Source of the DNA: Candidatus Bathyarchaeota archaeon | GTDB taxonomy: Archaea > Thermoproteota > Bathyarchaeia > Bathyarchaeales > Bathycorpusculaceae | Direction of reading: 5' to 3' | DNA length: 64,000 bases | Assembly (NCBI GenBank): GCA_963715865.1 | Contig: OY970280.1 | Span: 1,662,486 to 1,726,485, forward strand | Shown here: one piece after another, positions 1 through 64,000 of the stretch | Position numbering within the stretch: position 1 is the stretch's first letter | How the letters are laid out: each line of letters begins with the position of its first letter | Notes under the pieces: model-generated | The model's input: the letters and a program-made list of their open reading frames with translations, nothing else | Told to the model about the DNA's origin: nothing | Database searches by the model: none | Program-made: the position numbers and the translations under genes

Positions 1-141
1 TCTGTCAACTATGACGGTTTTATCCATTTTAGCCGTGTGGACTATACCGTCAAATACACGTCCTCTCACTGAAAGAGTCCCATGGAATGGACAGCTTCGA
101 TCGTCACATGTTTTTTTAGGCTGCTTGAAAGTTAGAGACAT
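1..141 (-). CDS. rps17p: 30S ribosomal protein uS17, 5' part (runs off window start)
   Basis: Manual translation MSLTFKQPKKTCDDRSCPFHGTLSVRGRVFDGIVHTAKMDKTVIVDR; follows rnp1 with TAATG overlap, the canonical archaeal order. Confidence 0.93.
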   Translation of the reverse strand, partial: MSLTFKQPKKTCDDRSCPFHGTLSVRGRVFDGIVHTAKMDKTVIVDR

Positions 142-422
142 TACCATAACCTCTTAATGCTTTTTTTAAGTCGGTCCTCAGGTCTGCCGACTAAAAGTTT
201 ACCGTCAATCTCTACAACTGTGCCATCATCAAACTTAAAGTTGAAAACGGCTGATTCTTTAATTACGCTCTTCTCTTTGCCTTCCTTAAGAAAAGTGAAG
301 GTATTTTTTGTTTCGCTTATGACTTTGCCGCCTAAACCAACATAGCCTTCATGAGGGCTTCTGGCGACTTTGCCTTCAGTGCCAATAAACTCATAACGAA
401 TAATTTCGGGGGTTACTTTCAT
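141..422 (-). CDS. rnp1: RNase P protein subunit Rpp29/POP4
   Basis: EFIGTEGKV...GKVISETKNT...GKLLVGRPEDR signature; located between rpl29 and rps17. Confidence 0.92.
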   Translation of the reverse strand: MKVTPEIIRYEFIGTEGKVARSPHEGYVGLGGKVISETKNTFTFLKEGKEKSVIKESAVFNFKFDDGTVVEIDGKLLVGRPEDRLKKSIKRLW

Positions 423-724
423 TGGGAAGTCTCCTCAGTTTCTTTTTTAGCCTCAGGCTTCTTTGCTGGCTTTTCGGCTTTTTTCTTTTGTTTTTTCTCT
501 GGTTCCTCGGTTGTTTTCCTGATGCCCAATTTATTCTCGTTTTCTACGGTTAGTATTTGAGCGATTGTTTTGCGCAGTTCCCTTATTCTTGCTGGGTTAT
601 CAATGGCGCCGCCTGCCTTAACCATGGTTTTGATGCGGGTTAGTTCTGCGCGTAAATCAACAAGTTTTTGGGTTCTGTCCTCAGAGGACATGGCGGTGAT
701 TTCTTTAAATCGCAATATTGCCAT
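419..724 (-). CDS. rpl29: 50S ribosomal protein uL29 with Lys/Glu-rich C-terminal extension
   Basis: LRAEL...NPARIRELRKTIAQILT motif; operon position. Confidence 0.93.
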   Translation of the reverse strand: MAILRFKEITAMSSEDRTQKLVDLRAELTRIKTMVKAGGAIDNPARIRELRKTIAQILTVENENKLGIRKTTEEPEKKQKKKAEKPAKKPEAKKETEETSQ

Positions 725-1483
725 TTACTCTTTTGCCTCCTCTTTCGGTTTGTCTGCGACTTCTGTTGCTTGTACTTCTGGCTCTGGCTGGGGCGCTTCT
801 TCCGCTTGAGGTGGTGCTTGCTCTTCTGCTTGTTCTGGCGGCTTGGCTTCTGTTTGTTCTGGAACAGTGATTTTTTCTTCTTCGGGCAATGCATCGATGA
901 TTTTAACTCTGTCAGGGAAATATGCGTCTGGCGGCATGATTTTTACTCTTACGCCGATAATGCCTGGTTTTAGTTGGACATGAGCTTCAGCTTTTTTCAT
1001 GGCTCGTAGGGCTGGTTCTCCGCATCGTGGGAAGTAGCCAGCTCGGAACTTTTCGAAGCGTGCTCGTTCTGTGGTAAGTTTTCCGCTTATGACTATTTCA
1101 GCGCCAAGTGCGCCTGCTTCCATAACTTGGTTTAGCGCCCAAAAACCAGCACGCCTAAAGTGAACGCCTCGCTGAAGCGCTGAGGCAACTCTGGATGCGA
1201 CGACGAAAGCGTTGAATTCTGGGACTTCGATTTCTGAAACTGAAATTTGAGGATTAGAAACTTTAAAGTTTTGTTCTAGGGCTGAGGCGAGTTCTTTTAT
1301 TGTTTCTCCGCCTCTGCCGATGACTAAGCCTGGACGCATGGCGTAAATTACAACATGAGTTCCAAGCGGGGTTTTGGAAATGTTTACTCCGCCGTATCCG
1401 GCTCTGTCAAGTTTTTTTTGTAAAAATTCATCTATTTCTGTTCTTTTGATTGATTCTGTTATAAAACGTTTGACTATGCTCAT
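725..1483 (-). CDS. rps3: 30S ribosomal protein uS3
   Basis: KH domain RPGLVIGRGG, GAEIVISGKL, GIIGVRVKI. Confidence 0.96.
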   Translation of the reverse strand: MSIVKRFITESIKRTEIDEFLQKKLDRAGYGGVNISKTPLGTHVVIYAMRPGLVIGRGGETIKELASALEQNFKVSNPQISVSEIEVPEFNAFVVASRVASALQRGVHFRRAGFWALNQVMEAGALGAEIVISGKLTTERARFEKFRAGYFPRCGEPALRAMKKAEAHVQLKPGIIGVRVKIMPPDAYFPDRVKIIDALPEEEKITVPEQTEAKPPEQAEEQAPPQAEEAPQPEPEVQATEVADKPKEEAKE

Positions 1484-1969
1484 TTATTGTTCTCCTTGGG
1501 TAGGTTTCTCGTCTAGGACTATTTCGACGTGCGTTGTAGTGTCGTATTTTGGTGATGCTCTTCCATGTGCTCTTGGCGTGTAACGTTTGAGTTTGATGCC
1601 TTGGTAGGCTGCTGCGTGCATTATGCGTAAGCGGTCTACGTCTAAGCCTTTGTTTTCAGCGTTTGATTGGGCTGCTTCTAGGACGTTTAGGATTTGTTGG
1701 GATGCTTTGATTGGGTATCTTCCTGCAAAAGTTTTTGTGAGTCCATGGCGATGGGGCAGTTTTTTGTTGTATCTTGTGTAGGGGACAGCTTTCTTTTTGG
1801 CTGCGACATCCCGTAAATACTGTTTTGCATCGTTTAGCATCATGCCTTTGATTGCTTTGCAGACTTCTCTTGCTGCTTTATGGGATACTTTTAGTTCTCT
1901 GCCGCTGGCTTTCGCTGTTTTTTCTGGGTTAAGCATTTCTTCGATTATTGAGTATCCCCATTTTGGCAT
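1484..1969 (-). CDS. rpl22: 50S ribosomal protein uL22 (start reassigned to MPKWGYS); first gene of the operon here
   Basis: VSHKAAREVCKAIKGM, GRYPIKA, PRAHGRA, THVEIVL. Confidence 0.95.
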   Translation of the reverse strand: MPKWGYSIIEEMLNPEKTAKASGRELKVSHKAAREVCKAIKGMMLNDAKQYLRDVAAKKKAVPYTRYNKKLPHRHGLTKTFAGRYPIKASQQILNVLEAAQSNAENKGLDVDRLRIMHAAAYQGIKLKRYTPRAHGRASPKYDTTTHVEIVLDEKPTQGEQ

Positions 1970-2465
1970 TCTTATATCTCCGATGCGCAAACAAACACGT
2001 AAAAGCAATTTATATGGCTTTCCGTATCACAACTAAGATTTCGACTAAGCTGACTAGGTTACTATCCCCCGGATAAGGGTGTAGTTCGTCTGTGAGGTGT
2101 ACAAGTTTTGGAGTGCAGTTTTACCTTTTATAGTTTTTCCAAAAAAAACCTTTTTAGCCTGTAAATTAGTCGCTGATGGTTGCGGTTTGCTTAAGCAGAC
2201 TGCAAAAGAGTCTTACTTACTCTAGCGATCCAAAAAAAAACTATCCCTCCGTATATAAACGATAAAGTGCAGAGAGAACTACAGGTTCAGTTTACAATCG
2301 GGACTCAAGTCGTGAGTAGATAGCCAATATCTAAAATCACCGCTTAGTAGCCATCAATTATTAGAGGTTGCATCTGATAATTCCTGACTAATCCTGCGAT
2401 TTGTTTATGTTTTACCTCTTTTAGAGTATTTGCTATTGCAGTTGTTAGAGTAGGAAGCAATCGGA

Positions 2466-3533
2466 ATGTCAAGCAAAAACGAAAAGATTACTATGTTGCA
2501 TGGTGCTGGCGGTACTGTCATGCATGACCTAGTCAAAAACTATATTGTAAAGTATTTTGGCGGTTTAGGCAACGTTGCCGAAGTGCCATTGGAAGCCATG
2601 GATGACGCCGCAGTTATCGGCGACGTGGTGTTTAAGAGTGATTCTCACGCGGTTAAACCCATATTTTTCCCCGGCGGCGACATCGGGCGCTTGGCAATTT
2701 CAGGCACGGTTAATGACATTTCAGCTTTAGGCGCTGAGCCTTATGCGTTGGCTTGCGGTTTTATTTTAGAAGAAGGCTTAGCGATGAGCGATTTTGAGAG
2801 GATTTTGGCGAGTATGCGGCAGACCTGTGTTGAAGCAGGCGTGGGCATCGTCACAGGCGACACGAAGGTGGTGGAGAAGGGCAGTTTAGGAGGCTGCGTC
2901 ATTAACGTTTCAGGAATCGGCAGAAGAACCCCAGCCTTAGACAGCAACCTCAGGGTGGTTAGGCAGTACCGAAACCTTACCGCTCGCTGGACACTTGACT
3001 CGAACCTTGCCGCAGGCGACAAAATAATCCTGTCAGGAACCATCGGCGACCATGGCTTAGCGGTGCTATCGGCGCAGCAGGGGTTAACGTTTGGAAGCGG
3101 CATAAAATCAGATGTGAAACCACTCAACCGCATGATACAGCGTTTACTTGGCGAAGTCGGCGGAGTAGTCACCATGAAAGATCCAACCCGTGGAGGATTA
3201 GCAGATGCTCTCAACGAGTTCACGGAAAAATCAAAAGCAGGCATCCTAATTCACGAAGACAAAGTGCCAATCAGAGATGACGTGCAAGCCGCATGCGAAA
3301 TGCTCGGCTTAGACCCCCTAGAAGTGGGAAACGAAGGAAAAATCATCATCGGCATCGTACCAGCCAAAGCAGAAGAAGCCCTCCAGTTTCTAAGAAGCAC
3401 GGATGAGGGTAAAAACGCTCAAATCATCGGCGAAGTAACTAAGGAATTTAAGGGCGTGGCTATGCAGACAACGGTGGGCGGAAAAAGAATAATCGCCAGG
3501 CCAATAGGCGATCCAGTCCCGAGAATCTGCTAA
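2466..3533 (+). CDS. hypE: Hydrogenase maturation carbamoyl dehydratase HypE
   Basis: HGAGG, GTVND, GDTKVVE, DPTRGG and C-terminal PRIC. Confidence 0.97.
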   Translation: MSSKNEKITMLHGAGGTVMHDLVKNYIVKYFGGLGNVAEVPLEAMDDAAVIGDVVFKSDSHAVKPIFFPGGDIGRLAISGTVNDISALGAEPYALACGFILEEGLAMSDFERILASMRQTCVEAGVGIVTGDTKVVEKGSLGGCVINVSGIGRRTPALDSNLRVVRQYRNLTARWTLDSNLAAGDKIILSGTIGDHGLAVLSAQQGLTFGSGIKSDVKPLNRMIQRLLGEVGGVVTMKDPTRGGLADALNEFTEKSKAGILIHEDKVPIRDDVQAACEMLGLDPLEVGNEGKIIIGIVPAKAEEALQFLRSTDEGKNAQIIGEVTKEFKGVAMQTTVGGKRIIARPIGDPVPRIC

Positions 3534-3543
3534 AACTTGCAGT

Positions 3544-4002
3544 TTATCCTGAGCCAATTATTTCAATATTAACGCTAAAGCTTGTTATTCCGCTTATACT
3601 GGATGACACTGCTAATGATAGTACTGCAGAAGTTGATTGCCCAACGTTCAACGATGCACCCGACTTATCCCAAGTAATAGTTATGGGTCCGTTAGCCCCT
3701 GAAGGACTCCAACTGTCTGTTGACATGCTCAACGCTATAGGGGCGTTGCCTGTGCTTTTAATGTAAATTGCTTTTGAAGCAATACCGCCCGGTGCTATTT
3801 GACCCCAACTTATAGATGTTAACGATTGCGTGCATGCACTATCCGAGTATACTCCAACGTTAAGTGCCGTTATCGTGCCCGAAGAGGAGATTGTTTGAGT
3901 AACAGTAAGCAACCCAGCCGTTGTAAAAGACAACAAAACCACAATTGCCGCAATAACCAAGATCAAGCGTGGTGACAGCTTACGCAAAAGACTAAATTTC
4001 AT
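3544..4002 (-). CDS. Secreted/membrane-anchored beta-rich surface protein (TasA/pilin-like candidate)
   Basis: N-terminal hydrophobic helix followed by Ser/Thr-rich beta strands (TVTQTISSSGTI, ISWGQIAPG, STGNAPIAL); homologous by eye to proviral 35999-36409. Confidence 0.6.
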   Translation of the reverse strand: MKFSLLRKLSPRLILVIAAIVVLLSFTTAGLLTVTQTISSSGTITALNVGVYSDSACTQSLTSISWGQIAPGGIASKAIYIKSTGNAPIALSMSTDSWSPSGANGPITITWDKSGASLNVGQSTSAVLSLAVSSSISGITSFSVNIEIIGSG

Positions 4003-4277
4003 AAAAAGATCCCTACGTAATCGTTCGGCAGCGCGTTTATATCGGTTTGTTGGCATCCAATGGTTGATACAATCACCGCTAACTAATAGCGATTAAGTCA
4101 AAAAACGAATACAAAATTTTTTTAAAAACCCCAGAAAAAACCGAAAGCAAGCACAAAACTAACTAACTCACCCAAACAGCGAAAACCGATAAATTAAGTT
4201 ATACTTCACACATGGAAGCAGCAACCGCGCAAAATTGAAAATTGCTGTAAAAACAGCAATTTCCTCAATTCATAATT

Positions 4278-5360
4278 TTATTCAGAAGCAGTTTTCGCCC
4301 AAACCCTGCAAGTACCCTCGCTACTAACCATACAAGCACCAATCGGCTTAGCAGGCGTACAAGCCTTCATAAACATGGGACACTCGTTAGGCTTAATTTT
4401 CCCAATAATCACCAAATGGCACTCACAACCAAGCAGAATATCCCGACCCTGCTCCACCTTAACACCAAACTTCGCTCGAGCGTCAAAATCCTTAAGCGAC
4501 TCCCGCAATTGCAAAGCAGAGTCAGGAAGCCTTCCAATACCGCGCCAATTCCCATTGGTAACCATGAAAGCCCGGTTCATCAAGTCCAGCGCCTTAGTGT
4601 TTCCCTCCCACTTCACCACACGAGGATACTCATTCTCCAACCTAGCCGCTCCTTCACTAACCTGTTTAACAATCATGTAAACAGCCATTAACACGTCAAT
4701 AGGTTCAAAACCAGCCACCACCGTGGGCATCCGATAAACCCGCGGAAACAATTCATAAGGCTTCATCCCAATAATCGCGCTCACATGCCCCGGAGCAATA
4801 AAACCGTCAATCTGCAAATCACCAACACCAAGCAACAATTCCATGGCAGGAGGAATCAAACGATGAGAAACCAAAAAACTAAAGTTCAAAGGCGGATTCC
4901 CAAGCGCCTCAACCGCCGTCGATGGAGCAGTAGTTTCAAAACCTACAGCGAAAAACGCAAACTGTTTATCAGGCTCACGCTTAGCCATTTCAACCGCGTC
5001 AGAAACCGCATATACAATTCGCACGTCAGCGCCAGCGGCTTTAGCCTCCAAAAGCGACATTTGGCTACCAGGAACGCGCAACACGTCACCGAAACACGTA
5101 ACTACGATACCTTTCTGAGCTAACTGTACAGCCTCATCAATCTCAGCAGCTGGCACAACGCAAACTGGGCAGCCGGGACCGGCAATAACCTCAATGTTCT
5201 CAGGCAAGAGGCTGCGCAATCCATAATGCGTTATAGTCCACTCATGGGTTCCGCAGATGTGGCAAATTTTCACTTTACCAGCCTTAGGCGCTAAGCTTTT
5301 GATTTTTGAGGCTATGCCCTTAGCAAATTCTGGGTCTCTGAACCTGAGTTTCTCAGCCAT
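4278..5360 (-). CDS. hypD: Hydrogenase maturation protein HypD (start MAEKLRF)
   Basis: CGTH, GPGCPVC, GFETT, PGHVS, GACMVSSEGTC. Confidence 0.97.
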   Translation of the reverse strand: MAEKLRFRDPEFAKGIASKIKSLAPKAGKVKICHICGTHEWTITHYGLRSLLPENIEVIAGPGCPVCVVPAAEIDEAVQLAQKGIVVTCFGDVLRVPGSQMSLLEAKAAGADVRIVYAVSDAVEMAKREPDKQFAFFAVGFETTAPSTAVEALGNPPLNFSFLVSHRLIPPAMELLLGVGDLQIDGFIAPGHVSAIIGMKPYELFPRVYRMPTVVAGFEPIDVLMAVYMIVKQVSEGAARLENEYPRVVKWEGNTKALDLMNRAFMVTNGNWRGIGRLPDSALQLRESLKDFDARAKFGVKVEQGRDILLGCECHLVIIGKIKPNECPMFMKACTPAKPIGACMVSSEGTCRVWAKTASE

Positions 5361-5382
5361 GCCTTTCGACTCGCATTTGCCT

Positions 5383-5607
5383 TTATTTTTGTCCAGCTTC
5401 GAGAATATCATTCCATAAACTTATGGTTTCTAAGGCTTCTTTTTCTTCAATAACCTGAATCGCGTATCCAGCGTGAACTAAAACGTAATCTCCAACTTTA
5501 GCTTCAACAAGCGTTATGTTAACGTCTCGTACGACACCTTGACCAAAATCCACATTGGCTTTTGTGCCTTCAACGCTCATTACTCGAGCGGGAATTGCTA
5601 AACACAT
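5383..5607 (-). CDS. hypC: Hydrogenase maturation chaperone HypC
   Basis: MCLAIPA start, GDYVLVHAGYAI. Confidence 0.97.
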   Translation of the reverse strand: MCLAIPARVMSVEGTKANVDFGQGVVRDVNITLVEAKVGDYVLVHAGYAIQVIEEKEALETISLWNDILEAGQK

Positions 5608-5657
5608 ACTTTATCAGTTATTAAAGACGCATTAAAGGGCGATAAAAAGAGATTGGT

Positions 5658-7940
5658 CTAAAATCGTGAAAATCCACCTACAACTGCCTGACCGAACGAA
5701 ACTCCGCCGTCACCAGCTGGAACAGCCTCATGAACCAGAAAACGCAGTCCAGCAAGCTCAACGGTCTCACGCGTGACTTTAGCAAGTATCTGGTTACATG
5801 CTGCGCCGCCAGAAAACCCAACGGCTTTAACGCCAAGCGCCAAGGCTTTCTCTACTGCCAAAGAAGCTAACCCTTTTGCCAAGTAAGCATGAGCAGAATA
5901 AGCTAAGTTAGCGGTGGATAGTTTTTGTTTGTTTTCAAAGATTGACCTTAGCATGTACGTGGTATCCAGTGTGTCTCCATGCAAGATGGGCTTTAGGTTC
6001 AAGGCATCTTTGCCAGTTATCGCGGCTGATTCCAGTTTCATGGCTGGTTCACCCTCATAACTGCGCTCGTAACATACGCCTAAAACGGCAGCGACCGCGT
6101 CTAAAACTCTGCCGCAACTTGTAGTTTCAACCGTTCCTAAGCCTTTTTCAAGTTGGTTGAGAATTAGGTTGGCTTCAGTTTCGCCGAAAGGCAAATGCGC
6201 ACTGTTCTGCATCAGCCAAGGCTCAACCTCTACGCCGGCTTTAGCAAGCATTCCAACGGCTACACGCAAGGGGAAACGGCTAGCCACATCCCCACCCAAT
6301 AATGGCTGTGGTTCCAGATGCCCCAGCCGCCTAAACTTTGCCGACTCACGTGTGCAAAACAGGATTTCGCCGCCCCACGCTTCGCCATCGGTGCCGTAGC
6401 CGTACCCGTCGCAAACGATGCTAACAGCTTCTTCTAAGTTATGTTCTGCCATTAAAGCGGCGGCGTGCGCGTGGTGATGCTGAACCTGAATCAGCGGTGA
6501 ACCGTCTGCTTCCGCCATCTCTTTGGCTAGTGCGGTTGTGGTGAATTTTGGGTGCAAATCGCAAACCACAGTTTCAGCGTGGCAGTTGGTTAAGTGGTAA
6601 AGGTGATTTGTTGCTTCTTGAAGAAACGTGCGCGTTTCCACGTTTTCCACGTCGCCGATGTGTTGGCTGATGAAGGCTTTATCCTCAAGCAAAACGCAGG
6701 CTGTATTGTTTAATTCGCCGCCTAAACCGACGACGCACCGTTTTGATTTGGCTTTGAGCCTTATGGGTGCTGGAGCGTAACCTCTGCTTCGCCTAAGGAA
6801 CACTTGGCGGTTTCCATGGGTGCGCATTACTGAGTCGTCGCATCGGTGGGCGATTTTGCGGTTGTGAAACAGGAAATAATCCACTGTGCTGCCCAGAGTT
6901 TTGAGTGCTTCATCGTTGTCTTTCACGATGGGTTGGTTTGGCGGATTCGCGCTGGTCATCACAAACGCTGAGTCATCAACTTGGTCGAAAAGCATGTAAT
7001 GCAAACCGGTGTAAGGCAGCATTACGCCGACGTTATGCAGGTTCGGCGCAACTAACGGTGAAAGATTGTAACTGCCGCTTTTATTTAGCAATACTATTGG
7101 GCGTGCAGGGGAAGATAGCAGTTCTTGCTCCTTCGAACTTACTTCGGCGAAACTTGTCGCGGAATCAAGGCTTTTTGCCATGATGGCAAAGGGTTTTTCG
7201 CGCCTATGCTTCGTTCGTCGAAGCGCCGCCAAAGGCTTCTCTTCTATGGTGGATGCTGCAATGTGGAAGCCGCCGTAGCCTTTTATGGCAAGCACGTTGC
7301 CTTCAGAGAGCAACTTTCCCGCTTCACGCACTGGATCTTTAGCTTGGATCTGCTCGCCAGATCGTGTTGTTAAATAGGCTTTTGGACCGCATTCTGGACA
7401 AGCGACGGTTTGCGCGTGAAACCGCCTGTTTGCTGGGTCATTGTATTCTTTTTGGCAGAAGCCACACAAGGGAAACTCGCGCATGGTGGTGTTTTCGCGG
7501 TCGTACGGCAATCGCTCGATGATTGTGAAGCGTGGACCGCAATTGGTGCAGGTTATAAAGAAGTATTCATAGCGCGGGTTTTTTGTGTCTCGCAGTTCAG
7601 CGAGGCACTCGTTGCATATTGCGATGTCTGGCGGTATGATTGAGCCTGAAAGCTCCGCTTCTTCGGAACTCTTGTAAATCGTAAATTTATCGTATTGGTT
7701 TTTGCCTGAAAGCTCAGTGGATTTAACCGAGTCGATTTGGGCTAAAGGCGGCTTGTTCTCGGTCAGGTCGCACATAAAATTCTTGATGCTTTGCGCGCTG
7801 CCTTCCAAGAGGATTTCTACTCCCGCATCGCCCCTGTTGCGAACGTACCCTGCCAAGCCGTTTTTTGTGGCTACGCGGTATATGAATGGACGGAAACCGA
7901 CGCCCTGAACAATCCCTGTAATGTTTAATTTAACTCTCAA
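5658..7940 (-). CDS. hypF: Carbamoyltransferase HypF
   Basis: Acylphosphatase GIVQGVGFRPF, zinc fingers CTNCGPRF/CPECGP, QHHHAH, GDGGVSFGQ. Confidence 0.97.
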   Translation of the reverse strand: MRVKLNITGIVQGVGFRPFIYRVATKNGLAGYVRNRGDAGVEILLEGSAQSIKNFMCDLTENKPPLAQIDSVKSTELSGKNQYDKFTIYKSSEEAELSGSIIPPDIAICNECLAELRDTKNPRYEYFFITCTNCGPRFTIIERLPYDRENTTMREFPLCGFCQKEYNDPANRRFHAQTVACPECGPKAYLTTRSGEQIQAKDPVREAGKLLSEGNVLAIKGYGGFHIAASTIEEKPLAALRRTKHRREKPFAIMAKSLDSATSFAEVSSKEQELLSSPARPIVLLNKSGSYNLSPLVAPNLHNVGVMLPYTGLHYMLFDQVDDSAFVMTSANPPNQPIVKDNDEALKTLGSTVDYFLFHNRKIAHRCDDSVMRTHGNRQVFLRRSRGYAPAPIRLKAKSKRCVVGLGGELNNTACVLLEDKAFISQHIGDVENVETRTFLQEATNHLYHLTNCHAETVVCDLHPKFTTTALAKEMAEADGSPLIQVQHHHAHAAALMAEHNLEEAVSIVCDGYGYGTDGEAWGGEILFCTRESAKFRRLGHLEPQPLLGGDVASRFPLRVAVGMLAKAGVEVEPWLMQNSAHLPFGETEANLILNQLEKGLGTVETTSCGRVLDAVAAVLGVCYERSYEGEPAMKLESAAITGKDALNLKPILHGDTLDTTYMLRSIFENKQKLSTANLAYSAHAYLAKGLASLAVEKALALGVKAVGFSGGAACNQILAKVTRETVELAGLRFLVHEAVPAGDGGVSFGQAVVGGFSRF

Positions 7941-7954
7941 AATTAAGTCATCTT

Positions 7955-8191
7955 CTAAATAAGTTGTCGCCTTTTTGCCCTGTTTACGGCATCTTCACAG
8001 GCAAGTTTTTCAGCTTCAACTTTCAGTTCTTTCCTATCTTTGTTGGTAGATAACCATTTTTCTGCAGTTTTTGAAAGGGGTATAGTAATGAAATAAGAGC
8101 CTGCTGCTATGACTATCGCTTTGGTTTCCTTGATGCCTAACTTTTCTGGGATAGTCATTCTTCCTCTCTTGTCGATTTCCACAACAGGCAT
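7955..8191 (-). CDS. AbrB/MazE/SpoVT-family DNA-binding protein
   Basis: VVEIDKRGRMTIP swapped-hairpin motif. Confidence 0.75.
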   Translation of the reverse strand: MPVVEIDKRGRMTIPEKLGIKETKAIVIAAGSYFITIPLSKTAEKWLSTNKDRKELKVEAEKLACEDAVNRAKRRQLI

Positions 8192-8252
8192 AGTAATCCC
8201 TTATGGTATAAGAAATCCTTAGAGTTAAAAATTGCCCAAAAACAATCAAATT

Positions 8253-8540
8253 CTAAACCGATTTCTGTTTCTCTTTCTTGAGAGCGCGCCTTAAAACTTT
8301 GCCCACTGAACTGATTGGCAATTCTTTTCTGAATTCTACTTCATGGATTGCTTTGTAGGGTGCGATTTTATCGTTAACGAAAGCCATGATTTCCTCTGCC
8401 GACACAACCGTGCCCTCTTTGAGGACAATGAAAGCCTTCGGAACTTCGCCTGCCAACTTGTCTGGTTTGCCGACGACTGCGCACAGTTTTACGGCTGGGT
8501 GCTCGTAGAGGACGTCTTCGAGTTCGCGTGGGTAAATGCT
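8253..8540 (-). pseudogene. Diverged duplicate of the 3' end of the acyl-CoA ligase gene
   Basis: Reads SIYPRELEDVLYEHPAVKLCAVVGKPD...GKVLRR, closely matching the C-terminus of 10852-12501; no start codon or N-terminal domain. Confidence 0.85.
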
Positions 8541-8650
8541 GGACTATAAGAGAGGTCTTAGCGAACCAACAACCCTTTTTCTTTCAAACTAAGCCTAAAA
8601 GTCTAGTTGAACGGTGACTATTCTAACAAGCGCCCTAATGGAGATCAAAT

Positions 8651-8974
8651 TTAGAGCATGTTTATACTCTCTTCATGTTTTCTACGTTGGATAAGCATTC
8701 TCTTTCCTGATATCGTTATTCTATAACTAAGCAGCGCACGGTTTATAATTCCATGGAATGAGCTTGCGCATAGCAAAGGTACAATTCTGAAATCCCTGTC
8801 AGAGTTGGGCAAGATATTAAGCATAGTGTTAACACAATATTGAATCTTTGCTTGCACTTCAGTTAAGTTAGGATTACCTTGTTTAACCTCGATGACGTAC
8901 ATGGTAGGCCTTTGGTTAAGGGGAAACCTGAAAATTATGCAATCACACCTCTTTGCGGGTTCGTCTTTGCACAA
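8651..8974 (-). CDS. Small PD-(D/E)xK-like protein; reading frame stays open upstream to ~9130, so the true start is likely further 5'
   Basis: KRCDCIIF...YVIEVKQG resembles the D...ExK nuclease motif; directly downstream of an AAA ATPase; AT-rich. Confidence 0.5.
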   Translation of the reverse strand: MCKDEPAKRCDCIIFRFPLNQRPTMYVIEVKQGNPNLTEVQAKIQYCVNTMLNILPNSDRDFRIVPLLCASSFHGIINRALLSYRITISGKRMLIQRRKHEESINML

Positions 8975-9093
8975 GCAGCCATCAAATCTTACATGAATAT
9001 ATTCATCAATATTATTATTCCAAGAAATATTTCCTAACTCAATGCAATCTTCCGCTGGATTATGGATAAAAGCTTGGAGTGTGGGGTGGCTAC

Positions 9094-10566
9094 TTATGCT
9101 TTGGGCGATAACGGTAGCTCTTTTTGGAATATTTGTTCACCTTTAAAATCCTCATTCTCCAATTTGAGTTCTGTCTCATAAAGTTCTTTGATTACGTCAT
9201 CAAAAGAAGAAATATCTTTGATAATTCCTCTTTTTGATATTTTTATTTCCTCTGAGGTACAGCCTGTTTCTCCCTCTTTCAACCAGTAAATAGTTGCGCT
9301 TGCCTTAATTTGAGGTGGCGCTTTGCCGTAAGCTTGACCAAACATATGACCAACCGCACGTAGCATAATGTCGCTGTGAGTAGTAATCAGGACATTAACT
9401 TTATTAGATGCTATATCGCCAATCACATTGGCCATTTTAATTTGGGCACCAGGATGTAAATGGGATTCTGGTTCTTCAATGAGCAAATAGTCTCCATGCT
9501 TTACGAATTCTTTGACAATGAAATAAATTGGTGTTAGTTCTTTAATCATTGAAGCCGCATGGATTAAATCGGTCTCACCAGTCCTCTTACCCGAAGAGAA
9601 CTTATAAACCAGTCTGGATTTTAGCTGACCTTTAACTTTCCTAAATTGTATTTCTCCTCTAAACATTTGTTTAAAAGATTCGGAGACAATTTTGTTCAAT
9701 GGACCTTTATGATTTTTCAATTGAAGCATAACTGAATAAAATTGAGCTGCCATACCTGGCATAGGCGGCATCGATAGCCCTCTAACGGGAGCTACGGGCG
9801 ATAATGAAACAAGACCTTGCACTACCGTTTCATAGCTCTCAATTAACCCACCTCTTCCCGCCGGGATATAGTATGGTTTTCCATGCCAGCATTTCCTTGT
9901 TTCATTGGAAATAAGGAGGCTCGATATTTCCCTATATAATTTAGCGAGATGGACATTCTTTCGTTTCCTGACGGTTCTTAGGGTCTCAAAAATTTTGGAT
10001 TCTGCAAGGATTTCCGAGTAAGGTTTCCATCTGAGCTCATCTACTTTAGCAATCGATGTCGCGTTTCCTTTTCTTGTTAATTCCACTGAAACTTCTAGAA
10101 GCTCGTTGATATCCCACCTAATTTTTGAGAAATTGTGGTTGATATTTACAAGTTTGCTTACATCAACACCAAAACTTCTTTCTAAAGAAGGCTGAAATAT
10201 TTTGGTAATTCGGTTAGATAAGCTCTTCAAAAAAATATCTGTTAAATCTTTTATTATTGAAGAATTATCTTTGTTATCAACTGTTATTTTTTTTGCTAAA
10301 TCCCTTAATTGCTCCCTTGATTGAAGATTCGTATAAAATAGATAATCTTCATCTTCTAATTCCACATTTAACTCTACAGCCCAAGAAGGTAGCGTTGGTT
10401 CAATTGCCTGTTTAGTGCAATCAATAATAGAGTAGTAAAGCTGGGCTAAATAGGATTTGCCCAAGTTGTTTTTCCCTATCAGAACAGTAAGATTCCGAAA
10501 ATCAACATCAACTTGTTGTAAAGGACCAAAGTTTTTGACCCTGAGTCGCATAAGGTACCCTATCAA
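9094..10566 (-). CDS. ABC-type/AAA_15-AAA_21 family ATPase (possible defence module)
   Basis: RLRVKNFGP, Walker A GKNNLGKS, YYIPAGRGG, Walker B region LLIEEPESHLHP, LITTHS; AT-rich relative to flanks. Confidence 0.8.
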   Translation of the reverse strand: MIGYLMRLRVKNFGPLQQVDVDFRNLTVLIGKNNLGKSYLAQLYYSIIDCTKQAIEPTLPSWAVELNVELEDEDYLFYTNLQSREQLRDLAKKITVDNKDNSSIIKDLTDIFLKSLSNRITKIFQPSLERSFGVDVSKLVNINHNFSKIRWDINELLEVSVELTRKGNATSIAKVDELRWKPYSEILAESKIFETLRTVRKRKNVHLAKLYREISSLLISNETRKCWHGKPYYIPAGRGGLIESYETVVQGLVSLSPVAPVRGLSMPPMPGMAAQFYSVMLQLKNHKGPLNKIVSESFKQMFRGEIQFRKVKGQLKSRLVYKFSSGKRTGETDLIHAASMIKELTPIYFIVKEFVKHGDYLLIEEPESHLHPGAQIKMANVIGDIASNKVNVLITTHSDIMLRAVGHMFGQAYGKAPPQIKASATIYWLKEGETGCTSEEIKISKRGIIKDISSFDDVIKELYETELKLENEDFKGEQIFQKELPLSPKA

Positions 10567-10740
10567 CGAAATAAGACCCCATTGTTTAAAAGACTTACTA
10601 TAAAACTTGATATGTTGGTACAGAATTCTTGTTACTTAAATTATGTGCTCCAAACGTTTCTCTTTCAAACAAAGAACGTTCGTCATACTGTTAATCCGCA
10701 TTGTTTCAATCAAGTAATTAATTTTCACCCAGATGGTAAA

Positions 10741-10797
10741 TAGAGCCTCGGGCGGGATTTGGACTCCAACCGCTGCCTTACCCAGCAAGGTGCTCTG
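10741..10797 (-). pseudogene. Degenerate tRNA fragment (3' two-thirds, tRNA-Thr(GGT)-like), possible integration scar
   Basis: Minus strand AGAGCACCTTGCTGGGTAAGGCAGCGGTTGGAGTCCAAATCCCGCCCGAGGCTCTA resembles D-arm end, anticodon arm, T-arm and acceptor 3' strand; 5' half missing and stems broken. Confidence 0.55.
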
Positions 10798-10851
10798 TTT
10801 TCAGTAAATTTTTCTTAGCAAAAATAATTTCTACCATTTGATATAATTCTG

Positions 10852-12501
10852 TTAGGTATGAATTGTTTTTGTTCTTTCTTCTTCTTGAAGCAAACGCCTT
10901 AAAACTTTGCCTGCTGAACTAATAGGCAATTCTTTTCTGAATTCCACTTCGCGGATTGCCTTGTAGGGTGCAACTTTACCGTTAACGAAAGCCAGGATTT
11001 CTTCTGCCGATGTAACTGCGCCTTCTTTGAGCGCTATGAAAGCCTTGGGGACCTCGCCTGCCACAGGGTCTGGTTTGCCGACGACTGCGCACAGCTTCAC
11101 GGCTGGATGCTCATAGAGTACATCTTCGATTTCGCGTGGGTAAACGCTGTAGTCCTTGTATTTTATAAGGTCTTTTTTGCGGTCGGTTATGTAAAAGTAG
11201 CCATCCTCGTCCATTCGTGCGATGTCGCCTGTGAGAAGCCACCCATCGCGAAAGACCAAAGCTGTTTCCTCAGGCTTACGCCAGTAACCCTTCATTACTT
11301 GTGGCCCTTTCACCGCCAGCTCGCCAGTTTCCCCTTGCTCCAGCGTTTTTTCGCCTGTAACTAAATCAACGATTCGTGCTTCGGTGTCGGGCAGTGGCAA
11401 ACCGATTGAGCCAACCTTTACCGTTTTCATTGTCCTGTCCACGGGAGTGCAATGTGTAACTGGTGAGGCTTCAGTTAAACCGTAGCCTTCGGCTAAAAAT
11501 CCGCCTGTAACTTCCATGAATCTTTTTTGGACTTGTGGTGGCAATGGTGAAGCGCCAGAAATGCATACGCGAATCGAGGTTAAGTCGTATTTGCCAAGTT
11601 CTGGGTAGGCTAGCAGTACCGAGTACATGGTTGGGACGCCGCAAAAAACCGTAACCCTATGTTTCTGGATGGCTTGTAAGGCTTTTGCTGGTTCGAATTT
11701 TGGCATCAGAACCATTTTTGCCCCTAGACTGATAGGCACTGTCATGCTTGTGGTCATGCCGTAAATATGGAACAGGGGCAGTGCTGTTAGGAATGTTTCT
11801 TTGACTGTTGTGCCTTTTATCCACGCCGCAAACATGAGCGCATTCGAAACCAAATTGGTATGGGTTAGCATTGCGCCTTTTGCTGTTCCGGTGGTGCCGC
11901 CCGTGTACTGCAAGACGGCTAAATCCTCATGCGGATTAATTTCGACCTTGATAGGCGTTTTTGGGGCTTCTTTTATTAGCTGCTGAAAAGTCCACACGTT
12001 TGGTTTGATTGAGGAACTGGCTTTTTTGGATGCTGGTTCGTCTAAGCTTGTAACTATCATGTTCTTTAGCTTAGTTTTAGTCCAAACATTATCTACGATG
12101 GCGTAAAGGGAATCTAAAGCAATTATGGTTCCGGCTTCTGAATCGCGTAGTTGATACTCAACTTCGCGCTCACGGTGCAAGGGGCTTATGGCTGTTGCGA
12201 CTGCACCTGCCTTGAGGATTCCGAAATAAGCGATTATGAACTGGGGAATGTTGGGCAGGAAAATTGCAATTTTATCGCCTTTTTTCACGCCTAACTTGAT
12301 GAGAGCATGGGCAAACTGGTTTGAAAGCGAATCCAACTGCGCATAAGTAATTTCTTTCCCATCATAAACTATGGCAACTTGCGCCGGGTAATTTTCAGCA
12401 GTTTTCTGCAGAATCCCGTGAAGAGGAACGGCAGGATACTTCATGTTTTTTGGCGCATCAGCAGGCCACGCATTGAACCAAGGCTTGCTCTTATTAACCA
12501 T
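10852..12501 (-). CDS. Long-chain fatty acid--CoA ligase (FadD-like)
   Basis: AMP-binding motif LQYTGGTTGTAKG, EGYGLTE, TGDIARMD, GKVLRR. Confidence 0.92.
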   Translation of the reverse strand: MVNKSKPWFNAWPADAPKNMKYPAVPLHGILQKTAENYPAQVAIVYDGKEITYAQLDSLSNQFAHALIKLGVKKGDKIAIFLPNIPQFIIAYFGILKAGAVATAISPLHREREVEYQLRDSEAGTIIALDSLYAIVDNVWTKTKLKNMIVTSLDEPASKKASSSIKPNVWTFQQLIKEAPKTPIKVEINPHEDLAVLQYTGGTTGTAKGAMLTHTNLVSNALMFAAWIKGTTVKETFLTALPLFHIYGMTTSMTVPISLGAKMVLMPKFEPAKALQAIQKHRVTVFCGVPTMYSVLLAYPELGKYDLTSIRVCISGASPLPPQVQKRFMEVTGGFLAEGYGLTEASPVTHCTPVDRTMKTVKVGSIGLPLPDTEARIVDLVTGEKTLEQGETGELAVKGPQVMKGYWRKPEETALVFRDGWLLTGDIARMDEDGYFYITDRKKDLIKYKDYSVYPREIEDVLYEHPAVKLCAVVGKPDPVAGEVPKAFIALKEGAVTSAEEILAFVNGKVAPYKAIREVEFRKELPISSAGKVLRRLLQEEERTKTIHT

Positions 12502-12549
12502 GAAACGTGACTTCCATCTGCCAAGTATACGAATAAGCTATTTAAAAAG

Positions 12550-12658
12550 TGGTGCCGGGGGCGGGATTCGAGCCCGCGACTTCTGGGTATAAGGCGCTTG
12601 CCCCTATGACTCTCCAGATTATGAGTCTGGCGCCCTAGCCAGGCTGGGCTACCCCGGC
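12550..12658 (-). tRNA. tRNA-Met(CAT) with encoded CCA and a 31-nt intron (12581-12611) at non-canonical position 45/46
   Basis: GCCGGGG acceptor, anticodon arm CCAGA-CTCATAA-TCTGG, T-arm GCGGG-CTCGAAT-CCCGC; bulge-helix-bulge with central helix CTGG/CCAG; splicing restores variable loop AGGTC. Confidence 0.92.
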
Positions 12659-12913
12659 AAATTGCCACTTTTTTCATGGCTGATGTCATGTTAGTTTGTT
12701 TTCCTTGATTTAAACTTTTAAAAGGTATGATTAAGATTTGCTTGTGGCGCATTCAACATGGCATTGCATGTTGAGTTAAGCTTGTTGGGAGGAAGGTAGG
12801 TTGCCGAGAGCATTAGTGTGTTCAAAACTGCTTAGAGTCAACATTAAATAAACAGGGTTTATAACATAAAATTTATTGGAGTGGAAAACGCAAGATAAGC
12901 GTGGTGAGTGTTA

Positions 12914-13504
12914 ATGTCTTCAGATGAGGATTACCCTGAATGGTTCAAGAAGAGACGAAGTAAAGACCCGTTTTTCGGTGATATGGATGACATGTTCCGT
13001 GAAATGGAAAAAATGATGGATGAGGAACTGAAAAGTTTCACGGAAAAGGTGCCCAAGGAATACATTAAGGAGCGCAAACTGCCTGATGGCAGCACAGTTA
13101 AGGAGCTGGGACCCTTCGTTTATGGTTACAGTATGAAAATTGGTCCTGACGGCAAGCCTGAAATCCAAGAGTTTGGAAACATCAAAAAAGGCCTCAAAGG
13201 TACACCGCAAGTTAAAGAAGAACGCGAGCCACTCGTTGACATTGTTGAAACAAACAGTGAAATCCATGTGGTCGTGGAGTTGCCAGGCGTAGAAAAAAGC
13301 GACATAAAACTTCACGGCACAGAAGACTCACTGACGATTTCGGTTGATACTCCTCAATCCAAATACTACAAGGAAGTTGCCCTGCCAGTAAAAGTGAAGG
13401 TTAAAGAAGCAAGCTCAAGCTACAAAAACGGCGTCTTAGAAGTGGTGCTTCCCAAGGCTGAGTCAGAAAACAAGCCTAAGGGAGAACAAATCGACATAGG
13501 CTAA
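12914..13504 (+). CDS. Archaeal small heat shock protein Hsp20
   Basis: GPFVYGYSM, EREPLVDI, ELPGVEK, YKNGVLEV. Confidence 0.92.
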   Translation: MSSDEDYPEWFKKRRSKDPFFGDMDDMFREMEKMMDEELKSFTEKVPKEYIKERKLPDGSTVKELGPFVYGYSMKIGPDGKPEIQEFGNIKKGLKGTPQVKEEREPLVDIVETNSEIHVVVELPGVEKSDIKLHGTEDSLTISVDTPQSKYYKEVALPVKVKVKEASSSYKNGVLEVVLPKAESENKPKGEQIDIG

Positions 13505-13553
13505 AAGCTAAAATTCCCAGTCCCTCCTAATCTTTCCAGTAGCGAGTGTATAA

Positions 13554-13964
13554 ATGAACGATAACTCAGAACTAGACACGTTAAACGCTATTTGTCGAGA
13601 AGCAAAAACAGCAGGCAAACTGTCAGGCAGCAACCTAACTGAACTCTACGAGCTTTTCGGATCAAGATTCACAAAAGCCCTCGATGCGCTGAAAGAGAAC
13701 AGGGTGAAAAAGTACATTTTCAAGCCGAGCGGAAGAACCGTTTGGATAGTTGTTGGAAGAGAGCGGGATTATCTCATAATGCCTGAAGCTGAATTTTGCA
13801 CTTGTGACGATTTTTACTTTCGAGTTTTAGACAGAAAAATCCATATGTGCTATCACCTGTTGACGCAGAAAATCGCGCAAAATCTAGGCTGGTTTGAAAC
13901 CATAGAAGAAAACGACGACAGCTATGAAATGTTGATGAATGAGTGGAAAAAAGCTACTCCTTAA
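13554..13964 (+). CDS. SWIM zinc-finger protein
   Basis: FCTCDDF...MCYHLL (CxC...CxH). Confidence 0.75.
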   Translation: MNDNSELDTLNAICREAKTAGKLSGSNLTELYELFGSRFTKALDALKENRVKKYIFKPSGRTVWIVVGRERDYLIMPEAEFCTCDDFYFRVLDRKIHMCYHLLTQKIAQNLGWFETIEENDDSYEMLMNEWKKATP

Positions 13965-14009
13965 ATATTAAGACGTTACAAGAATAAGTAAAATACAAGG
14001 AGAACCTCG

Positions 14010-14129
14010 ATGGATTTAGGCGCATACTTCGTAAGTTTACAATATGTCCTTATGGGTTCAGTGTTTATTTCTATAATCCTGATCTTCCTCTACGCGTATT
14101 ATGGTAAGGATGAAGAAATAAACCAGTAA
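14010..14129 (+). CDS. 39-aa single-TM membrane protein
   Basis: Manual ORF MDLGAYFVSLQYVLMGSVFISIILIFLYAYYGKDEEINQ with upstream AAGGAGA. Confidence 0.45.
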   Translation: MDLGAYFVSLQYVLMGSVFISIILIFLYAYYGKDEEINQ

Positions 14130-14137
14130 AAACCCCT

Positions 14138-14440
14138 TTAATTGCTAAACCTTCCTAATCTTCTATTTATAATCAAAAAGAGCACTATACTCAAAACGGC
14201 AAGAATTATTCCAATTAAGATAAGCCAATCGGCATTCGGTCCTGAACCAATAACAATTGGAATTGGGCCGATAAAAATAACAATCCCAACACTGCTTGAA
14301 GAGTTGGCTAAAACCACGGAAGCAACCACCAAAACCACTATGCCAATGAAAACTAAAGCTATTCCTAAAATCAAAAAACCAAGAAGTCTGCTGGAAACAG
14401 CGATACCCTCGTCCTCTGGTTCTTGGGAGCTTGTTGACAT
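14138..14440 (-). CDS. DUF131-like membrane protein
   Basis: GIVIFIGPIPIVIGS motif between two TM helices. Confidence 0.75.
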   Translation of the reverse strand: MSTSSQEPEDEGIAVSSRLLGFLILGIALVFIGIVVLVVASVVLANSSSSVGIVIFIGPIPIVIGSGPNADWLILIGIILAVLSIVLFLIINRRLGRFSN

Positions 14441-14446
14441 GCCAGT

Positions 14447-14707
14447 TTACCTCAACAACCAGTAATATATTACCATAGCAACCACTAGTGCTATGGTGAG
14501 CGCTAAAGCAAGCGCCAAAACAGCCTTAACCGATTTCTTATCTGTCCCGAAAATTATCGGAATAGGACCAATCATGATTACGCCTGCACCTTTCACCTTT
14601 CCTTTTCCAGCGCCACCTGCAGAGACTATGATAATCGCTATTACAATAATTATGATTCCAACAGCAACCAACGCTAAGCCAAGCGAGTAAAACACTGCAG
14701 GATCCAT
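14447..14707 (-). CDS. DUF131-like membrane protein, tandem paralog (start MDPAVFY)
   Basis: GAGVIMIGPIPIIFGTDK motif. Confidence 0.8.
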   Translation of the reverse strand: MDPAVFYSLGLALVAVGIIIIVIAIIIVSAGGAGKGKVKGAGVIMIGPIPIIFGTDKKSVKAVLALALALTIALVVAMVIYYWLLR

Positions 14708-14828
14708 GTTTTTTCCTCCAGCGCTCCAAGCTAAAAATGAAACAGCGCTTTTAATAAACATAGCAACACCTAGCCAGAAAATGCAAAAAATTAAAAGCGC
14801 CAGCATATCTTTATCGTGTCGGCGCAAA

Positions 14829-15983
14829 ATGACCACCCCAGACATAATTGAAAAAATTCTCGCGAAAAACCCAGAAGTTAGCCGAGAACAAATTCTCGAA
14901 AAATTGCGAGCTGAAAAATCCAGAACAGGCGGTCTACTCGGTGATGAAACGCTTCTGAGGTTAATTGCCGCTAAATACGGCGTTGAAGTGCAGCAAAACA
15001 CAATTCAAAACAACGGAAACTTATCGACAAGCCGTTTATTCGCTGGCTTAAACGATGTTACAGTAGCGGGTCGCTTAATTGCGGTTTTTCCAGCGCGAAC
15101 TTTCGAGGGAGAAAAATCTGGTAAATTCGCAACTTTAATGGTCGCAGATAACGATGGCATTCTGCGGGTGGTGCTGTGGAATGACAAGGCTGATTTGGTT
15201 GAAAAGGGCGAGATGAAAGTTGGACAGGCAGTTCGGCTGCTTCATGGGTACACGCGAGAGGATCATTATGGCAAAGTAGAGTTGCATCTTGGCGGCAAAA
15301 GCCAAATTGAAGTTGAGCCCCAAGAGAAAACAAGTGAATACTTAGCCTTCGATAAGTTTGCTACAAAAATAGGTTCTCTAAATAAAACGTCTGGGAATGT
15401 GCATCTTTCTGGCACTGTAAAAGCGGTTTTAGGCTTAACCAAGTTCACCCGAAGTGATCAAAGCGATGGAACAGTCATGCGATTCACTTTAGCGGATGAT
15501 TCTGGAGAAGTGACGGCGGTTGCTTGGAATGAAAAAGCCTTAGAGTTAGAAAAAACCCTCAAAGCGAACGCGTATTTGCAATTGGGTAACGCTAAAGTGA
15601 AAGAAGCCCAAAATGGCGGCATAGAAGTTCACGTTGACTTCACCAGTTTTGTTAATGTTCAAGCTGCCGCTTTGCAGTTGACGAAAATAGCAAGCTTAAC
15701 TGAGAACCAAAGCGCCAACGTTGAAGGCGTAGTTTCAACGGTTCCTGAAAGCAAAGAAGTAACCACAGCGAAAGGCGAAACCGTGAAGCTGACGGTTTTT
15801 GGGTTAAAAGACGACTCTGGCGCTGTTCAGGTTTCGGCTTGGCGGCAACATGCTGAAGCGCTTAATGGGTTAAAGGTTGGTGACAAGTTGCTTTTGGAAA
15901 ATGCTTATGTGAAAAAGGGGTTTGGGAATAAAATGGAGCTATCTACCCGAAGTGCAACGGTTGTCTCAGTTATGCCGCCTTGA
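14829..15983 (+). CDS. Replication protein A-like multi-OB-fold ssDNA-binding protein (start MTTPDII)
   Basis: Three OB repeats (ADNDGILRVVLWN, LADDSGEVTAVAWN, LKDDSGAVQVSAW). Confidence 0.85.
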   Translation: MTTPDIIEKILAKNPEVSREQILEKLRAEKSRTGGLLGDETLLRLIAAKYGVEVQQNTIQNNGNLSTSRLFAGLNDVTVAGRLIAVFPARTFEGEKSGKFATLMVADNDGILRVVLWNDKADLVEKGEMKVGQAVRLLHGYTREDHYGKVELHLGGKSQIEVEPQEKTSEYLAFDKFATKIGSLNKTSGNVHLSGTVKAVLGLTKFTRSDQSDGTVMRFTLADDSGEVTAVAWNEKALELEKTLKANAYLQLGNAKVKEAQNGGIEVHVDFTSFVNVQAAALQLTKIASLTENQSANVEGVVSTVPESKEVTTAKGETVKLTVFGLKDDSGAVQVSAWRQHAEALNGLKVGDKLLLENAYVKKGFGNKMELSTRSATVVSVMPP

Positions 15984-16995
15984 GTTTTGCCGCTATGGCG
16001 TTTGCCATGTCGCTGGTTGATGCTGAACCGCCTAAATCTGCCGTTCTCACCTTGCCTTCGTTTAGCACGCTTATCACTGCTTTTTCGATTTTAGCTGCGC
16101 CTGCTTTTTCGCCAAGGTAATCCAGCATCATTGAGCCTGCCATAATGGTGGCTATGGGATTAACCCTGTTCATACCCGTGTATTTGGGCGCTGAACCGTG
16201 GACAGGCTCAAACATGCCGTATGTTTCGCCGATGTTTGCTCCTGCCGCTAAGCCTAAACTTCCCGTAACCTGCGCCGCCTCATCCGAAAGTATGTCGCCG
16301 AAAAGGTTAGTTGTAACAATCACATCGTAGGCTTCGGGCTTTTTAATTAGTTGCATGGTTGCAGCATCAATGTGCAAGTCATCAACGGTCACGTCAGGAT
16401 ACTTTTGCTGGGCTTCTTTAACGGCGTCTTTGAAGATGCCATCGGTTATTCTTAGAATGTTGCCTTTGTGCACGTAGGTTAAGTGTTTTCTGCGCTGAGA
16501 AGCAAGCTTAAACGCGAAATTGGCTATTTTCAATGAAGCTTCCCTTGTGATTATTCTTAGGGCTATGCCGACGCCTGGAGCAAGGAGAGATTCTGCGCCC
16601 GAGTATAAGCCTTCTGTATTCTCGCGGACAACGACTAAGTCTATGTTTGGTTTTAAGGCTTCAACGCTTGGAAAGCTTCGGCATGGACGCACGTTTGCAT
16701 AGAGATTGAAAATTTTGCGGAGTGTCACGGCTACGCTTACTGGTGCACCTGGCTCTTCAGGCGTAGTCATTGGTCCTTTCAGGCAAGCGCTGGTTTGCTT
16801 TATCAGCTCTAGTGTTTCTTTGGGCAGGTTGGTGCCGTATTGGGCTATGCAGTGGTATCCTGCTTCGCCGTAAAGAAAGTTAAGTTTGAAATGTGATTTT
16901 TCTTGGATAGCTTGGAGGACTTTTACGGTTGCTTCTGTTACTTCTGGTCCGATGCCGTCGCCTTTAAGGACGGCTATGTTGTAAGTTTTAGTCAT
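15970..16995 (-). CDS. Isocitrate/isopropylmalate dehydrogenase family (LeuB-like)
   Basis: GDGIGPEV, VRENTEGLY, NLFGDILSD, EPVHGSAP, NPIA. Confidence 0.9.
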   Translation of the reverse strand: MTKTYNIAVLKGDGIGPEVTEATVKVLQAIQEKSHFKLNFLYGEAGYHCIAQYGTNLPKETLELIKQTSACLKGPMTTPEEPGAPVSVAVTLRKIFNLYANVRPCRSFPSVEALKPNIDLVVVRENTEGLYSGAESLLAPGVGIALRIITREASLKIANFAFKLASQRRKHLTYVHKGNILRITDGIFKDAVKEAQQKYPDVTVDDLHIDAATMQLIKKPEAYDVIVTTNLFGDILSDEAAQVTGSLGLAAGANIGETYGMFEPVHGSAPKYTGMNRVNPIATIMAGSMMLDYLGEKAGAAKIEKAVISVLNEGKVRTADLGGSASTSDMANAIAAKLKAA

Positions 16996-17082
16996 TTTGG
17001 TTGCCTTCTTGTTTCTGGTTTTGTAAATAGTGTTTTTGCTTATCAGCATTCCTGTTGACTTTTTCCTAAAAATGAAGTTTCA

Positions 17083-17553
17083 TTATGCTTTCGGCTTAGC
17101 AGTGTATTTTTCGCAGTATTCTTCGGCCGTTGGTAAAACTGCTTTTACGCGGTCAAAACGCTTCTGCCCGTTAATTTTCTCTTCAAGCATGATAAAGTCT
17201 TTTGGCTTGCTGAACCGTTCAACTTTGTCGTCCTCGCGTTTCCGCTCGATTTTCATGCAGTCATCAACCATGCAGCTTAACACGCAAGCGCCGCAGTAAA
17301 CGCACAAGTCCTCGGTGATTCCTACTTCGCCAGATTTCCAGTATAAAGCGTTGGTTGGGCAAACTTTGACGCATAACTTGCATTCCACACCAAGGCACGT
17401 GTGCTTGTTTATTTTGATACTTCCTTCCTTGAAAAGTTCTTTTACGCCTGTTGGCTCCAAAAGTTCTTGTCTGCGCTTCTTTTTTGCCTTCTCACCATTA
17501 TCGTCTGATAACAAGCCGAATATGTCGACGGTAGAAGCGCTTTTCGCTGGCAT
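17083..17553 (-). CDS. 4Fe-4S dicluster ferredoxin-like protein
   Basis: CLGVECKLCVKVCP and CVYCGACVLSC. Confidence 0.85.
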   Translation of the reverse strand: MPAKSASTVDIFGLLSDDNGEKAKKKRRQELLEPTGVKELFKEGSIKINKHTCLGVECKLCVKVCPTNALYWKSGEVGITEDLCVYCGACVLSCMVDDCMKIERKREDDKVERFSKPKDFIMLEEKINGQKRFDRVKAVLPTAEEYCEKYTAKPKA

Positions 17554-17593
17554 TTGGAACCACAACTGAACTAGGTTTATTCAAAAATAGGTT

Positions 17594-18951
17594 TTATGAA
17601 TTATAATTACTTATCCCTATAGTTTGGGACTTATTATCCATATTTTTGAAGCTTCCGAAGCGTTTAGGCTTCCTGTAGAAATGCATCGTAATTCCGTTGA
17701 ATGTAGCTTCATCATATTTTGTCCAGCCAGCCTTTCCTAAAGCACGAATCTCTTCAACTGTTGTTACAACGGTTTCCTCATAATCTTCCTCTTTGAACTC
17801 GATAGTATGCACATATTTCTGCGTGCTCTTCCACGACTTATGCCTCAGCAATCTTGCGATAACAACAGCATTCCCATTCGAATAGTACGCTATCATAGAG
17901 CCGCCCCAATGACGGAACGATTTAAAACTGATCTGTAGCAATGCAGGATTCTGGAATTTTGCGGCAGCCTTTACGACGAAGCGCTGCAAGGCATACATAA
18001 GCAGTCCGATAGGTCATTGGAAAAATCCGTTTGTTTTCCCTAGGCAAAGCATTCAACATGCAGGTCAAACGCATCGACAACTCGTATTTACCAGGGTAAT
18101 GGAACTTCACTGGATGATTAATACTGAACACATTATCCTTGAGGTCAATCCATTCAGCATCAAGAATCTCTGACGGATCAGCAAAAGTCTCTTTAAGGCA
18201 CAGCAGAAAAGTAGCCATACGCTTACTCGCAGCACTAATAAGCAAATCAAGGTCTTTCTCATCAGGCACAATGATAGTAGCTTCCCTCTGACGATACAGC
18301 GGACGCTGCCAAACAATCCCCTCCATCTGACAAAACGCATCATAAGCACACACCGCCAGCATTTTCATACTGTCACTCCAAGGCTCACCATTCTTCTTTT
18401 TCTGCTTAGCAATTACCATCTTCACATTTTCAGAGTCCAACAGGTCAGCGCCATCACCGACAAGATGCGTCAGAATATCAGGGTACGTTATATCTTCATC
18501 AAAACCATTACGCTCCAAGTACGCCATGAATTTTGTAATCAAGCCACGCACAGCTTCAGGTAACAGGTCCAGATGCTTCAGTTTTCTTCTTGTCTCCCGC
18601 AACAGTCTTTAATTCTGCTGCAGAGGTCAAATTTTTCGCTCCCAAAGCGCATATTTGGCGTTTAGAAGCTAAGGCACTGGACGTATTTAATGACCTTTCA
18701 GAACTTTCTTGTAACGGTGGTGACCCTTTAAGGGTCGGTCTCTCGCTAAAACGGAATCCGCAATCCCTGCAAAGCCAACGCTGAACACTAGATTTATCAC
18801 TCCTATAACGCAGGCCATCACGATAAACCTTCGTCACCTTAGGACTGCAACTGGGGCATAGGGGGCTGGCGCCATCACTAGCCAACTTGCCCAAACCAAC
18901 ACTGCCAAATACACGCTCTTGAGCAAGACCAACCATTCCCTCCCCAGCCAT
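17594..18951 (-). CDS. Tyrosine integrase with N-terminal IS1-like zinc ribbon, interrupted by two apparent +1 frameshifts (~18575 and ~17970)
   Basis: Three consecutive ORFs join as CPSC...QRWLCRDCGFRFS, core, then FKSFRHWGGS...LLRHKSWKSTQKY (H-x-x-R-like box, H, catalytic Y). Confidence 0.85.
17603..17616 (+). repeat. attL core ATAATTACTTATCC
   Basis: Identical to 57423-57436; lies inside the last codons of the integrase ORF. Confidence 0.75.
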
Positions 18952-19112
18952 CTTAACCCTCCGTAAATACGCGACCGTTCTCTTCAGCCAAATCCATCAA
19001 TTCTTTGCGTTTAGCAGCTTCCTTAAGGCGTCTATCACATGGTCCACAATAATTAACAAACCGAGAAACGACGTCACCGCATTCTCGGCAGTGATGATGC
19101 TCAGGGACGCCT

Positions 19113-19763
19113 TCAGCCAACAGTTTCACCTAACTCGCCTTTTGGACCTACAGAAGAATCCACGGTGACGGCGGCGCCTTCAGCGGCAGCTACTTCTTGA
19201 CCATCATAGGTGAAGCTGACAACTTCGAAAGTTCCAAACGAGCCCTTATGCTGAGGCCTATAATCCAGCAAACCCATCCGGACACCCGCATCTTCCAAAA
19301 TTTCTTTCAGCGTAGCCTCGATGCCTTCAGGCAGCCACTTAACATTATAGACAAGCCTAAACTTTGCACTCCATTGCAATAGTTTCGCTCTGCCTTTAAG
19401 AACCCGCTGCGACTGAATCACAACCGCCCGCTCATCAACCACGTACTGATCCGTACCCAAAGGAATCTTCTCAGGCTCCACACGCATCGTACCAGCAAGC
19501 AAACTCGAAAGCGAAACCCTATGAACCCTGTACTGCTTAGCCGTATTGATAAGCATGCTCTGCACGCATTCCTGAGGAATGTAAAGCTGGTTTTTGCCGT
19601 TGATCACTGCCATGTAAGCGCTGTTCTTTGCATCGTTCTCTGTACTATAGTTCTGCGTCTTCATTTTACTTTTACTTTTCAAACTTTCCGGATTCAACCG
19701 GTTCATTAGCAAGGGCGTTAAGCCCTTAATTTCAACATCTATTTTTTTAAAGTTTTGACTCAT
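19113..19763 (-). CDS. Virus-encoded RAMP/Cas7-like protein, candidate effector of the adjacent repeat array
   Basis: N-terminal IKGLTPLLM, YIPQECVQSML, WSAKFRL and glycine-rich C-terminal AGVRMGLLDYRPQHKGSFGTFEV, the pattern of RAMP/Cas7-group folds; no other cas genes nearby. Confidence 0.7.
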   Translation of the reverse strand: MSQNFKKIDVEIKGLTPLLMNRLNPESLKSKSKMKTQNYSTENDAKNSAYMAVINGKNQLYIPQECVQSMLINTAKQYRVHRVSLSSLLAGTMRVEPEKIPLGTDQYVVDERAVVIQSQRVLKGRAKLLQWSAKFRLVYNVKWLPEGIEATLKEILEDAGVRMGLLDYRPQHKGSFGTFEVVSFTYDGQEVAAAEGAAVTVDSSVGPKGELGETVG

Positions 19764-19768
19764 TTTTG

Positions 19769-20795
19769 TAACCTCACGTTACCATACCTGAGAGCACTGT
19801 AGCTAACGGCGCCCCGCCTTCCCTCACTAAACCAAAATAGCGGCTTACCATGCCTCACAATACATCGCATCACCAAGCCAGGCATCACTGAACTCAACCT
19901 AACTGGACACCGCAAAACATGACCTAACCGCGATGATACCAAGGAATACCACGCATTACGCGACAGGACAGTACCAAGCCAAACTTGACCCCGCCTTAAT
20001 AACGCCAAAGAACACTTCGCCTTGCTGTACCTCACCACTGCTAACCACAATGAAAGCAAAGATTGCAGCAACCGTGCCAAACCGCAACTCACAAAACCCC
20101 GCTTGACATTGCCAAACCTCAATAAAACCATGCCAAGCCTTGCATAACCGTACTTCACAGGACCAAACTTCGCCACGCCGTAGAGTGCCTCGCGACTCCA
20201 AGCCACGCAACGCCGTAATAACGCCAAACCATGCAAAACCATACCGTGCAGTACACCAACCCGCTCCACGATACCAAACAGGGCCTCTCCAAACCACGAT
20301 AACACTTTACCACACAAAACCAAGCCCCGCACCACAGATCCCCACGCAACGCAACAGGACCTCGCTAAGCCACAATAGCACCTAACCGTAGAGAACAAAG
20401 CACCACTTGACCCAACAGAACCGGACTCCACTCCGCTACACCATAATAAAAGCTTGGCTTGCCTTGCTTCACCCAACCGGACCGTTCCCTGCCATAATGA
20501 AAGCTTAGAGAAACTATCCTCGCAAAGCCGTACCTTACGATACCTAACCGGACAGGACAGAATAGTGCCATGCAATACTAAACCTCGCAACGCCTCAATA
20601 ATAGCAAACCTAGCAAACCTTACTTTACTCAACCTAGCAGTACAGGGCCTCACAAGACCTAGAAACACAAGACCAGACCTAAGAATACACTGCCGGGCAC
20701 CACTACACACCACAGGACCATACCTGACATCAATAGCGCCACACCTTACCTTAGAGGACCGGGCAACACCGCATCTTACCCCACGACACTTGACC
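19769..20795 (-). ncRNA. Array of ~178 pentamers (NGY-NN) in ~13 blocks split by GYTATT-like spacers; candidate guide-RNA array
   Basis: 5-nt periodicity seen directly (e.g. GGT-CA AGT-GT CGT-GG GGT-AA GAT-GC GGT-GT); separators GCTATTGA, GCTTTCATTAT, GTTATCGT, GTTATTAC, GTTATTAA, GCTATTTT; sits between a stop codon and the RAMP ATG. Confidence 0.8.
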
Positions 20796-21548
20796 CTAAA
20801 CATGAAAACGCAACCTCTCAAAATCCAAATGCGCCCGATTAACCAACTCTTTAATGACAGGATCATCCAGCGGAAAACGCCCCGACTCCGCCAGACTACA
20901 AAACAGCACCAAAGCGTTCTTCAGCTCCACAAGCTCACGGCCACTCAAACCAGGCTGAACCTTCCCATTCTTGGAATCCACATGAAACCGCTTGCCGCAT
21001 GGCGCCGTCAAAGTCACAATAGGCGCAGCAGACTCACGGTAAATCTCAGCAGCCGGAACATGCACAAGCGCCACGATATCTTTCACGTCAAATTTGAACT
21101 TTTTAAGCCGAGCAATGTTATCCTTAAGCTCCACGTCGCTGAAACCCTTGCCATGGCCACTATTAAGCCTCACCGCCTCAGCAAACAACTCAGCCTCACT
21201 AGAAAACGGCAACTCAGAACATTCCGCATACTCAACCTTGCGAAGCTTCCGAGAACTAAACCGATGAACACCATCAACAAGAATCTTCTGACCCTTGAAA
21301 ACGCCAACCTTCAAAGTTGGAAAAACACAACCCGCATCCAAAGCCCTGGCATAATTTTCAACAACCCTCTGATCAATCTCCTTACGCGGATAAAGACTCC
21401 AATCAAAAACCAGATCAGCAAGCTTCTCAATACGAACTGGCGCCCTATCCCAATCCTTAAACGCAAAACCAGCAGCTGGCTTAACCTCAACGCTCTTTTG
21501 CGGAGCAGGCGGCATATAAACAACTTTACCAGCAACAGGAGACTTCAA
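20796..21548 (-). CDS. ParB/Srx N-terminal-domain protein
   Basis: LYPRKEID, ILVDGVHRF, AVRLNSGHG. Confidence 0.8.
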   Translation of the reverse strand: MKSPVAGKVVYMPPAPQKSVEVKPAAGFAFKDWDRAPVRIEKLADLVFDWSLYPRKEIDQRVVENYARALDAGCVFPTLKVGVFKGQKILVDGVHRFSSRKLRKVEYAECSELPFSSEAELFAEAVRLNSGHGKGFSDVELKDNIARLKKFKFDVKDIVALVHVPAAEIYRESAAPIVTLTAPCGKRFHVDSKNGKVQPGLSGRELVELKNALVLFCSLAESGRFPLDDPVIKELVNRAHLDFERLRFHV

Positions 21549-21757
21549 CTAGACGCCTCCAGCTTTGGCTTTTTCAACGGTATAAAAACAACCGGGTGCT
21601 TATCCAACCGACTAAAAATACACCTGTAACCCTCAGCTTCAAGGGCAGTCTTCCAAGCAGCATCGAACTCTGGCTTCTGAATAACTAGGCACTCTCCATA
21701 CGGCGTCACATCTTTAGGCGGACCAAAACGCGACTTAAGCTCATCAACCGAAACCAT
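21545..21757 (-). CDS. Viral hypothetical protein
   Basis: Overlapping stop/start with the ParB-like gene, operon strand. Confidence 0.55.
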   Translation of the reverse strand: MVSVDELKSRFGPPKDVTPYGECLVIQKPEFDAAWKTALEAEGYRCIFSRLDKHPVVFIPLKKPKLEASS

Positions 21758-21933
21758 CTAAGCCGGAACCTCCAATGAGCCAAAAAATAAATCATGCCTC
21801 TTTTTTTTGAGAAGTTTAACTGTGTTCCTTAATGCTTTGTTGTCTTTGTGAAGCTGTGATATCAAGTTGCAGTTATCTTTGATGCTACTATTGATAATTG
21901 CCAAGTCTTTGCTGATTTGCTGCAATTCCTCAG

Positions 21934-22296
21934 TCAAACAGAAACCTCCAAAGGTTTTTTCGCAAATAAGACTTCATTCGGCATGTAGAGGCCAGCCGTT
22001 GCAGCAACAACCTTAGGCACCCCATCCTCATAATAGGAACTGCACGCGCTTTCGTTTACGCGGCGATCCCACCAACGCTTCTCATGAACCCTGTAAGGCC
22101 AACGCCTACAATCACGCAGCACAGCAATCCTGCTGCAAACCTCCAAGTAAATCTGCCTTAAACTAACCGGCTGCGAAGGCATACCCATCTTGCTCAGGAT
22201 ATCGCTTTTCTGCCTGTGCAAACTAAAGATCACTTCACGAATCAACTGCCTGAGAATCCGCAAGCTCCCGGCTTTCAGCAGGCCTACCCTGAGCAC
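21934..22296 (-). CDS. Viral hypothetical protein (possible winged helix)
   Basis: ORF on operon strand; SLRQIYLEV...RRVNE pattern. Confidence 0.45.
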   Translation of the reverse strand: MLRVGLLKAGSLRILRQLIREVIFSLHRQKSDILSKMGMPSQPVSLRQIYLEVCSRIAVLRDCRRWPYRVHEKRWWDRRVNESACSSYYEDGVPKVVAATAGLYMPNEVLFAKKPLEVSV

Positions 22297-22326
22297 GCCA
22301 ACCAGCCGCCTTATAGGTTTGCTCGC

Positions 22327-22557
22327 TCATTTCTCAGGTCCCTCTATGATTTTGTCTAGTTTCTTCTGAGCGTAAGCTTCAATCCTGACAGTAACATTAT
22401 GCCCTAACGGGTACTCCTGGTACAGTGCGGAACTCTCGCTCTTAATAGACAACTTCATTTTCGGGTCACTGCATTCCAGCGTAACCTTGAACACTGGCAA
22501 TTCAGCGGCGTTCTGGCTTTTCGTATGACTGCGTACAATCATGTCATATTCAGTCAA
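22327..22557 (-). CDS. Viral hypothetical protein
   Basis: Coupled to the upstream ORF. Confidence 0.6.
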   Translation of the reverse strand: MTEYDMIVRSHTKSQNAAELPVFKVTLECSDPKMKLSIKSESSALYQEYPLGHNVTVRIEAYAQKKLDKIIEGPEK

Positions 22558-23410
22558 GCTTCTTCACCTCTGTTTTTCTCGGTTTATTTTGTAAGCGATA
22601 GAACTCTCTGATTTTTTCAAAGATTACATTACGCAACTTGGCATCGACAGCATCGCGCTCAGGCTTCCACTTGGCATCGACAGCATCGAGCTCAGCGTTC
22701 CACTTGGCATAGACAGCATCGCGCTCAGGCTTCCACTTGGCATCGACAGCATCGCGCTCAGGCTTCCACTTGGCATCGACAGCATCGCGCTCAGGCTTCC
22801 ACTTGGCATAGACAGCATCGCGCTCAGCGTTCCACTTGGCATAGACAGCATCGCGCTCAGGCTTCCACTTGGCATCGACAGCATCGAGCTCAGCGTTCCA
22901 CTTGGCATAGACAGCATCGCGCTCAGCGTTCCACTTGGCATAGACAGCATCGCGCTCAGGCTTCCACTTGGCATAGACAGCATCGAGCTCAGCGTTCCAC
23001 TTGGCATAGACAGCATCGAGCTCAGGCTTCCACTTGGCATCGACAGCATCGAGCTCAGCGTTCCACTTGGCATAGACAGCATCGAGTTCAGCGTAATATC
23101 TCAACAAAAGCTCTTTTGAAATGCCGTTAGGATCTTGATTCTTTAGCAACCGCACAGATCGACAAACACATTTCTTGTTCTCATCACTCCAAGCCTCAAT
23201 TCCATAAGCCTCAGCGAAAAACACTTGACAATCAGAGTTAAGCCAGTCCCGTGGGTCCATCGTTAAATGAAAACCCCGACTGCACATCGACAAATTGCCT
23301 TTCACAATATATTTCTTGCCAAGCTTCCAGGTCTGATGACCACCGTTGTAGCTCTGCATGTTCCGCAGGACTTTGAAAAGAATCACAGGTTTTTCTTTTT
23401 TATCAGTCAT
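22550..23410 (-). CDS. Viral protein with N-terminal C..GFH domain and ~14 x 11-aa helical repeats
   Basis: GNLSMCSRGFHL domain followed by repeats DAV(Y/D)AKW(NA/KP)E(L/R). Confidence 0.75.
   Translation of the reverse strand: MTDKKEKPVILFKVLRNMQSYNGGHQTWKLGKKYIVKGNLSMCSRGFHLTMDPRDWLNSDCQVFFAEAYGIEAWSDENKKCVCRSVRLLKNQDPNGISKELLLRYYAELDAVYAKWNAELDAVDAKWKPELDAVYAKWNAELDAVYAKWKPERDAVYAKWNAERDAVYAKWNAELDAVDAKWKPERDAVYAKWNAERDAVYAKWKPERDAVDAKWKPERDAVDAKWKPERDAVYAKWNAELDAVDAKWKPERDAVDAKLRNVIFEKIREFYRLQNKPRKTEVKKLD
22637..23093. repeat. 33-bp tandem repeat, ~14 copies, coding
   Basis: Unit cttggcat(c/a)gacagcatcg(c/a)gctcag(gc/cg)ttcca seen directly. Confidence 0.95.
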
Positions 23411-23646
23411 GCTGGCGGCGCCTCCAAATCAGGAACCCGTTTATCAATCAAACTCTTAGTCGCAGCACTGGCCTGCATTTCAACTTCACGACGCCACGCC
23501 TCCAACTCCTGCAGCCGACCCTCATGATCAGCCCTGCCACGCTTCAACTCAGCAACTTCACCGCACAAACGCTCAAAACAACCGCCCAAACCTTCCAGCG
23601 CACGCTTAAACGCAACAGCAACATGTTTCGCAAATTTTTCGCTCAA
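23407..23646 (-). CDS. Coiled-coil viral protein
   Basis: Heptad-like VAELKRGRADHEGRLQELE; coupled to neighbours. Confidence 0.55.
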   Translation of the reverse strand: MSEKFAKHVAVAFKRALEGLGGCFERLCGEVAELKRGRADHEGRLQELEAWRREVEMQASAATKSLIDKRVPDLEAPPA

Positions 23647-23948
23647 GAAACAGCCTCCTTTTTGTCCTTGCTGAAGGAATCCACAAGCTTAGGCTTACAT
23701 TTGCCGAACGGAACATCCACGCACCGGACACCTGGATTATCAGCGCAAAAGAGCAGTTGCGGATCCAACTTTTCACAAACCACGCCTACAGCCTCCTAAC
23801 AGGCCTACGCTTACGCCAAAGCCAAGGAGGGCTACCGTTCTTGTTTAGGAAGCAATTTGAGGGGGAGAGAAGAGCAATAAAACCAGCTCGAGGCTTAAAA
23901 CTAAACTTCCCAAAAGCAAATCCTTCAAAAAGCCTAATCCCCAAGGTA

Positions 23949-24089
23949 TTAGCCCTCCTGCTTGCAACCTTGCAAAAGTAGATGCTCTATTACCTCAGGA
24001 ATCGTACGATTCGTATTTTCCGCGATTTTTTCAAGTTTACCATAAATAGCATCTTTTACGGTTATGCTTCTATAGCCTTCTCGTGGCAT
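23949..24089 (-). CDS. Ribbon-helix-helix-like regulator (46 aa, absent from ORF track)
   Basis: Manual translation MPREGYRSITVKDAIYGKLEKIAENTNRTIPEVIEHLLLQGCKQEG. Confidence 0.7.
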   Translation of the reverse strand: MPREGYRSITVKDAIYGKLEKIAENTNRTIPEVIEHLLLQGCKQEG

Positions 24090-24207
24090 TCACCTATCTC
24101 CTTGAATGTACTCTATTGTACCGTACCATATATAAGATTTGGGTACATTCTGGTACATGAAATAACGTTTATATAGAATGTACGGTACATTCTGTTTTGA
24201 CACAATC
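24090..24207. promoter_or_regulatory. Divergent promoter/operator region with GTAC-core repeats
   Basis: Perfect palindrome GAATGTAC-G-GTACATTC (24176-24192), half-sites at 24104 and 24143, TATA-like TATATAAG (~24129) and TTTATATAG (~24168). Confidence 0.7.
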
Positions 24208-24393
24208 ATGCCAAGAATAGGATACAAAAGTATAACCGTACCTAACGATGTTTACGAGTTTTTCAAAAATGAATGGTTAAAAAACAAAGATCAACTACGC
24301 CGAAGAGGAATCCGTAGTTTCTCTGGGTATGTTACTTCTCGTCTTAATCAATTAATGGAAGAAGAAGAGAAGAAACGTAATGAAGAAACGTAA
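24208..24393 (+). CDS. Ribbon-helix-helix-like regulator (repressor candidate)
   Basis: MPRIGYKSITVPNDVYEFF, paralogous N-terminus to 23949-24089; one of few plus-strand proviral genes. Confidence 0.7.
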   Translation: MPRIGYKSITVPNDVYEFFKNEWLKNKDQLRRRGIRSFSGYVTSRLNQLMEEEEKKRNEET

Positions 24394-24655
24394 TCACTAA
24401 CACTCACATTAAGGTCTTCAGCTCTCTGTGCTAATTTACGGTAAACTTCTCTTGAAACAAATAATTTCTTCAAACAGACTCTTAGCGCAAAAATACATCA
24501 AAACCCTATATAAAACCAATCCCAAAACAACCATCCAGCACAGTGGAGGGTGCACTGAAAGTAAAATTACCACGTACATTGTAGGTTTCGGAATCCAATC
24601 CAAGCCACTTTAAAAGCACCTTCGGAATCAATTCCAAACTACGTATATTCAAGCC

Positions 24656-25513
24656 CTAAGATGTACGTGGTAAACTTGGCGGAAAAAGCAACGTTTGAAT
24701 TTGCTTACCGTACTTCACAGCCATGGCTGTCTTGATTTCTTGATATTCAGCAGGATCCAAGGAAGTTCCGCAGCACGGACAAATCGGCGTACCCTCCGGA
24801 ATAGTTTCGGGTACCATAATTTTTTTAGGTTTAGGCTCTGTAGACGATGTAACCGATGTAGACGATGTGGGAATTCCCTCTTTTTTGCTGTCGGATATCT
24901 CACTACTGGAAGTAACCCTATGCACTTCCTCTTCTCGCGCTGTCTCATACTTTGATTTTAGCGCCTCCGAGATTTTTCCCGATGTCTCACTCTTAAGTTC
25001 TTGAGGCATGTACTTGTAAATTGTTTTTTTACTAATGCCTGTGACTTTAGCGATTTCTTCAGGCTTCAACCCGGCCTTAACAAGAAAAGTTACGCGCTGC
25101 GCAATCTCTTCAGGCGAAACTTTGCGCCTGTTAAAATTAGCCGCCAACATAGCTAACTGAAGCTTAACAGGCGTATCAATTTGAGGCCTCACTTCAGTAT
25201 GCCACTTCGGGTTTTCCCCCAGCCTATGGAAACCATCAATAACATTCCCATGCGCATCCATCAACACCGGATACAGTTCGCCAAGCCCTTCACCTGATGT
25301 GGCAAGACTGTAAGGCGCTTCCTCATCCGCTTTCGGCTCTTCTACCTCTTCTACCGCCTCTACCTTCTCTACTTCCTCTACCTCAGTTTCTTCAAGTGCC
25401 TGTTGAGTCAGGGGCGCAGGAACAGGCCCATAATGACTATGCGACCAATGAAGTCTATACTCAAGCCCTGAATCAAAAACCCTATGGCATTTGGGACAAG
25501 CAACCTTACCCAT
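24656..25513 (-). CDS. C2H2 zinc finger + ParB-like domain + HTH protein
   Basis: CPKC...HWSHSH; YPVLMDAHGNVIDGFHR; PEEIAKVTGISKKTIYKY. Confidence 0.75.
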   Translation of the reverse strand: MGKVACPKCHRVFDSGLEYRLHWSHSHYGPVPAPLTQQALEETEVEEVEKVEAVEEVEEPKADEEAPYSLATSGEGLGELYPVLMDAHGNVIDGFHRLGENPKWHTEVRPQIDTPVKLQLAMLAANFNRRKVSPEEIAQRVTFLVKAGLKPEEIAKVTGISKKTIYKYMPQELKSETSGKISEALKSKYETAREEEVHRVTSSSEISDSKKEGIPTSSTSVTSSTEPKPKKIMVPETIPEGTPICPCCGTSLDPAEYQEIKTAMAVKYGKQIQTLLFPPSLPRTS

Positions 25514-25738
25514 CTACAACGCCTCCGCAATTATCGCAAGAGCCTTAACGTTCCGGTCATAATGACCCTCAAAAGCTTCTGTCTTGCCCTGAAAGACCCG
25601 ATTAAGCTTTTCGCGCAACGGATCATAAGGCGGCAGCCGAACCACATTCCGATCATTGATGTTGTAAAACTTCTTGCCATTCCAACTGAACTCCAATAGC
25701 CACGGCGCCACCTTGCTCTTACGCAAAAACATCTTCAT
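25514..25738 (-). CDS. Viral hypothetical protein
   Basis: Abuts the downstream ORF. Confidence 0.5.
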   Translation of the reverse strand: MKMFLRKSKVAPWLLEFSWNGKKFYNINDRNVVRLPPYDPLREKLNRVFQGKTEAFEGHYDRNVKALAIIAEAL

Positions 25739-26117
25739 AGCCCAGCCTCCCCACTATACCTTACCCAAGAGCAACCAGAACATTTCCTTCCAGGACGCCT
25801 AGCTAAAGTCGGCGGATTCTGCGGACAATAAGTAGCGGTGCAGATTGGCCGCTGCTTCACCATAAACCCAACCCCTTAACACCCTTCAAGCTTGCCAGAG
25901 TTTTTTCCGTTCGATCTAAGACTGCGCTTCGGTTAACTGAATCAATCACAGAACCCTTGTAGATCTGTACCGTGTAAAAGTTTGCGCGGTAATCGATTTT
26001 TGCTTGAGTGTTCATTTTGCTTATTCCTCACGTAACTGTAATAGTCACAGTAAGATATAAACGTGACGGTGACAGTTACATTTAAATATTAAGCAACACA
26101 TGATACCTTGAGGAAAA

Positions 26118-26297
26118 ATGAGACAATACATACTAACACCGCAAGAGAGAGAAATCATCAAAAAATACCTAGAAACAGGCGAAAAGCATGTCTGGTTCAG
26201 AATGCTACTATCCAGGTGTCGCCACATGGAAATCGTGCAAGAAGACCTGCAGTTAATTGAGCAATTCCTCAAAAAAACAGAAGGCGGAAAACCGTGA
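26118..26297 (+). CDS. Small hypothetical protein (59 aa)
   Basis: Manual ORF MRQYILTPQEREIIKKYLETGEKHVWFRMLLSRCRH... Confidence 0.55.
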   Translation: MRQYILTPQEREIIKKYLETGEKHVWFRMLLSRCRHMEIVQEDLQLIEQFLKKTEGGKP

Positions 26298-26446
26298 CGT
26301 TAAAAACAATCAATGTTTATTTGCGAATAATCGCTTTTATGGCGTTCGATATGCTTATGTTCCCAGATTTAACGGTTAAATTGTTTTGGCGTGTACTTCA
26401 CAATGATATTCCATAGAAAAAAAAGCAGGAAATAGGCGAATAAAAA

Positions 26447-26716
26447 ATGAGTGAAAAAGAAGGCCAACTAAAACAAAAAATAGACACATTAGATAAAACG
26501 TTGCATGAAAGTGTTAAGTTTAGCCCACCAGCAGCTGTAATAACAAATTTTGAAAAAGTACGCGTTAACTTGGAAGATCTGAAAAATAGTTTGGATGAGG
26601 CAAAAAAAGATGCTATTAAATCCACATCTTATGACATCAACGCCGACATAATTATTTGGGTTGCAATTGTTGAAGCATGGGAAAAATGGTTCGAGAAATG
26701 GTTTGGCAAGTCCTAA
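26447..26716 (+). CDS. Hypothetical protein in AT-rich insert
   Basis: ORF track. Confidence 0.45.
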   Translation: MSEKEGQLKQKIDTLDKTLHESVKFSPPAAVITNFEKVRVNLEDLKNSLDEAKKDAIKSTSYDINADIIIWVAIVEAWEKWFEKWFGKS

Positions 26717-26804
26717 GATGTACGTAGTAAATAGCCTCCGCTGAAATCTTAATTTAAATGCCGAAAAAAAAGAGCAAAACGTGCTCTCCAAGCGAAAAAA
26801 AACA

Positions 26805-27221
26805 TTAACTCACTGTTGCTGTTGACTGCGGCGCCGTAGTCTGCTGCTGAGTCTCCTCAAGCTTTTGCACTGCACCTGCAACAGCATTTAACGCTGTTTG
26901 CTGCGGGTTGCTAACGTCAACTGGGCCGACGGCTGCTGCAATGGGCGCAACAACTTCTCGGATGCTGTTAAGATACTTGCTTGCTACCGTGCCGACAAGA
27001 GTTGACGCGAAAGGCGAAACGTAAATGCTGCTAAGCGGAGTCCCAGAGACGCTGAATCCAAGCGCCATAGCAAAACTGATTGCGACAGTGCGCAGAAACT
27101 TGGTTTCGCTGAAGGCTTCACCGCTGAGTTTCCAAGCAATCAACGCGTAAACGATTGACGTTACGACTGCAGCGAGTAAGCTGTAATAAACTGAAATATC
27201 CATGTTCATTCTCACCTCCAT
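26805..27221 (-). CDS. Membrane protein, holin-like candidate
   Basis: Two to three hydrophobic segments; at the distal end of the late operon. Confidence 0.45.
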   Translation of the reverse strand: MEVRMNMDISVYYSLLAAVVTSIVYALIAWKLSGEAFSETKFLRTVAISFAMALGFSVSGTPLSSIYVSPFASTLVGTVASKYLNSIREVVAPIAAAVGPVDVSNPQQTALNAVAGAVQKLEETQQQTTAPQSTATVS

Positions 27222-27313
27222 TAAACAAGCAATTACCGTGACTAGGAAAAACCAAGACTATGGTACCACGTACATCCTAAGCCCTAATGTACGTAGTAAA
27301 AAAAAACTTTAGA

Positions 27314-27583
27314 TTATTCCCTTTTTGTTTTTTCTTCCGCTTTAAAATTAGCTTTAGCCACTGGAAGCGGCACATCCTTGTTAGCTTCCTTCACCACTTG
27401 ACCTTTCAACTTCTGAATTTCCTGATCTTTCTCAGCGAGCATGGCATTCGTCACTTGAATGTAAGCCCCGAACGATTTAGCCAAGTCACTGTACGGCTTA
27501 AGCGCTATACTATAGTTCGTGTTAAACTCCGCCAGGATAGACTGGATTTGCTTTTCATGTTGAGATTCTGGTTGCTTCATCAT
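27314..27583 (-). CDS. Coiled-coil viral protein
   Basis: ORF track, late operon strand. Confidence 0.55.
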   Translation of the reverse strand: MMKQPESQHEKQIQSILAEFNTNYSIALKPYSDLAKSFGAYIQVTNAMLAEKDQEIQKLKGQVVKEANKDVPLPVAKANFKAEEKTKRE

Positions 27584-27635
27584 CTAGTTAATCCCTCCTT
27601 TACTTTTCTTTAAAACTTCAATTTGTAACCGCAAA

Positions 27636-30600
27636 TCATAGTGCGTATTCTATCCATGAATCTATCCATGAATAAGACGTATTTTCGCTCCAATTATTAT
27701 GCAACGAATACGTCGATCCATTCGGAACTATGGCTGTTATGCAAGAAGACATGTAATTGTAGAGGGAATTACAAATTCTACCAGCCTTAACCCCATCTAC
27801 ATAAAGCGTTGTCCAAATCGCGTATGATGAACCAGCGGGAGCAGTAATTATGGTTATAACTATAACTTTATCATAACCAGTATTATTGGTATAGTCAGTA
27901 CCAAGGGCTCTTGATGCTGTTACATCAAGCACGTAAGTTGATAGATGGCTCGAATTGTATGAATTATTATATCCAATAGCAGTTAAGTTTCCTGCAAGCG
28001 TCAAGTTTCCCGAACTATCTAAACTCCACAACGTAGAGTTTAATAGAAGTTCTTGAGATGTAACCTTAAATGGATTGGTATCAACAGACGTTATATACGC
28101 CGAAGGAACCTCCGACCAATGGTGCCCATCAAGCAAATCAGCGTTCAAATTGGGGCACATGGTTGTCGATATGACGCTTAACGGTGCGGTTCCAATCGCT
28201 ATGTTGATGCCGACGGCGTTATCGGTTGAAAACGCTTTCGCCCATAAATTTTGCTCAACAATCAAACCGCCATCTGAAGGCGTTTGAACGCGCAAACTGT
28301 CCTTATTCGCTTGTGTCCCCGTTGTTGGACGGTAAAAAGCCACGTTCGTGTCTAAAAAGTTAAAGTCAGACTGAACCGTAATATAAGTGTGGTCTAAACC
28401 TAAAAGTTGATTGCAGAAAAGTTGGTCGCTGTCAACAAACTTGAGATAATGCCCTGAGCTGCCGAACCCAAATGTTTTGTCTGAACCGTCAGGAACCAAG
28501 TAGCGGATTCCGCTTGTGATGCCCACGGTGAAACTGGTTGTCGCGCCGTTGCCGTTGCCCCTGATCGTCAATGTGAGAGCGTCAAGGTCATTCAAGTACA
28601 GGTTCGCAGGTAACTCAGTGTCAGCGCGAAGCAGAAAAAGCGTATCGTAATCAGCGCTTAAAACATCAAAGTATTTTTCTGCCCACGCACCGCTTATGTA
28701 ACACCACAAGCTTTTGCGGTCAGTGCGATAGAAATAGTCGTACGGGTTCATTCCCGACGTCGGGTTACTAGTTCCACTCGGGTAACTGCCAAGCGGATCA
28801 CTCATGCCAATGATCGTGCCCGTTAAATCAAACAGGGGCGGGCAATACCTGCCCTGGAAACCCTCACCCATCAAGATTGCGCCGCCGCCCGTGTGCTTGT
28901 ACGGGTCACTGCTTGTACCCAGAAAACCGAAAGTCTGAGTGTCTTTCTCTATGAATAAAGCTTGGTTAATGCAAAACATCGGATCAGAAAGCACAGTTGA
29001 ATGGTCTAACGGGCTGATTACGGACGCAAAAATGTCAATATAGTTCCCTGAAGGATTAGCAACGTTAGTCGGAACACCATCAACAAGTACGTCGCCGTTA
29101 TCCTTCAAAACCAACAAGTTATCCAAAGTAAGCTGATTAATGATTTCAAGGTTAGCAAGCTGACCTGGAAAACCGCCTGCGCCGCCCCCACTGCTCCCTC
29201 CGCCGCTGCCCTGCGATTGCTTCGCCAAAACACGCATCAAATAATCCATCATCACCGGCTCATCACTCAACAACAACTCGCTTGTCCAGTACACGTCAAT
29301 AATCGAGTGCGTAACTTCCAAAATGCGGAAATAAGCGTCAACGCCCTCATTCGCCAAAACCACGTGCTGCATGTAACCAGGAACAAAATCATAATTGCCA
29401 ACACAGCTTACCTTCAACGTGACAACTTTGTCCTGAGTGTACGCAAGCTTCCCAGCAGCCGCGAGAGCGCAAGCCTCATCACTTGCCAACGTAGTGTCAG
29501 TGACAGGATCAGCCCAGCGAACACCATACTTAGCGAGACGCGCAGCATCAGTGTCCATGGCGGTGCCGACACAGGGCATACCACTAAAATACAAATCATC
29601 AAGCAAGAAGTAAAATGTATCGTTGGAACTACCAGGCGTACCTTGAACGTAGAAGCATACGTCTGAAATATTATTCCAGTCTGGGCTTCCAACTTCAACC
29701 CATTTGCCGCTGGGGTTAGTTATAGCGTCATAAACTTGGTCTGGACCGACGGGAATAGTTGTTTCTTCTTTCCAAGTGTCATTAGGATTTGTTAATTCTA
29801 CATAGAAATAGTTTGAAGCATCAGGCGCATACAAGCGGATTTGCTCATGCTGCATCGATGCTAACCCACCTATGTGATATTTCCAATAGAAATGCACATT
29901 TGTAGCGGCTGATTTACCGACAAAAACTAAGGTTGAAGGTAAGGCGCGGTGAAATTGAATTGTTCGAATACCTGATATGCCAGCCGAATCTGCTTCAAGC
30001 GAGTCACTACCGATTTTTTTATCACTTGAATTCGCAATTACTTGAACACCTAAATCTAGTACCCAACCAGTGCCATATGTCCAATCATCACCTGTCGCAG
30101 GCACCATCTTCAACGGAACAGTCTTGTTAACGCCGCCTTCAACAACAACCTGCGTTGACGCGCCGTACACGATGTACGCGTTCCGCACACGCAGCGCGTC
30201 GTCCTCTTTAATATAAACTTGGAAAACGCCTGCCAAGTCAACCGTGCTGTTACGGCTGCCACGCGCAAACACCTGCAACACGCCAGGAGGAGAAACGTAA
30301 CCGTCAAAACCAACTGCGCCCCCGCTTGTTTCCGCAGCAGGCAAAATAGCTTTAAGAACTTTATCAGGCGAAGCATCATCAAAAGTCTCACTGAAAAGCG
30401 ACGCAATAGCATTTTCCACATCCACGCCTGCAGCGCTCAAATAATTACAGAGTGCAACGGCTTCCTGAATGATTGTTTTGCCGTTTTCAGCCACATAGTT
30501 TTTGGTAAGCGTAGCAGGCGGGGCTTGCGCTTCCTCGCCGTAATCCATACATTCCACAGGAATATAGAATTCCTGCGTATCCGCGTTGCCCGACGATGTG

Positions 30601-31268
30601 GGCTTAGTGATTTTGCCGCCGAACACTTTCTTAGGCGATAATCCAGTTCGGGCAACCCATAAGAGTACATGGTCAAACTCGCAGACTTTCCCCGTGTACT
30701 GCCCAGCAATGTTAGGCAGTTTAAACGTGCAACCGCCAACGCCACGACTCCAAATACTCTGAATCAACTGCAACTCTTCAACCGCATCAAAAGTGGTTAC
30801 GCCGTCGCATGGAATAAGAAACGTGCCTGTGATTGCACAGTAATCGAAAACTACGTTTTGCCCTGCAGAGCCAGAAGCAACTAGGTCAATGTCTGTGATG
30901 GTGCTTGAAGGCGGACTGGAAAGGTGCGTGTACCAGTAGTAAAGGTCAACTTGCTGCAGGCCTGTTGCTGTGCCCGAGGTTACAAGCCGCCAACTTGAGT
31001 CGCCTTGAAGCATCAAGTAAACTTGCCAAGTTGCAGTACGACTGTTAACCCTGAAAACAAGAGCCAAAGGGTTAACAACTGGAATGCTAAGGGCCTTGCT
31101 GAAGTGCTGCAGTGTTTGCCCAGACTTAATAGTTAAAGTTGCAGCGTCACCATCCAACGTAACCTGGCCCGTAGGCGTTTGAACCCAACCTACTTCTAAG
31201 AAGTGGTCTGAGAACAGCTTTGGCGCATGAAAGACTTCAACGTACGTCAAAGCATTACCTAAACTCAT
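27636..31268 (-). CDS. Large tail hub/fibre (adhesin) protein, 1210 aa
   Basis: Follows the TMP; hub-like core, Gly-rich hinge (GSGGGSSGGGAGG) and fibre-like C-terminus (LNADLLDG, SRALGTDYTNNTG). Confidence 0.75.
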   Translation of the reverse strand: MSLGNALTYVEVFHAPKLFSDHFLEVGWVQTPTGQVTLDGDAATLTIKSGQTLQHFSKALSIPVVNPLALVFRVNSRTATWQVYLMLQGDSSWRLVTSGTATGLQQVDLYYWYTHLSSPPSSTITDIDLVASGSAGQNVVFDYCAITGTFLIPCDGVTTFDAVEELQLIQSIWSRGVGGCTFKLPNIAGQYTGKVCEFDHVLLWVARTGLSPKKVFGGKITKPTSSGNADTQEFYIPVECMDYGEEAQAPPATLTKNYVAENGKTIIQEAVALCNYLSAAGVDVENAIASLFSETFDDASPDKVLKAILPAAETSGGAVGFDGYVSPPGVLQVFARGSRNSTVDLAGVFQVYIKEDDALRVRNAYIVYGASTQVVVEGGVNKTVPLKMVPATGDDWTYGTGWVLDLGVQVIANSSDKKIGSDSLEADSAGISGIRTIQFHRALPSTLVFVGKSAATNVHFYWKYHIGGLASMQHEQIRLYAPDASNYFYVELTNPNDTWKEETTIPVGPDQVYDAITNPSGKWVEVGSPDWNNISDVCFYVQGTPGSSNDTFYFLLDDLYFSGMPCVGTAMDTDAARLAKYGVRWADPVTDTTLASDEACALAAAGKLAYTQDKVVTLKVSCVGNYDFVPGYMQHVVLANEGVDAYFRILEVTHSIIDVYWTSELLLSDEPVMMDYLMRVLAKQSQGSGGGSSGGGAGGFPGQLANLEIINQLTLDNLLVLKDNGDVLVDGVPTNVANPSGNYIDIFASVISPLDHSTVLSDPMFCINQALFIEKDTQTFGFLGTSSDPYKHTGGGAILMGEGFQGRYCPPLFDLTGTIIGMSDPLGSYPSGTSNPTSGMNPYDYFYRTDRKSLWCYISGAWAEKYFDVLSADYDTLFLLRADTELPANLYLNDLDALTLTIRGNGNGATTSFTVGITSGIRYLVPDGSDKTFGFGSSGHYLKFVDSDQLFCNQLLGLDHTYITVQSDFNFLDTNVAFYRPTTGTQANKDSLRVQTPSDGGLIVEQNLWAKAFSTDNAVGINIAIGTAPLSVISTTMCPNLNADLLDGHHWSEVPSAYITSVDTNPFKVTSQELLLNSTLWSLDSSGNLTLAGNLTAIGYNNSYNSSHLSTYVLDVTASRALGTDYTNNTGYDKVIVITIITAPAGSSYAIWTTLYVDGVKAGRICNSLYNYMSSCITAIVPNGSTYSLHNNWSENTSYSWIDSWIEYAL

Positions 31269-31360
31269 CGAATATTCACCTCAAACATAGACGTTCAGCA
31301 TCCACTCCTCGAAATAAACTTGATAAGCAACCGTTACCCATAACAAAATAGGCAGAAAAC

Positions 31361-31672
31361 ATGGATTCCACAACAAAGAAAGGCATAGCCGAATTCGCCA
31401 TAATCGCGATAATCGTGGCAACCTCAGCCAGCTTAGTCTGGTACTGGGGCCTACGAACTTACAGCGTCACAGGAACCATAACTGAGTTAAATTCAACACC
31501 TGACGGAGAGTACATTGTTCATTTAAATAACAACGTAACTTTAACGGTTGAAAGCAACCTGTGGGTTCGCTCAAACCTAAGCGATAAGCAACTTTTTGAG
31601 TCATTAAAGGTTGGTGCTTCATATAATTTTTCTTGTTGGGGTGAAACACCGCACATATATCAAGCAAAATAA
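31361..31672 (+). CDS. Membrane-anchored protein, counter-oriented moron
   Basis: N-terminal TM helix; opposite strand within the tail module. Confidence 0.55.
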   Translation: MDSTTKKGIAEFAIIAIIVATSASLVWYWGLRTYSVTGTITELNSTPDGEYIVHLNNNVTLTVESNLWVRSNLSDKQLFESLKVGASYNFSCWGETPHIYQAK

Positions 31673-31680
31673 ATCAGTAA

Positions 31681-32649
31681 CTAAGGCTGGCTAAGCGGGA
31701 ACCCGTTTCTCCGCAAATTACTCAACACGCGATTCGTAAGCTTATCAGCATCATAATTACTAGCGAACGTGCTACCTCTCGCGTCAACACTTATGCTCAT
31801 CGCGTTATTGCGAGTTTCAGACGCAGTTTGAACAGATTCGCCCTGGTGCAGCTGGTACATGCCCGTTTCAGCAACGTAGTTAGTTTCAGACGCAGTTTGA
31901 ACAGATTCGCCCTGGTGCAGCTGGTACATGCCCGTTTCAGCAACGTAGTTAGTGCCAAACTGATGACTACCCAAGCTTTCATACGCAACAATGCCGGCGA
32001 CAGCAGCAGCGCCAGCAAGCATAAACGGAACAGCAGCACCCATCGAAGACACTGCATTCGCAATAAAAGATGCGGCTGCCCGAGCGTACTCAGCGATTGA
32101 TGCTGCAATACTACTAGCCGTTATCGCGGCTATAGCAGCTGCGAAGGCTCCACTCACGGCGGCGCCGACAGTTGAAATAGCCGAGGTAAAAGCGGTTGCA
32201 GCGCCCCGAGCATTCTCCGCAATCGCCGCAGCAATACTACTACTTGTGATAGCAGCTATGGCGCCTGCGAATGCACCGCTAACAGCAGCCCCAACACTTG
32301 AGACCGCTGTTGTAAATGTGGTTGCAGCAGCACGCGCGTTCTCAGCAATAGTAGCCGCAGTTTCAGCCGACGTCAAAACCGAAAGAGCCGCCGAAAAATC
32401 GCGGATAATGCTAATTACGCTCATGGCTGCGCCGACAGCTTCAAACGCAGCAGCCATCTGCTTCAACGTAGTGTTATTCAAGCCAAGCAAAGTGTTCAAG
32501 CGCATGATGCTTGTGCCAGCACGGCTAAAATCCATAGCTAAGCCGCGAACGCTCAAGCTAACGCCTGAAATGTTACCCGTAACCTCGTCAGTTGTAGCTT
32601 TCACCAAGTTACGGCCAGTAAACGTGAAAACTACTTCATGCTCACTCAA
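31681..32649 (-). CDS. Tape measure protein (short, 322 aa)
   Basis: Ala-rich helical repeats; C-terminal HQFGTNYVAETG..LHQGESV motif; follows the TAC and gp10-like genes. Confidence 0.75.
   Translation of the reverse strand: MSEHEVVFTFTGRNLVKATTDEVTGNISGVSLSVRGLAMDFSRAGTSIMRLNTLLGLNNTTLKQMAAAFEAVGAAMSVISIIRDFSAALSVLTSAETAATIAENARAAATTFTTAVSSVGAAVSGAFAGAIAAITSSSIAAAIAENARGAATAFTSAISTVGAAVSGAFAAAIAAITASSIAASIAEYARAAASFIANAVSSMGAAVPFMLAGAAAVAGIVAYESLGSHQFGTNYVAETGMYQLHQGESVQTASETNYVAETGMYQLHQGESVQTASETRNNAMSISVDARGSTFASNYDADKLTNRVLSNLRRNGFPLSQP
31813..31950. repeat. Exact 69-bp tandem duplication in the TMP
   Basis: NYVAETGMYQLHQGESVQTASET encoded twice with identical DNA. Confidence 0.9.
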
Positions 32650-32990
32650 CCAAGAAACTCCCCAATTTTATCAGCCAAAGCACTAAACGCGTACTCAGCA
32701 TACTCCCAAGCAAGAGTCAGAAACATTTTCGCTCGGACCCACCGTGTACCAAACTCCTGATAAACCGCGTAGCTGGCGCCAGCAATCAAATGCCACTCAT
32801 CACCGACACGCTCCCAAAAAATCGTTGAACGCAAAAAACCAGTCCGCACAGGCGCAACCGACTTAGCAACCTCAACAGCCCCATCCATCACTTCACCCAT
32901 CTCCACCGTGATTAAATCGTCAAGTTCACCAGCGAAACCGCTAATAAACTGCTCCACCGCCGAATCGTCGACGTCAATTTCAACGCTCAC
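32646..32990 (-). CDS. HK97 gp10-like tail completion protein
   Basis: APVRTGFLRSTI...YAVYQEFGT...MFL. Confidence 0.85.
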   Translation of the reverse strand: MSVEIDVDDSAVEQFISGFAGELDDLITVEMGEVMDGAVEVAKSVAPVRTGFLRSTIFWERVGDEWHLIAGASYAVYQEFGTRWVRAKMFLTLAWEYAEYAFSALADKIGEFLG

Positions 32991-33507
32991 TTTTTCGTTT
33001 GCTCCTTCAACCTCGTGTTTTGCCCATCCAAGTAGGCGCTCACTACGAGAATTTCCCGGGCATCTTCACGCTTAAGCATGCTAGGCAAACAATGCAGTTC
33101 ACTGCAGAGCATCGCCATGTGCGCCTCGCTACCTACAACTACTGTTCCGCTGTAGGCGGCGTCAAAGATTTTTTTCTGTCATCCTCCGACAAGAAACTAT
33201 GCTTATTAATGCAGTTAGTCAGTAAATCAACGATTCCGAATGGAACGCCATTCTCGGTTTTGTCAAGCAGTTTTTCGCGAGTGATCACTGGTTTACCGTC
33301 TGCATCCATGGGTTGCGATTTAAGTGCAGCCATGATTTTGTCAGCGTTAATCTGGTCAACATTGATTTTCACGATTTGCCCCTGCGGAGTCATAACCGTC
33401 TGCTTAGCTTGAATCTCCACCATCCGCCCAAAACTTACCCTAACAATAACGTATGTACCAGCGTATTCCTCGTAGGCTTCGTCCAAGACGATTTTTGCTT
33501 CCTTCAT
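32987..33507 (-). CDS. Tail assembly chaperone G (33139-33507) with -1 frameshift extension GT to 32987
   Basis: Slippery A-AAA-AAA at 33169-33175; -1 frame reads IFDAAYSG...LCSELHCLPSMLKRED...KK* and ends overlapping the next start. Confidence 0.8.
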
Positions 33508-33519
33508 TCTTTCACCGTC

Positions 33520-34389
33520 CTATGGGCTAATCGTTAATGCCCTCGCTGTCCAAGGCATACTGTTAGTGACTACTTCAGCAGGAGCCTTCTTATCCAGCTT
33601 GTTCGTGTCATACCGCATCCCCGTGAAAGCATAACTATCCGTGCCAATAGTGACAGTTACGGCGTTGTCGCTATCCGCGAAGCATGCATCCAAGAAACTT
33701 TCCATTGACGCAAGGTACGCAAGTTTAATGTTGCCCGTAAACGCTCTCGCTCTTGGAACAATATATTTACTGAAAGCTCCTGCAATGCCTGCTGTTGCGG
33801 GAATAACGGGGTATCGCTGCAACGTATTTTTAATAGTGAAATCCCAATCACTTACTACGTCAAGTGCGCTGCTTATCGTTACGACCGTATCATACCACGC
33901 CTTCGGCGAACCTGCATCGCTCGCGTATGTTGCGCCACTCACCATTGTACGTGTGGCATCTATGCTGATAGCCTCGCATGAAATTTTTACTTCTACGTTT
34001 CCGTCAACTTTTGCACTGACCTGTGCAGAATCAACAATGCAACCACGATAACGCATATAGTAAACTGTGCTGTCGTCTGGGCTAATCATCTGATCTTCCA
34101 GCGTGAAACTTGTGCGTGCTAACGCTAACTTCAGAAAAGCGCTTGTTTCATAGGTATAAGTAAACTCTATTTTAGGCTTTTTATGCCCCAAACGAATGTA
34201 CGCGAGGTCAGGCGTGCCAACAGCGGGAATCTTTATTGTTGCCGGGTCATGGCTGGGACTAGTCTCCGTGACTACTCCAAGCCATAAAAACGAGGGAGTC
34301 GTCGGCGTAGTACCTGGAACTGTTTCCGCAATATAGTACAGCTTATGATTTGCTGCAGTGAAAATACTCATTTTTTTTGTTTCCTCCAT
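33520..34389 (-). CDS. Major tail (tube) protein
   Basis: YYIAETVPGTTP...FTLE...GCIVDS...FTGNIKL; upstream of the TAC. Confidence 0.8.
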   Translation of the reverse strand: MEETKKMSIFTAANHKLYYIAETVPGTTPTTPSFLWLGVVTETSPSHDPATIKIPAVGTPDLAYIRLGHKKPKIEFTYTYETSAFLKLALARTSFTLEDQMISPDDSTVYYMRYRGCIVDSAQVSAKVDGNVEVKISCEAISIDATRTMVSGATYASDAGSPKAWYDTVVTISSALDVVSDWDFTIKNTLQRYPVIPATAGIAGAFSKYIVPRARAFTGNIKLAYLASMESFLDACFADSDNAVTVTIGTDSYAFTGMRYDTNKLDKKAPAEVVTNSMPWTARALTISP

Positions 34390-34416
34390 TTTTTATTTTT
34401 TGTACATTAAGTACCG

Positions 34417-34851
34417 TCAAGTTTTCTTATGGAAATACCGGGCGTTAACCGTCAAGGTGTGACGCAGTAAATTCTCAGCATCCCCAGCCTTCTCAGCAAC
34501 AACACTAATAAAATTAACGCCTGACAACCCAGTCTGGTAAGCATGAATAATATTTCGGATAAGCTCAACAATTTTCTCGCGATCACTAGCACAAGTTGAT
34601 GAACTCTTCACAGTTACTTCTACAGTGATAGGTTCATCAACCTGCCACCAACCCGGCGAAATAGGCTTGACCCGAGCAGGAGCCGCCTTGTACGTAGTAA
34701 TCAAGTAAACCTGAGTTACCTGATGCAGCTGCTTAGGCAAATCATACTGCAGTTTACCCCAAAAAATACTTGCTTTCGGAACCGCCTGAGCATCAGCCCA
34801 TTGGGCCTGCAGAAGCGCATTCAATTTGTCACTATTACTTAAAACAGACAT
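34417..34851 (-). CDS. Tail terminator/head-tail joining protein
   Basis: Size and position upstream of the tail tube gene. Confidence 0.55.
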   Translation of the reverse strand: MSVLSNSDKLNALLQAQWADAQAVPKASIFWGKLQYDLPKQLHQVTQVYLITTYKAAPARVKPISPGWWQVDEPITVEVTVKSSSTCASDREKIVELIRNIIHAYQTGLSGVNFISVVAEKAGDAENLLRHTLTVNARYFHKKT

Positions 34852-34976
34852 TACAGTTAGTCACCTTAAATAATCTGGATTTTTCGGACACGCAAGCTTC
34901 ACATAGCACTGGCTACATGTTTTTATGTGAAGCTCGGTTTTACCGTAGTAACATGCTTCGTCTGTTTGACTCATTT

Positions 34977-35210
34977 TTACGCGCCTGTCTCGCATTCCTC
35001 TCCTTTTGCTTCCACGTCTTCCCCAGACCTAATAAGACGACTGAATTCAACGCTTGACAAAACTTGGTTAGACCCGTCTACGCGGGCGATTATGCGACTG
35101 CCACGTACGCGCCATTTGCCGATTATGGCGTTTGTGACGATTGTGGTGTTGCCTGCGTCACCAAGTTTCTTAACGACTCGGCTCATGGGTTGATCAAGCC
35201 TCCACGCCAA
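34977..35210 (-). CDS. Viral hypothetical protein
   Basis: Late operon ORF. Confidence 0.45.
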   Translation of the reverse strand: MAWRLDQPMSRVVKKLGDAGNTTIVTNAIIGKWRVRGSRIIARVDGSNQVLSSVEFSRLIRSGEDVEAKGEECETGA

Positions 35211-35986
35211 TGAGGTATTTCTGTTCCTAACTGAGCTTCAGCGCTCATAGCAACCGTGCTAAAATTCATAAGCATACGGGTTAAATCGTCCTGGTAAGCT
35301 TGAACCGCACTTTTATACGCGAATGTACTCACAGCCGCCTTCGCAATGGATAAGTCGCCTAAACGGTAGTCTGTGGCACCAACAAGCATGCCGCCGCTCG
35401 CAGCCACCAAAACGCCAAGGCAAGCCATATCCAAAGCCGCCAACATCGCAAACGGATAACGCGGATCACCTGATAAAACGCCTGGTATAAGGCTGTTTAT
35501 GTACCTGTTCGCATGATCAACCTGCGCTTGTATTCCTTGTTGGGATACTGGTAAACCGTAAACCGTGTAGGTGCCTGACGAGTCGGGTCCTTGAACGTTC
35601 AGGTGCGCCATAACTTCGCTGAGCGTGGTGAATGTGGGCAATGTAGGCGATGTGATTGGTTGCAACGGAAAAATTATGTAGAATACGCCTATTGTTGGAA
35701 AAGTCTGCGTGGCGCCGCTGGGCAAAGTAACGATGAATAAGCCTGTGCAGACGCCGTAAAAGTTGGTGTCACCTGTGCTCCAGTCATATTGCACTGTTCC
35801 CGCTGTCGGGCTAATAACAGTTGCTGGTTTACTGAACAGGATTTGTCCGTTTTGGCTTATTTGAAAAACAACTGTGCAACCACCAGCTAAATTGAATACG
35901 GTGCCGTCATTGTTCTGCATGGTTGCAACTATGCTGGGCGACAAGTCGCCTGTGTTCATTTCAACGTTTGGAATAGACATTTTCAT
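35183..35986 (-). CDS. BppU-like N-terminal domain fused to a head-tail adaptor-like domain
   Basis: VFNLAGGCTVVF...GTVQYDWSTGDT...TQTFPT, then FTTLSEVMAHL...GDLSI. Confidence 0.6.
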   Translation of the reverse strand: MKMSIPNVEMNTGDLSPSIVATMQNNDGTVFNLAGGCTVVFQISQNGQILFSKPATVISPTAGTVQYDWSTGDTNFYGVCTGLFIVTLPSGATQTFPTIGVFYIIFPLQPITSPTLPTFTTLSEVMAHLNVQGPDSSGTYTVYGLPVSQQGIQAQVDHANRYINSLIPGVLSGDPRYPFAMLAALDMACLGVLVAASGGMLVGATDYRLGDLSIAKAAVSTFAYKSAVQAYQDDLTRMLMNFSTVAMSAEAQLGTEIPHWRGGLINP

Positions 35987-35998
35987 TTCTTCCTTTTT

Positions 35999-36409
35999 TT
36001 ACGGTGCTGTCCCCGTAATTGTTATCACAAAGTTAAATGCTGCGCCTAATGTACTGGATGGAGAAACTGTTAAAGTGAACATTGCATAACAGGAGCCAGA
36101 AGCTGATAAAGAATAGTTTGTGCAGTTCCAAGATAAAGTTAGGTAAGACGGAAGATTTGTGGTTGACATCGTTAGCGTCTCAGCGGCATTACCAGTATTA
36201 GTTAAGGAAACTAAAGACGTGACAGATGTACCCGGGTCGATTGTTCCCCAATTGATAGAAGTAGGATTGGCAGTTAGATTGATAGTAATGATTTGTCCTG
36301 TGCTTGTAATTTGCTGCGTAACTGTTAAAATGCTGGATGCGATGGCTAACGCTAAAACAAATATCAACATGATGGCTGCAACAATAACTTTTTTGCTTAA
36401 CATTTCCAT
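35999..36409 (-). CDS. Secreted surface protein homologous to host 3544-4002
   Basis: Signal/TM helix; LTVTQQITSTGQI, INWGTIDPG, TNTGNAAETL. Confidence 0.65.
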   Translation of the reverse strand: MEMLSKKVIVAAIMLIFVLALAIASSILTVTQQITSTGQIITINLTANPTSINWGTIDPGTSVTSLVSLTNTGNAAETLTMSTTNLPSYLTLSWNCTNYSLSASGSCYAMFTLTVSPSSTLGAAFNFVITITGTAP

Positions 36410-36599
36410 TTTTCGCCTGTTAATCTGAATCGCTTTGAAGCGTAACCGTGCCTTTTTCAGTCTCTAAAATTACAGTACCCAAATTCGTCTGCAATATTGC
36501 TTGACCAGTGCTGTCCGTTAAATTTACTGCATGCGTCGGCAACGGCAGTGGCATTTTCTGGAAAAAAAACTTTAACAAGATGACGTCAAGCATTTTTAA

Positions 36600-38814
36600 T
36601 CACCATTCAGTTCCATCGATGATAGCCCTGTATTTTTCCACGTAGTTCATAGCCATGATTCTGCGGCTGAACTTCTCAGCGTTATGCCTGCACATCTTCG
36701 CTGAAATATGCAAATGATCCACAGCGTATGCCACAGCGTCCGCCATTGCTTCAGCGTCAGCGCAAACGACTCCGCCTTCCTTAACGGTTTCAGGCATGGC
36801 ACCATCCGCCAAAACAATCGCGGGCGTGCCACATGCCATCGCTTCGATAGGCACAAGCCCGAAGGGTTCACCCATCCGTGAAGGAACAAGCACGGCTTTC
36901 GCATTCTGCATTAACTCAACTTTAGTCGCGTTGTCCGCATCAACATATATTTTAACGCGGTCACCATCACAGCGATTCTTAATCTGCTGCAAATAATTTG
37001 GGTCTTGCACAAATGAGCCGCCCACCAAATCAATCGGCAAATTAAGCTTTTCAGCTACGGCTAAAGCAACATGCGGCTGTTTAAACACGTCAAAACGCCC
37101 AACAAACAAGAGCCTATTAGATTTCTGGCTTTTAAGCGGGTATTTGTTGAGGTCCACGCCATTATATACTCGCTGTGAAACCATCCCTTGTTGCTGGTAA
37201 ACTTTTTGCATCCAGTCAGATATCGCTATGAAATTCAGATGGAACGGCGGCTTCTGCTTTAGCCACCACTCAGGATTTAATCCGCCGTGGTGAGTATGGC
37301 AAACTTTCAATTCAGGATGCTTAGCTTTAGAAAGATACTCGAAGCCAAGCCAGTTATGACCGTGAATTATGTCAAACTGCGTGAGCTGCGCCTCTATTTT
37401 GCGGTGTGCATCACGTTCAGTAGCAACCCAATCATGCTCTACTCTGTCGAATGGTGCACCGATAGAAACAATGCTGCATCCAGGAACAGCGGAACCGTCA
37501 GGCGCGAACACGGTGACTTCGTGACCCATCAACGCGAGTTCTTCAGCGAGATCATAAACGATTTGTTCTAAGCCGCCGTAGTTTTGAGGCGGTACAGTGA
37601 ATATAGGTGTACTCAGTAACCCAATTTTCAGTTTTGCATCCTTAGATTTAGCCGTGTGGACATGTATGGGTGCTTCTGTTTTGGACAGAATCAAAATGCC
37701 TGACGCTTCAGTTTTGCTTAATGTTCCTTTGGGTACAAGTTCAGCGCAGAAAAAGCTCCAGCCGTCATAACTGAGGACTTCAACTTTCGACTCGTAATCA
37801 GATGGCATTGACTTATCAAGGAGTTGCTGGAAAGATTCAGGCGTATCCCAACGCACATGGTAGAGGTGCATGCCGCCGTCGCTTACATCAAATTCCTTGC
37901 AAGTTGGATTAGATTCTTTGCCTTCTGTGACGAGGTCTTTGCCTGTGCGCTTCATGTTTTCCTCCACAGTCTCGTAAGGACGCAGCACTGCAGCCCAATC
38001 TTTCGGGTTCGGCGTAGTAATCAAAACCCGTCGTGCAACGCGCAAAGCGCCTTTTATGAGGACGTCGGGGGTTTTGGAGTGCTCAACGATTTCGCCTAAA
38101 ACGGCGGTGTCAAACTGTTTATCTCGGAAGCCGCTTTCCTCTTCAGATATGAGTTTGTGCGCGTCTAACTTGTGGAATCTTGGCAGGTCATAAACATCCA
38201 TGTCCACGCTTGTCACCTGGTCTTCAAAGCCGCTGTGCAGAAATACTTGGCCTGTGTTGCAGCCGATGTTTATGATTGATTCGCCTTTGCGGATTTGCCT
38301 GAGGATCCATACGCTTCTGTCTTCCATTCGGTTAGCGGTTAATATCATGTCGGTGCTGCATTGGGGATGGCAGCGGACAACGATGCACATGAAGCCTAAT
38401 TTTTGGAATAGTTCAGCGAGGTATTTTGGGCTGAAACCGCATTTGTGTGCGCCGCTACTGTTTTCTTGTCCGCCGAACAGCATGCAACTGGAATCTTGTG
38501 TCCATTCGCCTTTCAACGTGATTTGCCGGCACTGTTCCTGCGTGTTTGCGGTGACGATTTCGACTTTGCCGTTTAATGAGAGGATGCGGTGTAACTCAGA
38601 AATGAACTGTTCAAGATTGCGCCAGCTTATGTGCTCGATTGCGTAAGCGCTATAAACGTAGTCGTAGGCGCCTGATTCTGAAGGGCAGGGGCTTCTCAAA
38701 ATCCGCGACTAAATCAACTGTGGGTAAGGCTCGGTTATCAACGTTCAACCCGTTACCAAGAAGCTTGGAAAACCTCGGATTCTCGCCGCCGCCAAGCTCT
38801 ATATTTTTCATCAT
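36600..38814 (-). CDS. Double class I SAM methyltransferase + GT4 glycosyltransferase fusion; apparent +1 frameshift near 38680
   Basis: Upstream frame gives MKNIELGGGENP (SAM motif), then INIGCNTG, then GT4 PPQNYGGLE...EPFGLVPIEAMACGTP. Confidence 0.8.
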
Positions 38815-39710
38815 ATTACTCCTTTTTCGATGTTTAGTTGGTATTGGACTTGTTCAAGACTCATGGCATAGCTGCATGACCCGCATAGTTCAATTGTACC
38901 GCGTTTTCCCGTTCTGTGCAGCTCACGCAAACCATCCATGCTACGCCAAACCTCAAGAACACTCTGTTTATTTACGTCTCCAACGATGTTTCTGCCGTTG
39001 GGGTCATAGCAGCACGCGCAGACTTCGCCGTTCCATAAGATAACCATGCAACCGTAAATCATGCTGCAGGGAACATCAATCGGGTTATTTGCGCAGTTGC
39101 CGTTGATGTCTTTGTTCGTTGTCAAATTATGGAATGAAATCAAACTGCCGTATTGCTGCGTGAGTAGGTCGCGCTCCAAGTCAGATATGATGTTTGCGGA
39201 CGCGCCTAAACTCACGGTTACGCCAGAGCCAGACAAAGCCTCAAGTAAACCGCGGAGCCGGTGCAAATTCTCTTTAGGCAAGCCAATGAGGCGCTCGTAG
39301 GTTTCGTCGAAGTAAGCGTAGGCGCTGAAAGACAAAAGCAAGTTTTTAACTGTCTTCAATTTTGCTATGACATTTTCATCGATGCAACTGAAGTTTGTTG
39401 GCACCGCGATTTTTGTATTTGGCAACTTCTCATTAATTTTTTGGAGAATAAGGTGCCAATCTGGGTTTAGGAAGAATTCGCCGTAATGCACAGGCACAAT
39501 TTCCCTGCAAGGCTGCTTCCAACTAGAGACCTCATCAAGAATTTTATCGATTAGTTGCATGCTCATTTTGCCTTTAGGACGCGTCATAGACCTGTAACCG
39601 CAGAACACGCATCGGGCATTGCAGAAGCCGTAGGTTTCAAGATGCAAATACGGGTATTCTAAAGGTTTTAAGGTATCACGGTAATATTCGGTGTACTCTT
39701 GACAATTCAT
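38811..39710 (-). CDS. Radical SAM/SPASM-domain protein
   Basis: CNARCVFC motif; C-terminal PC...GEVCACCYD...C..C. Confidence 0.88.
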   Translation of the reverse strand: MNCQEYTEYYRDTLKPLEYPYLHLETYGFCNARCVFCGYRSMTRPKGKMSMQLIDKILDEVSSWKQPCREIVPVHYGEFFLNPDWHLILQKINEKLPNTKIAVPTNFSCIDENVIAKLKTVKNLLLSFSAYAYFDETYERLIGLPKENLHRLRGLLEALSGSGVTVSLGASANIISDLERDLLTQQYGSLISFHNLTTNKDINGNCANNPIDVPCSMIYGCMVILWNGEVCACCYDPNGRNIVGDVNKQSVLEVWRSMDGLRELHRTGKRGTIELCGSCSYAMSLEQVQYQLNIEKGVI

Positions 39711-40705
39711 TGCCAGAACACCTTGTATTTTTCGCGGATGATTGCCCACGTGTTTTTTAACGCTGTTGCCCTAGCATTCAAACCCATTTCCGCAACTTTA
39801 TCAGGATTCTTTTGGAAAAACTTGATTTTCTCCGCGATTGCATCTGGACTTCTTATCGGCACCACAAACCCATCTACGCCTTCAGTGATTAATTCGTTGG
39901 CGCCTGCGCCTTCAGTCACAATCACAGGACGCCCATAACTCATAGCTTCCAACACAGGAATTCCGAAGCCTTCCGTCACAGACGGTTGCACGTAAACGCT
40001 TATTCTTTTGTAGAATTCTGCTGTATCGGGGATTACGCCTGCGCCGCCTAAACTTTCCGTGCCAGGTCCTGCCAGCCGCGCCTGAACATCGACTTGCTTG
40101 AGCGCTTGCACGTAATAGATTTGCCCTTTGTCAGGTCCGTTTACGCCAAGGTGTCCAACCGTGAATGTTTCGGGCATAGGCGGGATTTCTTTAGGCGGGT
40201 TGCATCCATGCGGAATAACTGTGTAATCGGAGATTCCGAGTTTCTGTTTGAGGTATTCGCCGCTTACTTTGCTGTGAACTATAACGGTGTCAGCGGTTGC
40301 GACGTGGCGCATGTACAACTGAAAAAGCGTTGGGTTGTTGAGGTGCGGATAAGGAAAATTGTAGCCGAGTTTTTGGTGTTCTTCTCGGCTTAATTCAATG
40401 TTGTGGGGTGCTACGTCAGCGATGATTTGTGCGCTGTGCCGCTGCCTAATGTTTAGCGTAGTTAAGGGAAAAGGGCTGCCGTAAATTACGGCTGTTTGTG
40501 CGTCAGGGCTGAAAAGGCTCGCAAAGTAGTCGTATAGGAAAGGCGATTCAGGCTGCTCATATAGTATGGGACTACATGTTTTAGCGTCTATGATCCAGTT
40601 TAGGCATGTGGATTCTTTGAGGGCTTGTATTATGTTTTGGCAGACTACGCCGCCGCCCGTGTCATTGCGGATTAAGGTGTTAGTGACGAAGCAACTGGAT
40701 TTCAT
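39707..40705 (-). CDS. GT4 glycosyltransferase
   Basis: VYVQPSVTEGFGIPVLEAMSYGRPVI. Confidence 0.9.
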   Translation of the reverse strand: MKSSCFVTNTLIRNDTGGGVVCQNIIQALKESTCLNWIIDAKTCSPILYEQPESPFLYDYFASLFSPDAQTAVIYGSPFPLTTLNIRQRHSAQIIADVAPHNIELSREEHQKLGYNFPYPHLNNPTLFQLYMRHVATADTVIVHSKVSGEYLKQKLGISDYTVIPHGCNPPKEIPPMPETFTVGHLGVNGPDKGQIYYVQALKQVDVQARLAGPGTESLGGAGVIPDTAEFYKRISVYVQPSVTEGFGIPVLEAMSYGRPVIVTEGAGANELITEGVDGFVVPIRSPDAIAEKIKFFQKNPDKVAEMGLNARATALKNTWAIIREKYKVFWQ

Positions 40706-40719
40706 TCAGTTTTTGCCTC

Positions 40720-41418
40720 TTAGATTGAAAGAACCGACACTTCCCCGCTTGTCTTAACCTTCATTTGTCCTGCATGACTAAATTTTACGTCAGTGAACAC
40801 TTTTGTTTCGTAACCATATTTTTTGGCTAACATGCAAAAATAAAAGTCCTCTGAAGGCGCTATCTGATCCCATACGAACCATGGTTCAGGGATTTTCTCG
40901 AAGACTTCACGTTTTATGAGGATGAAGCCGAATCCTGTGACGTCTACAGGTATCCAGTTGCTTCCCTTTATCCATTCATTGATGGCTGCGAAGTGGTTGT
41001 GGTCGCCTATGTCCATCCACATGGCGTAAGGGTTGCCCTGGGCTTGTTTAGCACGGTACAAGGCGCCTGCAATCGGAGCGTTTAAACTGAGCAGTTGACG
41101 CAAGGACTGATTAATGTCTGTCGGCGACTCAGGAATCATGTCAGAATCCACAAACAACAGGTGCGTCACATTCGGGTTTGCTAACGCATCTTTCACCATT
41201 TGATTCCGCGTTGTGTCAAGCGGTGCGCCGCGGCTGATTATGGTGACTTTGTCGAAGTCAGGTTGAGCCGTGTATTTTAATGGAGTATAGGTGGTTTCTG
41301 CCCATTCTAATGTGACGTTGCCTTCATGGGGAATGCAGATGCAGATTAAGGGTTTTTGCTGTTGTTTATTGTTGAAACCGCTGCTTTTTTCATTCTCGAT
41401 TTTCTCGTTCCATGCCAT
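40720..41418 (-). CDS. GT2-like glycosyltransferase
   Basis: TRNQMV...THLLFVDSDM...VDVTGFGFILIKREVF...SEDFYFC. Confidence 0.82.
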   Translation of the reverse strand: MAWNEKIENEKSSGFNNKQQQKPLICICIPHEGNVTLEWAETTYTPLKYTAQPDFDKVTIISRGAPLDTTRNQMVKDALANPNVTHLLFVDSDMIPESPTDINQSLRQLLSLNAPIAGALYRAKQAQGNPYAMWMDIGDHNHFAAINEWIKGSNWIPVDVTGFGFILIKREVFEKIPEPWFVWDQIAPSEDFYFCMLAKKYGYETKVFTDVKFSHAGQMKVKTSGEVSVLSI

Positions 41419-41434
41419 AAATAATCAACCTCAT

Positions 41435-42145
41435 CTAAAACTGTATCCACGCCGTTGGAGCACCACCGCCTCCAGACGCAAAGAAAGTGGCGATGCAACC
41501 AGCAAACCCATCGATACTGTCAGGGTCATCAACACTGCTACTTGCGGTTCCAGTTGAAGAAACAATTTTCTCTAAATATGCATTTCCAAGGTTAGGCGAT
41601 ACTTGTACCCCGTCAAGCAATGTAAAACCATTAGCTGGATTTGACAAATTGCCATAGGCTTCTGCTGCTACACTTCCAATCCATAATTCGTTAGCTTGTG
41701 TCGTTGCAGACGTTGTGCCAGTGTCCATTATTTTGGGGTTTGATATTGCGAAATTGCTTGCTGTTTGGTCAAGAAAACTGCTTGTTGCCACTCCACTGTA
41801 CTCGCAAATATTAGCAACAGAAGCATAACTTGGAGTTCCTGACAAGTTCACGGTAATATTTTTAGATGCACCTGAACCAACTACTCCTAACCATATTTCA
41901 GAATCCAGCCAAAAATGACCATCACCATACGGATAACCATTGATGCTTTTCTGTTTAGTCCATGCCACATTGGTTTGGCTGATGCTTGAAACAGTTACAG
42001 CACCATTATAATCCGATATGCCTATCGTGGCTATCAAAACGTTTCCTGAGGCAGGCGTGTTAGTCATAGACGGTGAAATCGAACTGCCACTTCCAACTGC
42101 ATGACCATTAGTGGAGCCGTCGCCTTGAACCCGCGTTATAGTCAT
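41435..42145 (-). CDS. Ser/Thr-rich virion structural protein
   Basis: Beta-rich, downstream of capsid genes (MTITRVQG...AGNVLIA...WTKQ). Confidence 0.55.
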   Translation of the reverse strand: MTITRVQGDGSTNGHAVGSGSSISPSMTNTPASGNVLIATIGISDYNGAVTVSSISQTNVAWTKQKSINGYPYGDGHFWLDSEIWLGVVGSGASKNITVNLSGTPSYASVANICEYSGVATSSFLDQTASNFAISNPKIMDTGTTSATTQANELWIGSVAAEAYGNLSNPANGFTLLDGVQVSPNLGNAYLEKIVSSTGTASSSVDDPDSIDGFAGCIATFFASGGGGAPTAWIQF

Positions 42146-42170
42146 TTAGTTTCCCCAGTCCATTTAATAA

Positions 42171-44012
42171 TTATACGCCATGAAAGTTATCTGCGCTGAA
42201 ACGAGCAGCCGCCTTTCCATAAAGCAAATTCAAATTATTACCTAGAAACACGTATTTCGCTAAGAAACTTGTTGTTGGGTCACCTGCCAGAACGTAGCCT
42301 TGACCGCTGTTAACTGCGACGCCTCCAAGGTAAACCATGTTTGACAGCGCCAAGGAAAGGTCTGCCCGTTTACACGCTACCGATGGAAACTGAGTGCCGC
42401 TTGTGCCGACTAAAATTATGTTTCCTGTTACGGAACCATAAGCCTGCGAGTAATCATTGCAAATTTGCCCTGACATAGTCGCTGTGATTTGCGTAACAAC
42501 TGCACCTGAAAGCACCGTTACTATACTTCCAGATAACACAGTTATAGCGCCACTAATCGAAACGATGTTTCCTGAAACATTAGCGACAACGTTTGCTGAT
42601 GCGATGTTAGCCATTGTGCCTGAAGCTAAACTGACAGTTTGACCTGAAATTAACACGCCGACTCCAGAGGCAACGAACAATCCTGATAAAGTTGCAGTCG
42701 GCAAAGAAATGAATTGCCCTGACAGCGTAGCGACGGGTTGTTGAACGAACGCTCCTGAAGCAACCGCCACCATTTGCCCGCTAATCAATACACCTACACC
42801 TGACCCAACAGTGACAGCTAATCCAGATGCAACCACTAGTCCAGATTGAGTAGAAACAGGCAAAGATATGCTAAGTCCAGAAGCTAAATAGGCACCTGAA
42901 GCAACCGAAACAGTTTGACCGCTAATTAAAACGCCTAAGCCTGAATTAACGGATACTGAAGCGTTAACGTATAGTCCTGACGCAACCTGAACTGTTTGCC
43001 CAGAAATTAAAACTCCAAGCCCTGAGTTTACCGAAACAGCAGCATTAACGTATAATCCAGATGCAAGATAAACGCCTGAGCCAACAGCAACTGTTTGTCC
43101 ACTGATTAACACGCCGAGTCCAGAGTTGATGGAAACTGCCGCGTTCACGTAGGACCCTGAAGCGACTGTTACAATGTTTCCACTTACATTAACAGCATTA
43201 CCAGAAATAGACGTTGAGGGCACAGTTACGTTCAAACCCGATGCAACAACCAATCCCGAAAGAGTGGCTGTTGGCACTCTTACGTTTGCGCCTGACGCAA
43301 CCTGAACTGTTTGCCCAGAAATTAAAACTCCAAGCCCTGAGTTTACCGAAACAGCAGCATTAACGTATAATCCAGATGCAAGATAAACGCCTGAGCCAAC
43401 AGCAACTGTTTGTCCACTGATTAACACGCCGAGTCCAGAGTTGATGGAAACTGCCGCGTTCACGTAGGACCCTGAAGCGACTGTTACAATGTTTCCACTT
43501 ACATTAACAGCATTACCAGAAATAGACGTTGAGGGCACAGTTACGTTCAAACCCGATGCAACAACCAATCCCGAAAGAGTGGCTGTTGGTAGACTAATAA
43601 ATTGCCCAGACTGTGTTGAAACGGGTAATGCAACGTTTAATCCTGATGCTAAGTAGCCGCCTGAAGTTAAAGTAACGTTTTGTCCACTGACTTGAACGAT
43701 GTTTCCGCTGACAGATGTTTGGACTGTTCCGCTGACTATGACGGCGCCGCTGACCTGTCCGCCTTGATTTGCTACTGTGACGATTTGACCGCTAACAGCA
43801 ACAACATTACCGCTTACTGATGTACCGACAATTTGCCCAGAGACCTGCACGATTGCACCTGAAACCGCTGGACTAACAATATTTCCCTGTCCATCCTGAA
43901 CAGCAACAACTTCAGATTGCACATTACTGGTGCCTACTGTATTCTGGATTGTGCGCATTAAGACGCCGCTTGTAGGCTGCGCACCAATTTGAATCCTAGT
44001 GTCTATGCTCAT
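42171..44012 (-). CDS. 613-aa repetitive Val/Ser/Gly-rich virion fibre/spike candidate
   Basis: Dozens of xSG(Q/N/L) turns; 105-aa internal duplication; follows the MCP. Confidence 0.6.
   Translation of the reverse strand: MSIDTRIQIGAQPTSGVLMRTIQNTVGTSNVQSEVVAVQDGQGNIVSPAVSGAIVQVSGQIVGTSVSGNVVAVSGQIVTVANQGGQVSGAVIVSGTVQTSVSGNIVQVSGQNVTLTSGGYLASGLNVALPVSTQSGQFISLPTATLSGLVVASGLNVTVPSTSISGNAVNVSGNIVTVASGSYVNAAVSINSGLGVLISGQTVAVGSGVYLASGLYVNAAVSVNSGLGVLISGQTVQVASGANVRVPTATLSGLVVASGLNVTVPSTSISGNAVNVSGNIVTVASGSYVNAAVSINSGLGVLISGQTVAVGSGVYLASGLYVNAAVSVNSGLGVLISGQTVQVASGLYVNASVSVNSGLGVLISGQTVSVASGAYLASGLSISLPVSTQSGLVVASGLAVTVGSGVGVLISGQMVAVASGAFVQQPVATLSGQFISLPTATLSGLFVASGVGVLISGQTVSLASGTMANIASANVVANVSGNIVSISGAITVLSGSIVTVLSGAVVTQITATMSGQICNDYSQAYGSVTGNIILVGTSGTQFPSVACKRADLSLALSNMVYLGGVAVNSGQGYVLAGDPTTSFLAKYVFLGNNLNLLYGKAAARFSADNFHGV
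42976..43589. repeat. Two identical 299-bp direct repeats (42976-43274 and 43291-43589), period 315 bp
   Basis: Direct comparison of both copies. Confidence 0.88.
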
Positions 44013-44113
44013 TTCGTTTTGTTCCTAAAGTTACTTTAAATTGTTGGGGAAAGCCTCAGTTTAAAGATGAGGCAAAGAAAATAATTCGCTATTACTGTTT
44101 ACATTCACTAAGG

Positions 44114-45055
44114 TTAACTTGTTGATAATCCCTGTACTTCCACGATTGCTTCTCCATACGTCACAACCGGCGCATATCTTGTCGTCAACGTTACGTCTAC
44201 AGAGTCAAATTCCTTCTTAATTTCAACATCACTCATCAATGGGCGTTTGATTACGAAGAAACCCAACGGCGAATAAGCTGCGCTCACGTTTTTGCCTGTG
44301 CTGATAACGAACGCGTTTCCTACTGGAACAACCATGCTGATAACAACGTCCATGCCGAAGATAGTGCCGATTTTGCCCGTCTGCGTCGGCGGCTGACCCG
44401 CTGCGCCTTCATTGCCGAATTGCGCCCAAAGGCTGAATTGCGGTAGGAACATGACGTCTCGCGAGTTCACCGGGTTAAGCAAGATTGTATCTGGCTCTAA
44501 ACTGTAGGTTTCAATGACTGCTTTAGCCTGCAAAATGTCTTTAGAGCCAAGTGTGCCTGCAACGGTGAATGCTGAGCCTGTGGATCCTAAGCTTCCGCCG
44601 CCTGCGCTGAAAATGTTTGCTGATGCTCCGCCGACTCCGCCTGCTGCGCCGCATGCGTTCTTTATAACGGTCATGCAGTCATTGTCGATCGTGTAGGCCA
44701 TGCGCCTTGCTAATCTGCGCAGTTGGTCCTCGATTACGGGTATGTAGAGGTCTTCGATGTTTTCTCTGGTTATGCGTTCACGTAAGCCTTTCTTGTACGG
44801 CGTAGTTGTGATGTACGCATAGGGCGTAAAATCAAGCGGTACTTCGGCGCCTTCGCCCACTTCGCTGATTGTAGCTGCTCTGCTGCCAGATTGCTTCACG
44901 AAAGTTGCGGTTCTTCCTGCAACCAACGGAAACTCCGGGAACAGTTTTTTGATTACTAGCGCGGGCATGGTTAACTCGATGATTTTCTGGTGCAACGCGG
45001 GATACGCTATTGCGCCTGTGTCATACCATGTGAATGCATTTTCGTTTAATGCCAT
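44114..45055 (-). CDS. HK97-fold major capsid protein
   Basis: ATISEVGEGAEVP, YKKGLRERITRE...DQL, ILLNP, GKIGTIFGMDVV, TTRYAPVV. Confidence 0.9.
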   Translation of the reverse strand: MALNENAFTWYDTGAIAYPALHQKIIELTMPALVIKKLFPEFPLVAGRTATFVKQSGSRAATISEVGEGAEVPLDFTPYAYITTTPYKKGLRERITRENIEDLYIPVIEDQLRRLARRMAYTIDNDCMTVIKNACGAAGGVGGASANIFSAGGGSLGSTGSAFTVAGTLGSKDILQAKAVIETYSLEPDTILLNPVNSRDVMFLPQFSLWAQFGNEGAAGQPPTQTGKIGTIFGMDVVISMVVPVGNAFVISTGKNVSAAYSPLGFFVIKRPLMSDVEIKKEFDSVDVTLTTRYAPVVTYGEAIVEVQGLSTS

Positions 45056-45080
45056 TTTCTATCAGTTCTCCATGTTGTTT

Positions 45081-45584
45081 TTAGGGTTCAAAGAGTATGT
45101 AGATTGTGCTGCCTGAGACTGCTGCCGCGGTCGTTAATGCTTTGCCGATGACAGTGCTATTATAATTGTTTATGAAAGGCCCGAAGCCTGAAGAAACTAC
45201 GTAGCCTGAGTTTGTGTTGACTAAGAGCCCGCTTACAAGTGCGTTTGTTATTGGAGGCAAAGTTTTCACGGTAGCTATGTACGCTGAAGAAGTTACAAGT
45301 AAGTCGCCTGCTGTCACTGCTGTACCGTCAGTTATTACCCTGCAAACACCTCTGGCGACAACGGTAACGACTTGCCCTGAAACTTGAGTGCCCAACGCGA
45401 TACCCATCACGTTTGCAGCATACGCGTTCGGAGTAGGAATAGCGATTGGCGGATAAACAGCGCTTGAGGTAGTTGCGATTGATACGACTTGACCCATAGT
45501 TATGGCTGCGCCAGCGATTGCACTGATTAAGTAGCGGTCTTGAACTAGCGGTGTGGTTCCTTCAAAAATTCCTGTAACTGACAT
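45081..45584 (-). CDS. Capsid decoration/cement protein
   Basis: AGAAITMGQVV...VMGIA...VTVVARGV...AGDLL; lies between protease and MCP. Confidence 0.7.
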   Translation of the reverse strand: MSVTGIFEGTTPLVQDRYLISAIAGAAITMGQVVSIATTSSAVYPPIAIPTPNAYAANVMGIALGTQVSGQVVTVVARGVCRVITDGTAVTAGDLLVTSSAYIATVKTLPPITNALVSGLLVNTNSGYVVSSGFGPFINNYNSTVIGKALTTAAAVSGSTIYILFEP

Positions 45585-46738
45585 TATTGTATTCCTACCA
45601 TTTTCTTGTTCGCTTTAAGCAAATCTTTGAACCAGCCATATTGCCCAGCGTCAGTTTTCACTGCCATCTCGTCAGTCGGGATTACGCCTGCGCCATGAGA
45701 TGCGCGTTTCGCTTCAGCAGGTTTATCGCAACCTTCCGCTTCGCCCTCAGCATCAGCATCAGCTTTCTTGCCTTTTTTGGCTTCAGCTTCCGCATCTGCT
45801 TCGCCTTCAGCTTCGCCGTCGCCTGATTCGTCAAGTTGCTTTTTCAACGCGGCTATTTTCTTGCCGACGCGTGCCCTAAACTTTTTCAAGTCATCAACAG
45901 AAGCGTTCTTGTTTCCGCTTCCGCCAACGCTTTTAATTGAGTCGCTTAAGCTTTCGATCTGGCCCATGATGTCTTCGTAAGTTACGTCTTTGCCTGCGCC
46001 TTCGCCGTCTGTAACGTTTACTACTGCTGCCTGTTGTGGAGAAGCAACTTGTTCACCATCTAATTTGGTAGACATGTGCTTCACATCCTTTTCTGCTTTT
46101 AATTTTGTTTTGTCGTCGGGTTCTTGCACCTCACGGTTAGAGCCCCCATCCTTGTTACTATTAAGTGACTGTGAATCCGTAATTTTTTTAGTTGCCGCAT
46201 TCCACTGATCCTCATTCATAGCCGCCGCAAACCCAACAGGCTTAAACGCCGTATTCTCATACGCAGGCGAAGCAACAATGCTGAGCTCACGAACTTTCGG
46301 GTGATGAACAATCTCCCATGCACCCGGGCAAAGGTGAATGAGCATACCTTCGCTGCGGCTGTTCTGTTTGCATTTTGAGCATTCTACGTCGTCTGAATCC
46401 ACTTGAACGCTTACGTGGTTGACGTAGTTGTGCAGGATTTTCTCTATGAGTTTTTCGTCGCCGACTTCAGCGCGAAACAGGACCTGGTCGCCGCTTCGTT
46501 CGGCCTTAGCTACTTTACCCATAACCATCAACGCAGACTCCGCATGATCCACCCGAAGCTGCGCCCCAATTAAACTGCTAGTAAAGTAATCTAGATCTTC
46601 AGAGGGCACTTGCCATTTGTTGCTGTTTACTGAAGTGTCGATGGCTACGCCTTCAATATTTATGAGTTTATTTTGTAGGGCATATTGTGCGTCTACGCCT
46701 TCAGCCGCTTTAAACTGCACAAAATATTGTAGTTTCAT
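45584..46738 (-). CDS. Prohead protease + scaffold
   Basis: IEGVA...VDH...HVSV...ELSIVASPAYENT, acidic/coiled-coil tail. Confidence 0.85.
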   Translation of the reverse strand: MKLQYFVQFKAAEGVDAQYALQNKLINIEGVAIDTSVNSNKWQVPSEDLDYFTSSLIGAQLRVDHAESALMVMGKVAKAERSGDQVLFRAEVGDEKLIEKILHNYVNHVSVQVDSDDVECSKCKQNSRSEGMLIHLCPGAWEIVHHPKVRELSIVASPAYENTAFKPVGFAAAMNEDQWNAATKKITDSQSLNSNKDGGSNREVQEPDDKTKLKAEKDVKHMSTKLDGEQVASPQQAAVVNVTDGEGAGKDVTYEDIMGQIESLSDSIKSVGGSGNKNASVDDLKKFRARVGKKIAALKKQLDESGDGEAEGEADAEAEAKKGKKADADAEGEAEGCDKPAEAKRASHGAGVIPTDEMAVKTDAGQYGWFKDLLKANKKMVGIQ

Positions 46739-46846
46739 GATTTAAGTCACTTTGAAAAGACTTATGTTGAGATTCTTGACTATATATAAAGGTGAAATTT
46801 GGCTTTTCTGCCAGTTAATGAAACAAAGCAAAGAGACGAAAACTGA

Positions 46847-47008
46847 ATGAAATACACAGTGAAAGAGAGACTCAACATTTTAGTTTGGTGGACAATAGTT
46901 TTATGTATAGCTGTTCCAATCGGTTTATTTTGGAATTTCTGGGCAGGCTTCGCTATTAGTACAGTTTCTTCTATTAGTTGGGTTTTATGGTATATTTTTA
47001 GGACATAA
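46847..47008 (+). CDS. 53-aa two-TM membrane moron
   Basis: Manual ORF MKYTVKERLNILVWWTIVLCIAVPIGLFWNFWAGF...; AT-rich, counter-oriented. Confidence 0.45.
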   Translation: MKYTVKERLNILVWWTIVLCIAVPIGLFWNFWAGFAISTVSSISWVLWYIFRT

Positions 47009-47010
47009 CT

Positions 47011-47706
47011 TTATTCTTTTTGATTTTTGAAGTTTCGTTGCGTCTTATAACCCCGATAAAACTCGCGAACCATCTGCTCTTCACCAACAAACAAATCCGC
47101 AGCATGCAAACATTTCACGCGAGTATCAACATAAACCTTATAGCCGTTTTGGGCGGCTTTCCAGCAGAAATAAAAGTCTTCCCCGCAACCCAGTGAAGTT
47201 TTAAACCAAGGCTCAGGCATTTTCAGGAAAACGTCGCGGTTAACCAGCATGAAACCGAAACCTGTCGCGTCAACTTCGACAAGTTTGTCATGCGGATAAT
47301 TCTTAGCAAATTCAACGTCCCAATCAACGTCAACGCCCTCTTGCAACTTCCAAGGCGCCGAACGGTCTTTTCTTCTTACCACCATTGACGTGTAAGGCGG
47401 ACGCCTATCATAATACAAACCTGCAACGATAGGAAGCGAATCCAAGTACAGTTTAACTAAGCCATCATCGGGCGGCAGCACATCATCATCCAAGAATAGG
47501 AGGTATTCGGCGCCCCATGCCAAAGCTTCATGGACAGATGCGTTGCGTGCGTTGTCGAGTGGGAACATGGTGTTGAAGCTCCAGCGCACGTTTTCAGGAT
47601 GCGCCAAGAGGCACGCTTGTGTGAGTTGAGAGCCGAAGGATAGGCACCATTCAGGTTTAAGCTGTCGGCGCGTGCAGACTGCTATGTTGATTTTGCCAAC
47701 TTGCAA
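47011..47706 (-). CDS. GT2-like glycosyltransferase (paralog of 40720-41418)
   Basis: DNARN...YLLFLDDD...VDATGFGFMLVNRDVF...GEDFYFC. Confidence 0.82.
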   Translation of the reverse strand: MQVGKINIAVCTRRQLKPEWCLSFGSQLTQACLLAHPENVRWSFNTMFPLDNARNASVHEALAWGAEYLLFLDDDVLPPDDGLVKLYLDSLPIVAGLYYDRRPPYTSMVVRRKDRSAPWKLQEGVDVDWDVEFAKNYPHDKLVEVDATGFGFMLVNRDVFLKMPEPWFKTSLGCGEDFYFCWKAAQNGYKVYVDTRVKCLHAADLFVGEEQMVREFYRGYKTQRNFKNQKE

Positions 47707-47814
47707 TTAAATAGCCTTCACTACGCAACCAACAGGTTTCCCAGCTTTTACGCATGCCTCATAACTTGGCGGAAAAGTACATTCAGCATTTATGAAAGGG
47801 CACTTCATTTTTTA

Positions 47815-48171
47815 TTACCTTAAGTTTTTAACTTGGATAACTGCGTTTCGATACGCATAGAAAGCGTCACTGTTGCCCAGCATACTTTTCTTTTCTTCAG
47901 CGACTTCGTGGCCATATTTTTTCATGGCTGCTTTAACGCGTTTCTGCATGAGAGCCCATTCTGCAGGTGTATAGCCGCCTTTCGTTCTGTTCTCAGGCTT
48001 ATTGATGTAACTCCATGCCGCCATCACATGCTCTTTATCGATGGGGTATTTGTGATTTACGGGATCAGCGAAGTCGGTGTCTGAAATATTCTTGTACTCG
48101 CTGGGTTTAGATTTATGGCCTTGCTCTTTTTCTGTGATTGCCATTAAGGTTTTTCCCATTAAAAAACTCAT
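47815..48171 (-). CDS. Small head-module protein (DUF6582-like)
   Basis: DFADPVNHKYPIDKEHVMAAWSYI. Confidence 0.6.
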   Translation of the reverse strand: MSFLMGKTLMAITEKEQGHKSKPSEYKNISDTDFADPVNHKYPIDKEHVMAAWSYINKPENRTKGGYTPAEWALMQKRVKAAMKKYGHEVAEEKKSMLGNSDAFYAYRNAVIQVKNLR

Positions 48172-48198
48172 TTTAAATTATCTCCTGGTACCGTGAAA

Positions 48199-48516
48199 TT
48201 AACTGATTTTTGAAACTTCCATATAAGCCCGCAACGCTGCATTACGGTACTCATTGAACACATGGAAATCCATTGCTGTAAGGGTTTCTTGTTTAACGTG
48301 TTTTTCAAGCCATGCTTTAGCTTCTTGAGCGCTTTTGAAAACTGCTCGGTCAAAAATGTAGTTGTGGATTGCCATGCGGTTTGACCCTTTAACCTGTCCA
48401 AAAGTGACTTTTACGCCTTTATCGACGGCGCGAACGTTAACTTTGCCGAAGTGGCATGCAGCCTTTATTATGAAGCGGTATTCTTTGGGGTTTTCAGTTA
48501 TGGTTATTTCAGACAT
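48199..48516 (-). CDS. Viral hypothetical protein
   Basis: Late operon ORF. Confidence 0.55.
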   Translation of the reverse strand: MSEITITENPKEYRFIIKAACHFGKVNVRAVDKGVKVTFGQVKGSNRMAIHNYIFDRAVFKSAQEAKAWLEKHVKQETLTAMDFHVFNEYRNAALRAYMEVSKIS

Positions 48517-48542
48517 CTTGTTTTCAATCCTAAATTAATTTG

Positions 48543-48863
48543 TTAATAGTAAACGTCTTCATCTCTCACAATCCCGCAAACACAATGCGGATGCCAATTC
48601 ACCGCGAAAGTATCCTCATCAAGCCACTCGCCATACGGAAACATATCAAGCAAGTCATCCGGGTCCTCAAGCTCAAAGAAATCTCCAGACCTGCTATCGC
48701 AATCTTCACATAAATTAGGAGAAGGCGCCAACGCCTCTGTTACGTAACGCCAAACCGAATAGTGAATCGCAGGATTAACCACAGCGGCCTTAAATGCTGT
48801 GAAAGCGTGAAAAGCTGCCACAAGAGGCAAAACCTCATTAAGCTCTTGAACGGTAAGGCTCAA
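48543..48863 (-). CDS. Minor head protein (MuF/gp7 C-terminal-like)
   Basis: LCEDC...HPHCVC; follows the portal gene. Confidence 0.65.
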   Translation of the reverse strand: MSLTVQELNEVLPLVAAFHAFTAFKAAVVNPAIHYSVWRYVTEALAPSPNLCEDCDSRSGDFFELEDPDDLLDMFPYGEWLDEDTFAVNWHPHCVCGIVRDEDVYY

Positions 48864-50254
48864 GAGTTTTTCACTTCAGTAATCAAAAACGATTTTCCGT
48901 CTTGCTGAATCATCGCTTGCTTCTGCGTTCCTTTAGGCGCTGGAAGCATCTTAGGCTGTTGCTGATTTTGGATGGGAAGAGGCGTTTCAGGTTCAGGCGG
49001 CGTCTCTGGAAAACCAAGCTGCACTCTTGCCTCAGAAATCTGAACTATGCCAAGTTGCACTAAAGGAACCATGTAAGCCGCTTTTTCCTGCAAAGAAGCT
49101 TCCCAAATAGGCTTCCACTTAATCTCGGGAATTTCCGTACCCTCGCCAAACTGCATTTCAACAAGCTGCTTAAACAACTTCGTTTCCAAAACGTCGCTAA
49201 TAAGTTCCTGTATCATCCTGAGTCTAGTGACGTATTCTTTCATGACTGTATCGCTTGTGGCGCGGTTTGTGCCTTGAGATTCACCCATGAAGATTTTTGG
49301 CACGCCTAAGACGGCTTCGCGTTGCTTGTAGAGGTAGTCAAGCCAAAACTGCAAGTTAACCCCTGTCGTCAACGAAGGCACCACATCAACCGTAACGTCA
49401 CCGCGAACGAAAGTGTCTGAGGCGACTCTGCGGTTCTGGAACGTACTCATAAGCGATGTTAATTGCGCATCGCTGAAAGGTCTCTCTGGAGTGCCTGCTT
49501 TAATGACAAGCATTGGTTTCGTGTAAGTGTGAACTATCGTTGCGAAATCGTTTTCAAACTGGTCAAGCAAAGCTTGAACCTTCAAAAGCGGACGCAGCAG
49601 CGAGGTGCCATAGCTGAATTCGTACCACCATGATTTAGCGCCCCAGCAAAACTGAACCATGTCTTGCGCAATAAACGCGACAGGAGGAAAAGTCAAAAGC
49701 TGAATGTATCCGAAGACGTCGCCATACTCATTTCTGCGAACGCGAATATGCACGGGATCCAGCGGTTTTAGCCAACTGATCGCGCCTGTCTGTTCATCCT
49801 TGCACAGCTCCAAATAAGCATTGCCGAAAACCAAAATGTCCGTAGCTACAATGCGAAGAGTATGCAAAATATTCTGTTCATCAAGCCAATCCGTAAGCCA
49901 CTCGCGAACCGCATCATCCCCGCCATCCAACTCGAAACCATTGCTCATAGCCAAGTTAACGGTGACATCAATCGCCGCTTTAATGTATGGGCTAAAATTG
50001 TATTGGTCCTTGTATTTGGGCAGGTCCTCGATTGGCACGGCGCCCCAGACACGTTCCCAATAAGCCGTGTAGGGCGGAACCACGAAGCCTGCGCCACTGC
50101 CCTTAAGCATGAATTTGTTGACGTAGCCCATGAGGTTGCTGTCTTTTTCCCACGTGACAGGGATTTCTTCGCGGATTTGCTGCGTGCTAACTTGTGGCGG
50201 AACGTCACGTTGCGCGGTGAATGCGGATTTGTCTATGGTGCTTTTCAAAGGCAT
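48860..50254 (-). CDS. Portal protein
   Basis: VFGNAYLEL, LDPVHIRV, YGTSLLRP, LGVPKIFMG; follows TerL. Confidence 0.88.
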   Translation of the reverse strand: MPLKSTIDKSAFTAQRDVPPQVSTQQIREEIPVTWEKDSNLMGYVNKFMLKGSGAGFVVPPYTAYWERVWGAVPIEDLPKYKDQYNFSPYIKAAIDVTVNLAMSNGFELDGGDDAVREWLTDWLDEQNILHTLRIVATDILVFGNAYLELCKDEQTGAISWLKPLDPVHIRVRRNEYGDVFGYIQLLTFPPVAFIAQDMVQFCWGAKSWWYEFSYGTSLLRPLLKVQALLDQFENDFATIVHTYTKPMLVIKAGTPERPFSDAQLTSLMSTFQNRRVASDTFVRGDVTVDVVPSLTTGVNLQFWLDYLYKQREAVLGVPKIFMGESQGTNRATSDTVMKEYVTRLRMIQELISDVLETKLFKQLVEMQFGEGTEIPEIKWKPIWEASLQEKAAYMVPLVQLGIVQISEARVQLGFPETPPEPETPLPIQNQQQPKMLPAPKGTQKQAMIQQDGKSFLITEVKNS

Positions 50255-50473
50255 TTAAAAATCACTATCTCTAAAAACTAAGCCTCTTTCTTCTCGGCTT
50301 TTTCGTTTGTTACTATGATTTCTTCCCAAACCACGTTTTTAGTGATGTCCACGCCATCAACGTAAACATGTAAATCTGTTAGGTTACAATTCACAGTCAT
50401 GCCTAACGCTTTAACCTGCTTAGTTTTATCGCTTGCTGAAAATAACTCCTCTTTCAAGTTAAGTCACCATAAT

Positions 50474-51766
50474 TTATAACTCTCTTATGAACGCGGCGCC
50501 GACACCAGGCGGGGCTTGTCCTGTTTTAATCTGCCAAGCAGCCAAAGCTAATGTGATAACCGTATCATCATGCAGGCCTTCAGGCGCTCCGTATTGAATC
50601 AGGCCTGACGGCATAAGATTGTAAGTGAAAGATTCGAGTTCTGATTTTAAAACTGGAAACTGCTCATCTAAAGCGCTTGAGAACTCTTTTGTTGCTGGGT
50701 TGCCTGGGAACCAGATTTCGCCATTATCCAGCATAATGCTCAAGTTTTCTATAAGCGCTTTTTTGGTTGTGTTCGTAAGTTTATAACCGCTAACCCCGCT
50801 GTATTCACGCTGTAATTCGTCGTAGACAGGGTCGCCGACGCCTGTACTATCCACAAGTAACGGTGCATTTCCGAAGCGTCTGCAGAACGCAATTATTCTT
50901 TTCCGCTGGAAAGGCCAGTCTATTTGGTTGAAGCGTTCGTAGCCTACGACTTCGCCGTTCATGCGTAAGGCGATGTTTACGGTGAAATCCACAGTTTTGC
51001 CAAGGTCACTGCCAACCATAATGGACTCGGTAAAACTTGGGTTATATGGTTTGATGTCGTCTCGTATGCGGTCTGCGATATGTCGGAAGACTACGCCTTC
51101 GCCTTCCAGTTCTTCCGCGTAGATTTCTTGGCGCCTAAGCAACTCGGGCATGTCATTAGCGATTGCGTCAATGTTTGCTTTGGGTAGGAACCCGCCATTT
51201 TCAGTTGCGTTGTCGTAGCTGCTTCCACGCCAACTTTTATATTCTGTTTCAGATAGGTCAAACCCTTTCGCTAATATATAACTGAACCATGTTTTACCTT
51301 TTGGCGTACCAATAAACAAGACTGACCCATTGTAGTCCATGAGGCTTGGTTTTAACTCTGCTTCCCACCTGTTCGGTTTCAGCATAGGAGCCTCATCAAT
51401 CGTTAAGTGATGCAGCCCTGAGCCACGCAGACTATCTTCTCGGTCGGCGCTATGAAAGAAGCATTCGCTTCCATTTTTAATTCGGATATAACGAATAGTT
51501 TCGTTGCTTTCGAGTTGCTTAACTATTAAGCTATGTGGTGTAAGGTCGCGAACTTTCTTTGTTGCAGGAATCAGTTCTTTGTAGAGAGGCGCTACCCACC
51601 AAGTTAAACAGTTTGGGTTTTTGAGCATAAAGATAAGGTTTTTTATCCACGCTAACTCGGTTTTTCCCCATCTTCTTCCAGCTTCAACCGTTTGGTATCG
51701 GTGATTGTCATAATAAACTTCAAGTTGCTTTGGATGCATCCGAAATGGGATGTTGACTATTGTCAA
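50474..51766 (-). CDS. Terminase large subunit
   Basis: AGRRWGKT, LRGSGL...IDEA, IGTPKG, DLGKTVDF, HDDTVITLALA. Confidence 0.93.
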   Translation of the reverse strand: MTIVNIPFRMHPKQLEVYYDNHRYQTVEAGRRWGKTELAWIKNLIFMLKNPNCLTWWVAPLYKELIPATKKVRDLTPHSLIVKQLESNETIRYIRIKNGSECFFHSADREDSLRGSGLHHLTIDEAPMLKPNRWEAELKPSLMDYNGSVLFIGTPKGKTWFSYILAKGFDLSETEYKSWRGSSYDNATENGGFLPKANIDAIANDMPELLRRQEIYAEELEGEGVVFRHIADRIRDDIKPYNPSFTESIMVGSDLGKTVDFTVNIALRMNGEVVGYERFNQIDWPFQRKRIIAFCRRFGNAPLLVDSTGVGDPVYDELQREYSGVSGYKLTNTTKKALIENLSIMLDNGEIWFPGNPATKEFSSALDEQFPVLKSELESFTYNLMPSGLIQYGAPEGLHDDTVITLALAAWQIKTGQAPPGVGAAFIREL

Positions 51767-52157
51767 TTATTTCCACTCGGAAAATTGCTGTTTGATTTGT
51801 AACATTAACTTCTACCTTAGCTTGTTTCTCCAAGACCTTCATGACAAGCCTTGTTAAGCCTCTGAATGCTTCGGCTCGGTCTTCCCCTTTCATTTTTTCG
51901 TATTGTTGATGCCACTCAATAAGTAAGTGTTGCGCTTGGTCCGTTTTTGCCCATTCTTCAAAATCACGATAAAGCGTGGTTCTGTCGCAATTTAATTCTT
52001 CAGTTAAAATCTGAATTTCTTTTCCGTTGAATATGCCCTCGATTAGGCGTTGGCGTCGTTCTTGGATGCTGAGTTGTTTAGGTGTTAATGTTGCATTTTG
52101 TTGCATTTTTGGTTTTTGAGGTTTTAATCCGAGAGCCTCTTCATAAGAAATAGACAT
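51720..52157 (-). CDS. Terminase small subunit candidate (HTH)
   Basis: LTEELNCDRTTLYRD HTH; overlaps the TerL start. Confidence 0.6.
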   Translation of the reverse strand: MSISYEEALGLKPQKPKMQQNATLTPKQLSIQERRQRLIEGIFNGKEIQILTEELNCDRTTLYRDFEEWAKTDQAQHLLIEWHQQYEKMKGEDRAEAFRGLTRLVMKVLEKQAKVEVNVTNQTAIFRVEIIDNSQHPISDASKAT

Positions 52158-52167
52158 TTCAGAATCC

Positions 52168-52467
52168 TCAGTGCGCAAGAATCAAGTAAGTTAATGCAGA
52201 GGCTATTGCTGCGCTTACGATTGAGATGAATAAGGGTTTAAGCACGTTAATCCAACTTTTTTGAACCTTGTTAGCATCGCTAAGCTGGTCAAGTTTAGTC
52301 AAAATTGTGCGGATAATGCCCGTATTCAAACCCGTGCAATCTTCACCGAGCAAGGCAATTAACGCTTTTTCGATTTGGCTAATGGATGCCGTGCTTTTGT
52401 TAATTTGGGTAACATAAGGGCAAACTGGATTTTTATATGCAGTTTCGCATTCGCCGTTTTCGCTCAT
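52168..52467 (-). CDS. Coiled-coil protein with C-terminal TM
   Basis: CPY...coiled coil...hydrophobic tail. Confidence 0.55.
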   Translation of the reverse strand: MSENGECETAYKNPVCPYVTQINKSTASISQIEKALIALLGEDCTGLNTGIIRTILTKLDQLSDANKVQKSWINVLKPLFISIVSAAIASALTYLILAH

Positions 52468-52718
52468 TACTGGAACGCTCCTGCACCGCGACTGTCAGAA
52501 ATTACGAGACCCTGAGGAGTGTCAGGAATCAGCTCAGGAACGATCTGTGCGCCCAAAGCCAAGTTTACAGCAGACACCGTATCATCCTCATCGCCTAAAT
52601 AAACAGATTCATGAAGCTTCGAGTCCCAGAAACTATTAGCCAAGCAATGCTGCCTAGCCTTCTTGAATTCTAAACTGTCCCCTGAACGTTTTTTACGATG
52701 CACCAAACTAAGATACAC
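52467..52718 (-). CDS. Viral hypothetical protein
   Basis: Coupled to the downstream ORF. Confidence 0.4.
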   Translation of the reverse strand: MYLSLVHRKKRSGDSLEFKKARQHCLANSFWDSKLHESVYLGDEDDTVSAVNLALGAQIVPELIPDTPQGLVISDSRGAGAFQ

Positions 52719-52822
52719 CCCATTTCCTCTGTCCCGTTTTAGGTTCGGGCGGGCGTTAGAGAAAAATCCGAGCCTCTAAACAGAGACTTGCTATAGCATG
52801 TTGAATGTTAGTGAGCGTCTGC

Positions 52823-53146
52823 TTATAAAACATGTGATTTCAAACTAGCCAATTCTTGAAGAGCAGGATACCGCGGATCGTCAATTGCAAGCAAATTATC
52901 ATAACGCCGCATGAAATCACAGCCCAGACCAGAAGTAGAATAAACCGTGCGTTTGCCAACAACTTTTTTAACTAAAAAACCAGCCTCAACCAAACCACCC
53001 ATAAAGACAGAAGAAACATTAGCTTTCCGCGCAACCTCCGAAATAAGCAAATTTTTACCTCTACAACAAACCAAAACATCATAAATTATAGAAAGCCGAT
53101 TACGAGGTTTCTTCCTAGTACACCTCCTCTCATGACTCCCCATCAT
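52823..53146 (-). CDS. Archaeal winged-helix transcription regulator
   Basis: RNRLSIIYDVL...ISEVARKANV...LVEAGFL...YSTSGLG. Confidence 0.7.
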   Translation of the reverse strand: MMGSHERRCTRKKPRNRLSIIYDVLVCCRGKNLLISEVARKANVSSVFMGGLVEAGFLVKKVVGKRTVYSTSGLGCDFMRRYDNLLAIDDPRYPALQELASLKSHVL

Positions 53147-53657
53147 CCTGCACCTCCTCTTTCGATTCTTCAACCTCTGCCTCAGTGGCGCCATACGCGT
53201 CAAACGCGAACCTCGTCAAAGCCCACCGGTGCCCACGCTTCTCAAACAGCACCTTACCAGTCTCAAAATGCAAACGCTTATTCATCCGCACAATCCTACG
53301 ACTCACATCATAATATTTCAGACCGTATGCACCCAGCTTATTGACCCACTCAGCAACATCCTTCGGAAAAACACCCGCATCACCCACTTCACGCACACGC
53401 TGCAGAATCTCCCTATCAGCCTGATCCTTAACAGCAAAGCCCTCAACCGTCGGCTCATCATAATCAGCCTCACCGATTTTCTCCAGCCTATGCCGAATCC
53501 AACGAAGCTCAGTCAAAATCCGTTCATTCTGACCTTTAACCTCTTTCAGCAAAACCGTCTGATACTTAATCCTGCCAACTTTATCCTCTTGACTACGCCC
53601 TTTTTTACACGTTTGAACAACTTTTTCGCTAGACGCTTGCGCATCCTGTTCAATCAA
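53130..53657 (-). CDS. Winged-helix hypothetical protein
   Basis: DREILQRV...VFPKDVA...KRGHRWALT. Confidence 0.6.
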   Translation of the reverse strand: MIEQDAQASSEKVVQTCKKGRSQEDKVGRIKYQTVLLKEVKGQNERILTELRWIRHRLEKIGEADYDEPTVEGFAVKDQADREILQRVREVGDAGVFPKDVAEWVNKLGAYGLKYYDVSRRIVRMNKRLHFETGKVLFEKRGHRWALTRFAFDAYGATEAEVEESKEEVQDDGES

Positions 53658-54065
53658 GGTCTTTCCACTCCATCAACAACACCGAAAATATAGTGCCCCG
53701 CATCACTCTCAACCACTATCAGAAACCTCAAAGCCGAAAGCATGGAAAAAGTCCATGCAAAAACACCCCGAAAAACAGCTCCAAAAAACTTTAAGCAGCC
53801 TTTCACATCCAACAGGTTACTACGTACATCAGCTAGGGCACAGAAAACTCTGCTATGTACATCACAGGCCCTAGCATGTACGTAGTAACTCACCTAGAAA
53901 CCTCCTCTTTTTTATGAAAATGCGAGCAACTTTTATTTCTAAAAGGCTGCGGCTGCTGCGGATTACTATAATTATATTCAGTTTGAAAACCAGCTTTCCT
54001 ATTTAACCGACAAATCGCACCCTTAGCAAAACAATCTTTACCGTCGATGTCACAAACTCCAAAAA

Positions 54066-55083
54066 TCATCTAACATAATCTCCAAGTTTCTTCTGGCCCT
54101 CAGCAAGACGTTTCGGGTCTTCCACATCACCAAGCTTACCTAAAACTTCCGTAAGCTTATTCACGTTGAAAGCAATCTTCTCAACCGCAGACTCAAGATT
54201 CTCAATCTTCCTCAGAGGCGACTTACTGAGTACATTATAGATAGCTTCCTGCAACCGCTCAACCCCAAGCAACCGCGAGTTATTAAATTTCAAAGCTTCA
54301 CCAACACGCTTAACCTCCTGCTTCAACTCAAAACTCGCCTGCAACTTATCATGATCAGTGAAACCTTTCGAAATAACCTCCTCAAACTTTGTCACGGACA
54401 TCGGACGAGTAATCTTGCGCTCCTTACGCACTAAGTTCTCTTCTTTCTGGTAAACCCGCTCAACCATACCAAACAAATCAAGTTTCGTGACACATTGAAC
54501 CCCATCAATCCGCACACCATAGTAATCCTTGTTACACTCAAACGTGAGCAGTTCTAAATCATTAAGTTGCCAACCCAAATGATCCTCAACCACGTCAAAC
54601 CAACGATGCAACGCAAGTAGGCAGGCATCATGACTCATCCCGCCAACATCACAAGCAACATACCCCGAAATCTTCCGCCTCTCACTCCCAAAACAAACAT
54701 GAATCTTAACCCCCCCAACAAACTCGTCAACCTCCCAATGCTTCACATCTTGACAAACAAAACTCCGCAAAGAAATATTATGCACACAAAGAGGCACGAA
54801 CCGCATACCATAGGTGATTTTGTTACAGTAACTTCCAACATACGGCTGCAGGACAAGCCCTTTCTCAAGCAGTTTACGACAGACAACCCTCACAGTAGTA
54901 TATTGACCACGCCTAGGCTTCCTTGGAGCATGGATTATTCTGGCAATCTCTGCAGGTCTAAGCTCAACTTCTGAAGCATCGATAACGTGAAAGGCACGCG
55001 CCTCAATACCCCAGTGCCTTTCCGCTAAACTGTTTAAACTGGTGTTGCTAGGTGTCCGTTGAAGTATCAGATTTACCAGCCAA
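54066..55083 (-). CDS. Winged-helix + coiled-coil protein (replication initiator candidate); start uncertain, possible +1 frameshift near 55050
   Basis: Frame stays open upstream of the tracked GTG: LRPAEIARII...TVRVVCRKLLEKGLVLQPY wHTH. Confidence 0.55.
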
Positions 55084-55180
55084 AAAATGCAGCTCCGCTA
55101 AGCGAATTCTTTGAAACCGCAACTACGGCAAACAATAAAGCGGCCTTCGCGCCTAGCCTTTTTACGACAAACCTTCACGC

Positions 55181-55303
55181 TCATTTCGGCAACCCCTTCT
55201 CTGGATGATATTTAAGACCAATCTGACAAGGACAAGCGGTTGAACCGCAATTCCTGCAAGGATCATAATCCAAATCCAGCGTTGCGTCAGTACAGTTGCT
55301 CAT
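55181..55303 (-). CDS. 40-aa Cys-rich peptide
   Basis: Manual ORF MSNCTDAT...PCRNCGSTACPCQ with upstream GAGGAG. Confidence 0.4.
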   Translation of the reverse strand: MSNCTDATLDLDYDPCRNCGSTACPCQIGLKYHPEKGLPK

Positions 55304-55483
55304 TTACTACGTACACTCCTCTCTCCGCTTACCATCCATCCTGACATCCCAATACTTCCCGCCAGGACAATGATTATAGCAAACGCAGCAATCATCGCAA
55401 AGCATCAGACGCCTGCCAAAACCGCTGCAACCAACAATCGGATTCCAAGTAAAATCCAAATACTCAATCTTAGTACGATTCAA

Positions 55484-57169
55484 TCAAGAAACCTCCTTGA
55501 ATTTGACGCCCTGCGCTAGGCAGTAGTAGTTGCGGTCTGTGTGCTTCTTGGCGATCAGGTCCTGCTTTTCTAAATCGTTAAGCGCATTATTGACTTCCTG
55601 AGGAGTAGCATTCCAACGCTCATCCTGGATAGCTTTCACAATATCGTCCAAGCGGCGCCACGTATCCAACTTGCCTTTCCTGGCGACCTCGAGGATTTTT
55701 CCACGCATATTCTCAGTGTTGATAACTACGAGTTTCTCAGTTGCCTGCACATCCACGATAGTTGTCGAAGCCTGCAGCCCAACCGTAGCGGCGCCTTCAG
55801 ATGGTTGGCTACTTGAGGGTAATACAGCAGGTAAATTCTTAGCCAACTCTTCAACTCGAGTAATATTATCATAGATGTTCTGGACATTCAAGGCTAAGCG
55901 AAGAGCAATCTTGAGATTATCGTAATCCTTCAGCTCCTGATCCTTCGCCTCGAGGCGCTTCTCCAGATCAAACTTCACTTCACCAAGAAACTTTAGCCGC
56001 TGCTGCACGGAATCCGCTAATTTACGGCCAGAACGAAACTCCTCAATCTCGATGCGTAACGCATCAACTTCAGCCTGGAGGATCTTAAGTTGTTGTGCAT
56101 CAACATTGTTTATCGATGCATCTACTGGTGCAGGTGTCGATGAAGGCTCAAGCATCTCTTTTACTGAGAGCTTAATCTGAGCCGATTTTTCAGCATCCTC
56201 TAGCTTTTTCTGTGTCTCACGCAACAGCCGCTTAGTCTTCTCTAAGTCAGATTCTTCAGTGCGTTCTTTTTCAAGTGCCGCCATGATTGATTTTGCGAGT
56301 TCATCAACAGTCTGCTTAACTTCGCTCGCACGTGGAGCAACATATTCCAAGCTAGGAGTATCGGCGCCATGCTTAGTTAGGCGTTTTTCCGTCACCGTCA
56401 CAAATTGGCTTTGGCTGCCAAGAACCACAAACCACTCGCCCTTCCCAAACCGCGTCAATTGCTCAGCCCGAATCTCCACGCCATTCTTACGCACAGTATC
56501 CAAAACCTCTTTGTCCAGGTACTTGGTGTCGTGGCTAGCGAATTTGCCGTAAAAAGTCACATTCGCAAGCTGCCGAATCGTAAAATTAACTTCCTGCGGC
56601 CTCTGACTGCTCTCAACGGTGATAATGTTAAGCTTCCTACCCTGCGTACTGCAATCCTTGAAAGCCTTAATCATCCGATTATAAACCCATGGAGGCGCAA
56701 TGTGCCCAGCCGTAGAATTCGGCAAGTACTCCTGAGATTCTTCTGGGAGAATCATTAACGGCCTATGATGCGTCTCCTGCAACTTCATTATCGCATGCAG
56801 AAAACGCGAAACCCAATCAACAAGCTTAGCTTCATCTTCGACGTCGGAAGTGTAGAAAATCATAGAAATGCCATTTTCAACCACGGCCTTCGCATACGTC
56901 AATGGCGCCGTCAAAGCAAAATCCACATCCTTCGCGTGCACGCCGCCGACGCTGAGAATATCAAACTTTTCTTTGAGCGTAAAGTATTCGTCTCGCGGCT
57001 GGAAAATAACGACAGTACCGCCCTGCAACAGAAACTGCTCAATCATCAAAGCATTATTGAAGGACTTACCAGATCCAGGACCACCAAAATTCGCAATGCG
57101 CAAGCCTTCACGACAGAACGGCTCTGCATCACTATCAATTACAAGGTTTTCACTAAAACGAAACTTCAA
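55484..57169 (-). CDS. HerA/DUF87-like P-loop ATPase with coiled coil and C-terminal wHTH
   Basis: Walker A GGPGSGKS, VIFQPRDEY, ILPEESQEY, SSQRPQ. Confidence 0.8.
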   Translation of the reverse strand: MKFRFSENLVIDSDAEPFCREGLRIANFGGPGSGKSFNNALMIEQFLLQGGTVVIFQPRDEYFTLKEKFDILSVGGVHAKDVDFALTAPLTYAKAVVENGISMIFYTSDVEDEAKLVDWVSRFLHAIMKLQETHHRPLMILPEESQEYLPNSTAGHIAPPWVYNRMIKAFKDCSTQGRKLNIITVESSQRPQEVNFTIRQLANVTFYGKFASHDTKYLDKEVLDTVRKNGVEIRAEQLTRFGKGEWFVVLGSQSQFVTVTEKRLTKHGADTPSLEYVAPRASEVKQTVDELAKSIMAALEKERTEESDLEKTKRLLRETQKKLEDAEKSAQIKLSVKEMLEPSSTPAPVDASINNVDAQQLKILQAEVDALRIEIEEFRSGRKLADSVQQRLKFLGEVKFDLEKRLEAKDQELKDYDNLKIALRLALNVQNIYDNITRVEELAKNLPAVLPSSSQPSEGAATVGLQASTTIVDVQATEKLVVINTENMRGKILEVARKGKLDTWRRLDDIVKAIQDERWNATPQEVNNALNDLEKQDLIAKKHTDRNYYCLAQGVKFKEVS

Positions 57170-57318
57170 GAAATAACCTCCGAGTGTTTTTTCAATCGCA
57201 TGTTATGCCCAGGCTTAAACCTCAAAATATGATCACCTGAACGCTGAGGCACAGGCTCACCACAACCGCAAAGACAAGTACGCAGAACCCTATGCTTAGG
57301 TTTCTTAGGCTGACTCAA
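57166..57318 (-). CDS. 50-aa CxCGCG...GH zinc-binding peptide
   Basis: Manual ORF MSQPKKPKHRVLRTCLCGCGEPVPQ...FKPGHN; TTGA overlap with the ATPase start. Confidence 0.6.
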   Translation of the reverse strand: MSQPKKPKHRVLRTCLCGCGEPVPQRSGDHILRFKPGHNMRLKKHSEVIS

Positions 57319-57422
57319 CAAAAAGCCTCCAAATCGCTCAAGCTACAAACAATCATGAAGGAAACGCAAAAAACTACAGAAAAAGAGGAAGGTATGCGGG
57401 AGACATCGCCACTTCCTAGAGG

Positions 57423-57436
57423 ATAATTACTTATCC
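57423..57436 (+). repeat. attR core ATAATTACTTATCC inside the palindrome AGAGGATAA-TTAC-TTATCCTCT (57418-57439)
   Basis: Identical to 17603-17616; inverted arms typical of tyrosine recombinase sites. Confidence 0.75.
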
Positions 57437-57614
57437 TCTGTTTTCCGCATTTATACCCATAAAGCAAGAGCCTTTTTTGAATTAACTTGAGAAACCCTGT
57501 TAAAGTGTCGTTTCGTTAAAAAATAATTTGGTAATTTTTGGTTATGCTAAAACCTAATTACTTCCCTGCCACAATTAATCTTTAAATCATGGCTTAGCAG
57601 GCTGGAGGCATGGC

Positions 57615-58571
57615 TTGGGCAAACTAAAATTTGGGGTATTCCTTCCATTCTACGCGTTCAAAGCTAAAGAGCCCAAGGAACATTTCAGTCTTATTCGAGA
57701 TGTTGTTTTGGAATGTGAACACTTAGGCTACCATTCAGTTTGGCTGGATGACCATTTGATGCATAATGATTGGCCTATCCTTGAATGCTGGACGACTCTC
57801 TCCGCGCTCTCTTCTTTAACCAGTAGGATACGGTTGGGAACAATGGTTTCCTGCACCGCACACAGGAATCCTGCTTTGCTTGCCAAGATGGCTGCTACGC
57901 TTGACGTCCTATCTAAGGGCAGGTTAGAGCTTGGCATCGGAGCAGGCACCCAGGAAACGGAGCATGTTGCTTATGGTTTTGGTTTTCCTAAACCAAGCGT
58001 CAGAATAGAGCGTTTAAGCGAGGCTTTGGAAGTAATAAGGCGACTGTGGACAGAAGAAAAAGCAAACTATCAAGGAAAACACTACACATTAAAAGATGCC
58101 GTTTGCGAACCTAAACCCTTGCAGAAACCTCATCCACCAATAACTGTGGGTGGAAGCGGCGAAAAACTGATGCTGAAAGCGACCGCTCGGTATGCTGACA
58201 GGTTTGATTGGGGTTTCTTGCCATCCATTGAAGTGTATAAGCGTAAACTTGAGGTTTTAGAGAACAATTGCAAAGCAGTTGGCAGAAACTTCACGGAAAT
58301 TCAGAAGTCCTGCTGGCCCGGTGGCCAAGTGCTAATTGCGCAGGACAAAAGAGAACTGAGCGAAAAGATTTCCCAGCGAAAACCAGCAAATGTTAGCTTA
58401 GAAGACTTCAAGAAGACTGCTTTGGCTGGCACTCCGGATGAGTGCAGGGCGCAGTTGCAGGTTTACGTGGATTTGGGTGTGATTTATTTTATGTTGTTTT
58501 TCGCTGACTTACCAAGTTTAGACGGGGTGAGACTGTTTGCTGAAGCTGTTGTCAATAAAATGGGCGGTTAG
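57615..58571 (+). CDS. LLM-class (likely F420-dependent) oxidoreductase
   Basis: VWLDDH, RLGTMV, RNPALLAKMAATLDVLSKGRLELGIGAG, PKPLQKPHPPI. Confidence 0.9.
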   Translation: MGKLKFGVFLPFYAFKAKEPKEHFSLIRDVVLECEHLGYHSVWLDDHLMHNDWPILECWTTLSALSSLTSRIRLGTMVSCTAHRNPALLAKMAATLDVLSKGRLELGIGAGTQETEHVAYGFGFPKPSVRIERLSEALEVIRRLWTEEKANYQGKHYTLKDAVCEPKPLQKPHPPITVGGSGEKLMLKATARYADRFDWGFLPSIEVYKRKLEVLENNCKAVGRNFTEIQKSCWPGGQVLIAQDKRELSEKISQRKPANVSLEDFKKTALAGTPDECRAQLQVYVDLGVIYFMLFFADLPSLDGVRLFAEAVVNKMGG

Positions 58572-58927
58572 AGGTCGCCTCTGACGATGTGCGATAGCTC
58601 GTGAAGAATAATTTCATCCAAACTGTGGTACGGGTTTTCCCTGACCAGAATGATGTAATCGGCGTCTTCAGTTTCGTCAGCGTTAAACACGCACGCATCT
58701 GTGCCCTTAGTTGACAGTGTACTGCCCCATTCCTCAATCTCTCGCAGGTCATCTTCTACGCAGTGCCTGTGCTGGATAACATGGTTGAAATCTTCGTCGC
58801 TTAATTTGAGCGCTTTAACTTTAGGCAATGGCTTGCTGGACAGTGTTTTCCATGCTTTAACGAGTTGATTTTTTGGTATATGCTTAGCTTTCATTTTGAC
58901 GCCTTCAACTAAAACCATAAAAAACAC
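58568..58927 (-). CDS. Hypothetical protein with HExxH motif
   Basis: IILHELSH at the C-terminus. Confidence 0.55.
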   Translation of the reverse strand: MFFMVLVEGVKMKAKHIPKNQLVKAWKTLSSKPLPKVKALKLSDEDFNHVIQHRHCVEDDLREIEEWGSTLSTKGTDACVFNADETEDADYIILVRENPYHSLDEIILHELSHIVRGDL

Positions 58928-59334
58928 TTCCTGTATTCTTGCTTTGCTCCGAAAATCACACTACGTGCCTGATTCAAGCAAGACGCTAACAAAAAGTAAC
59001 GGCTTTAGCCGTAAAAGTATTTGCAGTAGTTACGCCACTACCACAACCACCCTACCTGAGCATTGCTTGAACAAACGGATTAGAGCTTAAGACTTACCCA
59101 AGCATTAGTGAGTGTTATTTTGTTGTTGAAGCCAGTTTGCCAAGAAGACTTGATTGGTGTTACCAGTCTTTTCCAGCGAAACTATTCCTATCCCTACGGA
59201 TATGGAGTGGGCATGGGCATGTGCGGTCGCTACTGGTAAACCATCAGTTACTCATATTTTTTTATCCACTATATTTTGGAAAACAGAAATAATGTAGTTG
59301 TTTAACTAGCAATCAAAAAGCAGGATATCTTTCC

Positions 59335-60150
59335 CTAAAAGAATGAATGAAGGTTTTTGATAGCCTGCTTTCTTAGCCTAAATATGACCGCAATAGAGAG
59401 CATTAAGATAAACAAGGGTAAAATTACTAACCATGAAAACTCTGGAACGGCAGGTGTTGAGGTAGGTGTTGGATTTGCCGAAGTAGATGAAGAGATTGAA
59501 GTGGAAGTTGCCCCATTAGCTATGGTTATTGTTTGTGTGTTGCTCCAATCGCTTGATTCACCAGTAAAATTATATCCGTCTCCAGCCATTAGCTCCGTAT
59601 AGACTATATTAACTTGTCCTATTAGTACCTGCACTTGAAAATCCAACTGACTGCCAGCAGGAACATTCTGTTCATTGAATAAACTGTAAAAATTGATTGA
59701 TGCAGTGGTGTAATCGGAATTTGAAGCGGGATATTCAGGGGAAGATAGACTGCCAGAATCAAATCGACCGTATAGCCATGTGGAAACACCATTAGTTCCA
59801 AAAGGGTAGTAAGTCCATTCATCCCCATAGTGTCCTTTGACTCTAAAATTATAGTATAAACCAATGTAGTTACCACTTGAATCATTATAGGAGGTAAAGG
59901 GTTGATTCTTAATTGTGAACACCATCGTTCTATTGTCTACATGGTAACCCGCTTGGATAGTTACATTCTGTCCTGTGTATTGGTTTATTCCATAAGTTGG
60001 TGGTACATCATATGAATAGTCGACATACTTCAATGTGAATTCTGGGACAGATGGCGTGGTTTGGCAAGACGCAGGTTTAACTATTATTAGGCTTGAGATA
60101 GCCATGATTAGAATAAGGAATAATGACAAACTCTTACTGATACTACTCAT
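59335..60150 (-). CDS. Secreted surface protein with PEF-CTERM-like sorting tail
   Basis: Signal peptide, Thr/Ser/Pro linker, VPEF + TM + basic residues. Confidence 0.75.
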   Translation of the reverse strand: MSSISKSLSLFLILIMAISSLIIVKPASCQTTPSVPEFTLKYVDYSYDVPPTYGINQYTGQNVTIQAGYHVDNRTMVFTIKNQPFTSYNDSSGNYIGLYYNFRVKGHYGDEWTYYPFGTNGVSTWLYGRFDSGSLSSPEYPASNSDYTTASINFYSLFNEQNVPAGSQLDFQVQVLIGQVNIVYTELMAGDGYNFTGESSDWSNTQTITIANGATSTSISSSTSANPTPTSTPAVPEFSWLVILPLFILMLSIAVIFRLRKQAIKNLHSFF

Positions 60151-60197
60151 GCTTAATTCTACAAACGGTTGGCAATAAAAGGTTTCTTGGTTTGGGT

Positions 60198-61826
60198 TTA
60201 TTCTGATGGTGCCGGGGAGTACTGGCTTAGGTAACCCTTGGAAATTTTAGGCTTACGAGGCTTCCAGGCGGCTAACCGTTCTTTAAGCTCCTTATCTGAC
60301 AGCTCAACTTTCAGTATTCTGTTGGGTATGTCGATGGTTATTTTGTCGCCGTTCTTTAGGGCAGCGATTGGTCCGCCGTCGAAAGCTTCAGGCGCAACGT
60401 GCCCAATGCATGGTCCACGGGTCGCACCAGAAAACCTGCCGTCTGTAATCAACGCTACGCTTTCGCTTAAGCCCATGCCTGCAATTGTGGCTGTGGGGAT
60501 TAGCATTTCAGGCATTCCTGGTCCGCCTTTTGGTCCTTCATAACGAATAACCACGACGTCGCCTGCTTTAACCTCATGCCGCTTCATTGATTCTTCAGCT
60601 TCGCGTTCTGAATCGTAAACTTTCGCTGGACCTTGATGCTTCATCATTTTAGGTGAGACTGCCGCCGCTTTCACGACTGCTCCTTGAGGCGCCAAATTGC
60701 CCTTGAGTATGGCGATGCCGCCTTCCTTGTGAACTGGCTTATCCAATGGGCGGATTACTTCAGCGTTTATTACTTTGGCTTCTGCAACGTTTTCGCCAAC
60801 TGTTTTACCCGTAACCGTTAACGCATCAAAATGCACGAATGGTTTAAGCTCCTTAATCAACGCAGGTAAACCGCCAGCGTTACCTAAATCTTCCATGTCA
60901 AAAGGTCCGTTTGGAACCATGCTGCAGAGGTGCGGAACTTTCCGTCCAATCTCATCGTAATTTGAGAGACTAAGCTTAGCTCCTGCTTCCTTGGCGATGG
61001 CTGAAAGGTGCAAAACCGTGTTTGTGGAGCCCCCAAGCGCCATGTCCACTGCAACTGCGTTGTCGAAGGCTTTCTGAGTCATAATCTGTGAGGGCTTGAT
61101 GTCTTTCTTGATGAGTTCAACGATTTTTTCTCCTGTCTCTTTGGCAATTCTTAGCTTTGCGGCGCCGTTCGCTAATGCTGTTGCGCAGTAGGGGAGCGAC
61201 ATGCCTAAGGCTTCGGTTACGCATGCCATGGTGTTTGCTGTGAACATGCCGTTGCATGAGCCGCAGCCGGGACAAGCTACGTTCTCCAGCATTGCGGATT
61301 CTTTCGCGGTCATTTTGCCGGCGAAGACTTTGCCGACTGCTTCAAAAACGTTGTTGACGCCGACTTTTTGTCCTTCCAGTATACCTGATGCCATTGGTCC
61401 GCCTGTGACGGATATAGCCGGCACATTCAGCCTTGCTGCTGCCATGAGCATGCCTGGCGTGACTTTGTCGCAGTTTGAAATCAGCACCATGCCGTCTAAT
61501 CGGTGGGCTTGCATCATGATTTCTACTGAATCAGCGATTAATTCGCGGCTTGGAAGTGAATACCGCATGCCTTCATGACCCATAGCTATGCCGTCGCATA
61601 CGGCTATGGTGTTAAATTCGAAGGGTGTTCCGCCAGCTTCAAGAATGCCTTCCTTCACCGCTTCGCCTAAGGTTCTTAGGTGAATGTGTCCAGGAACTAT
61701 TGACGTGTAACTATTCGCTATACCAATGAATGGTTTAGCTATGTCTTCGTCTGTTAAACCTAAACTTTTTAGCAGGGCTCTGTGTGGTGCCCGTTCAGTT
61801 CCCAGTTTTATCTCGTCACTTCTCAT
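60198..61826 (-). CDS. ilvD: Dihydroxy-acid dehydratase
   Basis: [42 protein letters not shown]. Confidence 0.96.
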
Positions 61827-61906
61827 TCTAATCAACCTCTGTGCTGCATAAGACACCAATAATTTTATATTTAAGGTTGACGCTCTGAAAAGAGATGTGA
61901 TTTAAA

Positions 61907-63434
61907 ATGGGGTATTGCTTTATCTAACCGCTTCCCTAAACGTGTAAGATTTTTAGACACCACCCTTCGTGATGGTGAACAAACACCCGGAGTATCACTT
62001 GTTCCTGAAAATAAATTGAGAATTGCTCAACGCTTAGACGAGCTTGGCGTCGATGTGATTGAGGCTGGGTTCGCCGCTGCTTCTGAAGGCGAAATGGAAG
62101 CCGTAAGCCTCATCGCTAAACAGGGTTTAAGGGCTGAAATTTCCAGTTGCGCCAGAGGCACAAGAGGCGACATTGAAGCCGTAGCAAAAAGCGGAGCCGA
62201 CAGCATACACCTTGTTATTCCAACCTCTGACATACACTTAAAATACAAACTGAATAAGACACGAGAGCAACTGCTCAAAATCGCCGAAGAGTGCGTCCAA
62301 CTTGCAAAGAGCCAAGGCTTAATTGTTGAGCTTTCAGCTGAAGATGCCACGCGCACGGAGCTTGATTTCCTCAAGAAAGTCTACGAAGTAGGCATTGCTG
62401 CTGGGGCAGACCGTGTTGTCGCATGTGACACGGTGGGTGTGTTAACGCCTGAGAAATCATACGAGTTATTCTCAGCGCTTTACGATTCGGTGAAGGTTCC
62501 CATAAGCGTTCACTGCCACAACGACTTCGGAATGGCAGTTGCCAACTCGATTGCAGCACTAAGAGCTGGTGCAACGCAGGTTCACGCAACCATAAACGGT
62601 TTAGGCGAGCGTGCTGGGAACGCTTCGTTGGAGGAAATAGTGGTTTCGTTAAAGCAATTGTACAATTTGGACTTGCCCATCAAAACTGAGCTTTTGTACA
62701 GCACTTCGCAGCTGGTTTCGCGCTTAACGGGCATACCTGTACAGCCTAACAAGGCAATCGTTGGCGAGAACGCTTTCACGCATGAATCAGGCATCCACAC
62801 GCAAGGCTTGTTGGCTTATCCGTTGACTTATGAGCCGATTGCACCTGAACTGGTCGGTGGTACACGCCGAATTTCGCCTGGAAAACACTCTGGAACGCAT
62901 GGCATACAAGCTGCCCTGGAGAAGATGGGTTTGCAGCCGACTGAGGAACAGTTTAAAGAAATATTCAAGCGAATCAAAGACTTAGGCGATAAAGGCAAAA
63001 CCGTTATGGACGCTGATGTGTTGGCGATAGCAGAAAACGTTATGGGCTTAAGCAAAGCCAAACCAATACAACTTGAGGAGTTAACGGTGGTAAGCGGCGA
63101 CAAAGTAACGCCAACCGCTTCAGTACGCCTTAGGCTAAACGGCAAGGACGTCTGGGGAGCAGCAGTCGGCGTTGGACCAGTTGACGCAGCTATAAACGCG
63201 GTGAAAAATGCAATTGCAGAAGTTGAACCCATCACGCTGGAGCAGTACAATGTTAAAGCGATAACTGGCGGAACAGACGCAATGGTTGAAGTTGTCGTGC
63301 GAATGCGAAAAGGCGACAGAACAGTAACAGCCATGGGAGTCCGCGAAGACATAGTTAAAGCCAGCATGGAAGCAGTGCTAAGCGCCATGAACGTGCTAAC
63401 AACAGACTACAACAACAAAAACAACACTAACTGA
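61907..63434 (+). CDS. 2-isopropylmalate/citramalate synthase (LeuA/CimA family); N-terminus lies upstream of the tracked start, with an apparent extra G at 61909-61912
   Basis: DTTLRDGEQ is in frame upstream of 62016; HCHND, GERAGN, HESGIH, regulatory GVGPVDA. Confidence 0.88.
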
Positions 63435-63664
63435 CGCTTTGGAAATTCTGAAGCCTCCTTGTTTGTTTTCTTTCTTATGCAAGCTTTTTTCTATGCGCTT
63501 ATTTTTGGTGGTGGACGCACACGCCTGCCAAGCATAATGCGCAAAGCTATACGATACAGCTTCCGCAGAGACTTCCAGTTGCTCGACGCTGGGTGCAGTT
63601 GAGTAAATGAGCGGTATTTGCTCATACTCTACACTGCAATGCGTATGGCTTAGATCAGCTTAGG

Positions 63665-64000
63665 TTAAATAGTTCTTTTTATTGGCGTTGACTCGAAGTC
63701 TTTGTCGTTTGAAACTATTTCTTGTGCGCCCATTCGTATAGCTACAGCTAAGTGTATAGAGTCCTCATAATCAAGCCTGTAATCGTTCATCAAGTCTAAT
63801 GCTGTAGTGAAGTCTTCAGGTTTTAGTGGTTCAATTATTAAGCCCTTGATTTGTGTTATAGCTTTAATGACTTCTTCTGTGAAGGTTTTGTCTTTCAAGT
63901 TTTTACCTGTTAAGCCAGCTATTATTACGAGTGTTTCGTAGAGTGATAAGCTAGAGGTCACGTATTCTCCAGGAGGAGAGCTTTCTATGTTTTTGATCCA
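63665..64000 (-). CDS. PIN-domain (VapC-like) protein, 5' truncated by window end
   Basis: LDYEDSIHLAVA...IVSNDKDF. Confidence 0.82.
   Translation of the reverse strand, partial: WIKNIESSPPGEYVTSSLSLYETLVIIAGLTGKNLKDKTFTEEVIKAITQIKGLIIEPLKPEDFTTALDLMNDYRLDYEDSIHLAVAIRMGAQEIVSNDKDFESTPIKRTI

Follow-up and report, generated by a model that had tools for sequence, protein, structure and literature searches.

The attachment core of a Bathyarchaeia head-tailed provirus overlaps the 3′ end of its integrase gene

Analysis of the window (the whole stretch of 64,000 nucleotides) demonstrated that the chromosome of a Candidatus Bathyarchaeota archaeon (Bathyarchaeia) carries a head-tailed provirus of ~39.8 kb, and that the 14-bp repeat at its ends lies, on the left, inside the integrase gene. 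We favor, with a probability of roughly 0.7, the explanation that a tailed archaeal virus integrated by site-specific recombination of its 14-bp attP core with the same 14 bp upstream of a ferredoxin gene (attB), and that the accompanying exchange of the integrase C-terminal tail follows passively from a compact int-attP cassette and is no regulatory device. The finding by itself reveals no new mechanism. It provides precise, relative-verified ends for a tailed provirus of Bathyarchaeia and points to a non-tRNA integration hot spot, the probable ferredoxin promoter region, reused across a genus.

Provirus, attachment core, and empty site

The element and its host surroundings comprise the following features:

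17083..17565, minus strand: host 2x[4Fe-4S] ferredoxin gene, with the att core ~40–50 bp upstream of its start
17603..17616, no strand: attL core ATAATTACTTATCC, an exact 14-mer overlapping the integrase codons (G)ISNY of the minus strand
17617..57422, minus strand: provirus body with the hallmark genes, a unit of 39,820 bp counting one core copy
33520-34389: tail tube (PF18906, 1e-16)
44114-45055: HK97-type capsid, virus hallmark gene
48860-50254: portal, virus hallmark gene
50474-51766: TerL, virus hallmark gene
55484-57169: HerA/FtsK-like ATPase
57418..57439, no strand: hybrid palindrome around the attR core, with 9-bp arms and a 4-nt spacer
57423..57436, no strand: attR core, an exact 14-mer with the same 14 bp as attL
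57615..58571, plus strand: host luciferase-like (LLM) oxidoreductase gene; in the empty site, it and the ferredoxin gene diverge

All the marks of a Caudoviricetes-like virus are present (large terminase, portal, HK97-fold capsid, tail proteins), with profile matches of the hallmarks to phrog_2 (1e-28), phrog_9232 (3e-30), and phrog_1650 (6e-16, together with PF25209). Accessory genes of the glycosyltransferase, methyltransferase, and radical-SAM types are present as well. In this gene content (TerL, portal, HK97-type capsid, tail tube, accessory genes) the element resembles the head-tailed (pro)viruses of Bathyarchaeia known from genomes and metagenomes (PMC11705971, PMC10848311).

The original prediction had placed the repeat at 17603 and 57423, and ATAATTACTTATCC is indeed exact at both positions; only 0.03 matches would be expected by chance, and the bases beside the two copies differ on both sides. 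The (G)ISNY codons fall within the left copy, so the repeat does lie inside the integrase 3′ end, and the right copy is embedded, as had been described, in the palindrome AGAGGATAA-TTAC-TTATCCTCT, whose arms are probably core-type inverted half-sites. The repeat is the genuine attachment core of the provirus. A third, reversed copy of the 14-mer, located elsewhere in the genome within a dnaJ-like gene, is not accompanied by flanking similarity and was treated as a coincidence.

The rebuilt attB is located where it had been expected, in the intergenic, divergent region upstream of the ferredoxin gene, between this gene and the LLM oxidoreductase gene, and genes of the Leu pathway were found on both flanks (leuB beside ferredoxin on the left; ilvD and a leuA-like gene beyond the oxidoreductase on the right). 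A search of the rebuilt attB for tRNA or any Rfam RNA gave no match, in agreement with a target described as intergenic and not a tRNA. The core region upstream of the ferredoxin gene is part of a stretch conserved genus-wide, which is probably a promoter.

The predicted junction is correct because the closest congener, G018 (locus L031/L002), carries the predicted empty site, in which TTTTATGAATT, ATAATTACTTATCC, and TCTGGTTTT follow one another as left flank, core, and right flank. The similarity of G018 to the left flank ends exactly at 17616, and the equivalent of 57437-57452 comes directly after the core, so that the flanks of this provirus-free relative join precisely at the predicted position. 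The empty site of G018 is followed by a gene for a host MFS transporter; genes of mobile elements are absent, and so is any integrase sequence. Scans of viral and metagenome contigs for the exact attP junction gave no match, a degenerate arm-plus-core pattern retrieved attR-type junctions only, and the LLM, ferredoxin, and HerA-like proteins, looked up by exact sequence, led to no same-strain contigs with empty or circular junctions on record.

Integrase gene and protein

The integrase gene is broken into three ORFs by two +1 frameshifts, a point absent from the original prediction:

18556..18951, minus strand: fragment 1, Zn-ribbon N-terminus; frameshift from one surplus base at 18582
17922..18602, minus strand: fragment 2, N-terminal/core-binding region and the catalytic domain's first half; frameshift from one surplus base at 17970
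17594..17998, minus strand: fragment 3, with the catalytic motifs KSFRHW and LRHKS, the catalytic Tyr in QKYVH, a small C-terminal domain, and an extension after this domain that is predicted to be disordered in the model of the relative P0016

A 58-aa Zn-finger protein is encoded at 18953-19129. In a public contig 99.85% identical to ours, the integrase is intact. All six differences between the two (four substitutions and two indels) are confined to 680 bp of the integrase; the other ~2.97 kb has none. Because of the two frameshifts, the copy in this genome is probably unable to excise on its own, unless they are assembly errors. That the provirus is a locked-in relic, its integrase a true pseudogene and neither excision nor tail exchange taking place in this strain, has about an even chance of being right. 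The insertions at 17970 and 18582 relative to the intact contig argue for it, as does the clustering of the six differences, which is unlike scattered assembly error, and many congeners keep only remnants at the ferredoxin site. Both indels, however, are located in short homopolymers (T2/T3 and T3/T4), as is typical of long-read error, and all the other proviral genes examined look intact.

The integrase family is divergent. PF00589 scored 17.0 bits on P0001, which has the intact frame, below the gathering cut-off of 27.1, and had no match on the integrase fragments of the window; some more distant homologues do carry this domain. A sequence search of the PDB with P0001 returned nothing useful. 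Invariant among the homologues are K281, K342..R345, H369, and Y378 (P0016 numbering), and the position of the first catalytic Arg is occupied by Asp (ETFADPSE) in more than 90% of 50 homologues, a distant relative having TAMRPGE there. The AlphaFold model of P0016, confident over residues 120-430 (to KRF), has the two domains of a tyrosine recombinase, with a C-terminal catalytic domain like those of XerA, lambda Int, and Cre, and a Foldseek search with it retrieved XerA (5hxy, E=1e-8), P2 Int, HP1 Int, lambda Int, and Cre, all with a probability of 1.00. Residues 431-482, which include the core-encoded residues and the tail, have a pLDDT of 29-46 in this model, which is that of a relative and not of the joined protein of our element, and whose tail had few aligned homologues.

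C-terminal exchange and the arm motif

Two further features bear on the fate of the integrase 3′ end:

57315..57422, minus strand: sequence that in the circular form would encode a 35-residue integrase tail (PLGSGDV...EAFC*), from the in-silico join
57395..57412, minus strand: attP-arm motif GTGGCGATGTCTCCCGCA, followed by a CCT/T-rich tract and encoding the 'GDVSR' of the episomal tail

Since the reading frame crosses the core, the C-terminal residues of the integrase depend on the integration state. In the integrated form, (G)ISNY comes from the core and NS* from the host flank; the predicted ending ...IGISNYNS* was thus recovered for the last ORF, although, given the two frameshifts, this is ORF fragment 3 only. 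Joining the sequence in silico across the core yielded ...ISNY-PLGSGDVSRIPSSFSVVFCVSFMIVCSLSDLEAFC*, the very tail that had been written for the circle. The two forms differ only in the codons after ISNY, and all conserved and folded parts are encoded at attL.

The layout is common to an integrase subfamily, because in three un-integrated relatives (L043, L044, and L047) the integrase ORF reads through its own core into the same 'G.GD[VI]SR' tail; the proteins P0016, P0047, and P0078 show the read-through into G.GD[VI]SR.P.SF tails. In the proposed comparison of homologous C-termini, the tail recurs; its length ranges from 14 to more than 40 residues, and the sequence after GDVSR is not conserved. 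Other homologues form C-terminal classes ending one to three residues after a class-specific core. The integrase of L054, a more distant relative, ends ahead of both core and motif; the overlap is therefore dispensable. A search of the protein collection for a class-A integrase with the predicted tail yielded integrated forms only. Of four tails, three (those of the window, P0016, and P0047) are hydrophobic, which could matter.

The window, G015, G012, L043, and L044 share the 18-nt arm motif without a difference, and L047 has a near-identical version; in L048 and L049, the stretch covered by the search pattern is identical as well. No synonymous or third-position variation was detected within the motif, in contrast to the neighboring coding sequence, where every third base varies. 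The genome contains 18 copies with up to three mismatches (0.7 expected), ~17 of them other than the one described here and outside any integrase frame, and several lie beside tRNA 3′ fragments, e.g., of tRNA-Ala. At the sequence level, the motif is thus conserved as DNA and not as codons and behaves as an attP-arm DNA element. An RNA hairpin was considered and rejected: no covariation links positions 5 and 12 across the 18 copies, which makes a DNA palindrome more likely.

According to the explanation favored here, the recombinase is a ~450-residue Zn-ribbon tyrosine integrase encoded at the left end and reading towards the junction. In its subfamily, the frame continues past the last folded element (...FYRKPKRF) through ~20 variable codons into the core and, in the circular form, on across the conserved arm motif and the T-rich tract. 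Upon integration, two residues encoded by the host and a stop would then take the place of a variable tail predicted to be disordered (35 residues here), and all catalytic and folded parts would be unchanged. The conserved 'GDVSR' is the translation of a palindrome-like DNA element, GGNGATRTCNCC, that may be bound by the N-terminal domain of the integrase or by a partner protein, or may help to terminate int transcription.

The attP of Myxococcus phage Mx8 lies inside the 3′ coding part of a tyrosine integrase gene, which upon integration gains a new 3′ end (IntP to IntX) while the catalytic domain is kept (PMC6070905, PMC4383910). The likeness to our element is that the integrase ORF runs across the attP core and the prophage gene has a different 3′ end (in silico here, directly seen in L043, L044, and L047). 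In Mx8, about a hundred residues are reportedly exchanged, with changes in activity said to have been demonstrated by experiment. Here, by contrast, 35 residues are exchanged for 2, all beyond the predicted fold. Our host is an archaeon, integration took place in a probable promoter region instead of a tRNA gene, and the integrase has a Zn-ribbon at its N-terminus.

The original prediction supposed that the tail swap tunes stability or directionality. A functional switch of the IntP/IntX kind, in which the tailed episomal integrase might favor integration, be unstable, or be membrane-associated, and the NS*-ended form might have an altered activity that stabilizes lysogeny or biases direction, seems unlikely. 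In favor of the switch, a tail beginning G.GD[VI]SR recurs in the predicted circle and in three relatives that are independent and un-integrated, three tails are hydrophobic, and in the Mx8 precedent a comparable swap changes integrase behavior (PMC6070905). The switch is opposed by the variable length of the tail and the lack of conservation beyond GDVSR, by the conservation of GDVSR itself at the DNA level, by the same motif at sites outside integrase frames, by the predicted disorder, and by the L054 integrase stopping before its own core. The exchanged part lies beyond the last confident residue of the P0016 model, varies between elements, and holds a conserved stretch that is DNA-level; on present evidence from sequence and model, tail-based regulation is unlikely and the tail may well be functionless. 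Tyrosine recombinases can have their activity regulated in trans by C-terminal tails. For this reason, and because the Mx8 swap changes behavior, predicted disorder is not proof of no function.

A bolder reading is also unlikely. In a large family of Bathyarchaeia Zn-ribbon integrases, the int ORF would be built to run across the attP core and the palindromic arm motif. Either the tail would then report whether the element is integrated, or the motif would combine the roles of arm-binding site, int terminator, and tail-coding sequence. This would make a self-contained directionality device without a separate excisionase, and the family might also work without the canonical first catalytic Arg.

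Archaeal integrase types and footprints in congeners

In the SSV-type ('suicidal', type I) integrases (SSV1, pTN3, and pT26-2), the att core is found inside the element's own integrase ORF (PMC8371274). Our archaeal element shares this position of the core and a compact int-attP cassette. There, however, Int(N) is parted from the catalytic Int(C), the two lying at opposite ends of the element, and the gene is inactivated, whereas here the folded protein is whole at attL, and no match to PF16795 (Phage_integr_3) was obtained at E≤1. The classical (type II, pNOB8/lambda-like) archaeal integrases remain functionally whole after integration, at the provirus end by attL and with short direct repeats (PMC8371274; PMC11705971). 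The retention of the whole integrase, its position at one end by attL, and the direct repeats flanking the element are alike, but here the core overlaps the ORF end rather than lying downstream, and the virus entered a probable promoter region between genes instead of a tRNA, although other arm-motif footprints in this genome adjoin tRNA 3′ fragments. The layout is intermediate between 'classical' and 'suicidal' and concerns a whole integrase subfamily, with the attP core inside a dispensable int 3′ end beside a conserved arm motif. In the accessible parts of the Bathyarchaeia provirus papers, integration sites were sought via integrase genes, tRNA genes, and direct repeats (PMC11705971, PMC10848311); tRNA genes are among the site markers there, whereas the site here is not a tRNA gene.

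In at least eight congeners, the core is followed by an integrase 3′ remnant adjoining the ferredoxin gene, and the arm motif with the core in attR form was found in four other sequences. Matching attR copies exist in G015 and G012. The inner ends of the remnants vary from 17644 to 17820, as expected from the decay of earlier insertions. A provirus boundary near 17750 was considered, since in several congeners all that is left of the integrase next to the ferredoxin gene is its last ~50 codons; the empty site of G018 and the varying ends of the remnants ruled it out. It is very improbable that the repeat is coincidental and the element ends elsewhere, or that the integrase 3′ end is host DNA, as the 40-220 bp of it kept by several congeners without the full element might suggest, given the integrase-free G018 with flanks joined exactly at the core, the variable remnant ends, and the attR copies in G015 and G012. 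The arm motif can be used as a search handle for integration footprints, of which there are 18 in this genome. In two unrelated contigs, an integrase ending ...GISNYNS* was found ~40-45 nt upstream of a ferredoxin gene.

Attachment cores and the unoccupied site

The source genome is a single contig (C1) of 2.35 Mb with 42.8% G+C, in which the window spans C1:1662486-1726485. Two exact copies of the core ATAATTACTTATCC (0.03 matches expected) were recovered in the window where they had originally been noted, and the identity is exactly 14 bp, because the adjacent bases differ on each side of both copies. The junction features are as follows:

17603-17616, plus strand: left core copy (attL)
57423-57436, plus strand: right core copy (attR)
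57418-57439: AGAGGATAA-TTAC-TTATCCTCT, in which the right core copy is embedded
57395-57412, minus strand: conserved 18-nt arm motif, the sole copy in the window
17594-17998, minus strand: 3' ORF of the integrase gene, ending ...TIGISNYNS*

In this C-terminus (G)ISNY is encoded by the core, and NS and the stop come from the host flank. Joining the core to the right end of the element gave ISNY-PLGSGDVSRIPSSFSVVFCVSFMIVCSLSDLEAFC*, reproducing the read-out that had been proposed for the circular form. A third core copy was found outside the window on the reverse strand (C1:1054408-1054421), within a dnaJ-like coding sequence, and its flanks resemble neither attL nor attR; coincidence is the probable explanation, a secondary site a possible one.

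Forty relatives were searched with the left-flank ferredoxin as the query, and larger stretches were then retrieved. Among the congeners the closest is G018, whose ferredoxin is 81% identical; there, the match to the left flank reaches 17616 and ends, and the sequence right after the core matches 57437-57452 (...GTTTTATGAATT-ATAATTACTTATCC-TCTGGTTTTTGCA...). Beyond the junction lie a membrane transporter-like ORF of 484 residues and then the LLM oxidoreductase gene; that stretch contained neither the arm motif nor a match to any window ORF. The original prediction, which had named a different joining point in provirus-free relatives as its refutation, was not refuted: G018 joins the flanks at the predicted position.

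Approximately 40-50 bp separate the att site from the ferredoxin start downstream of it, and the core-to-ferredoxin interval (~45 bp) is nearly invariant across the genus. We infer promoter constraint, since the boundary between core and flank is covered by a TTATAA-like box. No tRNA or Rfam family matched at either junction, in agreement with the earlier claim of a non-tRNA target; the sole tRNA within the window is at 12553-12658.

Reuse of the ferredoxin site and the arm motif

Across congeners the ferredoxin-LLM spacing varies from ~0.2 to 12 kb, and in at least eight of them the core is followed by 40-220 bp of an integrase 3' end. An attR-type copy (arm and core) was also detected in congeners G015 (2.2 kb away) and G012 (8.3 kb away), where the ferredoxin site is occupied by relatives of the provirus that are smaller or have decayed. 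The same attR was present in two metagenome contigs, in one of them immediately upstream of an LLM gene. Two contigs with otherwise different neighbours carry a ...GISNYNS* integrase followed ~40-45 nt downstream by a ferredoxin of 155 residues; therefore, the target travels with the ferredoxin upstream region. In one congener (L039, G022:C5, ~3336) a degenerate arm-like sequence precedes the core and an integrase 3' end, the attP-type junction within a chromosome expected from tandem insertions. The analysis yields solid provirus boundaries and a non-tRNA integration hot spot; no new principle was shown.

The arm motif, with its palindrome-like centre GGNGATRTCNCC, also proved useful. GTGGMGATRTCNCCCGCA followed by a CCC/T-rich tract gave 18 genome copies with at most three mismatches (0.7 expected), for example at C1 positions 124128, 191701, 1209962, 1432852, 1732433 and 1740318, and ten with at most two mismatches (0.04 expected). 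Several arm motif copies adjoin tRNA 3' fragments at which ARAGORN calls no genes. A tRNA-Ala gene a short way beyond the right edge of the window (C1:1731489-1731563) has two such footprints downstream, at 0.9 and 8.8 kb, and its 3' end is duplicated 0.9 kb downstream, beside an arm motif copy; elements with integrases of this family likely inserted here one after another and left remnants.

The integrase and its C-terminal tail

Homologue searches returned 510 matches, most from Bathyarchaeia metagenomes, usually of 420-470 residues and comprising a Zn ribbon at the N-terminus, then a linker and a tyrosine recombinase. PF00589 remained under threshold and PF16795 gave no match. One relative, P0016, was modelled with AlphaFold from an alignment of 50 sequences. 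The model was confident over the Zn ribbon and residues 120-430, the latter including a small beta-alpha-beta-beta domain that follows the catalytic Tyr, and its fold matched the XerA, P2, HP1, lambda and Cre recombinases. Where tyrosine recombinases carry their first catalytic Arg, an Asp is nearly invariant in this subfamily (ADPSE; P0016 residues 252-260; window ~18150-18180, minus strand, ...LKETFADPSEIL...), and the canonical TAMRPGE occurs in a distant relative; in most members, not in all, an invariant Arg adjoins the conserved His (LRHKS).

The window integrase gene is spread over three ORFs (18556-18951, 17922-18602 and 17594-17998), whereas the public contig L046, 99.85% identical to 17587-21549, encodes an intact protein of 451 residues (P0001). 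The window has extra bases at 17970 (T3 versus T2) and 18582 (T4 versus T3) and four substitutions. The frameshifts are either real pseudogenisation or an assembly error. All six differences fall inside one 680-bp stretch of the integrase gene (17903-18582) and none in the remaining ~2.97 kb, which suggests a recombination tract, integrase-specific decay or a mixed-strain contig.

Past the conserved ...FYRKPKRF, homologue C-termini formed discrete classes (...GISNYNS*, ...RVDRFLCSA/V*, ...GGLKTSL* and others), which we take to be forms integrated at various targets. The proteins P0016, P0047 and P0078 are longer and continue through a class-B core into G.GD[VI]SR.P.SF... tails, so the predicted circular form has natural counterparts. 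Contigs L043, L044/L045 and L047, which hold these counterparts, carry more same-strand genes downstream of the integrase, and the contigs tested showed no match to the host genes flanking the window provirus; in L043 and L044 the post-integrase sequence matches the window attR arm. The comparison of C-termini, proposed originally as a check, thus revealed both integrated-type endings and read-through tails, a layout common to the subfamily.

What had been observed was confirmed, as was the original prediction in its structural part; the idea that the tail swap tunes the integrase was not supported. Several findings argue against a function for the tail. Tails past GDVSR range from 14 to over 40 residues and share neither length nor sequence. 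The conserved GDVSR is read from GTGGCGATGTCTCCCGCA. Five elements with integrase genes of only ~70% identity carry this sequence unchanged, and it has no third-base variation, unlike the adjacent coding sequence, where such variation runs throughout. The motif recurs genome-wide, and P0016 residues 431-482 (pre-core spacer, core-encoded residues and tail) were modelled with pLDDT of 29-46. In a more distant relative, the integrase stops ~75 nt before its own core and motif. The arm motif behaves as an attP-arm DNA element, and regulation by tail exchange is on balance unlikely.

A review of archaeal tyrosine recombinases sets classical integrases apart from 'suicidal' SSV-type enzymes, whose gene is divided by attP into an Int(N) part and a catalytic Int(C) part (PMC8371274). 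The window integrase does not belong to the latter, because its protein is not divided. Among documented systems phage Mx8 comes nearest: its attP also lies within the integrase coding sequence, integration creating a new 3' end and altered integrase behaviour (PMC6070905). Mx8 and SSV are also named in the Islander paper among integrases extending across attP (PMC4383910). Hence, the arrangement is already known, and the window holds a variant of it in an uncharacterised archaeal integrase family.

Gene content of the provirus

Provirus genes were named from PHROG and Pfam matches:

33520-34389: tail tube
36600-38699: glycosyltransferase / methyltransferase
38811-39749: radical-SAM protein
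39707-40705: glycosyltransferase
44114-45055: HK97-type capsid
48860-50254: portal
50474-51766: large terminase
55484-57169: HerA/FtsK-like ATPase, at the right end

In a related 39-kb IMG/VR virus (L052, IMGVR_UViG_3300031862_000761) the ParB-like, array and 216-residue genes lead directly into the HerA-like ATPase gene, which adjoins the homologue of the window's left-end 216-residue gene (19113-19763); this order supports joining the two ends of the window provirus. A different integrase (34% identical) follows the ATPase, so the integrase-attP unit is an exchangeable cassette placed differently among related genomes.

Three further integrase homologues (C1:933185-934342, 936001-936849 and 563994-565142; 28-39% identical to P0001) indicate more integrated elements in the genome. 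Directly upstream of the window integrase, a Cys-rich, Zn-finger-like ORF of 58 residues (18953-19129) is a candidate integrase partner or directionality factor. Between the ParB-like and 216-residue genes, at 19760-20866, several frames contain long ORFs that overlap one another and are of odd, repetitive composition; L052 retains similarity to this region. A 33-bp unit is repeated 13 times in tandem at 22537-23157 (11-residue repeats), inside ORF 22550-23410.

What the first reader, a model, noticed from the sequence alone, without database searches (positions are those of the whole stretch)
19113..20795. Proviral RAMP/Cas7-like gene plus a 5-nt-periodic array: candidate RNA-guided system with gapped guides
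Seen: on the minus strand 19769-20795 is ~178 pentamers of form scaffold triplet (GGY, TGY, AGY, CGY) + variable NN. AT-rich GYTATT-like separators cut it into ~13 blocks of about 8-24 pentamers. The array starts at the base after the ParB-like stop codon and ends 5 nt before the ATG of a solitary protein with RAMP/Cas7-like features (TPLLM start, Gly-rich GLLDYRP..KGSFGTF end). Known: Cas7-group RAMPs oligomerise on RNA with a fixed nucleotide step per subunit. Inference: each block is a processed guide, one subunit binds each pentamer, and only NN reads the target. From memory this resembles the recently reported viral GGY/NN-repeat RAMP (VIPR-type) systems, which I cannot verify here. An archaeal provirus example with a relaxed NGY scaffold would extend them.
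Basis: partly seen in the sequence, partly recalled or inferred. Interest (0 to 1): 0.96.

Follow-up and report, generated by a model that had tools for sequence, protein, structure and literature searches.

The report
Viral gapped-guide array against DNA-modification genes
An archaeal provirus carries a VIPR-type system (a lone Cas7-like protein plus about 1 kb of 5-base-repeat guide RNA genes), and decoding the guides suggests they are aimed at the conserved catalytic motifs of DNA methyltransferases and related DNA-modification enzymes, a target class the two VIPR papers' main text does not mention.

Summary
Minus strand 19764-20795 is a 5-nt-periodic array (lag-5 identity 0.43 vs 0.28 in shuffles, z=10.9), the only one in the window. 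It holds about 190 NGY+NN pentamers in about 14 blocks.

The adjacent 216-aa protein is a stand-alone RAMP. Its family profile hits the solved SUSP1 Vipr protein (E=2e-6), and its model matches Csm3/Cas7. VIPR systems are real (two 2026 bioRxiv preprints), so this is a member. All 83 related loci that have upstream sequence carry such an array next to the gene. All 53 with enough flank carry a ParB-like gene upstream.

New here:
- Across about 45 arrays the NN dinucleotides are conserved while scaffold positions 1 and 3 drift.
- Read by the published one-base-skip rule, NN+x are codons spelling enzyme motifs: QVGNAVPP, GGP(P/S)CQGFS, DLIITSPPY, DPFMGxGTT, GQFFTPRNV, DPCCGSGGFL, VFVDTT.EFPET.
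- Viral-contig scans found in-frame, sense-strand sites in C5, N4/N6 and N6 methyltransferase genes; a locus-set test favoured skip 1 over 0, 2, 3, and one shuffled-order scan found nothing.
- One frame through the array is stop-free, yet shows no codon-level constraint.

Expression, processing and silencing are untested.

The parts
20796..21548 (-). ParB-like gene (250 aa). Conserved upstream partner and candidate accessory (vap-like) protein.
   Evidence: PHROG phrog_1033 'ParB-like partition protein', E=3.4e-8. No Pfam hit. A homolog lies on the same strand upstream of the array in 53 of 53 related loci with at least 2 kb of upstream sequence.
19764..20795 (-). vrRNA-type guide array: about 190 pentamers (NGY scaffold + NN) in about 14 blocks, separated by short U/A-rich breaks.
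   Evidence: No Rfam family and no hammerhead ribozyme. Folding energy is no better than shuffles, z=-0.17 and -0.35.
20736..20795 (-). Guide block 0. NN+x reads Q V G N A V P P K: C5 DNA methyltransferase motif X.
   Evidence: 41 sites scoring at least 14 under skip 1, against 0-1 for skip 0, 2, 3 and shuffles. Best site matches 21/24 in a PF00145 ORF, L188.
20620..20729 (-). Block 1 (22 pentamers, probably two guides). The second half reads L L V Y L D P T Y W, a DPPY-like methyltransferase motif IV. The first half is undecoded.
   Evidence: the family consensus is yfDPPY. No natural match was found for the window's own version. Inferred.
20505..20594 (-). Guide block 3. Reads V D L I I T S P P Y: N4/N6 DNA methyltransferase motif IV.
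   Evidence: The 118 scored translate D[LF]I[IM]TSPPY, 115 of them in ORFs of at least 150 aa (median 265 aa). The same dinucleotides in shuffled order found 0 sites. Best match 30/36. ORFs are PF01555.
20449..20498 (-). Guide block 4, target undecoded.
20378..20442 (-). Guide block 5. Reads V G G P S C Q G F S T Y A: C5 DNA methyltransferase motif IV (PCQ catalytic loop).
   Evidence: The family consensus matches 26/26 bases in L206, L119 and L118. The window version matches 23/26 in L131 and L114. ORFs are PF00145.
20297..20371 (-). Guide block 6. Reads L D P C C G S G G F L V: N6 (HsdM / type IIG) methyltransferase motif I.
   Evidence: 23/30 on L339 (IDPACGSGGFLVVAL), 74 nt downstream of the block-12 site in the same locus and on the same strand. 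For the window's own version skip 0 also reaches score 16, so the match is weak. The family version matches 21/22 in L109, PF02384 + Type_ISP_C.
20221..20290 (-). Guide block 7. Reads D P F M G G G T T: N4/N6 methyltransferase motif I.
   Evidence: 17 sites (DPFMGSGTT) against 0-1 in controls. The family version matches 22/22 in L156, PF01555.
20125..20214 (-). Guide block 8. Reads V V F V D T T V E F P E T Y: probable PAPS-reductase-like (CysH/DndC/BrxP-type) motif.
   Evidence: This is the second most conserved guide in the family, present in 31 arrays. The exact core found only chance-level hits. A relaxed pattern found one site, VFVDTGCEFPETY, in a PF01507 ORF, 26/36. The sister family guide FSGGKDSTT hit 12 of 12 PP-loop ORFs; all four checked by Pfam are PF01507. 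Target class is inferred.
20002..20118 (-). Guide blocks 9-11, targets undecoded.
19936..19995 (-). Guide block 12. Reads G Q F F T P R N V: the N6 (HsdM / type IIG) methyltransferase motif that precedes motif I.
   Evidence: 10 of 10 viral-contig hits translate GQFFTPR[NK]V inside ORFs of 408-921 aa. Best match 22/24. Two of them, checked by Pfam, are PF02384 with Eco57I/MmeI/HSDR_N domains.
19764..19929 (-). Guide blocks 13-14, targets undecoded. The last pentamers overlap the vipr ribosome-binding site.
19113..19763 (-). vipr: stand-alone RAMP (Cas7-like) protein, 216 aa.
   Evidence: A profile of 25 homologs hits PDB 36pp_D 'SUSP1 Vipr protein' at E=2.3e-6 over 160 residues. AlphaFold2 pLDDT is 80. 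The Foldseek top 50 are all Csm3/Cas7/Cmr4, E about 4e-6. The best viral structure matches are 200-aa orphan RAMPs. phrog_4652, E=4e-14. 1995 50%-identity clusters match at E<=0.001.
19760..20803 (-). Stop-free reading frame through the whole array. Its ATG (20803-20801) overlaps the ParB-like stop, and its TGA (19762-19760) overlaps the vipr ATG.
   Evidence: 0 stops, against 23 and 20 in the other two frames. It is never stop-free in 2000 pentamer-order shuffles. Substitutions are flat over codon positions. The open frame recurs in 44 of 67 related arrays.
17594..54893 (-). Approximate extent of the head-tailed provirus that carries the system.
   Evidence: Integrase-like ORFs 17594-18602. 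HK97-type capsid 44114-45055, portal 48860-50254 and large terminase 50474-51766. The right border was not mapped, and the window holds no tRNA.

Best explanation
This is a VIPR-type RNA-guided DNA-recognition module of a tailed provirus. The closest genome-resolved relatives are Bathyarchaeia MAGs.

The ParB-like gene, the array and vipr lie head to tail on one strand and are probably one transcript. The array would be cut or partitioned at short U/A-rich breaks into about 14 guides of about 9-18 pentamers. One Vipr subunit would bind each pentamer, holding the NGY triplet and presenting NN. The presented dinucleotides would pair with DNA while skipping every third target base.

The guides have the same sense as the coding strand, and the skipped base falls on the codon wobble position. 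Each guide is therefore in effect a reverse-translated peptide motif. At least six, and probably eight, of the window's guides spell catalytic or SAM-binding motifs of C5, N4/N6 and N6 (HsdM / type IIG) DNA methyltransferases and of PAPS-reductase-like enzymes.

The most likely role is this. The resident provirus silences DNA-modification genes carried by superinfecting viruses and other mobile elements. Those elements lose their protection from host restriction, and synonymous mutations cannot help them escape.

What is shown here: the anatomy, the homology, the linkage, the conservation pattern, and sequence complementarity to real genes under the one-base-skip rule. What is inferred: transcription, processing, filament assembly, silencing, and whose genes are hit.
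For: Protein.
- Sequence-profile homology to the solved SUSP1 Vipr.
- The G-loop D-[W/Y]-R-P and the thumb Arg align with the residues that the structure paper shows contact G1, G2 and Y3.
- RAMP fold.

Linkage.
- Arrays abut the gene in 83 of 83 loci.
- A ParB-like gene lies upstream in 53 of 53 loci.

Code.
- In position-agnostic BLAST alignments of the window array to 60 other arrays, mismatch rates by pentamer position are 0.333, 0.103, 0.334, 0.245 and 0.148. NN against positions 1+3 gives p=2e-67, and position 3 changes are almost all C<->T.
- In-register alignments show NN strings fixed in 30-45 arrays while the triplets vary among GGT, GGC, TGT, AGC and CGT.

Targets.
- In 118 viral loci, with the selecting site masked, skip 1 gives 177 extended hits scoring at least 17. 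Skips 0, 2, 3 and shuffled guides give 1-3.
- The hits lie in frame in C5 methyltransferase ORFs at motifs I, IV, VIII and X. 176 are on the same strand as the PCQ site and 1 is on the opposite strand.
- Window guides 0, 3, 5, 7 and 12 each have 10-124 sites, against 0-2 in controls. The sites of guides 3, 5 and 12 lie mostly in loci fetched with those guides' own patterns; guides 0 and 7 are the independent tests.
- The true-order pattern found at least 120 sites and the shuffled-order pattern found 0.
- Pfam identities: PF00145, PF01555, PF02384, PF01507.

No self-target.
- None in the window or in 830 kb around related vipr genes.
- No ORF of at least 120 aa in the window carries any of these motifs.

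Published mechanism and setting.
- One protomer per repeat, the one-base skip, wobble alignment, dsDNA binding, transcriptional repression and inter-phage conflict are reported in the preprints.
- Other Bathyarchaeia viruses carry stand-alone methyltransferases and a CysH-like gene (PMC10848311).
Against: - There is no expression or processing data.
- No structured 3' tail like the SUSP1 pseudoknot is present, so guide ends and filament capping are unknown.
- Only 44% of units are strict GGY.
- Six or seven blocks remain undecoded.
- The block 8 assignment rests on motif similarity only: 26/36, and 14/24 on other PAPS-reductase genes.
- For block 6, skip 0 also reaches score 16, so the window's own version of that guide is only weakly matched.
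- The matched genes come from all kinds of viral contigs, not demonstrably from viruses of this host.
- The host's own methyltransferases could not be examined, so harmful self-targeting, or host-directed action, is not excluded.
- The stop-free frame shows that the array is under a second, unexplained constraint.
Confidence: 0.78

Rival explanations
1. The machinery is the same, but the aim is counter-defence against the host. The guides would silence the host's own modification-based immunity: type I HsdM operons, fused type IIG/ISP restriction-modification enzymes, BREX or Dnd-like PAPS-reductase genes, and GHKL-ATPase restriction enzymes. This would ease the virus's own replication or spread.
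For: - The target classes are exactly the components of such defence systems. In PADLOC, L340 scores as a type II/I MTase, L343 resembles BrxP/DndC, and the HATPase_c_3 proteins resemble type II restriction enzymes.
- N6_Mtase hits include Eco57I, MmeI, Type ISP and HSDR_N fusions, where silencing would remove nuclease and methylase together.
Against: - The system sits next to the integrase in a provirus, whose DNA is already modified by the host.
- Silencing a host methylase while its nuclease persists would be lethal to the lysogen.
- The published VIPR targets are other mobile elements.
- No host methyltransferase lies in the 26 kb of host flank to test.
Confidence: 0.17
2. The array is a protein-coding gene (the 368-aa or 347-aa ORF), and the 5-nt period is a by-product of a Cys/Gly/Arg/Val-rich repeat protein.
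For: One frame is completely free of stops. This is never reached in 2000 shuffles, and it recurs in 44 of 67 relatives. The ORF's start and stop overlap the neighbouring genes, as in translationally coupled operons.
Against: - Substitution rates are flat across the ORF's codon positions (0.226, 0.230, 0.233), whereas vipr shows 0.179, 0.121, 0.496.
- Conservation follows the pentamer phase, not the codon phase.
- The open frame is absent or short in about a third of relatives, and its relation to the vipr frame varies.
- A repeat protein would not explain in-frame NNx matches to methyltransferase genes.
Confidence: 0.03
3. The guides regulate the virus's own genes (lysogeny control), or they target RNA rather than DNA.
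For: The module lies in the operon downstream of a likely switch region. RAMP complexes of type III CRISPR target RNA.
Against: - No site in the provirus or its flanks matches any guide above chance under skips 0-3.
- The guides have the same sense as the target mRNAs (176 to 1; and all 118, 10 and 12 scan hits), so they cannot pair with them.
Confidence: 0.02

Closest known systems
VIPR systems (Vipr protein + vrRNA; bioRxiv 10.64898/2026.04.26.720920 and 10.64898/2026.04.26.720927), characterised for Escherichia phage SUSP1 and a Pseudomonas fulva prophage (type II)
   Same: - A stand-alone minimal RAMP homologous to SUSP1 Vipr, with conserved G-loop and thumb residues.
- Adjacent arrays of pentanucleotide units with a fixed G-Y core and two free bases.
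- A proviral location.
- The one-base-skip rule, with the skipped base on the codon wobble.
- No self-targets.
   Different: - The scaffold is NGY (only 44% GGY). This is the 'YNNNG' variant the preprint lists without detail.
- About 14 guides are packed end to end over 1 kb between two genes. They have 8-nt U/A-rich breaks and no structured tail, pseudoknot or ribozyme.
- The partner gene is ParB-like, which the preprint text does not mention.
- Guides are conserved across many viruses rather than hypervariable.
- Guides spell enzyme active-site motifs and are all sense-strand. The published targets are satellite or prophage genes on both strands.
- The array is kept free of stop codons in one frame.
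Class 1 CRISPR backbone proteins (Cas7/Csm3/Cmr4) with crRNA
   Same: The RRM/RAMP fold, glycine-rich loop and thumb. Oligomerisation along a guide with a fixed nucleotide step and periodic unpaired bases.
   Different: There is no CRISPR repeat-spacer array and no Cas5, Cas6, large or small subunits or adaptation genes. The step is 5 nt with 3 bases withheld, against 6 nt with 1 withheld. Guides are hard-wired, not acquired.
Virus-borne mini-CRISPR arrays and type IV-B systems of archaeal viruses (for example Bathyarchaeia 'Fuxiviridae' and 'Chiyouviridae', PMC10848311)
   Same: RNA-guided tools carried by archaeal viruses and proposed to act in conflicts between viruses.
   Different: Those use contiguous spacers against specific rival genomes. 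Here the guides are degenerate at the wobble base and address protein motifs shared by whole enzyme families.
Protein anti-restriction factors of phages (Ocr, ArdA, DarA/B) and phage orphan methyltransferases
   Same: They belong to the same arena: the struggle around restriction-modification and DNA modification.
   Different: Those act on proteins or modify DNA. Here the proposed action is RNA-guided transcriptional silencing of the modification genes themselves.

Membership tests
VIPR system | A Vipr protein: a minimal stand-alone RAMP homologous to characterised Vipr proteins. | tested here: met
   The profile hits PDB 36pp_D 'SUSP1 Vipr protein' at E=2.3e-6, covering residues 27-187 of the 211 profile positions. 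The single sequence gives E=0.022. The fold matches Csm3/Cas7 with probability 1.0 and TM about 0.5.
VIPR system | RNA-contact residues: a G-loop Asp, aromatic and Arg (SUSP1 D177, W178, R179) and a thumb Arg (R138). | tested here: met
   The alignment pairs D167-Y168-R169-P170 with D177-W178-R179-P180, and R125 with R138. D167, R169, P170 and R125 are invariant in 25 homologs. The N-terminal His17 equivalent was not alignable.
VIPR system | An adjacent vrRNA made of tandem pentanucleotide units, GGY/NN or a related consensus. | tested here: met
   190 units, 84% NGY and 44% GGY, with free NN. This is the preprint's alternative 'YNNNG' consensus. Such arrays are present in 83 of 83 related loci.
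VIPR system | Strict GGY scaffold, as in the characterised type II systems. | tested here: not met
   Position 1 is G 52%, T 29%, A 14%, C 5%. It is the fastest-changing position between homologous guides.
VIPR system | Non-contiguous code: NN pairs with the target and one target base is skipped (xNN). | tested here: met
   This was tested computationally only. Skip 1 gives 177 strong hits, against 1-3 for skips 0, 2, 3 and shuffles. The shuffled-order pattern found 0 sites against at least 120.
VIPR system | The skipped base falls on the codon wobble position of coding targets. | tested here: met
   All strong hits translate in the NNx frame to the expected motif inside long ORFs.
VIPR system | A structured, invariant 3' tail (pseudoknot) capping each vrRNA. 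| tested here: not met
   Blocks are separated by only about 8 nt. Folding is no better than shuffles, z=-0.17 and -0.35. There is no Rfam match. The preprint notes other architectures (staggered, ribozyme-interspersed) that could not be compared, because the figures are not held.
VIPR system | Viral or proviral genomic setting. | tested here: met
   Terminase, portal, HK97-type capsid and integrase are in the same minus-strand block. Relatives occur on IMG/VR contigs.
VIPR system | An accessory vap gene (vap1-6). | tested here: inconclusive
   A ParB-like gene is syntenic in 53 of 53 loci. No vap reference sequences are available, and 'ParB' does not occur in the preprint text.
VIPR system | vrRNAs are expressed, co-purify with Vipr, bind dsDNA and repress transcription. 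| not testable with these tools
   No RNA runs hold the locus. This needs experiments.
VIPR system | Assignment to one of the seven VIPR types. | not testable with these tools
   The classification data (data S4, figures S16-S17) are not held.
CRISPR-Cas (class 1) | A repeat-spacer array plus Cas5, Cas6, large subunit or adaptation genes. | tested here: not met
   No direct-repeat array was found. The neighbours are ParB-like, zinc-ribbon and integrase genes. PADLOC gives no hit for the protein.

The most novel reading that the evidence does not exclude
A widespread clade of archaeal viruses uses hard-wired, codon-aware guide RNAs as an innate 'motif sensor'. Because it reads only codon positions 1-2, one guide recognises the active-site motif of a whole enzyme family, whatever the synonymous codon usage. 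The array as a whole shuts down DNA-modification genes (C5, N4/N6 and N6 methyltransferases, PAPS-reductase-like enzymes, and GHKL ATPases in relatives) in rival mobile elements or in host defence islands. The conserved ParB-like partner may act as the silencing effector. The guide array is itself traversed by ribosomes, as a stop-free frame coupled to both flanking genes.
Probability: 0.5. Interest if true: 0.92.

Novelty: new variant of a known kind. Interest (0 to 1): 0.82.

Why it matters
VIPR was described only in 2026, and its natural targets were reported as specific rival phages, satellites and prophage regulators.

This clade suggests a different strategy. Its guides are conserved across dozens of divergent viruses, and they encode protein motifs rather than particular genomes. 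That would make RNA-guided recognition work like a pattern-recognition receptor for an enzyme class. It would also link RNA-guided silencing directly to the restriction-modification arms race.

The finding yields concrete experiments: defined 13-18-unit guides, predicted target sites, and a candidate partner protein. It offers design rules for guides that tolerate synonymous variation. It also raises a puzzle about why a non-coding guide array is kept open for translation.

Tried and rejected
- Tandem Repeats Finder does not see the array.
- Pfam and PADLOC give nothing for the protein.
- No RNA-seq or near-identical DNA runs exist. Only 11% of sampled words occur, in peat and wetland metagenomes.
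- Self-targeting, or targeting of close relatives, was rejected. Full scans of the window and seed-and-extend over 830 kb of vipr-flanking loci give chance-level scores for skips 0-3.
- A scan with the exact core of guide 8 returned 6 chance-like sites. A relaxed version gave a single PAPS-reductase site, so that guide's target is only inferred.
- A three-base (NNN) code using pentamer position 1 was rejected, because position 1 is the least conserved position between homologous guides.
- A generic junction analysis across all arrays was uninformative, because the periodic segments included flanking coding sequence.
- Supplementary tables of the VIPR preprint are not held, so the type assignment and any overlap with their locus list could not be checked.
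- Guides 1a, 4, 9, 11, 13 and 14 could not be decoded.
Full report

Yes. On the minus strand, 20795-19764 shows identity peaks at every multiple of 5 nt: 0.43 at lag 5 against about 0.25 at other lags. Lag-5 identity is 10.9 standard deviations above mononucleotide shuffles. A sliding periodicity score is high (0.11-0.21) only in this stretch of the 64-kb window.

A phase-tracking parse gives 190 in-frame pentamers:
- Position 2 is G in 87%.
- Position 3 is a pyrimidine in 96%.
- Position 1 is G 52%, T 29%, A 14%, C 5%.
- Positions 4-5 are near-random.

The parse model presupposes NGY, so the percentages lean that way. The autocorrelation is model-free.

Short breaks of the form G(G/C)NNY-TAT-TNN shift the phase by 3 nt and divide the array into about 14 useful blocks of 9-22 units. 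The array starts one base after the ParB-like stop (TAG 20798-20796). It ends at the ribosome-binding site of the next gene, whose ATG is at 19763-19761.

**2. What is the protein?**

The 216-aa product of 19113-19763(-) has no Pfam or PADLOC hit. It does match phrog_4652, a family of unknown function, at E=4e-14.

It has 251 close relatives in the 90%-clustered database. A profile of 25 of them finds 1995 clusters at 50% identity. The same profile hits one solved structure, 36pp chain D, 'SUSP1 Vipr protein', at E=2.3e-6 over 160 residues.

In that alignment the window's D167-Y168-R169-P170 and R125 pair with SUSP1 D177-W178-R179-P180 and R138. The structure preprint shows these residues contact G1, G2 and Y3 of each repeat. 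They are invariant or conservatively replaced in the family.

The AlphaFold2 model (pLDDT 80) matches Csm3, Cas7 and Cmr4 backbone subunits in all top 50 PDB hits (E about 4e-6, TM about 0.5). It also matches about 200-aa orphan viral RAMPs in BFVD.

**3. Is the recalled system real?**

Yes. Two 2026 bioRxiv preprints describe VIPR:
- a stand-alone RAMP (Vipr) and vrRNAs of 9-16 YNNGG units;
- one protomer per unit;
- GGY sequestered and NN presented;
- dsDNA targets read as NN-x-NN, with x usually the codon wobble base;
- transcriptional repression, and use in conflicts between phages.

The preprint already reports archaeal viruses and variant units (NNNGG, YNNNG, NNNNG), and arrays without the type II tail.

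**4. Linkage and context.**

I collected 88 loci encoding relatives of 54-94% identity, from Bathyarchaeia MAGs, IMG/VR and JGI metagenomes.
- Every locus with upstream sequence (83 of 83) has a 5-nt-periodic segment of 0.3-1.5 kb ending at the gene start. The more distant ones have arrays on both sides.
- A ParB-like gene precedes the array on the same strand in 53 of 53 loci with enough flank. In the window it is 20796-21548, PHROG ParB-like at E=3e-8.

The module sits beside the integrase of a head-tailed provirus, which also carries a terminase, portal and HK97-type capsid. It lies downstream of a likely switch region.

**5. Which positions carry information?**

BLAST alignments of the window array to 60 other arrays are blind to pentamer phase. 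They give these mismatch rates for positions 1-5: 0.333, 0.103, 0.334, 0.245, 0.148.
- NN is significantly more conserved than positions 1+3 (p=2e-67).
- Position 3 changes are nearly all C<->T.
- Position 1 changes are mostly among G, T and A.

In-register alignments show NN strings fixed in 30-45 different arrays while the triplet drifts among GGT, GGC, TGT, TGC, AGT and CGT. So G2 and Y3 are scaffold and position 1 is loosely constrained scaffold. NN is the conserved message, which argues against an NNN code.

**6. What do the guides say?**

No guide matches the window or 830 kb of related loci above chance under any skip rule. Reading each NN plus a skipped base as a codon, however, the family's most common guides spell enzyme motifs.

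| Block | Coordinates | Peptide read | Motif |
|---|---|---|---|
| 0 | 20795-20736 | QVGNAVPPK | C5 MTase motif X |
| 5 | 20442-20378 | VGGPSCQGFSTYA | C5 MTase motif IV (family consensus IIGGPPCQGFS) |
| 3 | 20594-20505 | VDLIITSPPY | N4/N6 MTase motif IV |
| 7 | 20290-20221 | DPFMGGGTT | N4/N6 MTase motif I |
| 12 | 19995-19936 | GQFFTPRNV | N6 (HsdM / type IIG) MTase |
| 6 | 20371-20297 | LDPCCGSGGFLV | N6 (HsdM / type IIG) MTase |
| 8 | 20214-20125 | VVFVDTTVEFPETY | PAPS-reductase-like |
| 1, second half | 20679-20620 | LLVYLDPTYW | DPPY-like |

**7. Tests against real sequences.**

- **Family consensus of block 5.** Three of them match all 26 consensus NN bases. The window's own version matches 23/26.
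- **All family guides on those 118 loci, with the selecting site masked.**
  - Skip 1 gives 3070 seeds and 177 hits scoring at least 17; skips 0, 2, 3 and dinucleotide-order shuffles give about 1250 seeds and 1-3 such hits.
  - The hits lie in frame in 350-450-aa ORFs at C5 MTase motif I (VLDLFCGAGGL), motif IV, motif VIII (DYGVPQNR) and motif X.
  - 176 are on the same strand as the PCQ site and 1 is on the other.
- **Block 3 core.** It found at least 120 sites. All 118 scored translate D[LF]I[IM]TSPPY, and 115 lie in ORFs of at least 150 aa (median 265 aa). The same nine dinucleotides in shuffled order found none.
- **Block 12 core.** It found 10 sites, all GQFFTPR[NK]V in ORFs of 408-921 aa.
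- **Block 6.** It matches 23/30 on L339, 74 nt downstream of the block 12 site in the same locus and on the same strand. Skip 0 also reaches score 16 for this guide, so it is the weakest of the decoded matches.
- **Family guide FSGGKDSTT.** It found 12 of 12 PP-loop ORFs.
- **Gene identities.** Pfam confirms PF00145, PF01555, PF02384 (with Eco57I, MmeI, Type ISP or HSDR_N) and PF01507+DUF3440. For a guide present only in relatives (NAYDADAT) it gives PF13589 GHKL ATPases. PADLOC relates these to R-M, BrxP/DndC and restriction-enzyme models.

Whole-guide NN matches for the window's guides reach 88% (block 0), 83% (block 3), 88% (block 5), 92% (block 12), 77% (block 6) and 71% (block 7). The preprint's threshold was 80%.

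Block 8 is weaker. Its exact core gave only chance-like hits. A relaxed pattern gave one PF01507 gene, VFVDTGCEFPETY, at 26/36.

Six or seven blocks are undecoded.

**8. Consequences for mechanism.**

All matches have the guide in the same sense as the mRNA. The guide would therefore pair with the template DNA strand and cannot pair with the transcript. This fits DNA recognition.

The skipped base is the wobble base, so a guide tolerates all third-position synonymous changes. It still distinguishes codon families such as TCN and AGY.

Guides are shared by many divergent viruses. This repertoire therefore looks hard-wired and motif-directed, rather than tailored to one rival.

The window, meaning the provirus plus 26 kb of host flank, has no ORF with these motifs. 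In 770 kb of related loci only two such ORFs occur.

Published Bathyarchaeia viruses of other families carry stand-alone methyltransferases and a CysH-like gene (PMC10848311). Plausible rival targets therefore exist in this host class.

I consider silencing of modification genes of incoming mobile elements the most likely role. Silencing of host modification-based defence is the main rival. The data here cannot separate the two.

**9. An unexplained second layer.**

One reading frame crosses the whole array without a stop: 0 stops against 23 and 20 in the other frames. This is never reached in 2000 shuffles of pentamer order, whose best frame has a mean of 11 and a minimum of 3 stops.

The frame can start at ATG 20803-20801, which overlaps the ParB-like stop. 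It ends at TGA 19762-19760, which overlaps the vipr ATG.

In 44 of 67 related arrays the open stretch exceeds all 100 shuffles. In 11 loci the stop again overlaps the vipr start as ATGA, and in about 20 more it lies 5-59 nt upstream of that start.

Yet substitutions are flat over the frame's codon positions (0.226, 0.230, 0.233). The vipr gene shows the usual 0.179, 0.121, 0.496. There is thus selection against stops but not for a peptide.

My tentative reading is that ribosome transit is needed. It could couple ParB-like, array and vipr translation, or protect a 1-kb untranslated stretch from termination or decay.

The array RNA has no excess secondary structure and no Rfam family.

**10. Verdict.**

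- The system belongs to a kind described in 2026, so the bare identification is not new.
- Neither VIPR preprint's main text mentions methyltransferases; I checked one by term search and read only parts of the other. A literature search found nothing comparable.
- Within that literature, five features of this clade appear unreported: guides that spell DNA-modification enzyme motifs, strict sense orientation, conservation of NN with a drifting scaffold, the invariable ParB-like partner, and the stop-free array.
- Their supplementary data could not be checked.
- Everything about expression and activity is inferred.

Noticed in passing
window 19760-20866 (-); also L001-L088: One frame through the non-coding guide array is completely free of stop codons and is bracketed by overlapping stop/start codons of the flanking genes. 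It shows no codon-position pattern of substitution. It recurs in about two thirds of related arrays.
   Followed up: yes
window 23950-24260: A divergent regulatory region with several GTAC-containing inverted or direct repeats and TATA-like boxes lies upstream of a small ribbon-helix-helix-like gene. It is probably the switch and promoter of the minus-strand operon that includes the VIPR module.
   Followed up: partly
window 22550-23410 (-): A 286-aa DUF7666 protein has about a dozen tandem 11-residue repeats (AELDAVYAKWN / PERDAVDAKWK). A homolog is present in L001 and L003.
   Followed up: no
window 17594-18602 (-); L001, L002, L006: The integrase-like gene appears as two overlapping ORFs in different frames. 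The same split is seen in three related loci, so it is either two genes or a conserved frameshift.
   Followed up: no
proteins P0036, P0079, P0083, P0088, P0106 (alignment A1): Some Vipr homologs end in an AT-hook-like KRRGRPPK tail. The window's protein has an acidic, Gly/Ala-rich tail instead.
   Followed up: no
L075, L078, L079, L083, L084, L087: More distant homologs (57-65% identity) carry 5-nt-periodic arrays on both sides of vipr.
   Followed up: no
family guides in L002, L020, L049 and others; targets in L144, L171: Some relatives carry a guide reading NAYDADAT. It matches the N-box of GHKL (HATPase_c_3) ATPases that resemble type II restriction enzymes in PADLOC. Other widely shared guides (for example I-Y-V-T-[RS]-L-[FL]-T-[CW]-A-[CW]-[KN]-[FL], in 29 arrays) remain undecoded.
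   Followed up: partly
L071 and L020: Only two ORFs with methyltransferase or PP-loop motifs occur in 770 kb around related vipr genes. The NPPF site in L071 matches some family guide at 86% of NN.
   Followed up: no
window 18953-19129 (-): A 58-aa zinc-ribbon ORF overlaps the end of vipr. It is not conserved in the related loci examined.
   Followed up: partly

What the first reader, a model, noticed from the sequence alone, without database searches (positions are those of the whole stretch)
19941..20795. The NN dinucleotides spell conserved DNA-methyltransferase motifs when read as codon positions 1+2
Manual decode with scaffolds dropped and each NN taken as NNx. Block 20505-20594: GT GA TT AT AT AC TC CC CC TA AT AA AC TT GA TA TC AA = V D L I I T S P P Y I N T L D Y S (N4C/N6A motif IV). 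Block 20307-20371: L D P C C G S G G F L V (type I/IIG N6 MTase motif I). Block 20226-20295: L D P F M G G G T T (beta-class motif I). Block 19941-19995: G Q F F T P R N V I (HsdM/gamma-class motif X). Block 20383-20442: V G G P S C Q G F S T (C5 MTase motif IV; canonical PPC here PSC). Block 20738-20795: Q V G N A V P P (C5 motif X). Sub-block 20606-20679: L V Y L D P T Y W (near Dam-type DPPY). NN fixes an amino acid only to a pair (D/E, F/L, I/M, N/K, H/Q, C/W), and I chose the motif-matching member. Six clear hits to one enzyme class are very unlikely by chance. The base after NN does not act as the wobble base (it would give TAG inside SPPY). Inference: guides target restriction-modification MTase genes at their least mutable codons and ignore synonymous escape.
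Basis: partly seen in the sequence, partly recalled or inferred. Interest (0 to 1): 0.98.

Follow-up and report, generated by a model that had tools for sequence, protein, structure and literature searches.

The report
VIPR guide array aimed at methyltransferases
This stretch is the guide-RNA array of a virus-encoded VIPR system (a recently described relative of CRISPR), and its variable dinucleotides spell the conserved catalytic motifs of DNA methyltransferases while skipping the codon wobble base, so one provirus could recognise whole families of DNA-modification genes.

Summary
On the minus strand, window 19769-20795 is 203 tandem pentamers: a scaffold xGy (mostly GGY/TGY) followed by a variable NN. 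They fall into about 13 units, median 13 repeats across the family.

A fixed-wobble decode, with no choosing between amino acids, hits only DNA-methylase Pfam families. Out-of-phase, shuffled, swapped and reverse-complement decodes hit nothing. A gapped DNA pattern built from one motif finds 15 genomic sites where about 0.07 are expected. All 15 lie in frame in methyltransferase genes.

The array sits between a ParB/KorB-fold gene and a 216-aa protein with a Cas7/Csm3 (RAMP) fold. About 60 related metagenomic and proviral loci share this layout.

This is a VIPR system, described in two 2026 preprints. Vipr protomers hold each GGY, and the NN pair with double-stranded DNA while skipping every third base.

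The mechanism is therefore known. Three things are absent from the preprints' main text:
- Targets are invariant motifs of several methyltransferase classes plus PAPS-reductase-like enzymes.
- All recognisable guides have sense polarity.
- The array lies in a stop-free frame, translationally coupled to its neighbours, whose protein sequence is not under selection.

No expression or binding data exist for this locus.

The parts
20796..21548 (-). vap-like accessory gene (250 aa) with a ParB/Noc/KorB fold and a DGxHR motif. Its stop codon is at 20796-20798.
   Evidence: PHROG phrog_1033, ParB-like, E 3.4e-8. AF2 model pLDDT 84.5. Foldseek top hits are Noc, ParB and KorB, E 2e-7 to 1e-5, probability 1.0. 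89 homologues, all without a functional name.
19769..20795 (-). vrRNA array: 203 pentamers of scaffold xGy plus variable NN. About 13 units are separated by degenerate-scaffold boundaries (consensus G-Y-K-Y-TAT-T-R), most adding one base so that the pentamer phase advances by 1.
   Evidence: It is the only such tract in the window. The same array type lies between the same two genes in about 60 related loci.
20731..20795 (-). Unit 1: Q V G N A V P P ..., which is C5-methyltransferase motif X.
   Evidence: Decode. The qiGkAVPP family recurs in many arrays.
20615..20729 (-). Unit 2: Q I P G V G P ... L V Y L D P T Y W. The second half resembles DPPY (motif IV, Dam/beta type). The first half is unassigned.
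   Evidence: Canonical ePPY guides occur 34 times in related arrays.
20500..20599 (-). Unit 3: D V D L I I T S P P Y I N T L D Y S K, which is N4/N6 methyltransferase motif IV.
   Evidence: An 11-codon core pattern finds a methyltransferase gene on an IMG/VR viral contig. NN match to that gene is 24/24 over the 12-codon core and 31/40 over the 20 repeats.
20444..20498 (-). Unit 4: I (S/R) T P (W/C) (D/E) K K K, target unassigned.
20373..20442 (-). Unit 5: V G G P S C Q G F S T, which is C5-methyltransferase motif IV. It has PSC where related arrays have PPC.
   Evidence: GGPPcqG occurs 30 times and GGPPcqP 13 times in related arrays.
20297..20371 (-). Unit 6: L D P C C G S G G F L V, the AdoMet-binding motif I of gamma-class / HsdM / type IIG enzymes.
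   Evidence: Pfam N6_Mtase aligns to this stretch of the fixed-wobble decode.
20216..20295 (-). Unit 7: L D P F M G G G T T, motif I of beta-class N6/N4 methyltransferases.
   Evidence: N6_N4_Mtase profile positions 183-199 are hit by the equivalent guides of related arrays.
20120..20214 (-). Unit 8: V V L V D T T V E F P E T Y, a motif of PAPS-reductase-like (PP-loop) enzymes, not of a methyltransferase.
   Evidence: Present in 40 of 56 distinct arrays. PAPS_reduct is a weak Pfam hit, E 0.11, on the decode. A natural PAPS_reduct protein in L010 (E 2.6e-27) carries VLLVDTTVF.
20053..20118 (-). Unit 9: L N Q G L E A L T W ..., unassigned.
19997..20051 (-). Unit 10: V Y V E T K D V ..., unassigned.
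19936..19995 (-). Unit 11: G Q F F T P R N V I, which matches the conserved HsdM / gamma-class N6 methyltransferase motif as I recall it (not tested here).
   Evidence: Recurs in 9 related arrays.
19835..19934 (-). Unit 12: A Y Q F G P Y W S E L L ..., unassigned.
   Evidence: Related YGPY/YGPF guides are listed.
19769..19833 (-). Unit 13: L E K G A Y T A ..., unassigned. It runs into the ribosome-binding region of vipr.
19760..20866 (-). Stop-free reading frame spanning the whole array. A conserved ATG at 20803 lies 5 nt before the vap stop. The frame ends in ATGA on the vipr start codon.
   Evidence: 0 of 5000 scaffold shuffles were stop-free in 8 of 10 arrays, and P<=0.0006 in the other two. 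y is never T where in-frame yNN would be a stop, 0/151. The ATG position is conserved in 16/17 loci. There is no excess of substitutions at codon position 3. No Pfam or PHROG hit.
19113..19763 (-). vipr: 216-aa RAMP-fold protein with an invariant D167 and R169 and a nearly invariant Y168 in the predicted G-loop.
   Evidence: phrog_4652. 251 homologues. AF2 pLDDT 76, pTM 0.71. The Foldseek top 50 are almost all Cas7-type backbone subunits of class 1 effectors: Csm3, type IV-A3, Cas7-11/gRAMP, type VII. hhalign probability 97.9%, E 4e-13, to the LESphi2 protein adjacent to GGC-NN repeat tracts.

Best explanation
The region is the vrRNA array of a VIPR (Viral Interference Programmable Repeat) system carried by a tailed provirus, probably of a Bathyarchaeia archaeon. 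The operon reads vap (ParB/KorB-like), then array, then vipr (RAMP) on the minus strand.

Inferred by homology to the published type II systems: the transcript is cut into units of about 9-20 pentamers. One Vipr protomer binds each xGy scaffold. The exposed NN pairs line up to pair with one strand of double-stranded DNA, skipping every third target base, and the bound complex blocks transcription. The ParB/KorB-like Vap may assist.

Shown here by sequence analysis: the NN strings are same-sense copies of codon positions 1+2 of the most conserved motifs of DNA methyltransferases.
- C5 motifs IV, VIII and X.
- N6/N4 motif IV variants SPPY, DPPY and NPPF.
- Motif I variants DPCCGxGGFL and DPFxGSGTT.
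- The HsdM-type GQFFTPR.
- PAPS-reductase-like PP-loop enzymes (SGGKDST, DTTxEFPET).

Inferred function: a built-in, synonymous-mutation-proof set of family-level probes. It would let the provirus silence DNA-modification genes of incoming or co-resident mobile elements, and possibly cellular R-M modules.

The array is additionally kept free of stop codons in one frame and is translationally coupled to vap and vipr. This probably lets ribosomes pass from vap to vipr. The encoded peptide itself is not under selection.
For: Anatomy:
- 5-nt periodicity and decode.
- Unit size has median 13 and quartiles 9-15, against the published 9-16 repeats.

Protein partners:
- Cas7/Csm3-like fold of the downstream protein.
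- Its homology to a phage protein flanked by GGC-NN repeat tracts of the published vrRNA form.
- A D-Y-R G-loop motif resembling the published D177-W178-R179.
- ParB/KorB fold of the upstream protein.

Conservation: the same vap-array-vipr order in 5 IMG/VR loci and about 55 metagenome loci.

Code:
- Substitution rates follow the pentamer position (x 0.18-0.32, G 0.08-0.14, y 0.29-0.31, N1 0.16-0.24, N2 0.14-0.16), not the codon position of the ORF.
- Ser, Leu and Arg codon families alternate at fixed motif positions.
- Fixed-wobble decodes hit methyltransferase Pfam families only in the correct phase and polarity.
- 1-skip patterns hit methyltransferase genes in frame: 15 where 0.07 are expected in genomes, 2 in viruses. 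The 2-skip and shuffled patterns hit none.

Mechanism: taken from the VIPR preprints.

Proviral context: portal, terminase and an integrase fragment between leuB-like and ilvD genes.
Against: - There is no RNA, binding or repression evidence for this locus. No RNA run holds it.
- The scaffold is looser than the published GGY: the first base is G in only about half of the repeats.
- There is no structured 3' tail like that of type II vrRNAs, so processing and filament capping are unknown.
- Conserved-motif guides match any single natural gene well only over the 8-12 codon core. One example gives 31/40 NN over the whole unit, just under the 80% criterion the preprint used.
- About half of the window's units have no assigned target.
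- Exact 1-skip scans for two of the commonest unassigned motifs found nothing real.
- The preprints' supplementary data could not be read, so I cannot say which VIPR type this is or whether methyltransferase targets are already tabulated there.
Confidence: 0.82

Rival explanations
1. The tract is simply a protein-coding gene: the 368-aa ORF 19760-20866 encodes a pentapeptide-periodic, Gly/Cys/Arg/Val-rich protein that is the functional product. On this view the methyltransferase decode is incidental.
For: - One frame is stop-free in most related arrays and this is highly non-random.
- The start overlaps the vap stop and the end overlaps the vipr start.
- Each guide family keeps the same frame across loci.
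Against: - Substitutions show no third-codon-position excess. They follow the 5-nt scaffold/NN pattern instead.
- No Pfam or PHROG family matches.
- The frame is broken into 2-3 overlapping open segments in many loci and is absent in the distant clade.
- The methyltransferase decode is far beyond chance.
- Translation through the array and a guide function are not mutually exclusive.
Confidence: 0.05
2. The RNAs act as antisense or decoy regulators at the RNA level (pairing with methyltransferase mRNAs or titrating a factor) rather than by binding DNA.
For: The structural preprint shows that Vipr-vrRNA can also form a duplex with single-stranded RNA.
Against: - All recognisable guides have the same polarity as the coding strand. 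Forward decodes give 23 Pfam family hits and reverse-complement decodes give 0. A minus-strand transcript therefore cannot pair with the mRNAs.
- RNA targets gave incomplete filaments and no triplex in the preprint.
- Transcription of the opposite strand cannot be excluded but has no support, and the stop-free frame is on the sense strand.
Confidence: 0.06
3. It is a VIPR array, but the methyltransferase-like strings are not targets of selection. On this view they reflect guides once acquired against one particular competitor's genes and now drifting.
For: Published VIPR guides target specific genes of satellites and prophages. Some units here are unassigned.
Against: - The guides cover only the invariant motifs, not the flanking gene sequence.
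- They come from at least five different methyltransferase Pfam families that never co-occur in one protein.
- They are present as sets of motif variants: GGPPCQG/P, SPPY/DPPY/NPPF, DPFxGSGTT with different x.
- They are conserved across loci whose Vipr proteins are only 70-80% identical.
Confidence: 0.07

Closest known systems
VIPR systems (Vipr + vrRNA; bioRxiv 10.64898/2026.04.26.720920 and 10.64898/2026.04.26.720927), characterised type II examples from Escherichia phage SUSP1 and a Pseudomonas fulva prophage
   Same: - A small RAMP-fold protein next to tandem pentanucleotide repeats with a conserved G-rich scaffold and hypervariable NN.
- Units of about 9-16 repeats.
- NN match coding DNA with a 1-nt skip that falls on the wobble position.
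- A DNA-interacting accessory gene.
- A (pro)viral location.
- No self-target found, although only this 64-kb window could be checked.
   Different: - The scaffold is relaxed to (G/T/A)G(T/C).
- There is no long structured or pseudoknot tail. Units abut through a short degenerate 'TAT' repeat, usually with a +1 phase shift. This may correspond to the 'staggered arrays' the preprint mentions.
- The array lies between vap and vipr inside a stop-free, translationally coupled frame instead of in intergenic DNA.
- Vap has a ParB/KorB fold.
- Guides are all sense-polarity.
- Guides copy invariant motifs of enzyme superfamilies rather than particular genes of a competitor.
Class 1 CRISPR-Cas backbone filaments (Cas7: Csm3/Cmr4 of type III, Csf2 of type IV, Cas7-11, type VII)
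   Same: The fold of the protein (Foldseek probability 1.0, TM 0.40-0.48). One protomer per RNA repeat, with a thumb that interrupts the guide-target duplex periodically.
   Different: - 5-nt rather than 6-nt period.
- 2 of 5 guide bases pair, instead of 5 of 6.
- The guide and target have unequal periods (5 and 3).
- No CRISPR repeats or spacers.
- No other Cas gene was recognised among the neighbouring ORFs I scanned.
KorB / ParB / Noc CTP-dependent DNA clamps
   Same: The Vap model matches their N-terminal ParB/Srx domain plus the helical DNA-binding region. It carries the DGxHR motif.
   Different: No sequence-level match to Pfam, NCBIfam or PDB. CTP binding, any parS-like site and clamp function are untested. 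It is encoded as a VIPR accessory gene.

Membership tests
VIPR | A Vipr protein: a small (~20 kDa) single-RRM RAMP with a G-loop and a thumb, encoded next to the RNA. | tested here: met
   216 aa. AF2 pLDDT 76. The Foldseek top 50 are almost all Cas7-type subunits. hhalign probability 97.9% to the LESphi2 protein that flanks GGC-NN repeat tracts of the published vrRNA form.
VIPR | G-loop residues that read the scaffold (D177, W178, R179 in SUSP1 Vipr). | tested here: inconclusive
   D167 and R169 are invariant and Y168 nearly so, near the C-terminus. The motif is shared with the LESphi2 homologue as DYRP. No alignment to SUSP1 Vipr itself was possible.
VIPR | vrRNA made of tandem pentamers with a conserved GGY (or related) scaffold alternating with variable NN, 9-16 per RNA. 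| tested here: met
   203 pentamers, 160 NGY and 85 GGY. G2 is the least variable position and NN are conserved within guide families. Units have median 13 repeats.
VIPR | 1-nt skip rule: NN strings match natural DNA with one unread base between pairs, falling on the wobble position. | tested here: met
   1-skip pattern: 15 genomic and 2 viral exact hits, all in frame. 2-skip: 0. Shuffled: 0. The 0- and 3-skip versions were not scanned.
VIPR | vrRNAs are expressed, processed, and co-purify with Vipr; the complex binds dsDNA and represses transcription. | not testable with these tools
   No RNA run holds the sequence.
VIPR | An accessory vap gene with a DNA-interacting function. | tested here: met
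   ParB/Noc/KorB fold. The preprint's main text does not mention ParB, so correspondence to vap1-6 is unknown.
VIPR type II (SUSP1 / P. fulva clade) | An invariant structured 3' tail (pseudoknot) after each repeat tract; vrRNAs lie in intergenic DNA. | tested here: not met
   Units are separated only by about 10 nt (G-Y-K-Y-TAT-T-R) and lie in a stop-free frame. LESphi2, by contrast, has longer non-repeat stretches after each tract.
CRISPR-Cas | An array of identical direct repeats (about 24-48 nt) separated by unique spacers, plus other cas genes. | tested here: not met
   Tandem Repeats Finder reports no repeat array in 18000-23000 other than an unrelated 33-nt coding repeat. The family scans of neighbouring ORFs show no other Cas protein.
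Ordinary protein-coding gene / pentapeptide-repeat protein | Purifying selection on the amino-acid sequence, seen as an excess of substitutions at codon position 3. | tested here: not met
   Rates at codon positions 1/2/3 are flat or reversed within each pentamer position.

The most novel reading that the evidence does not exclude
A provirus uses the wobble-skipping VIPR code for more than following one enemy gene through synonymous mutation. It recognises whole protein superfamilies at the DNA level. The array would be a hard-wired library of 'degenerate probes' for the catalytic and AdoMet-binding motifs of every major DNA-methyltransferase class, plus PAPS-reductase-like modification enzymes. 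That would give species-independent silencing of epigenetic self-marking genes in rival elements or R-M modules. In this clade the guide array is also read through by ribosomes (dual use as guide precursor and as a coupling ORF), and all guides are oriented to pair with the template strand.
Probability: 0.45. Interest if true: 0.8.

Novelty: new variant of a known kind. Interest (0 to 1): 0.62.

Why it matters
The noncontiguous VIPR code was published in 2026, so the mechanism itself is not new.

This clade shows what the skipped wobble base makes possible. A nucleic-acid guide can address a protein motif, and therefore a whole enzyme family across phyla, instead of one gene. If the guides are active, this would be a natural RNA-guided system aimed at DNA-modification enzymes as a class. 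That bears on virus-virus and virus-R-M conflict in archaea.

It also suggests a design principle for family-level programmable repression.

The stop-free, translationally coupled array means gene callers will annotate such arrays as hypothetical proteins, and intergenic-RNA searches will miss them.

Tried and rejected
- Tandem Repeats Finder did not report the array; the units are too divergent.
- blastn of the locus against the phage and plasmid collections found nothing.
- A scan of the 64-kb window for 1-skip matches to its own guides found only chance-level hits, so there is no self-target and no methyltransferase gene with these motifs in the window.
- A scan of all fetched loci gave one real hit: a PAPS-reductase-like gene in L010 matched 19/20 by a guide from L041.
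- Exact 1-skip scans of IMG/VR for the unassigned motifs V-E-T-T-I-E-F-P-E-T and T-S-L-F-T-C-A-C-K found no hit and one spurious hit outside any real ORF.
- A regex search of the fetched loci for natural proteins carrying two or more unassigned motifs found none.
- I tested whether the first scaffold base acts as the wobble and rejected it (TAG inside SPPY; GAG where Asp is required).
- I considered TRAP-, CsrA- and Hfq-type protein-binding repeats, G-quadruplex tracts and quintuplet decoding. I dropped them once the RAMP neighbour and the VIPR literature were found.
- The Vap sequence has no PDB, Pfam or NCBIfam match. Only the fold search identified it.
- No RNA-seq run holds the region. DNA runs from peat and wetland metagenomes hold only 11% of its words.
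- The preprint's supplementary tables are not available as text.
Full report
**What is in the sequence.** Between 19769 and 20795 the minus strand is G/T-rich and has a strict 5-nt period.

- Each pentamer is a scaffold xGy followed by two variable bases. In the window x is G 51%, T 30%, A 14%; the middle base is G 82%; y is T 67%, C 29%.
- There are 203 pentamers in about 13 units.
- Units are separated by a degenerate repeat, consensus G-Y-K-Y-TAT-T-R. It usually carries one extra base, so the pentamer phase advances by one at each boundary.
- Across the family, units have a median of 13 repeats, quartiles 9-15.
- No other such tract exists in the window.

- With NNC, the window's 203-residue pseudo-protein hits only N6_Mtase and N6_N4_Mtase in Pfam. 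Two out-of-phase dinucleotide choices, two shuffles, one N1/N2 swap and the reverse-complement reading give nothing.
- The same fixed decode of five related arrays hits N6_Mtase (E 4e-5 and 1e-4, above Pfam's gathering score), Eco57I, N6_N4_Mtase, DNA_methylase, MethyltransfD12, MmeI_Mtase and, weakly, PAPS_reduct.
- The reverse-complement decodes of those five arrays give no hit in ten sequences.

The gapped pattern for D-L-I-I-T-S-P-P-Y-W-N (22 specified bases) has 15 exact matches in the 596-Gb genome collection. I estimate about 0.07 by chance. All 15 are in frame inside methyltransferase-like ORFs from many phyla. In the viral collection it finds two contigs carrying the same 382-codon open frame encoding a beta-class methyltransferase. 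The 2-nt-skip version and a shuffled order find none.

The window's own SPPY unit matches a methyltransferase gene on an IMG/VR viral contig at 24/24 NN bases over the 12-codon core and 31/40 over the 20 repeats.

Arrays also alternate between the two codon families of Ser, Leu and Arg at the same motif position. Ser of PCQxFS is TC 47 / AG 7, and Leu before IITSPPY is CT 17 / TT 10. Only the genetic code makes these dinucleotides equivalent.

**Surroundings.** The array lies in a tight minus-strand operon.
- *Upstream gene, 20796-21548.* It encodes a 250-aa protein with a weak PHROG match to ParB-like proteins. Its AF2 model (pLDDT 84.5) matches Noc, ParB and KorB.
- *Downstream gene, 19113-19763.* It encodes a 216-aa protein (phrog_4652, no Pfam). 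Its AF2 model (pLDDT 76, pTM 0.71) matches Cas7-type RAMP backbone subunits in nearly all of the top 50 PDB hits: Csm3, type IV-A3, Cas7-11/gRAMP and type VII, at probability 1.0 and TM 0.40-0.48.
- *Host and provirus.* The locus sits at one end of a tailed provirus (integrase fragment, portal, terminase) inserted between leuB-like and ilvD genes. A member of the same protein cluster is annotated from a Candidatus Bathyarchaeia MAG. The window carries a 106-nt tRNA, long enough to contain an intron, which ARAGORN did not report. An archaeal host is therefore likely.

**Related loci.** The RAMP protein has 251 homologues in metagenomes.
- Five IMG/VR loci and 80 metagenome loci were fetched.
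- Wherever enough upstream DNA is present and the protein is at least about 68% identical, the same kind of array lies between the same two genes.
- The arrays share a vocabulary of guide families. Recognisable ones include QxGNAVPP, xGVPQxRxR, GGPPCQ(G/P)FS, DLIITSPPYWN, IYxDPPY, LTNPPFG, DPCCG(T/S)GGFL, LDPFxGSGTT and GQFFTPR. About ten recurrent families are unassigned.
- Two of the commonest previously unassigned families are motifs of PAPS-reductase-like PP-loop enzymes: (S)GGKDST and V-x-V-D-T-T-x-E-F-P-E-T. A natural PF01507 gene in locus L010 (E 2.6e-27) is matched 19/20 by a guide from another virus, L041.
- A more distant clade (58-63% identity) has cleaner GGY arrays with TTC boundaries and other content.

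**Identification.** A literature search found two 2026 preprints describing VIPR systems.
- Vipr is a roughly 20-kDa RAMP that the authors propose predates CRISPR RAMPs.
- vrRNAs consist of 9-16 YNNGG repeats.
- One protomer sequesters each GGY.
- The NN pair with double-stranded DNA with a 1-nt skip that coincides with the wobble position, forming an R-loop triplex and silencing transcription.
- Accessory vap genes interact with DNA.
- Seven types exist, including staggered arrays and relaxed scaffolds such as YNNNG.

The present locus meets each defining feature that can be tested by computation. In addition, its RAMP is homologous (tblastn E 4e-10; hhalign probability 97.9%) to a hypothetical protein of Pseudomonas phage LESphi2. 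That protein sits directly after GGC-NN repeat tracts, each followed by a longer non-repeat stretch. The conserved D-Y-R near the C-terminus resembles the published G-loop D177-W178-R179. I could not align it to SUSP1 Vipr.

**How it most likely works.**
- *Shown here:* the anatomy, the protein folds, the conservation, and the meaning of the NN.
- *Taken from the preprints by homology:* filament assembly, DNA pairing with the skip, and repression.
- *Inferred:* the physiological targets are DNA-modification genes of competing elements and/or R-M modules.

The guides all have coding-strand polarity, so a minus-strand transcript would pair with the template DNA strand and cannot pair with the mRNA. 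Variability is highest at x and y, lowest at the central G and at N2, and intermediate at N1. This is what is expected if the guides track conservative amino-acid variation such as I/V/L in their targets.

**A feature not in the preprints' main text.** One frame on the guide strand is free of stop codons across the whole array.
- 24 of 61 arrays have 0 stops in one frame, against 5-23 in each of the other two frames. Most of the rest are tiled by two or three overlapping open segments.
- Shuffling scaffolds among pentamers gave no stop-free frame in 5000 trials in 8 of 10 arrays, and P<=0.0006 in the other two.
- Where yNN is an in-frame codon and NN is AA, AG or GA, y is never T (0 of 151). 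In the other two modes T is as common as or commoner than C.
- An ATG lies 5 nt before the vap stop in 16 of 17 loci, and the frame ends at or just before the vipr start.
- Substitution rates show no third-position excess, and the product matches no family. Ribosome passage appears to be selected, not the peptide.
- The property is absent in the distant clade. The LESphi2 region has 1-4 stops in every frame over 472 nt.

**Limits.**
- There are no expression or binding data.
- Roughly half of the window's units have no assigned target.
- The preprints' supplementary data are unavailable, so the VIPR type and any prior listing of methyltransferase targets cannot be checked.
- The chance expectation for the pattern scans is my own arithmetic from collection size, not a tool output.

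**Verdict.**
- The locus is a new variant within VIPR: motif-level, sense-only guides against DNA-modification enzyme families; a translated, tail-less array; and a ParB/KorB-like Vap.

Noticed in passing
window 19760-20866 (-), and arrays in L001-L069: The guide array is embedded in a stop-free frame whose ATG overlaps the vap stop and whose end overlaps the vipr start. Stops are avoided by switching the scaffold y from T to C. The encoded peptide shows no sign of selection.
   Followed up: yes
window 20120-20214 (-); L010:4477-5262: Some guides copy motifs of PAPS-reductase-like PP-loop enzymes (SGGKDST, DTTxEFPET), not of methyltransferases. One related virus (L010) encodes such an enzyme, and it is matched 19/20 by a guide of another virus (L041).
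   Followed up: partly
arrays of window, L015, L021, L033, L044, L051: All recognisable guides have coding-strand polarity. Reverse-complement decodes give no Pfam hit. The VIPR preprint reports natural targets on both strands.
   Followed up: partly
L072-L086 (e.g. L079:~2470-2975): Vipr homologues of 58-63% identity carry cleaner GGY/NN arrays with in-phase TTC boundaries about every 14-16 repeats. Their decodes have no recognisable methyltransferase motifs, and mostly no frame is stop-free.
   Followed up: partly
L104:2540-2960 (Pseudomonas phage vB_Pae_LESphi2, OQ594955.1): Three GGC-NN repeat tracts, each followed by a non-repeat stretch, lie between a 'sigma factor' gene and hypothetical protein P21_9. 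P21_9 is a Vipr homologue and lies beside the CI/Cro switch. The record annotates none of this as an RNA.
   Followed up: partly
window 22636-23000+ (-), inside ORF 22550-23410: A 33-nt (11-aa) tandem repeat, 11 or more copies at 92% identity, lies inside a DUF7666-containing, coiled-coil-like ORF two genes upstream of vap.
   Followed up: no
window 12553-12658 (-): A 106-nt tRNA found by Rfam but not by ARAGORN. Its length suggests an intron, which fits an archaeal host.
   Followed up: no
window 36600-38699 (-): A 699-aa fusion of class I methyltransferase domains with a family 4 glycosyltransferase, including Pfam 'GT4-conflict', inside the provirus.
   Followed up: no
window 17594-17998 (-), 48860-51766 (-): Integrase-like fragment, portal and terminase. 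The provirus spans roughly 17.5-58 kb between leuB-like (15970-17049) and ilvD (60198-61859) genes, and the VIPR operon sits at its integrase end.
   Followed up: partly
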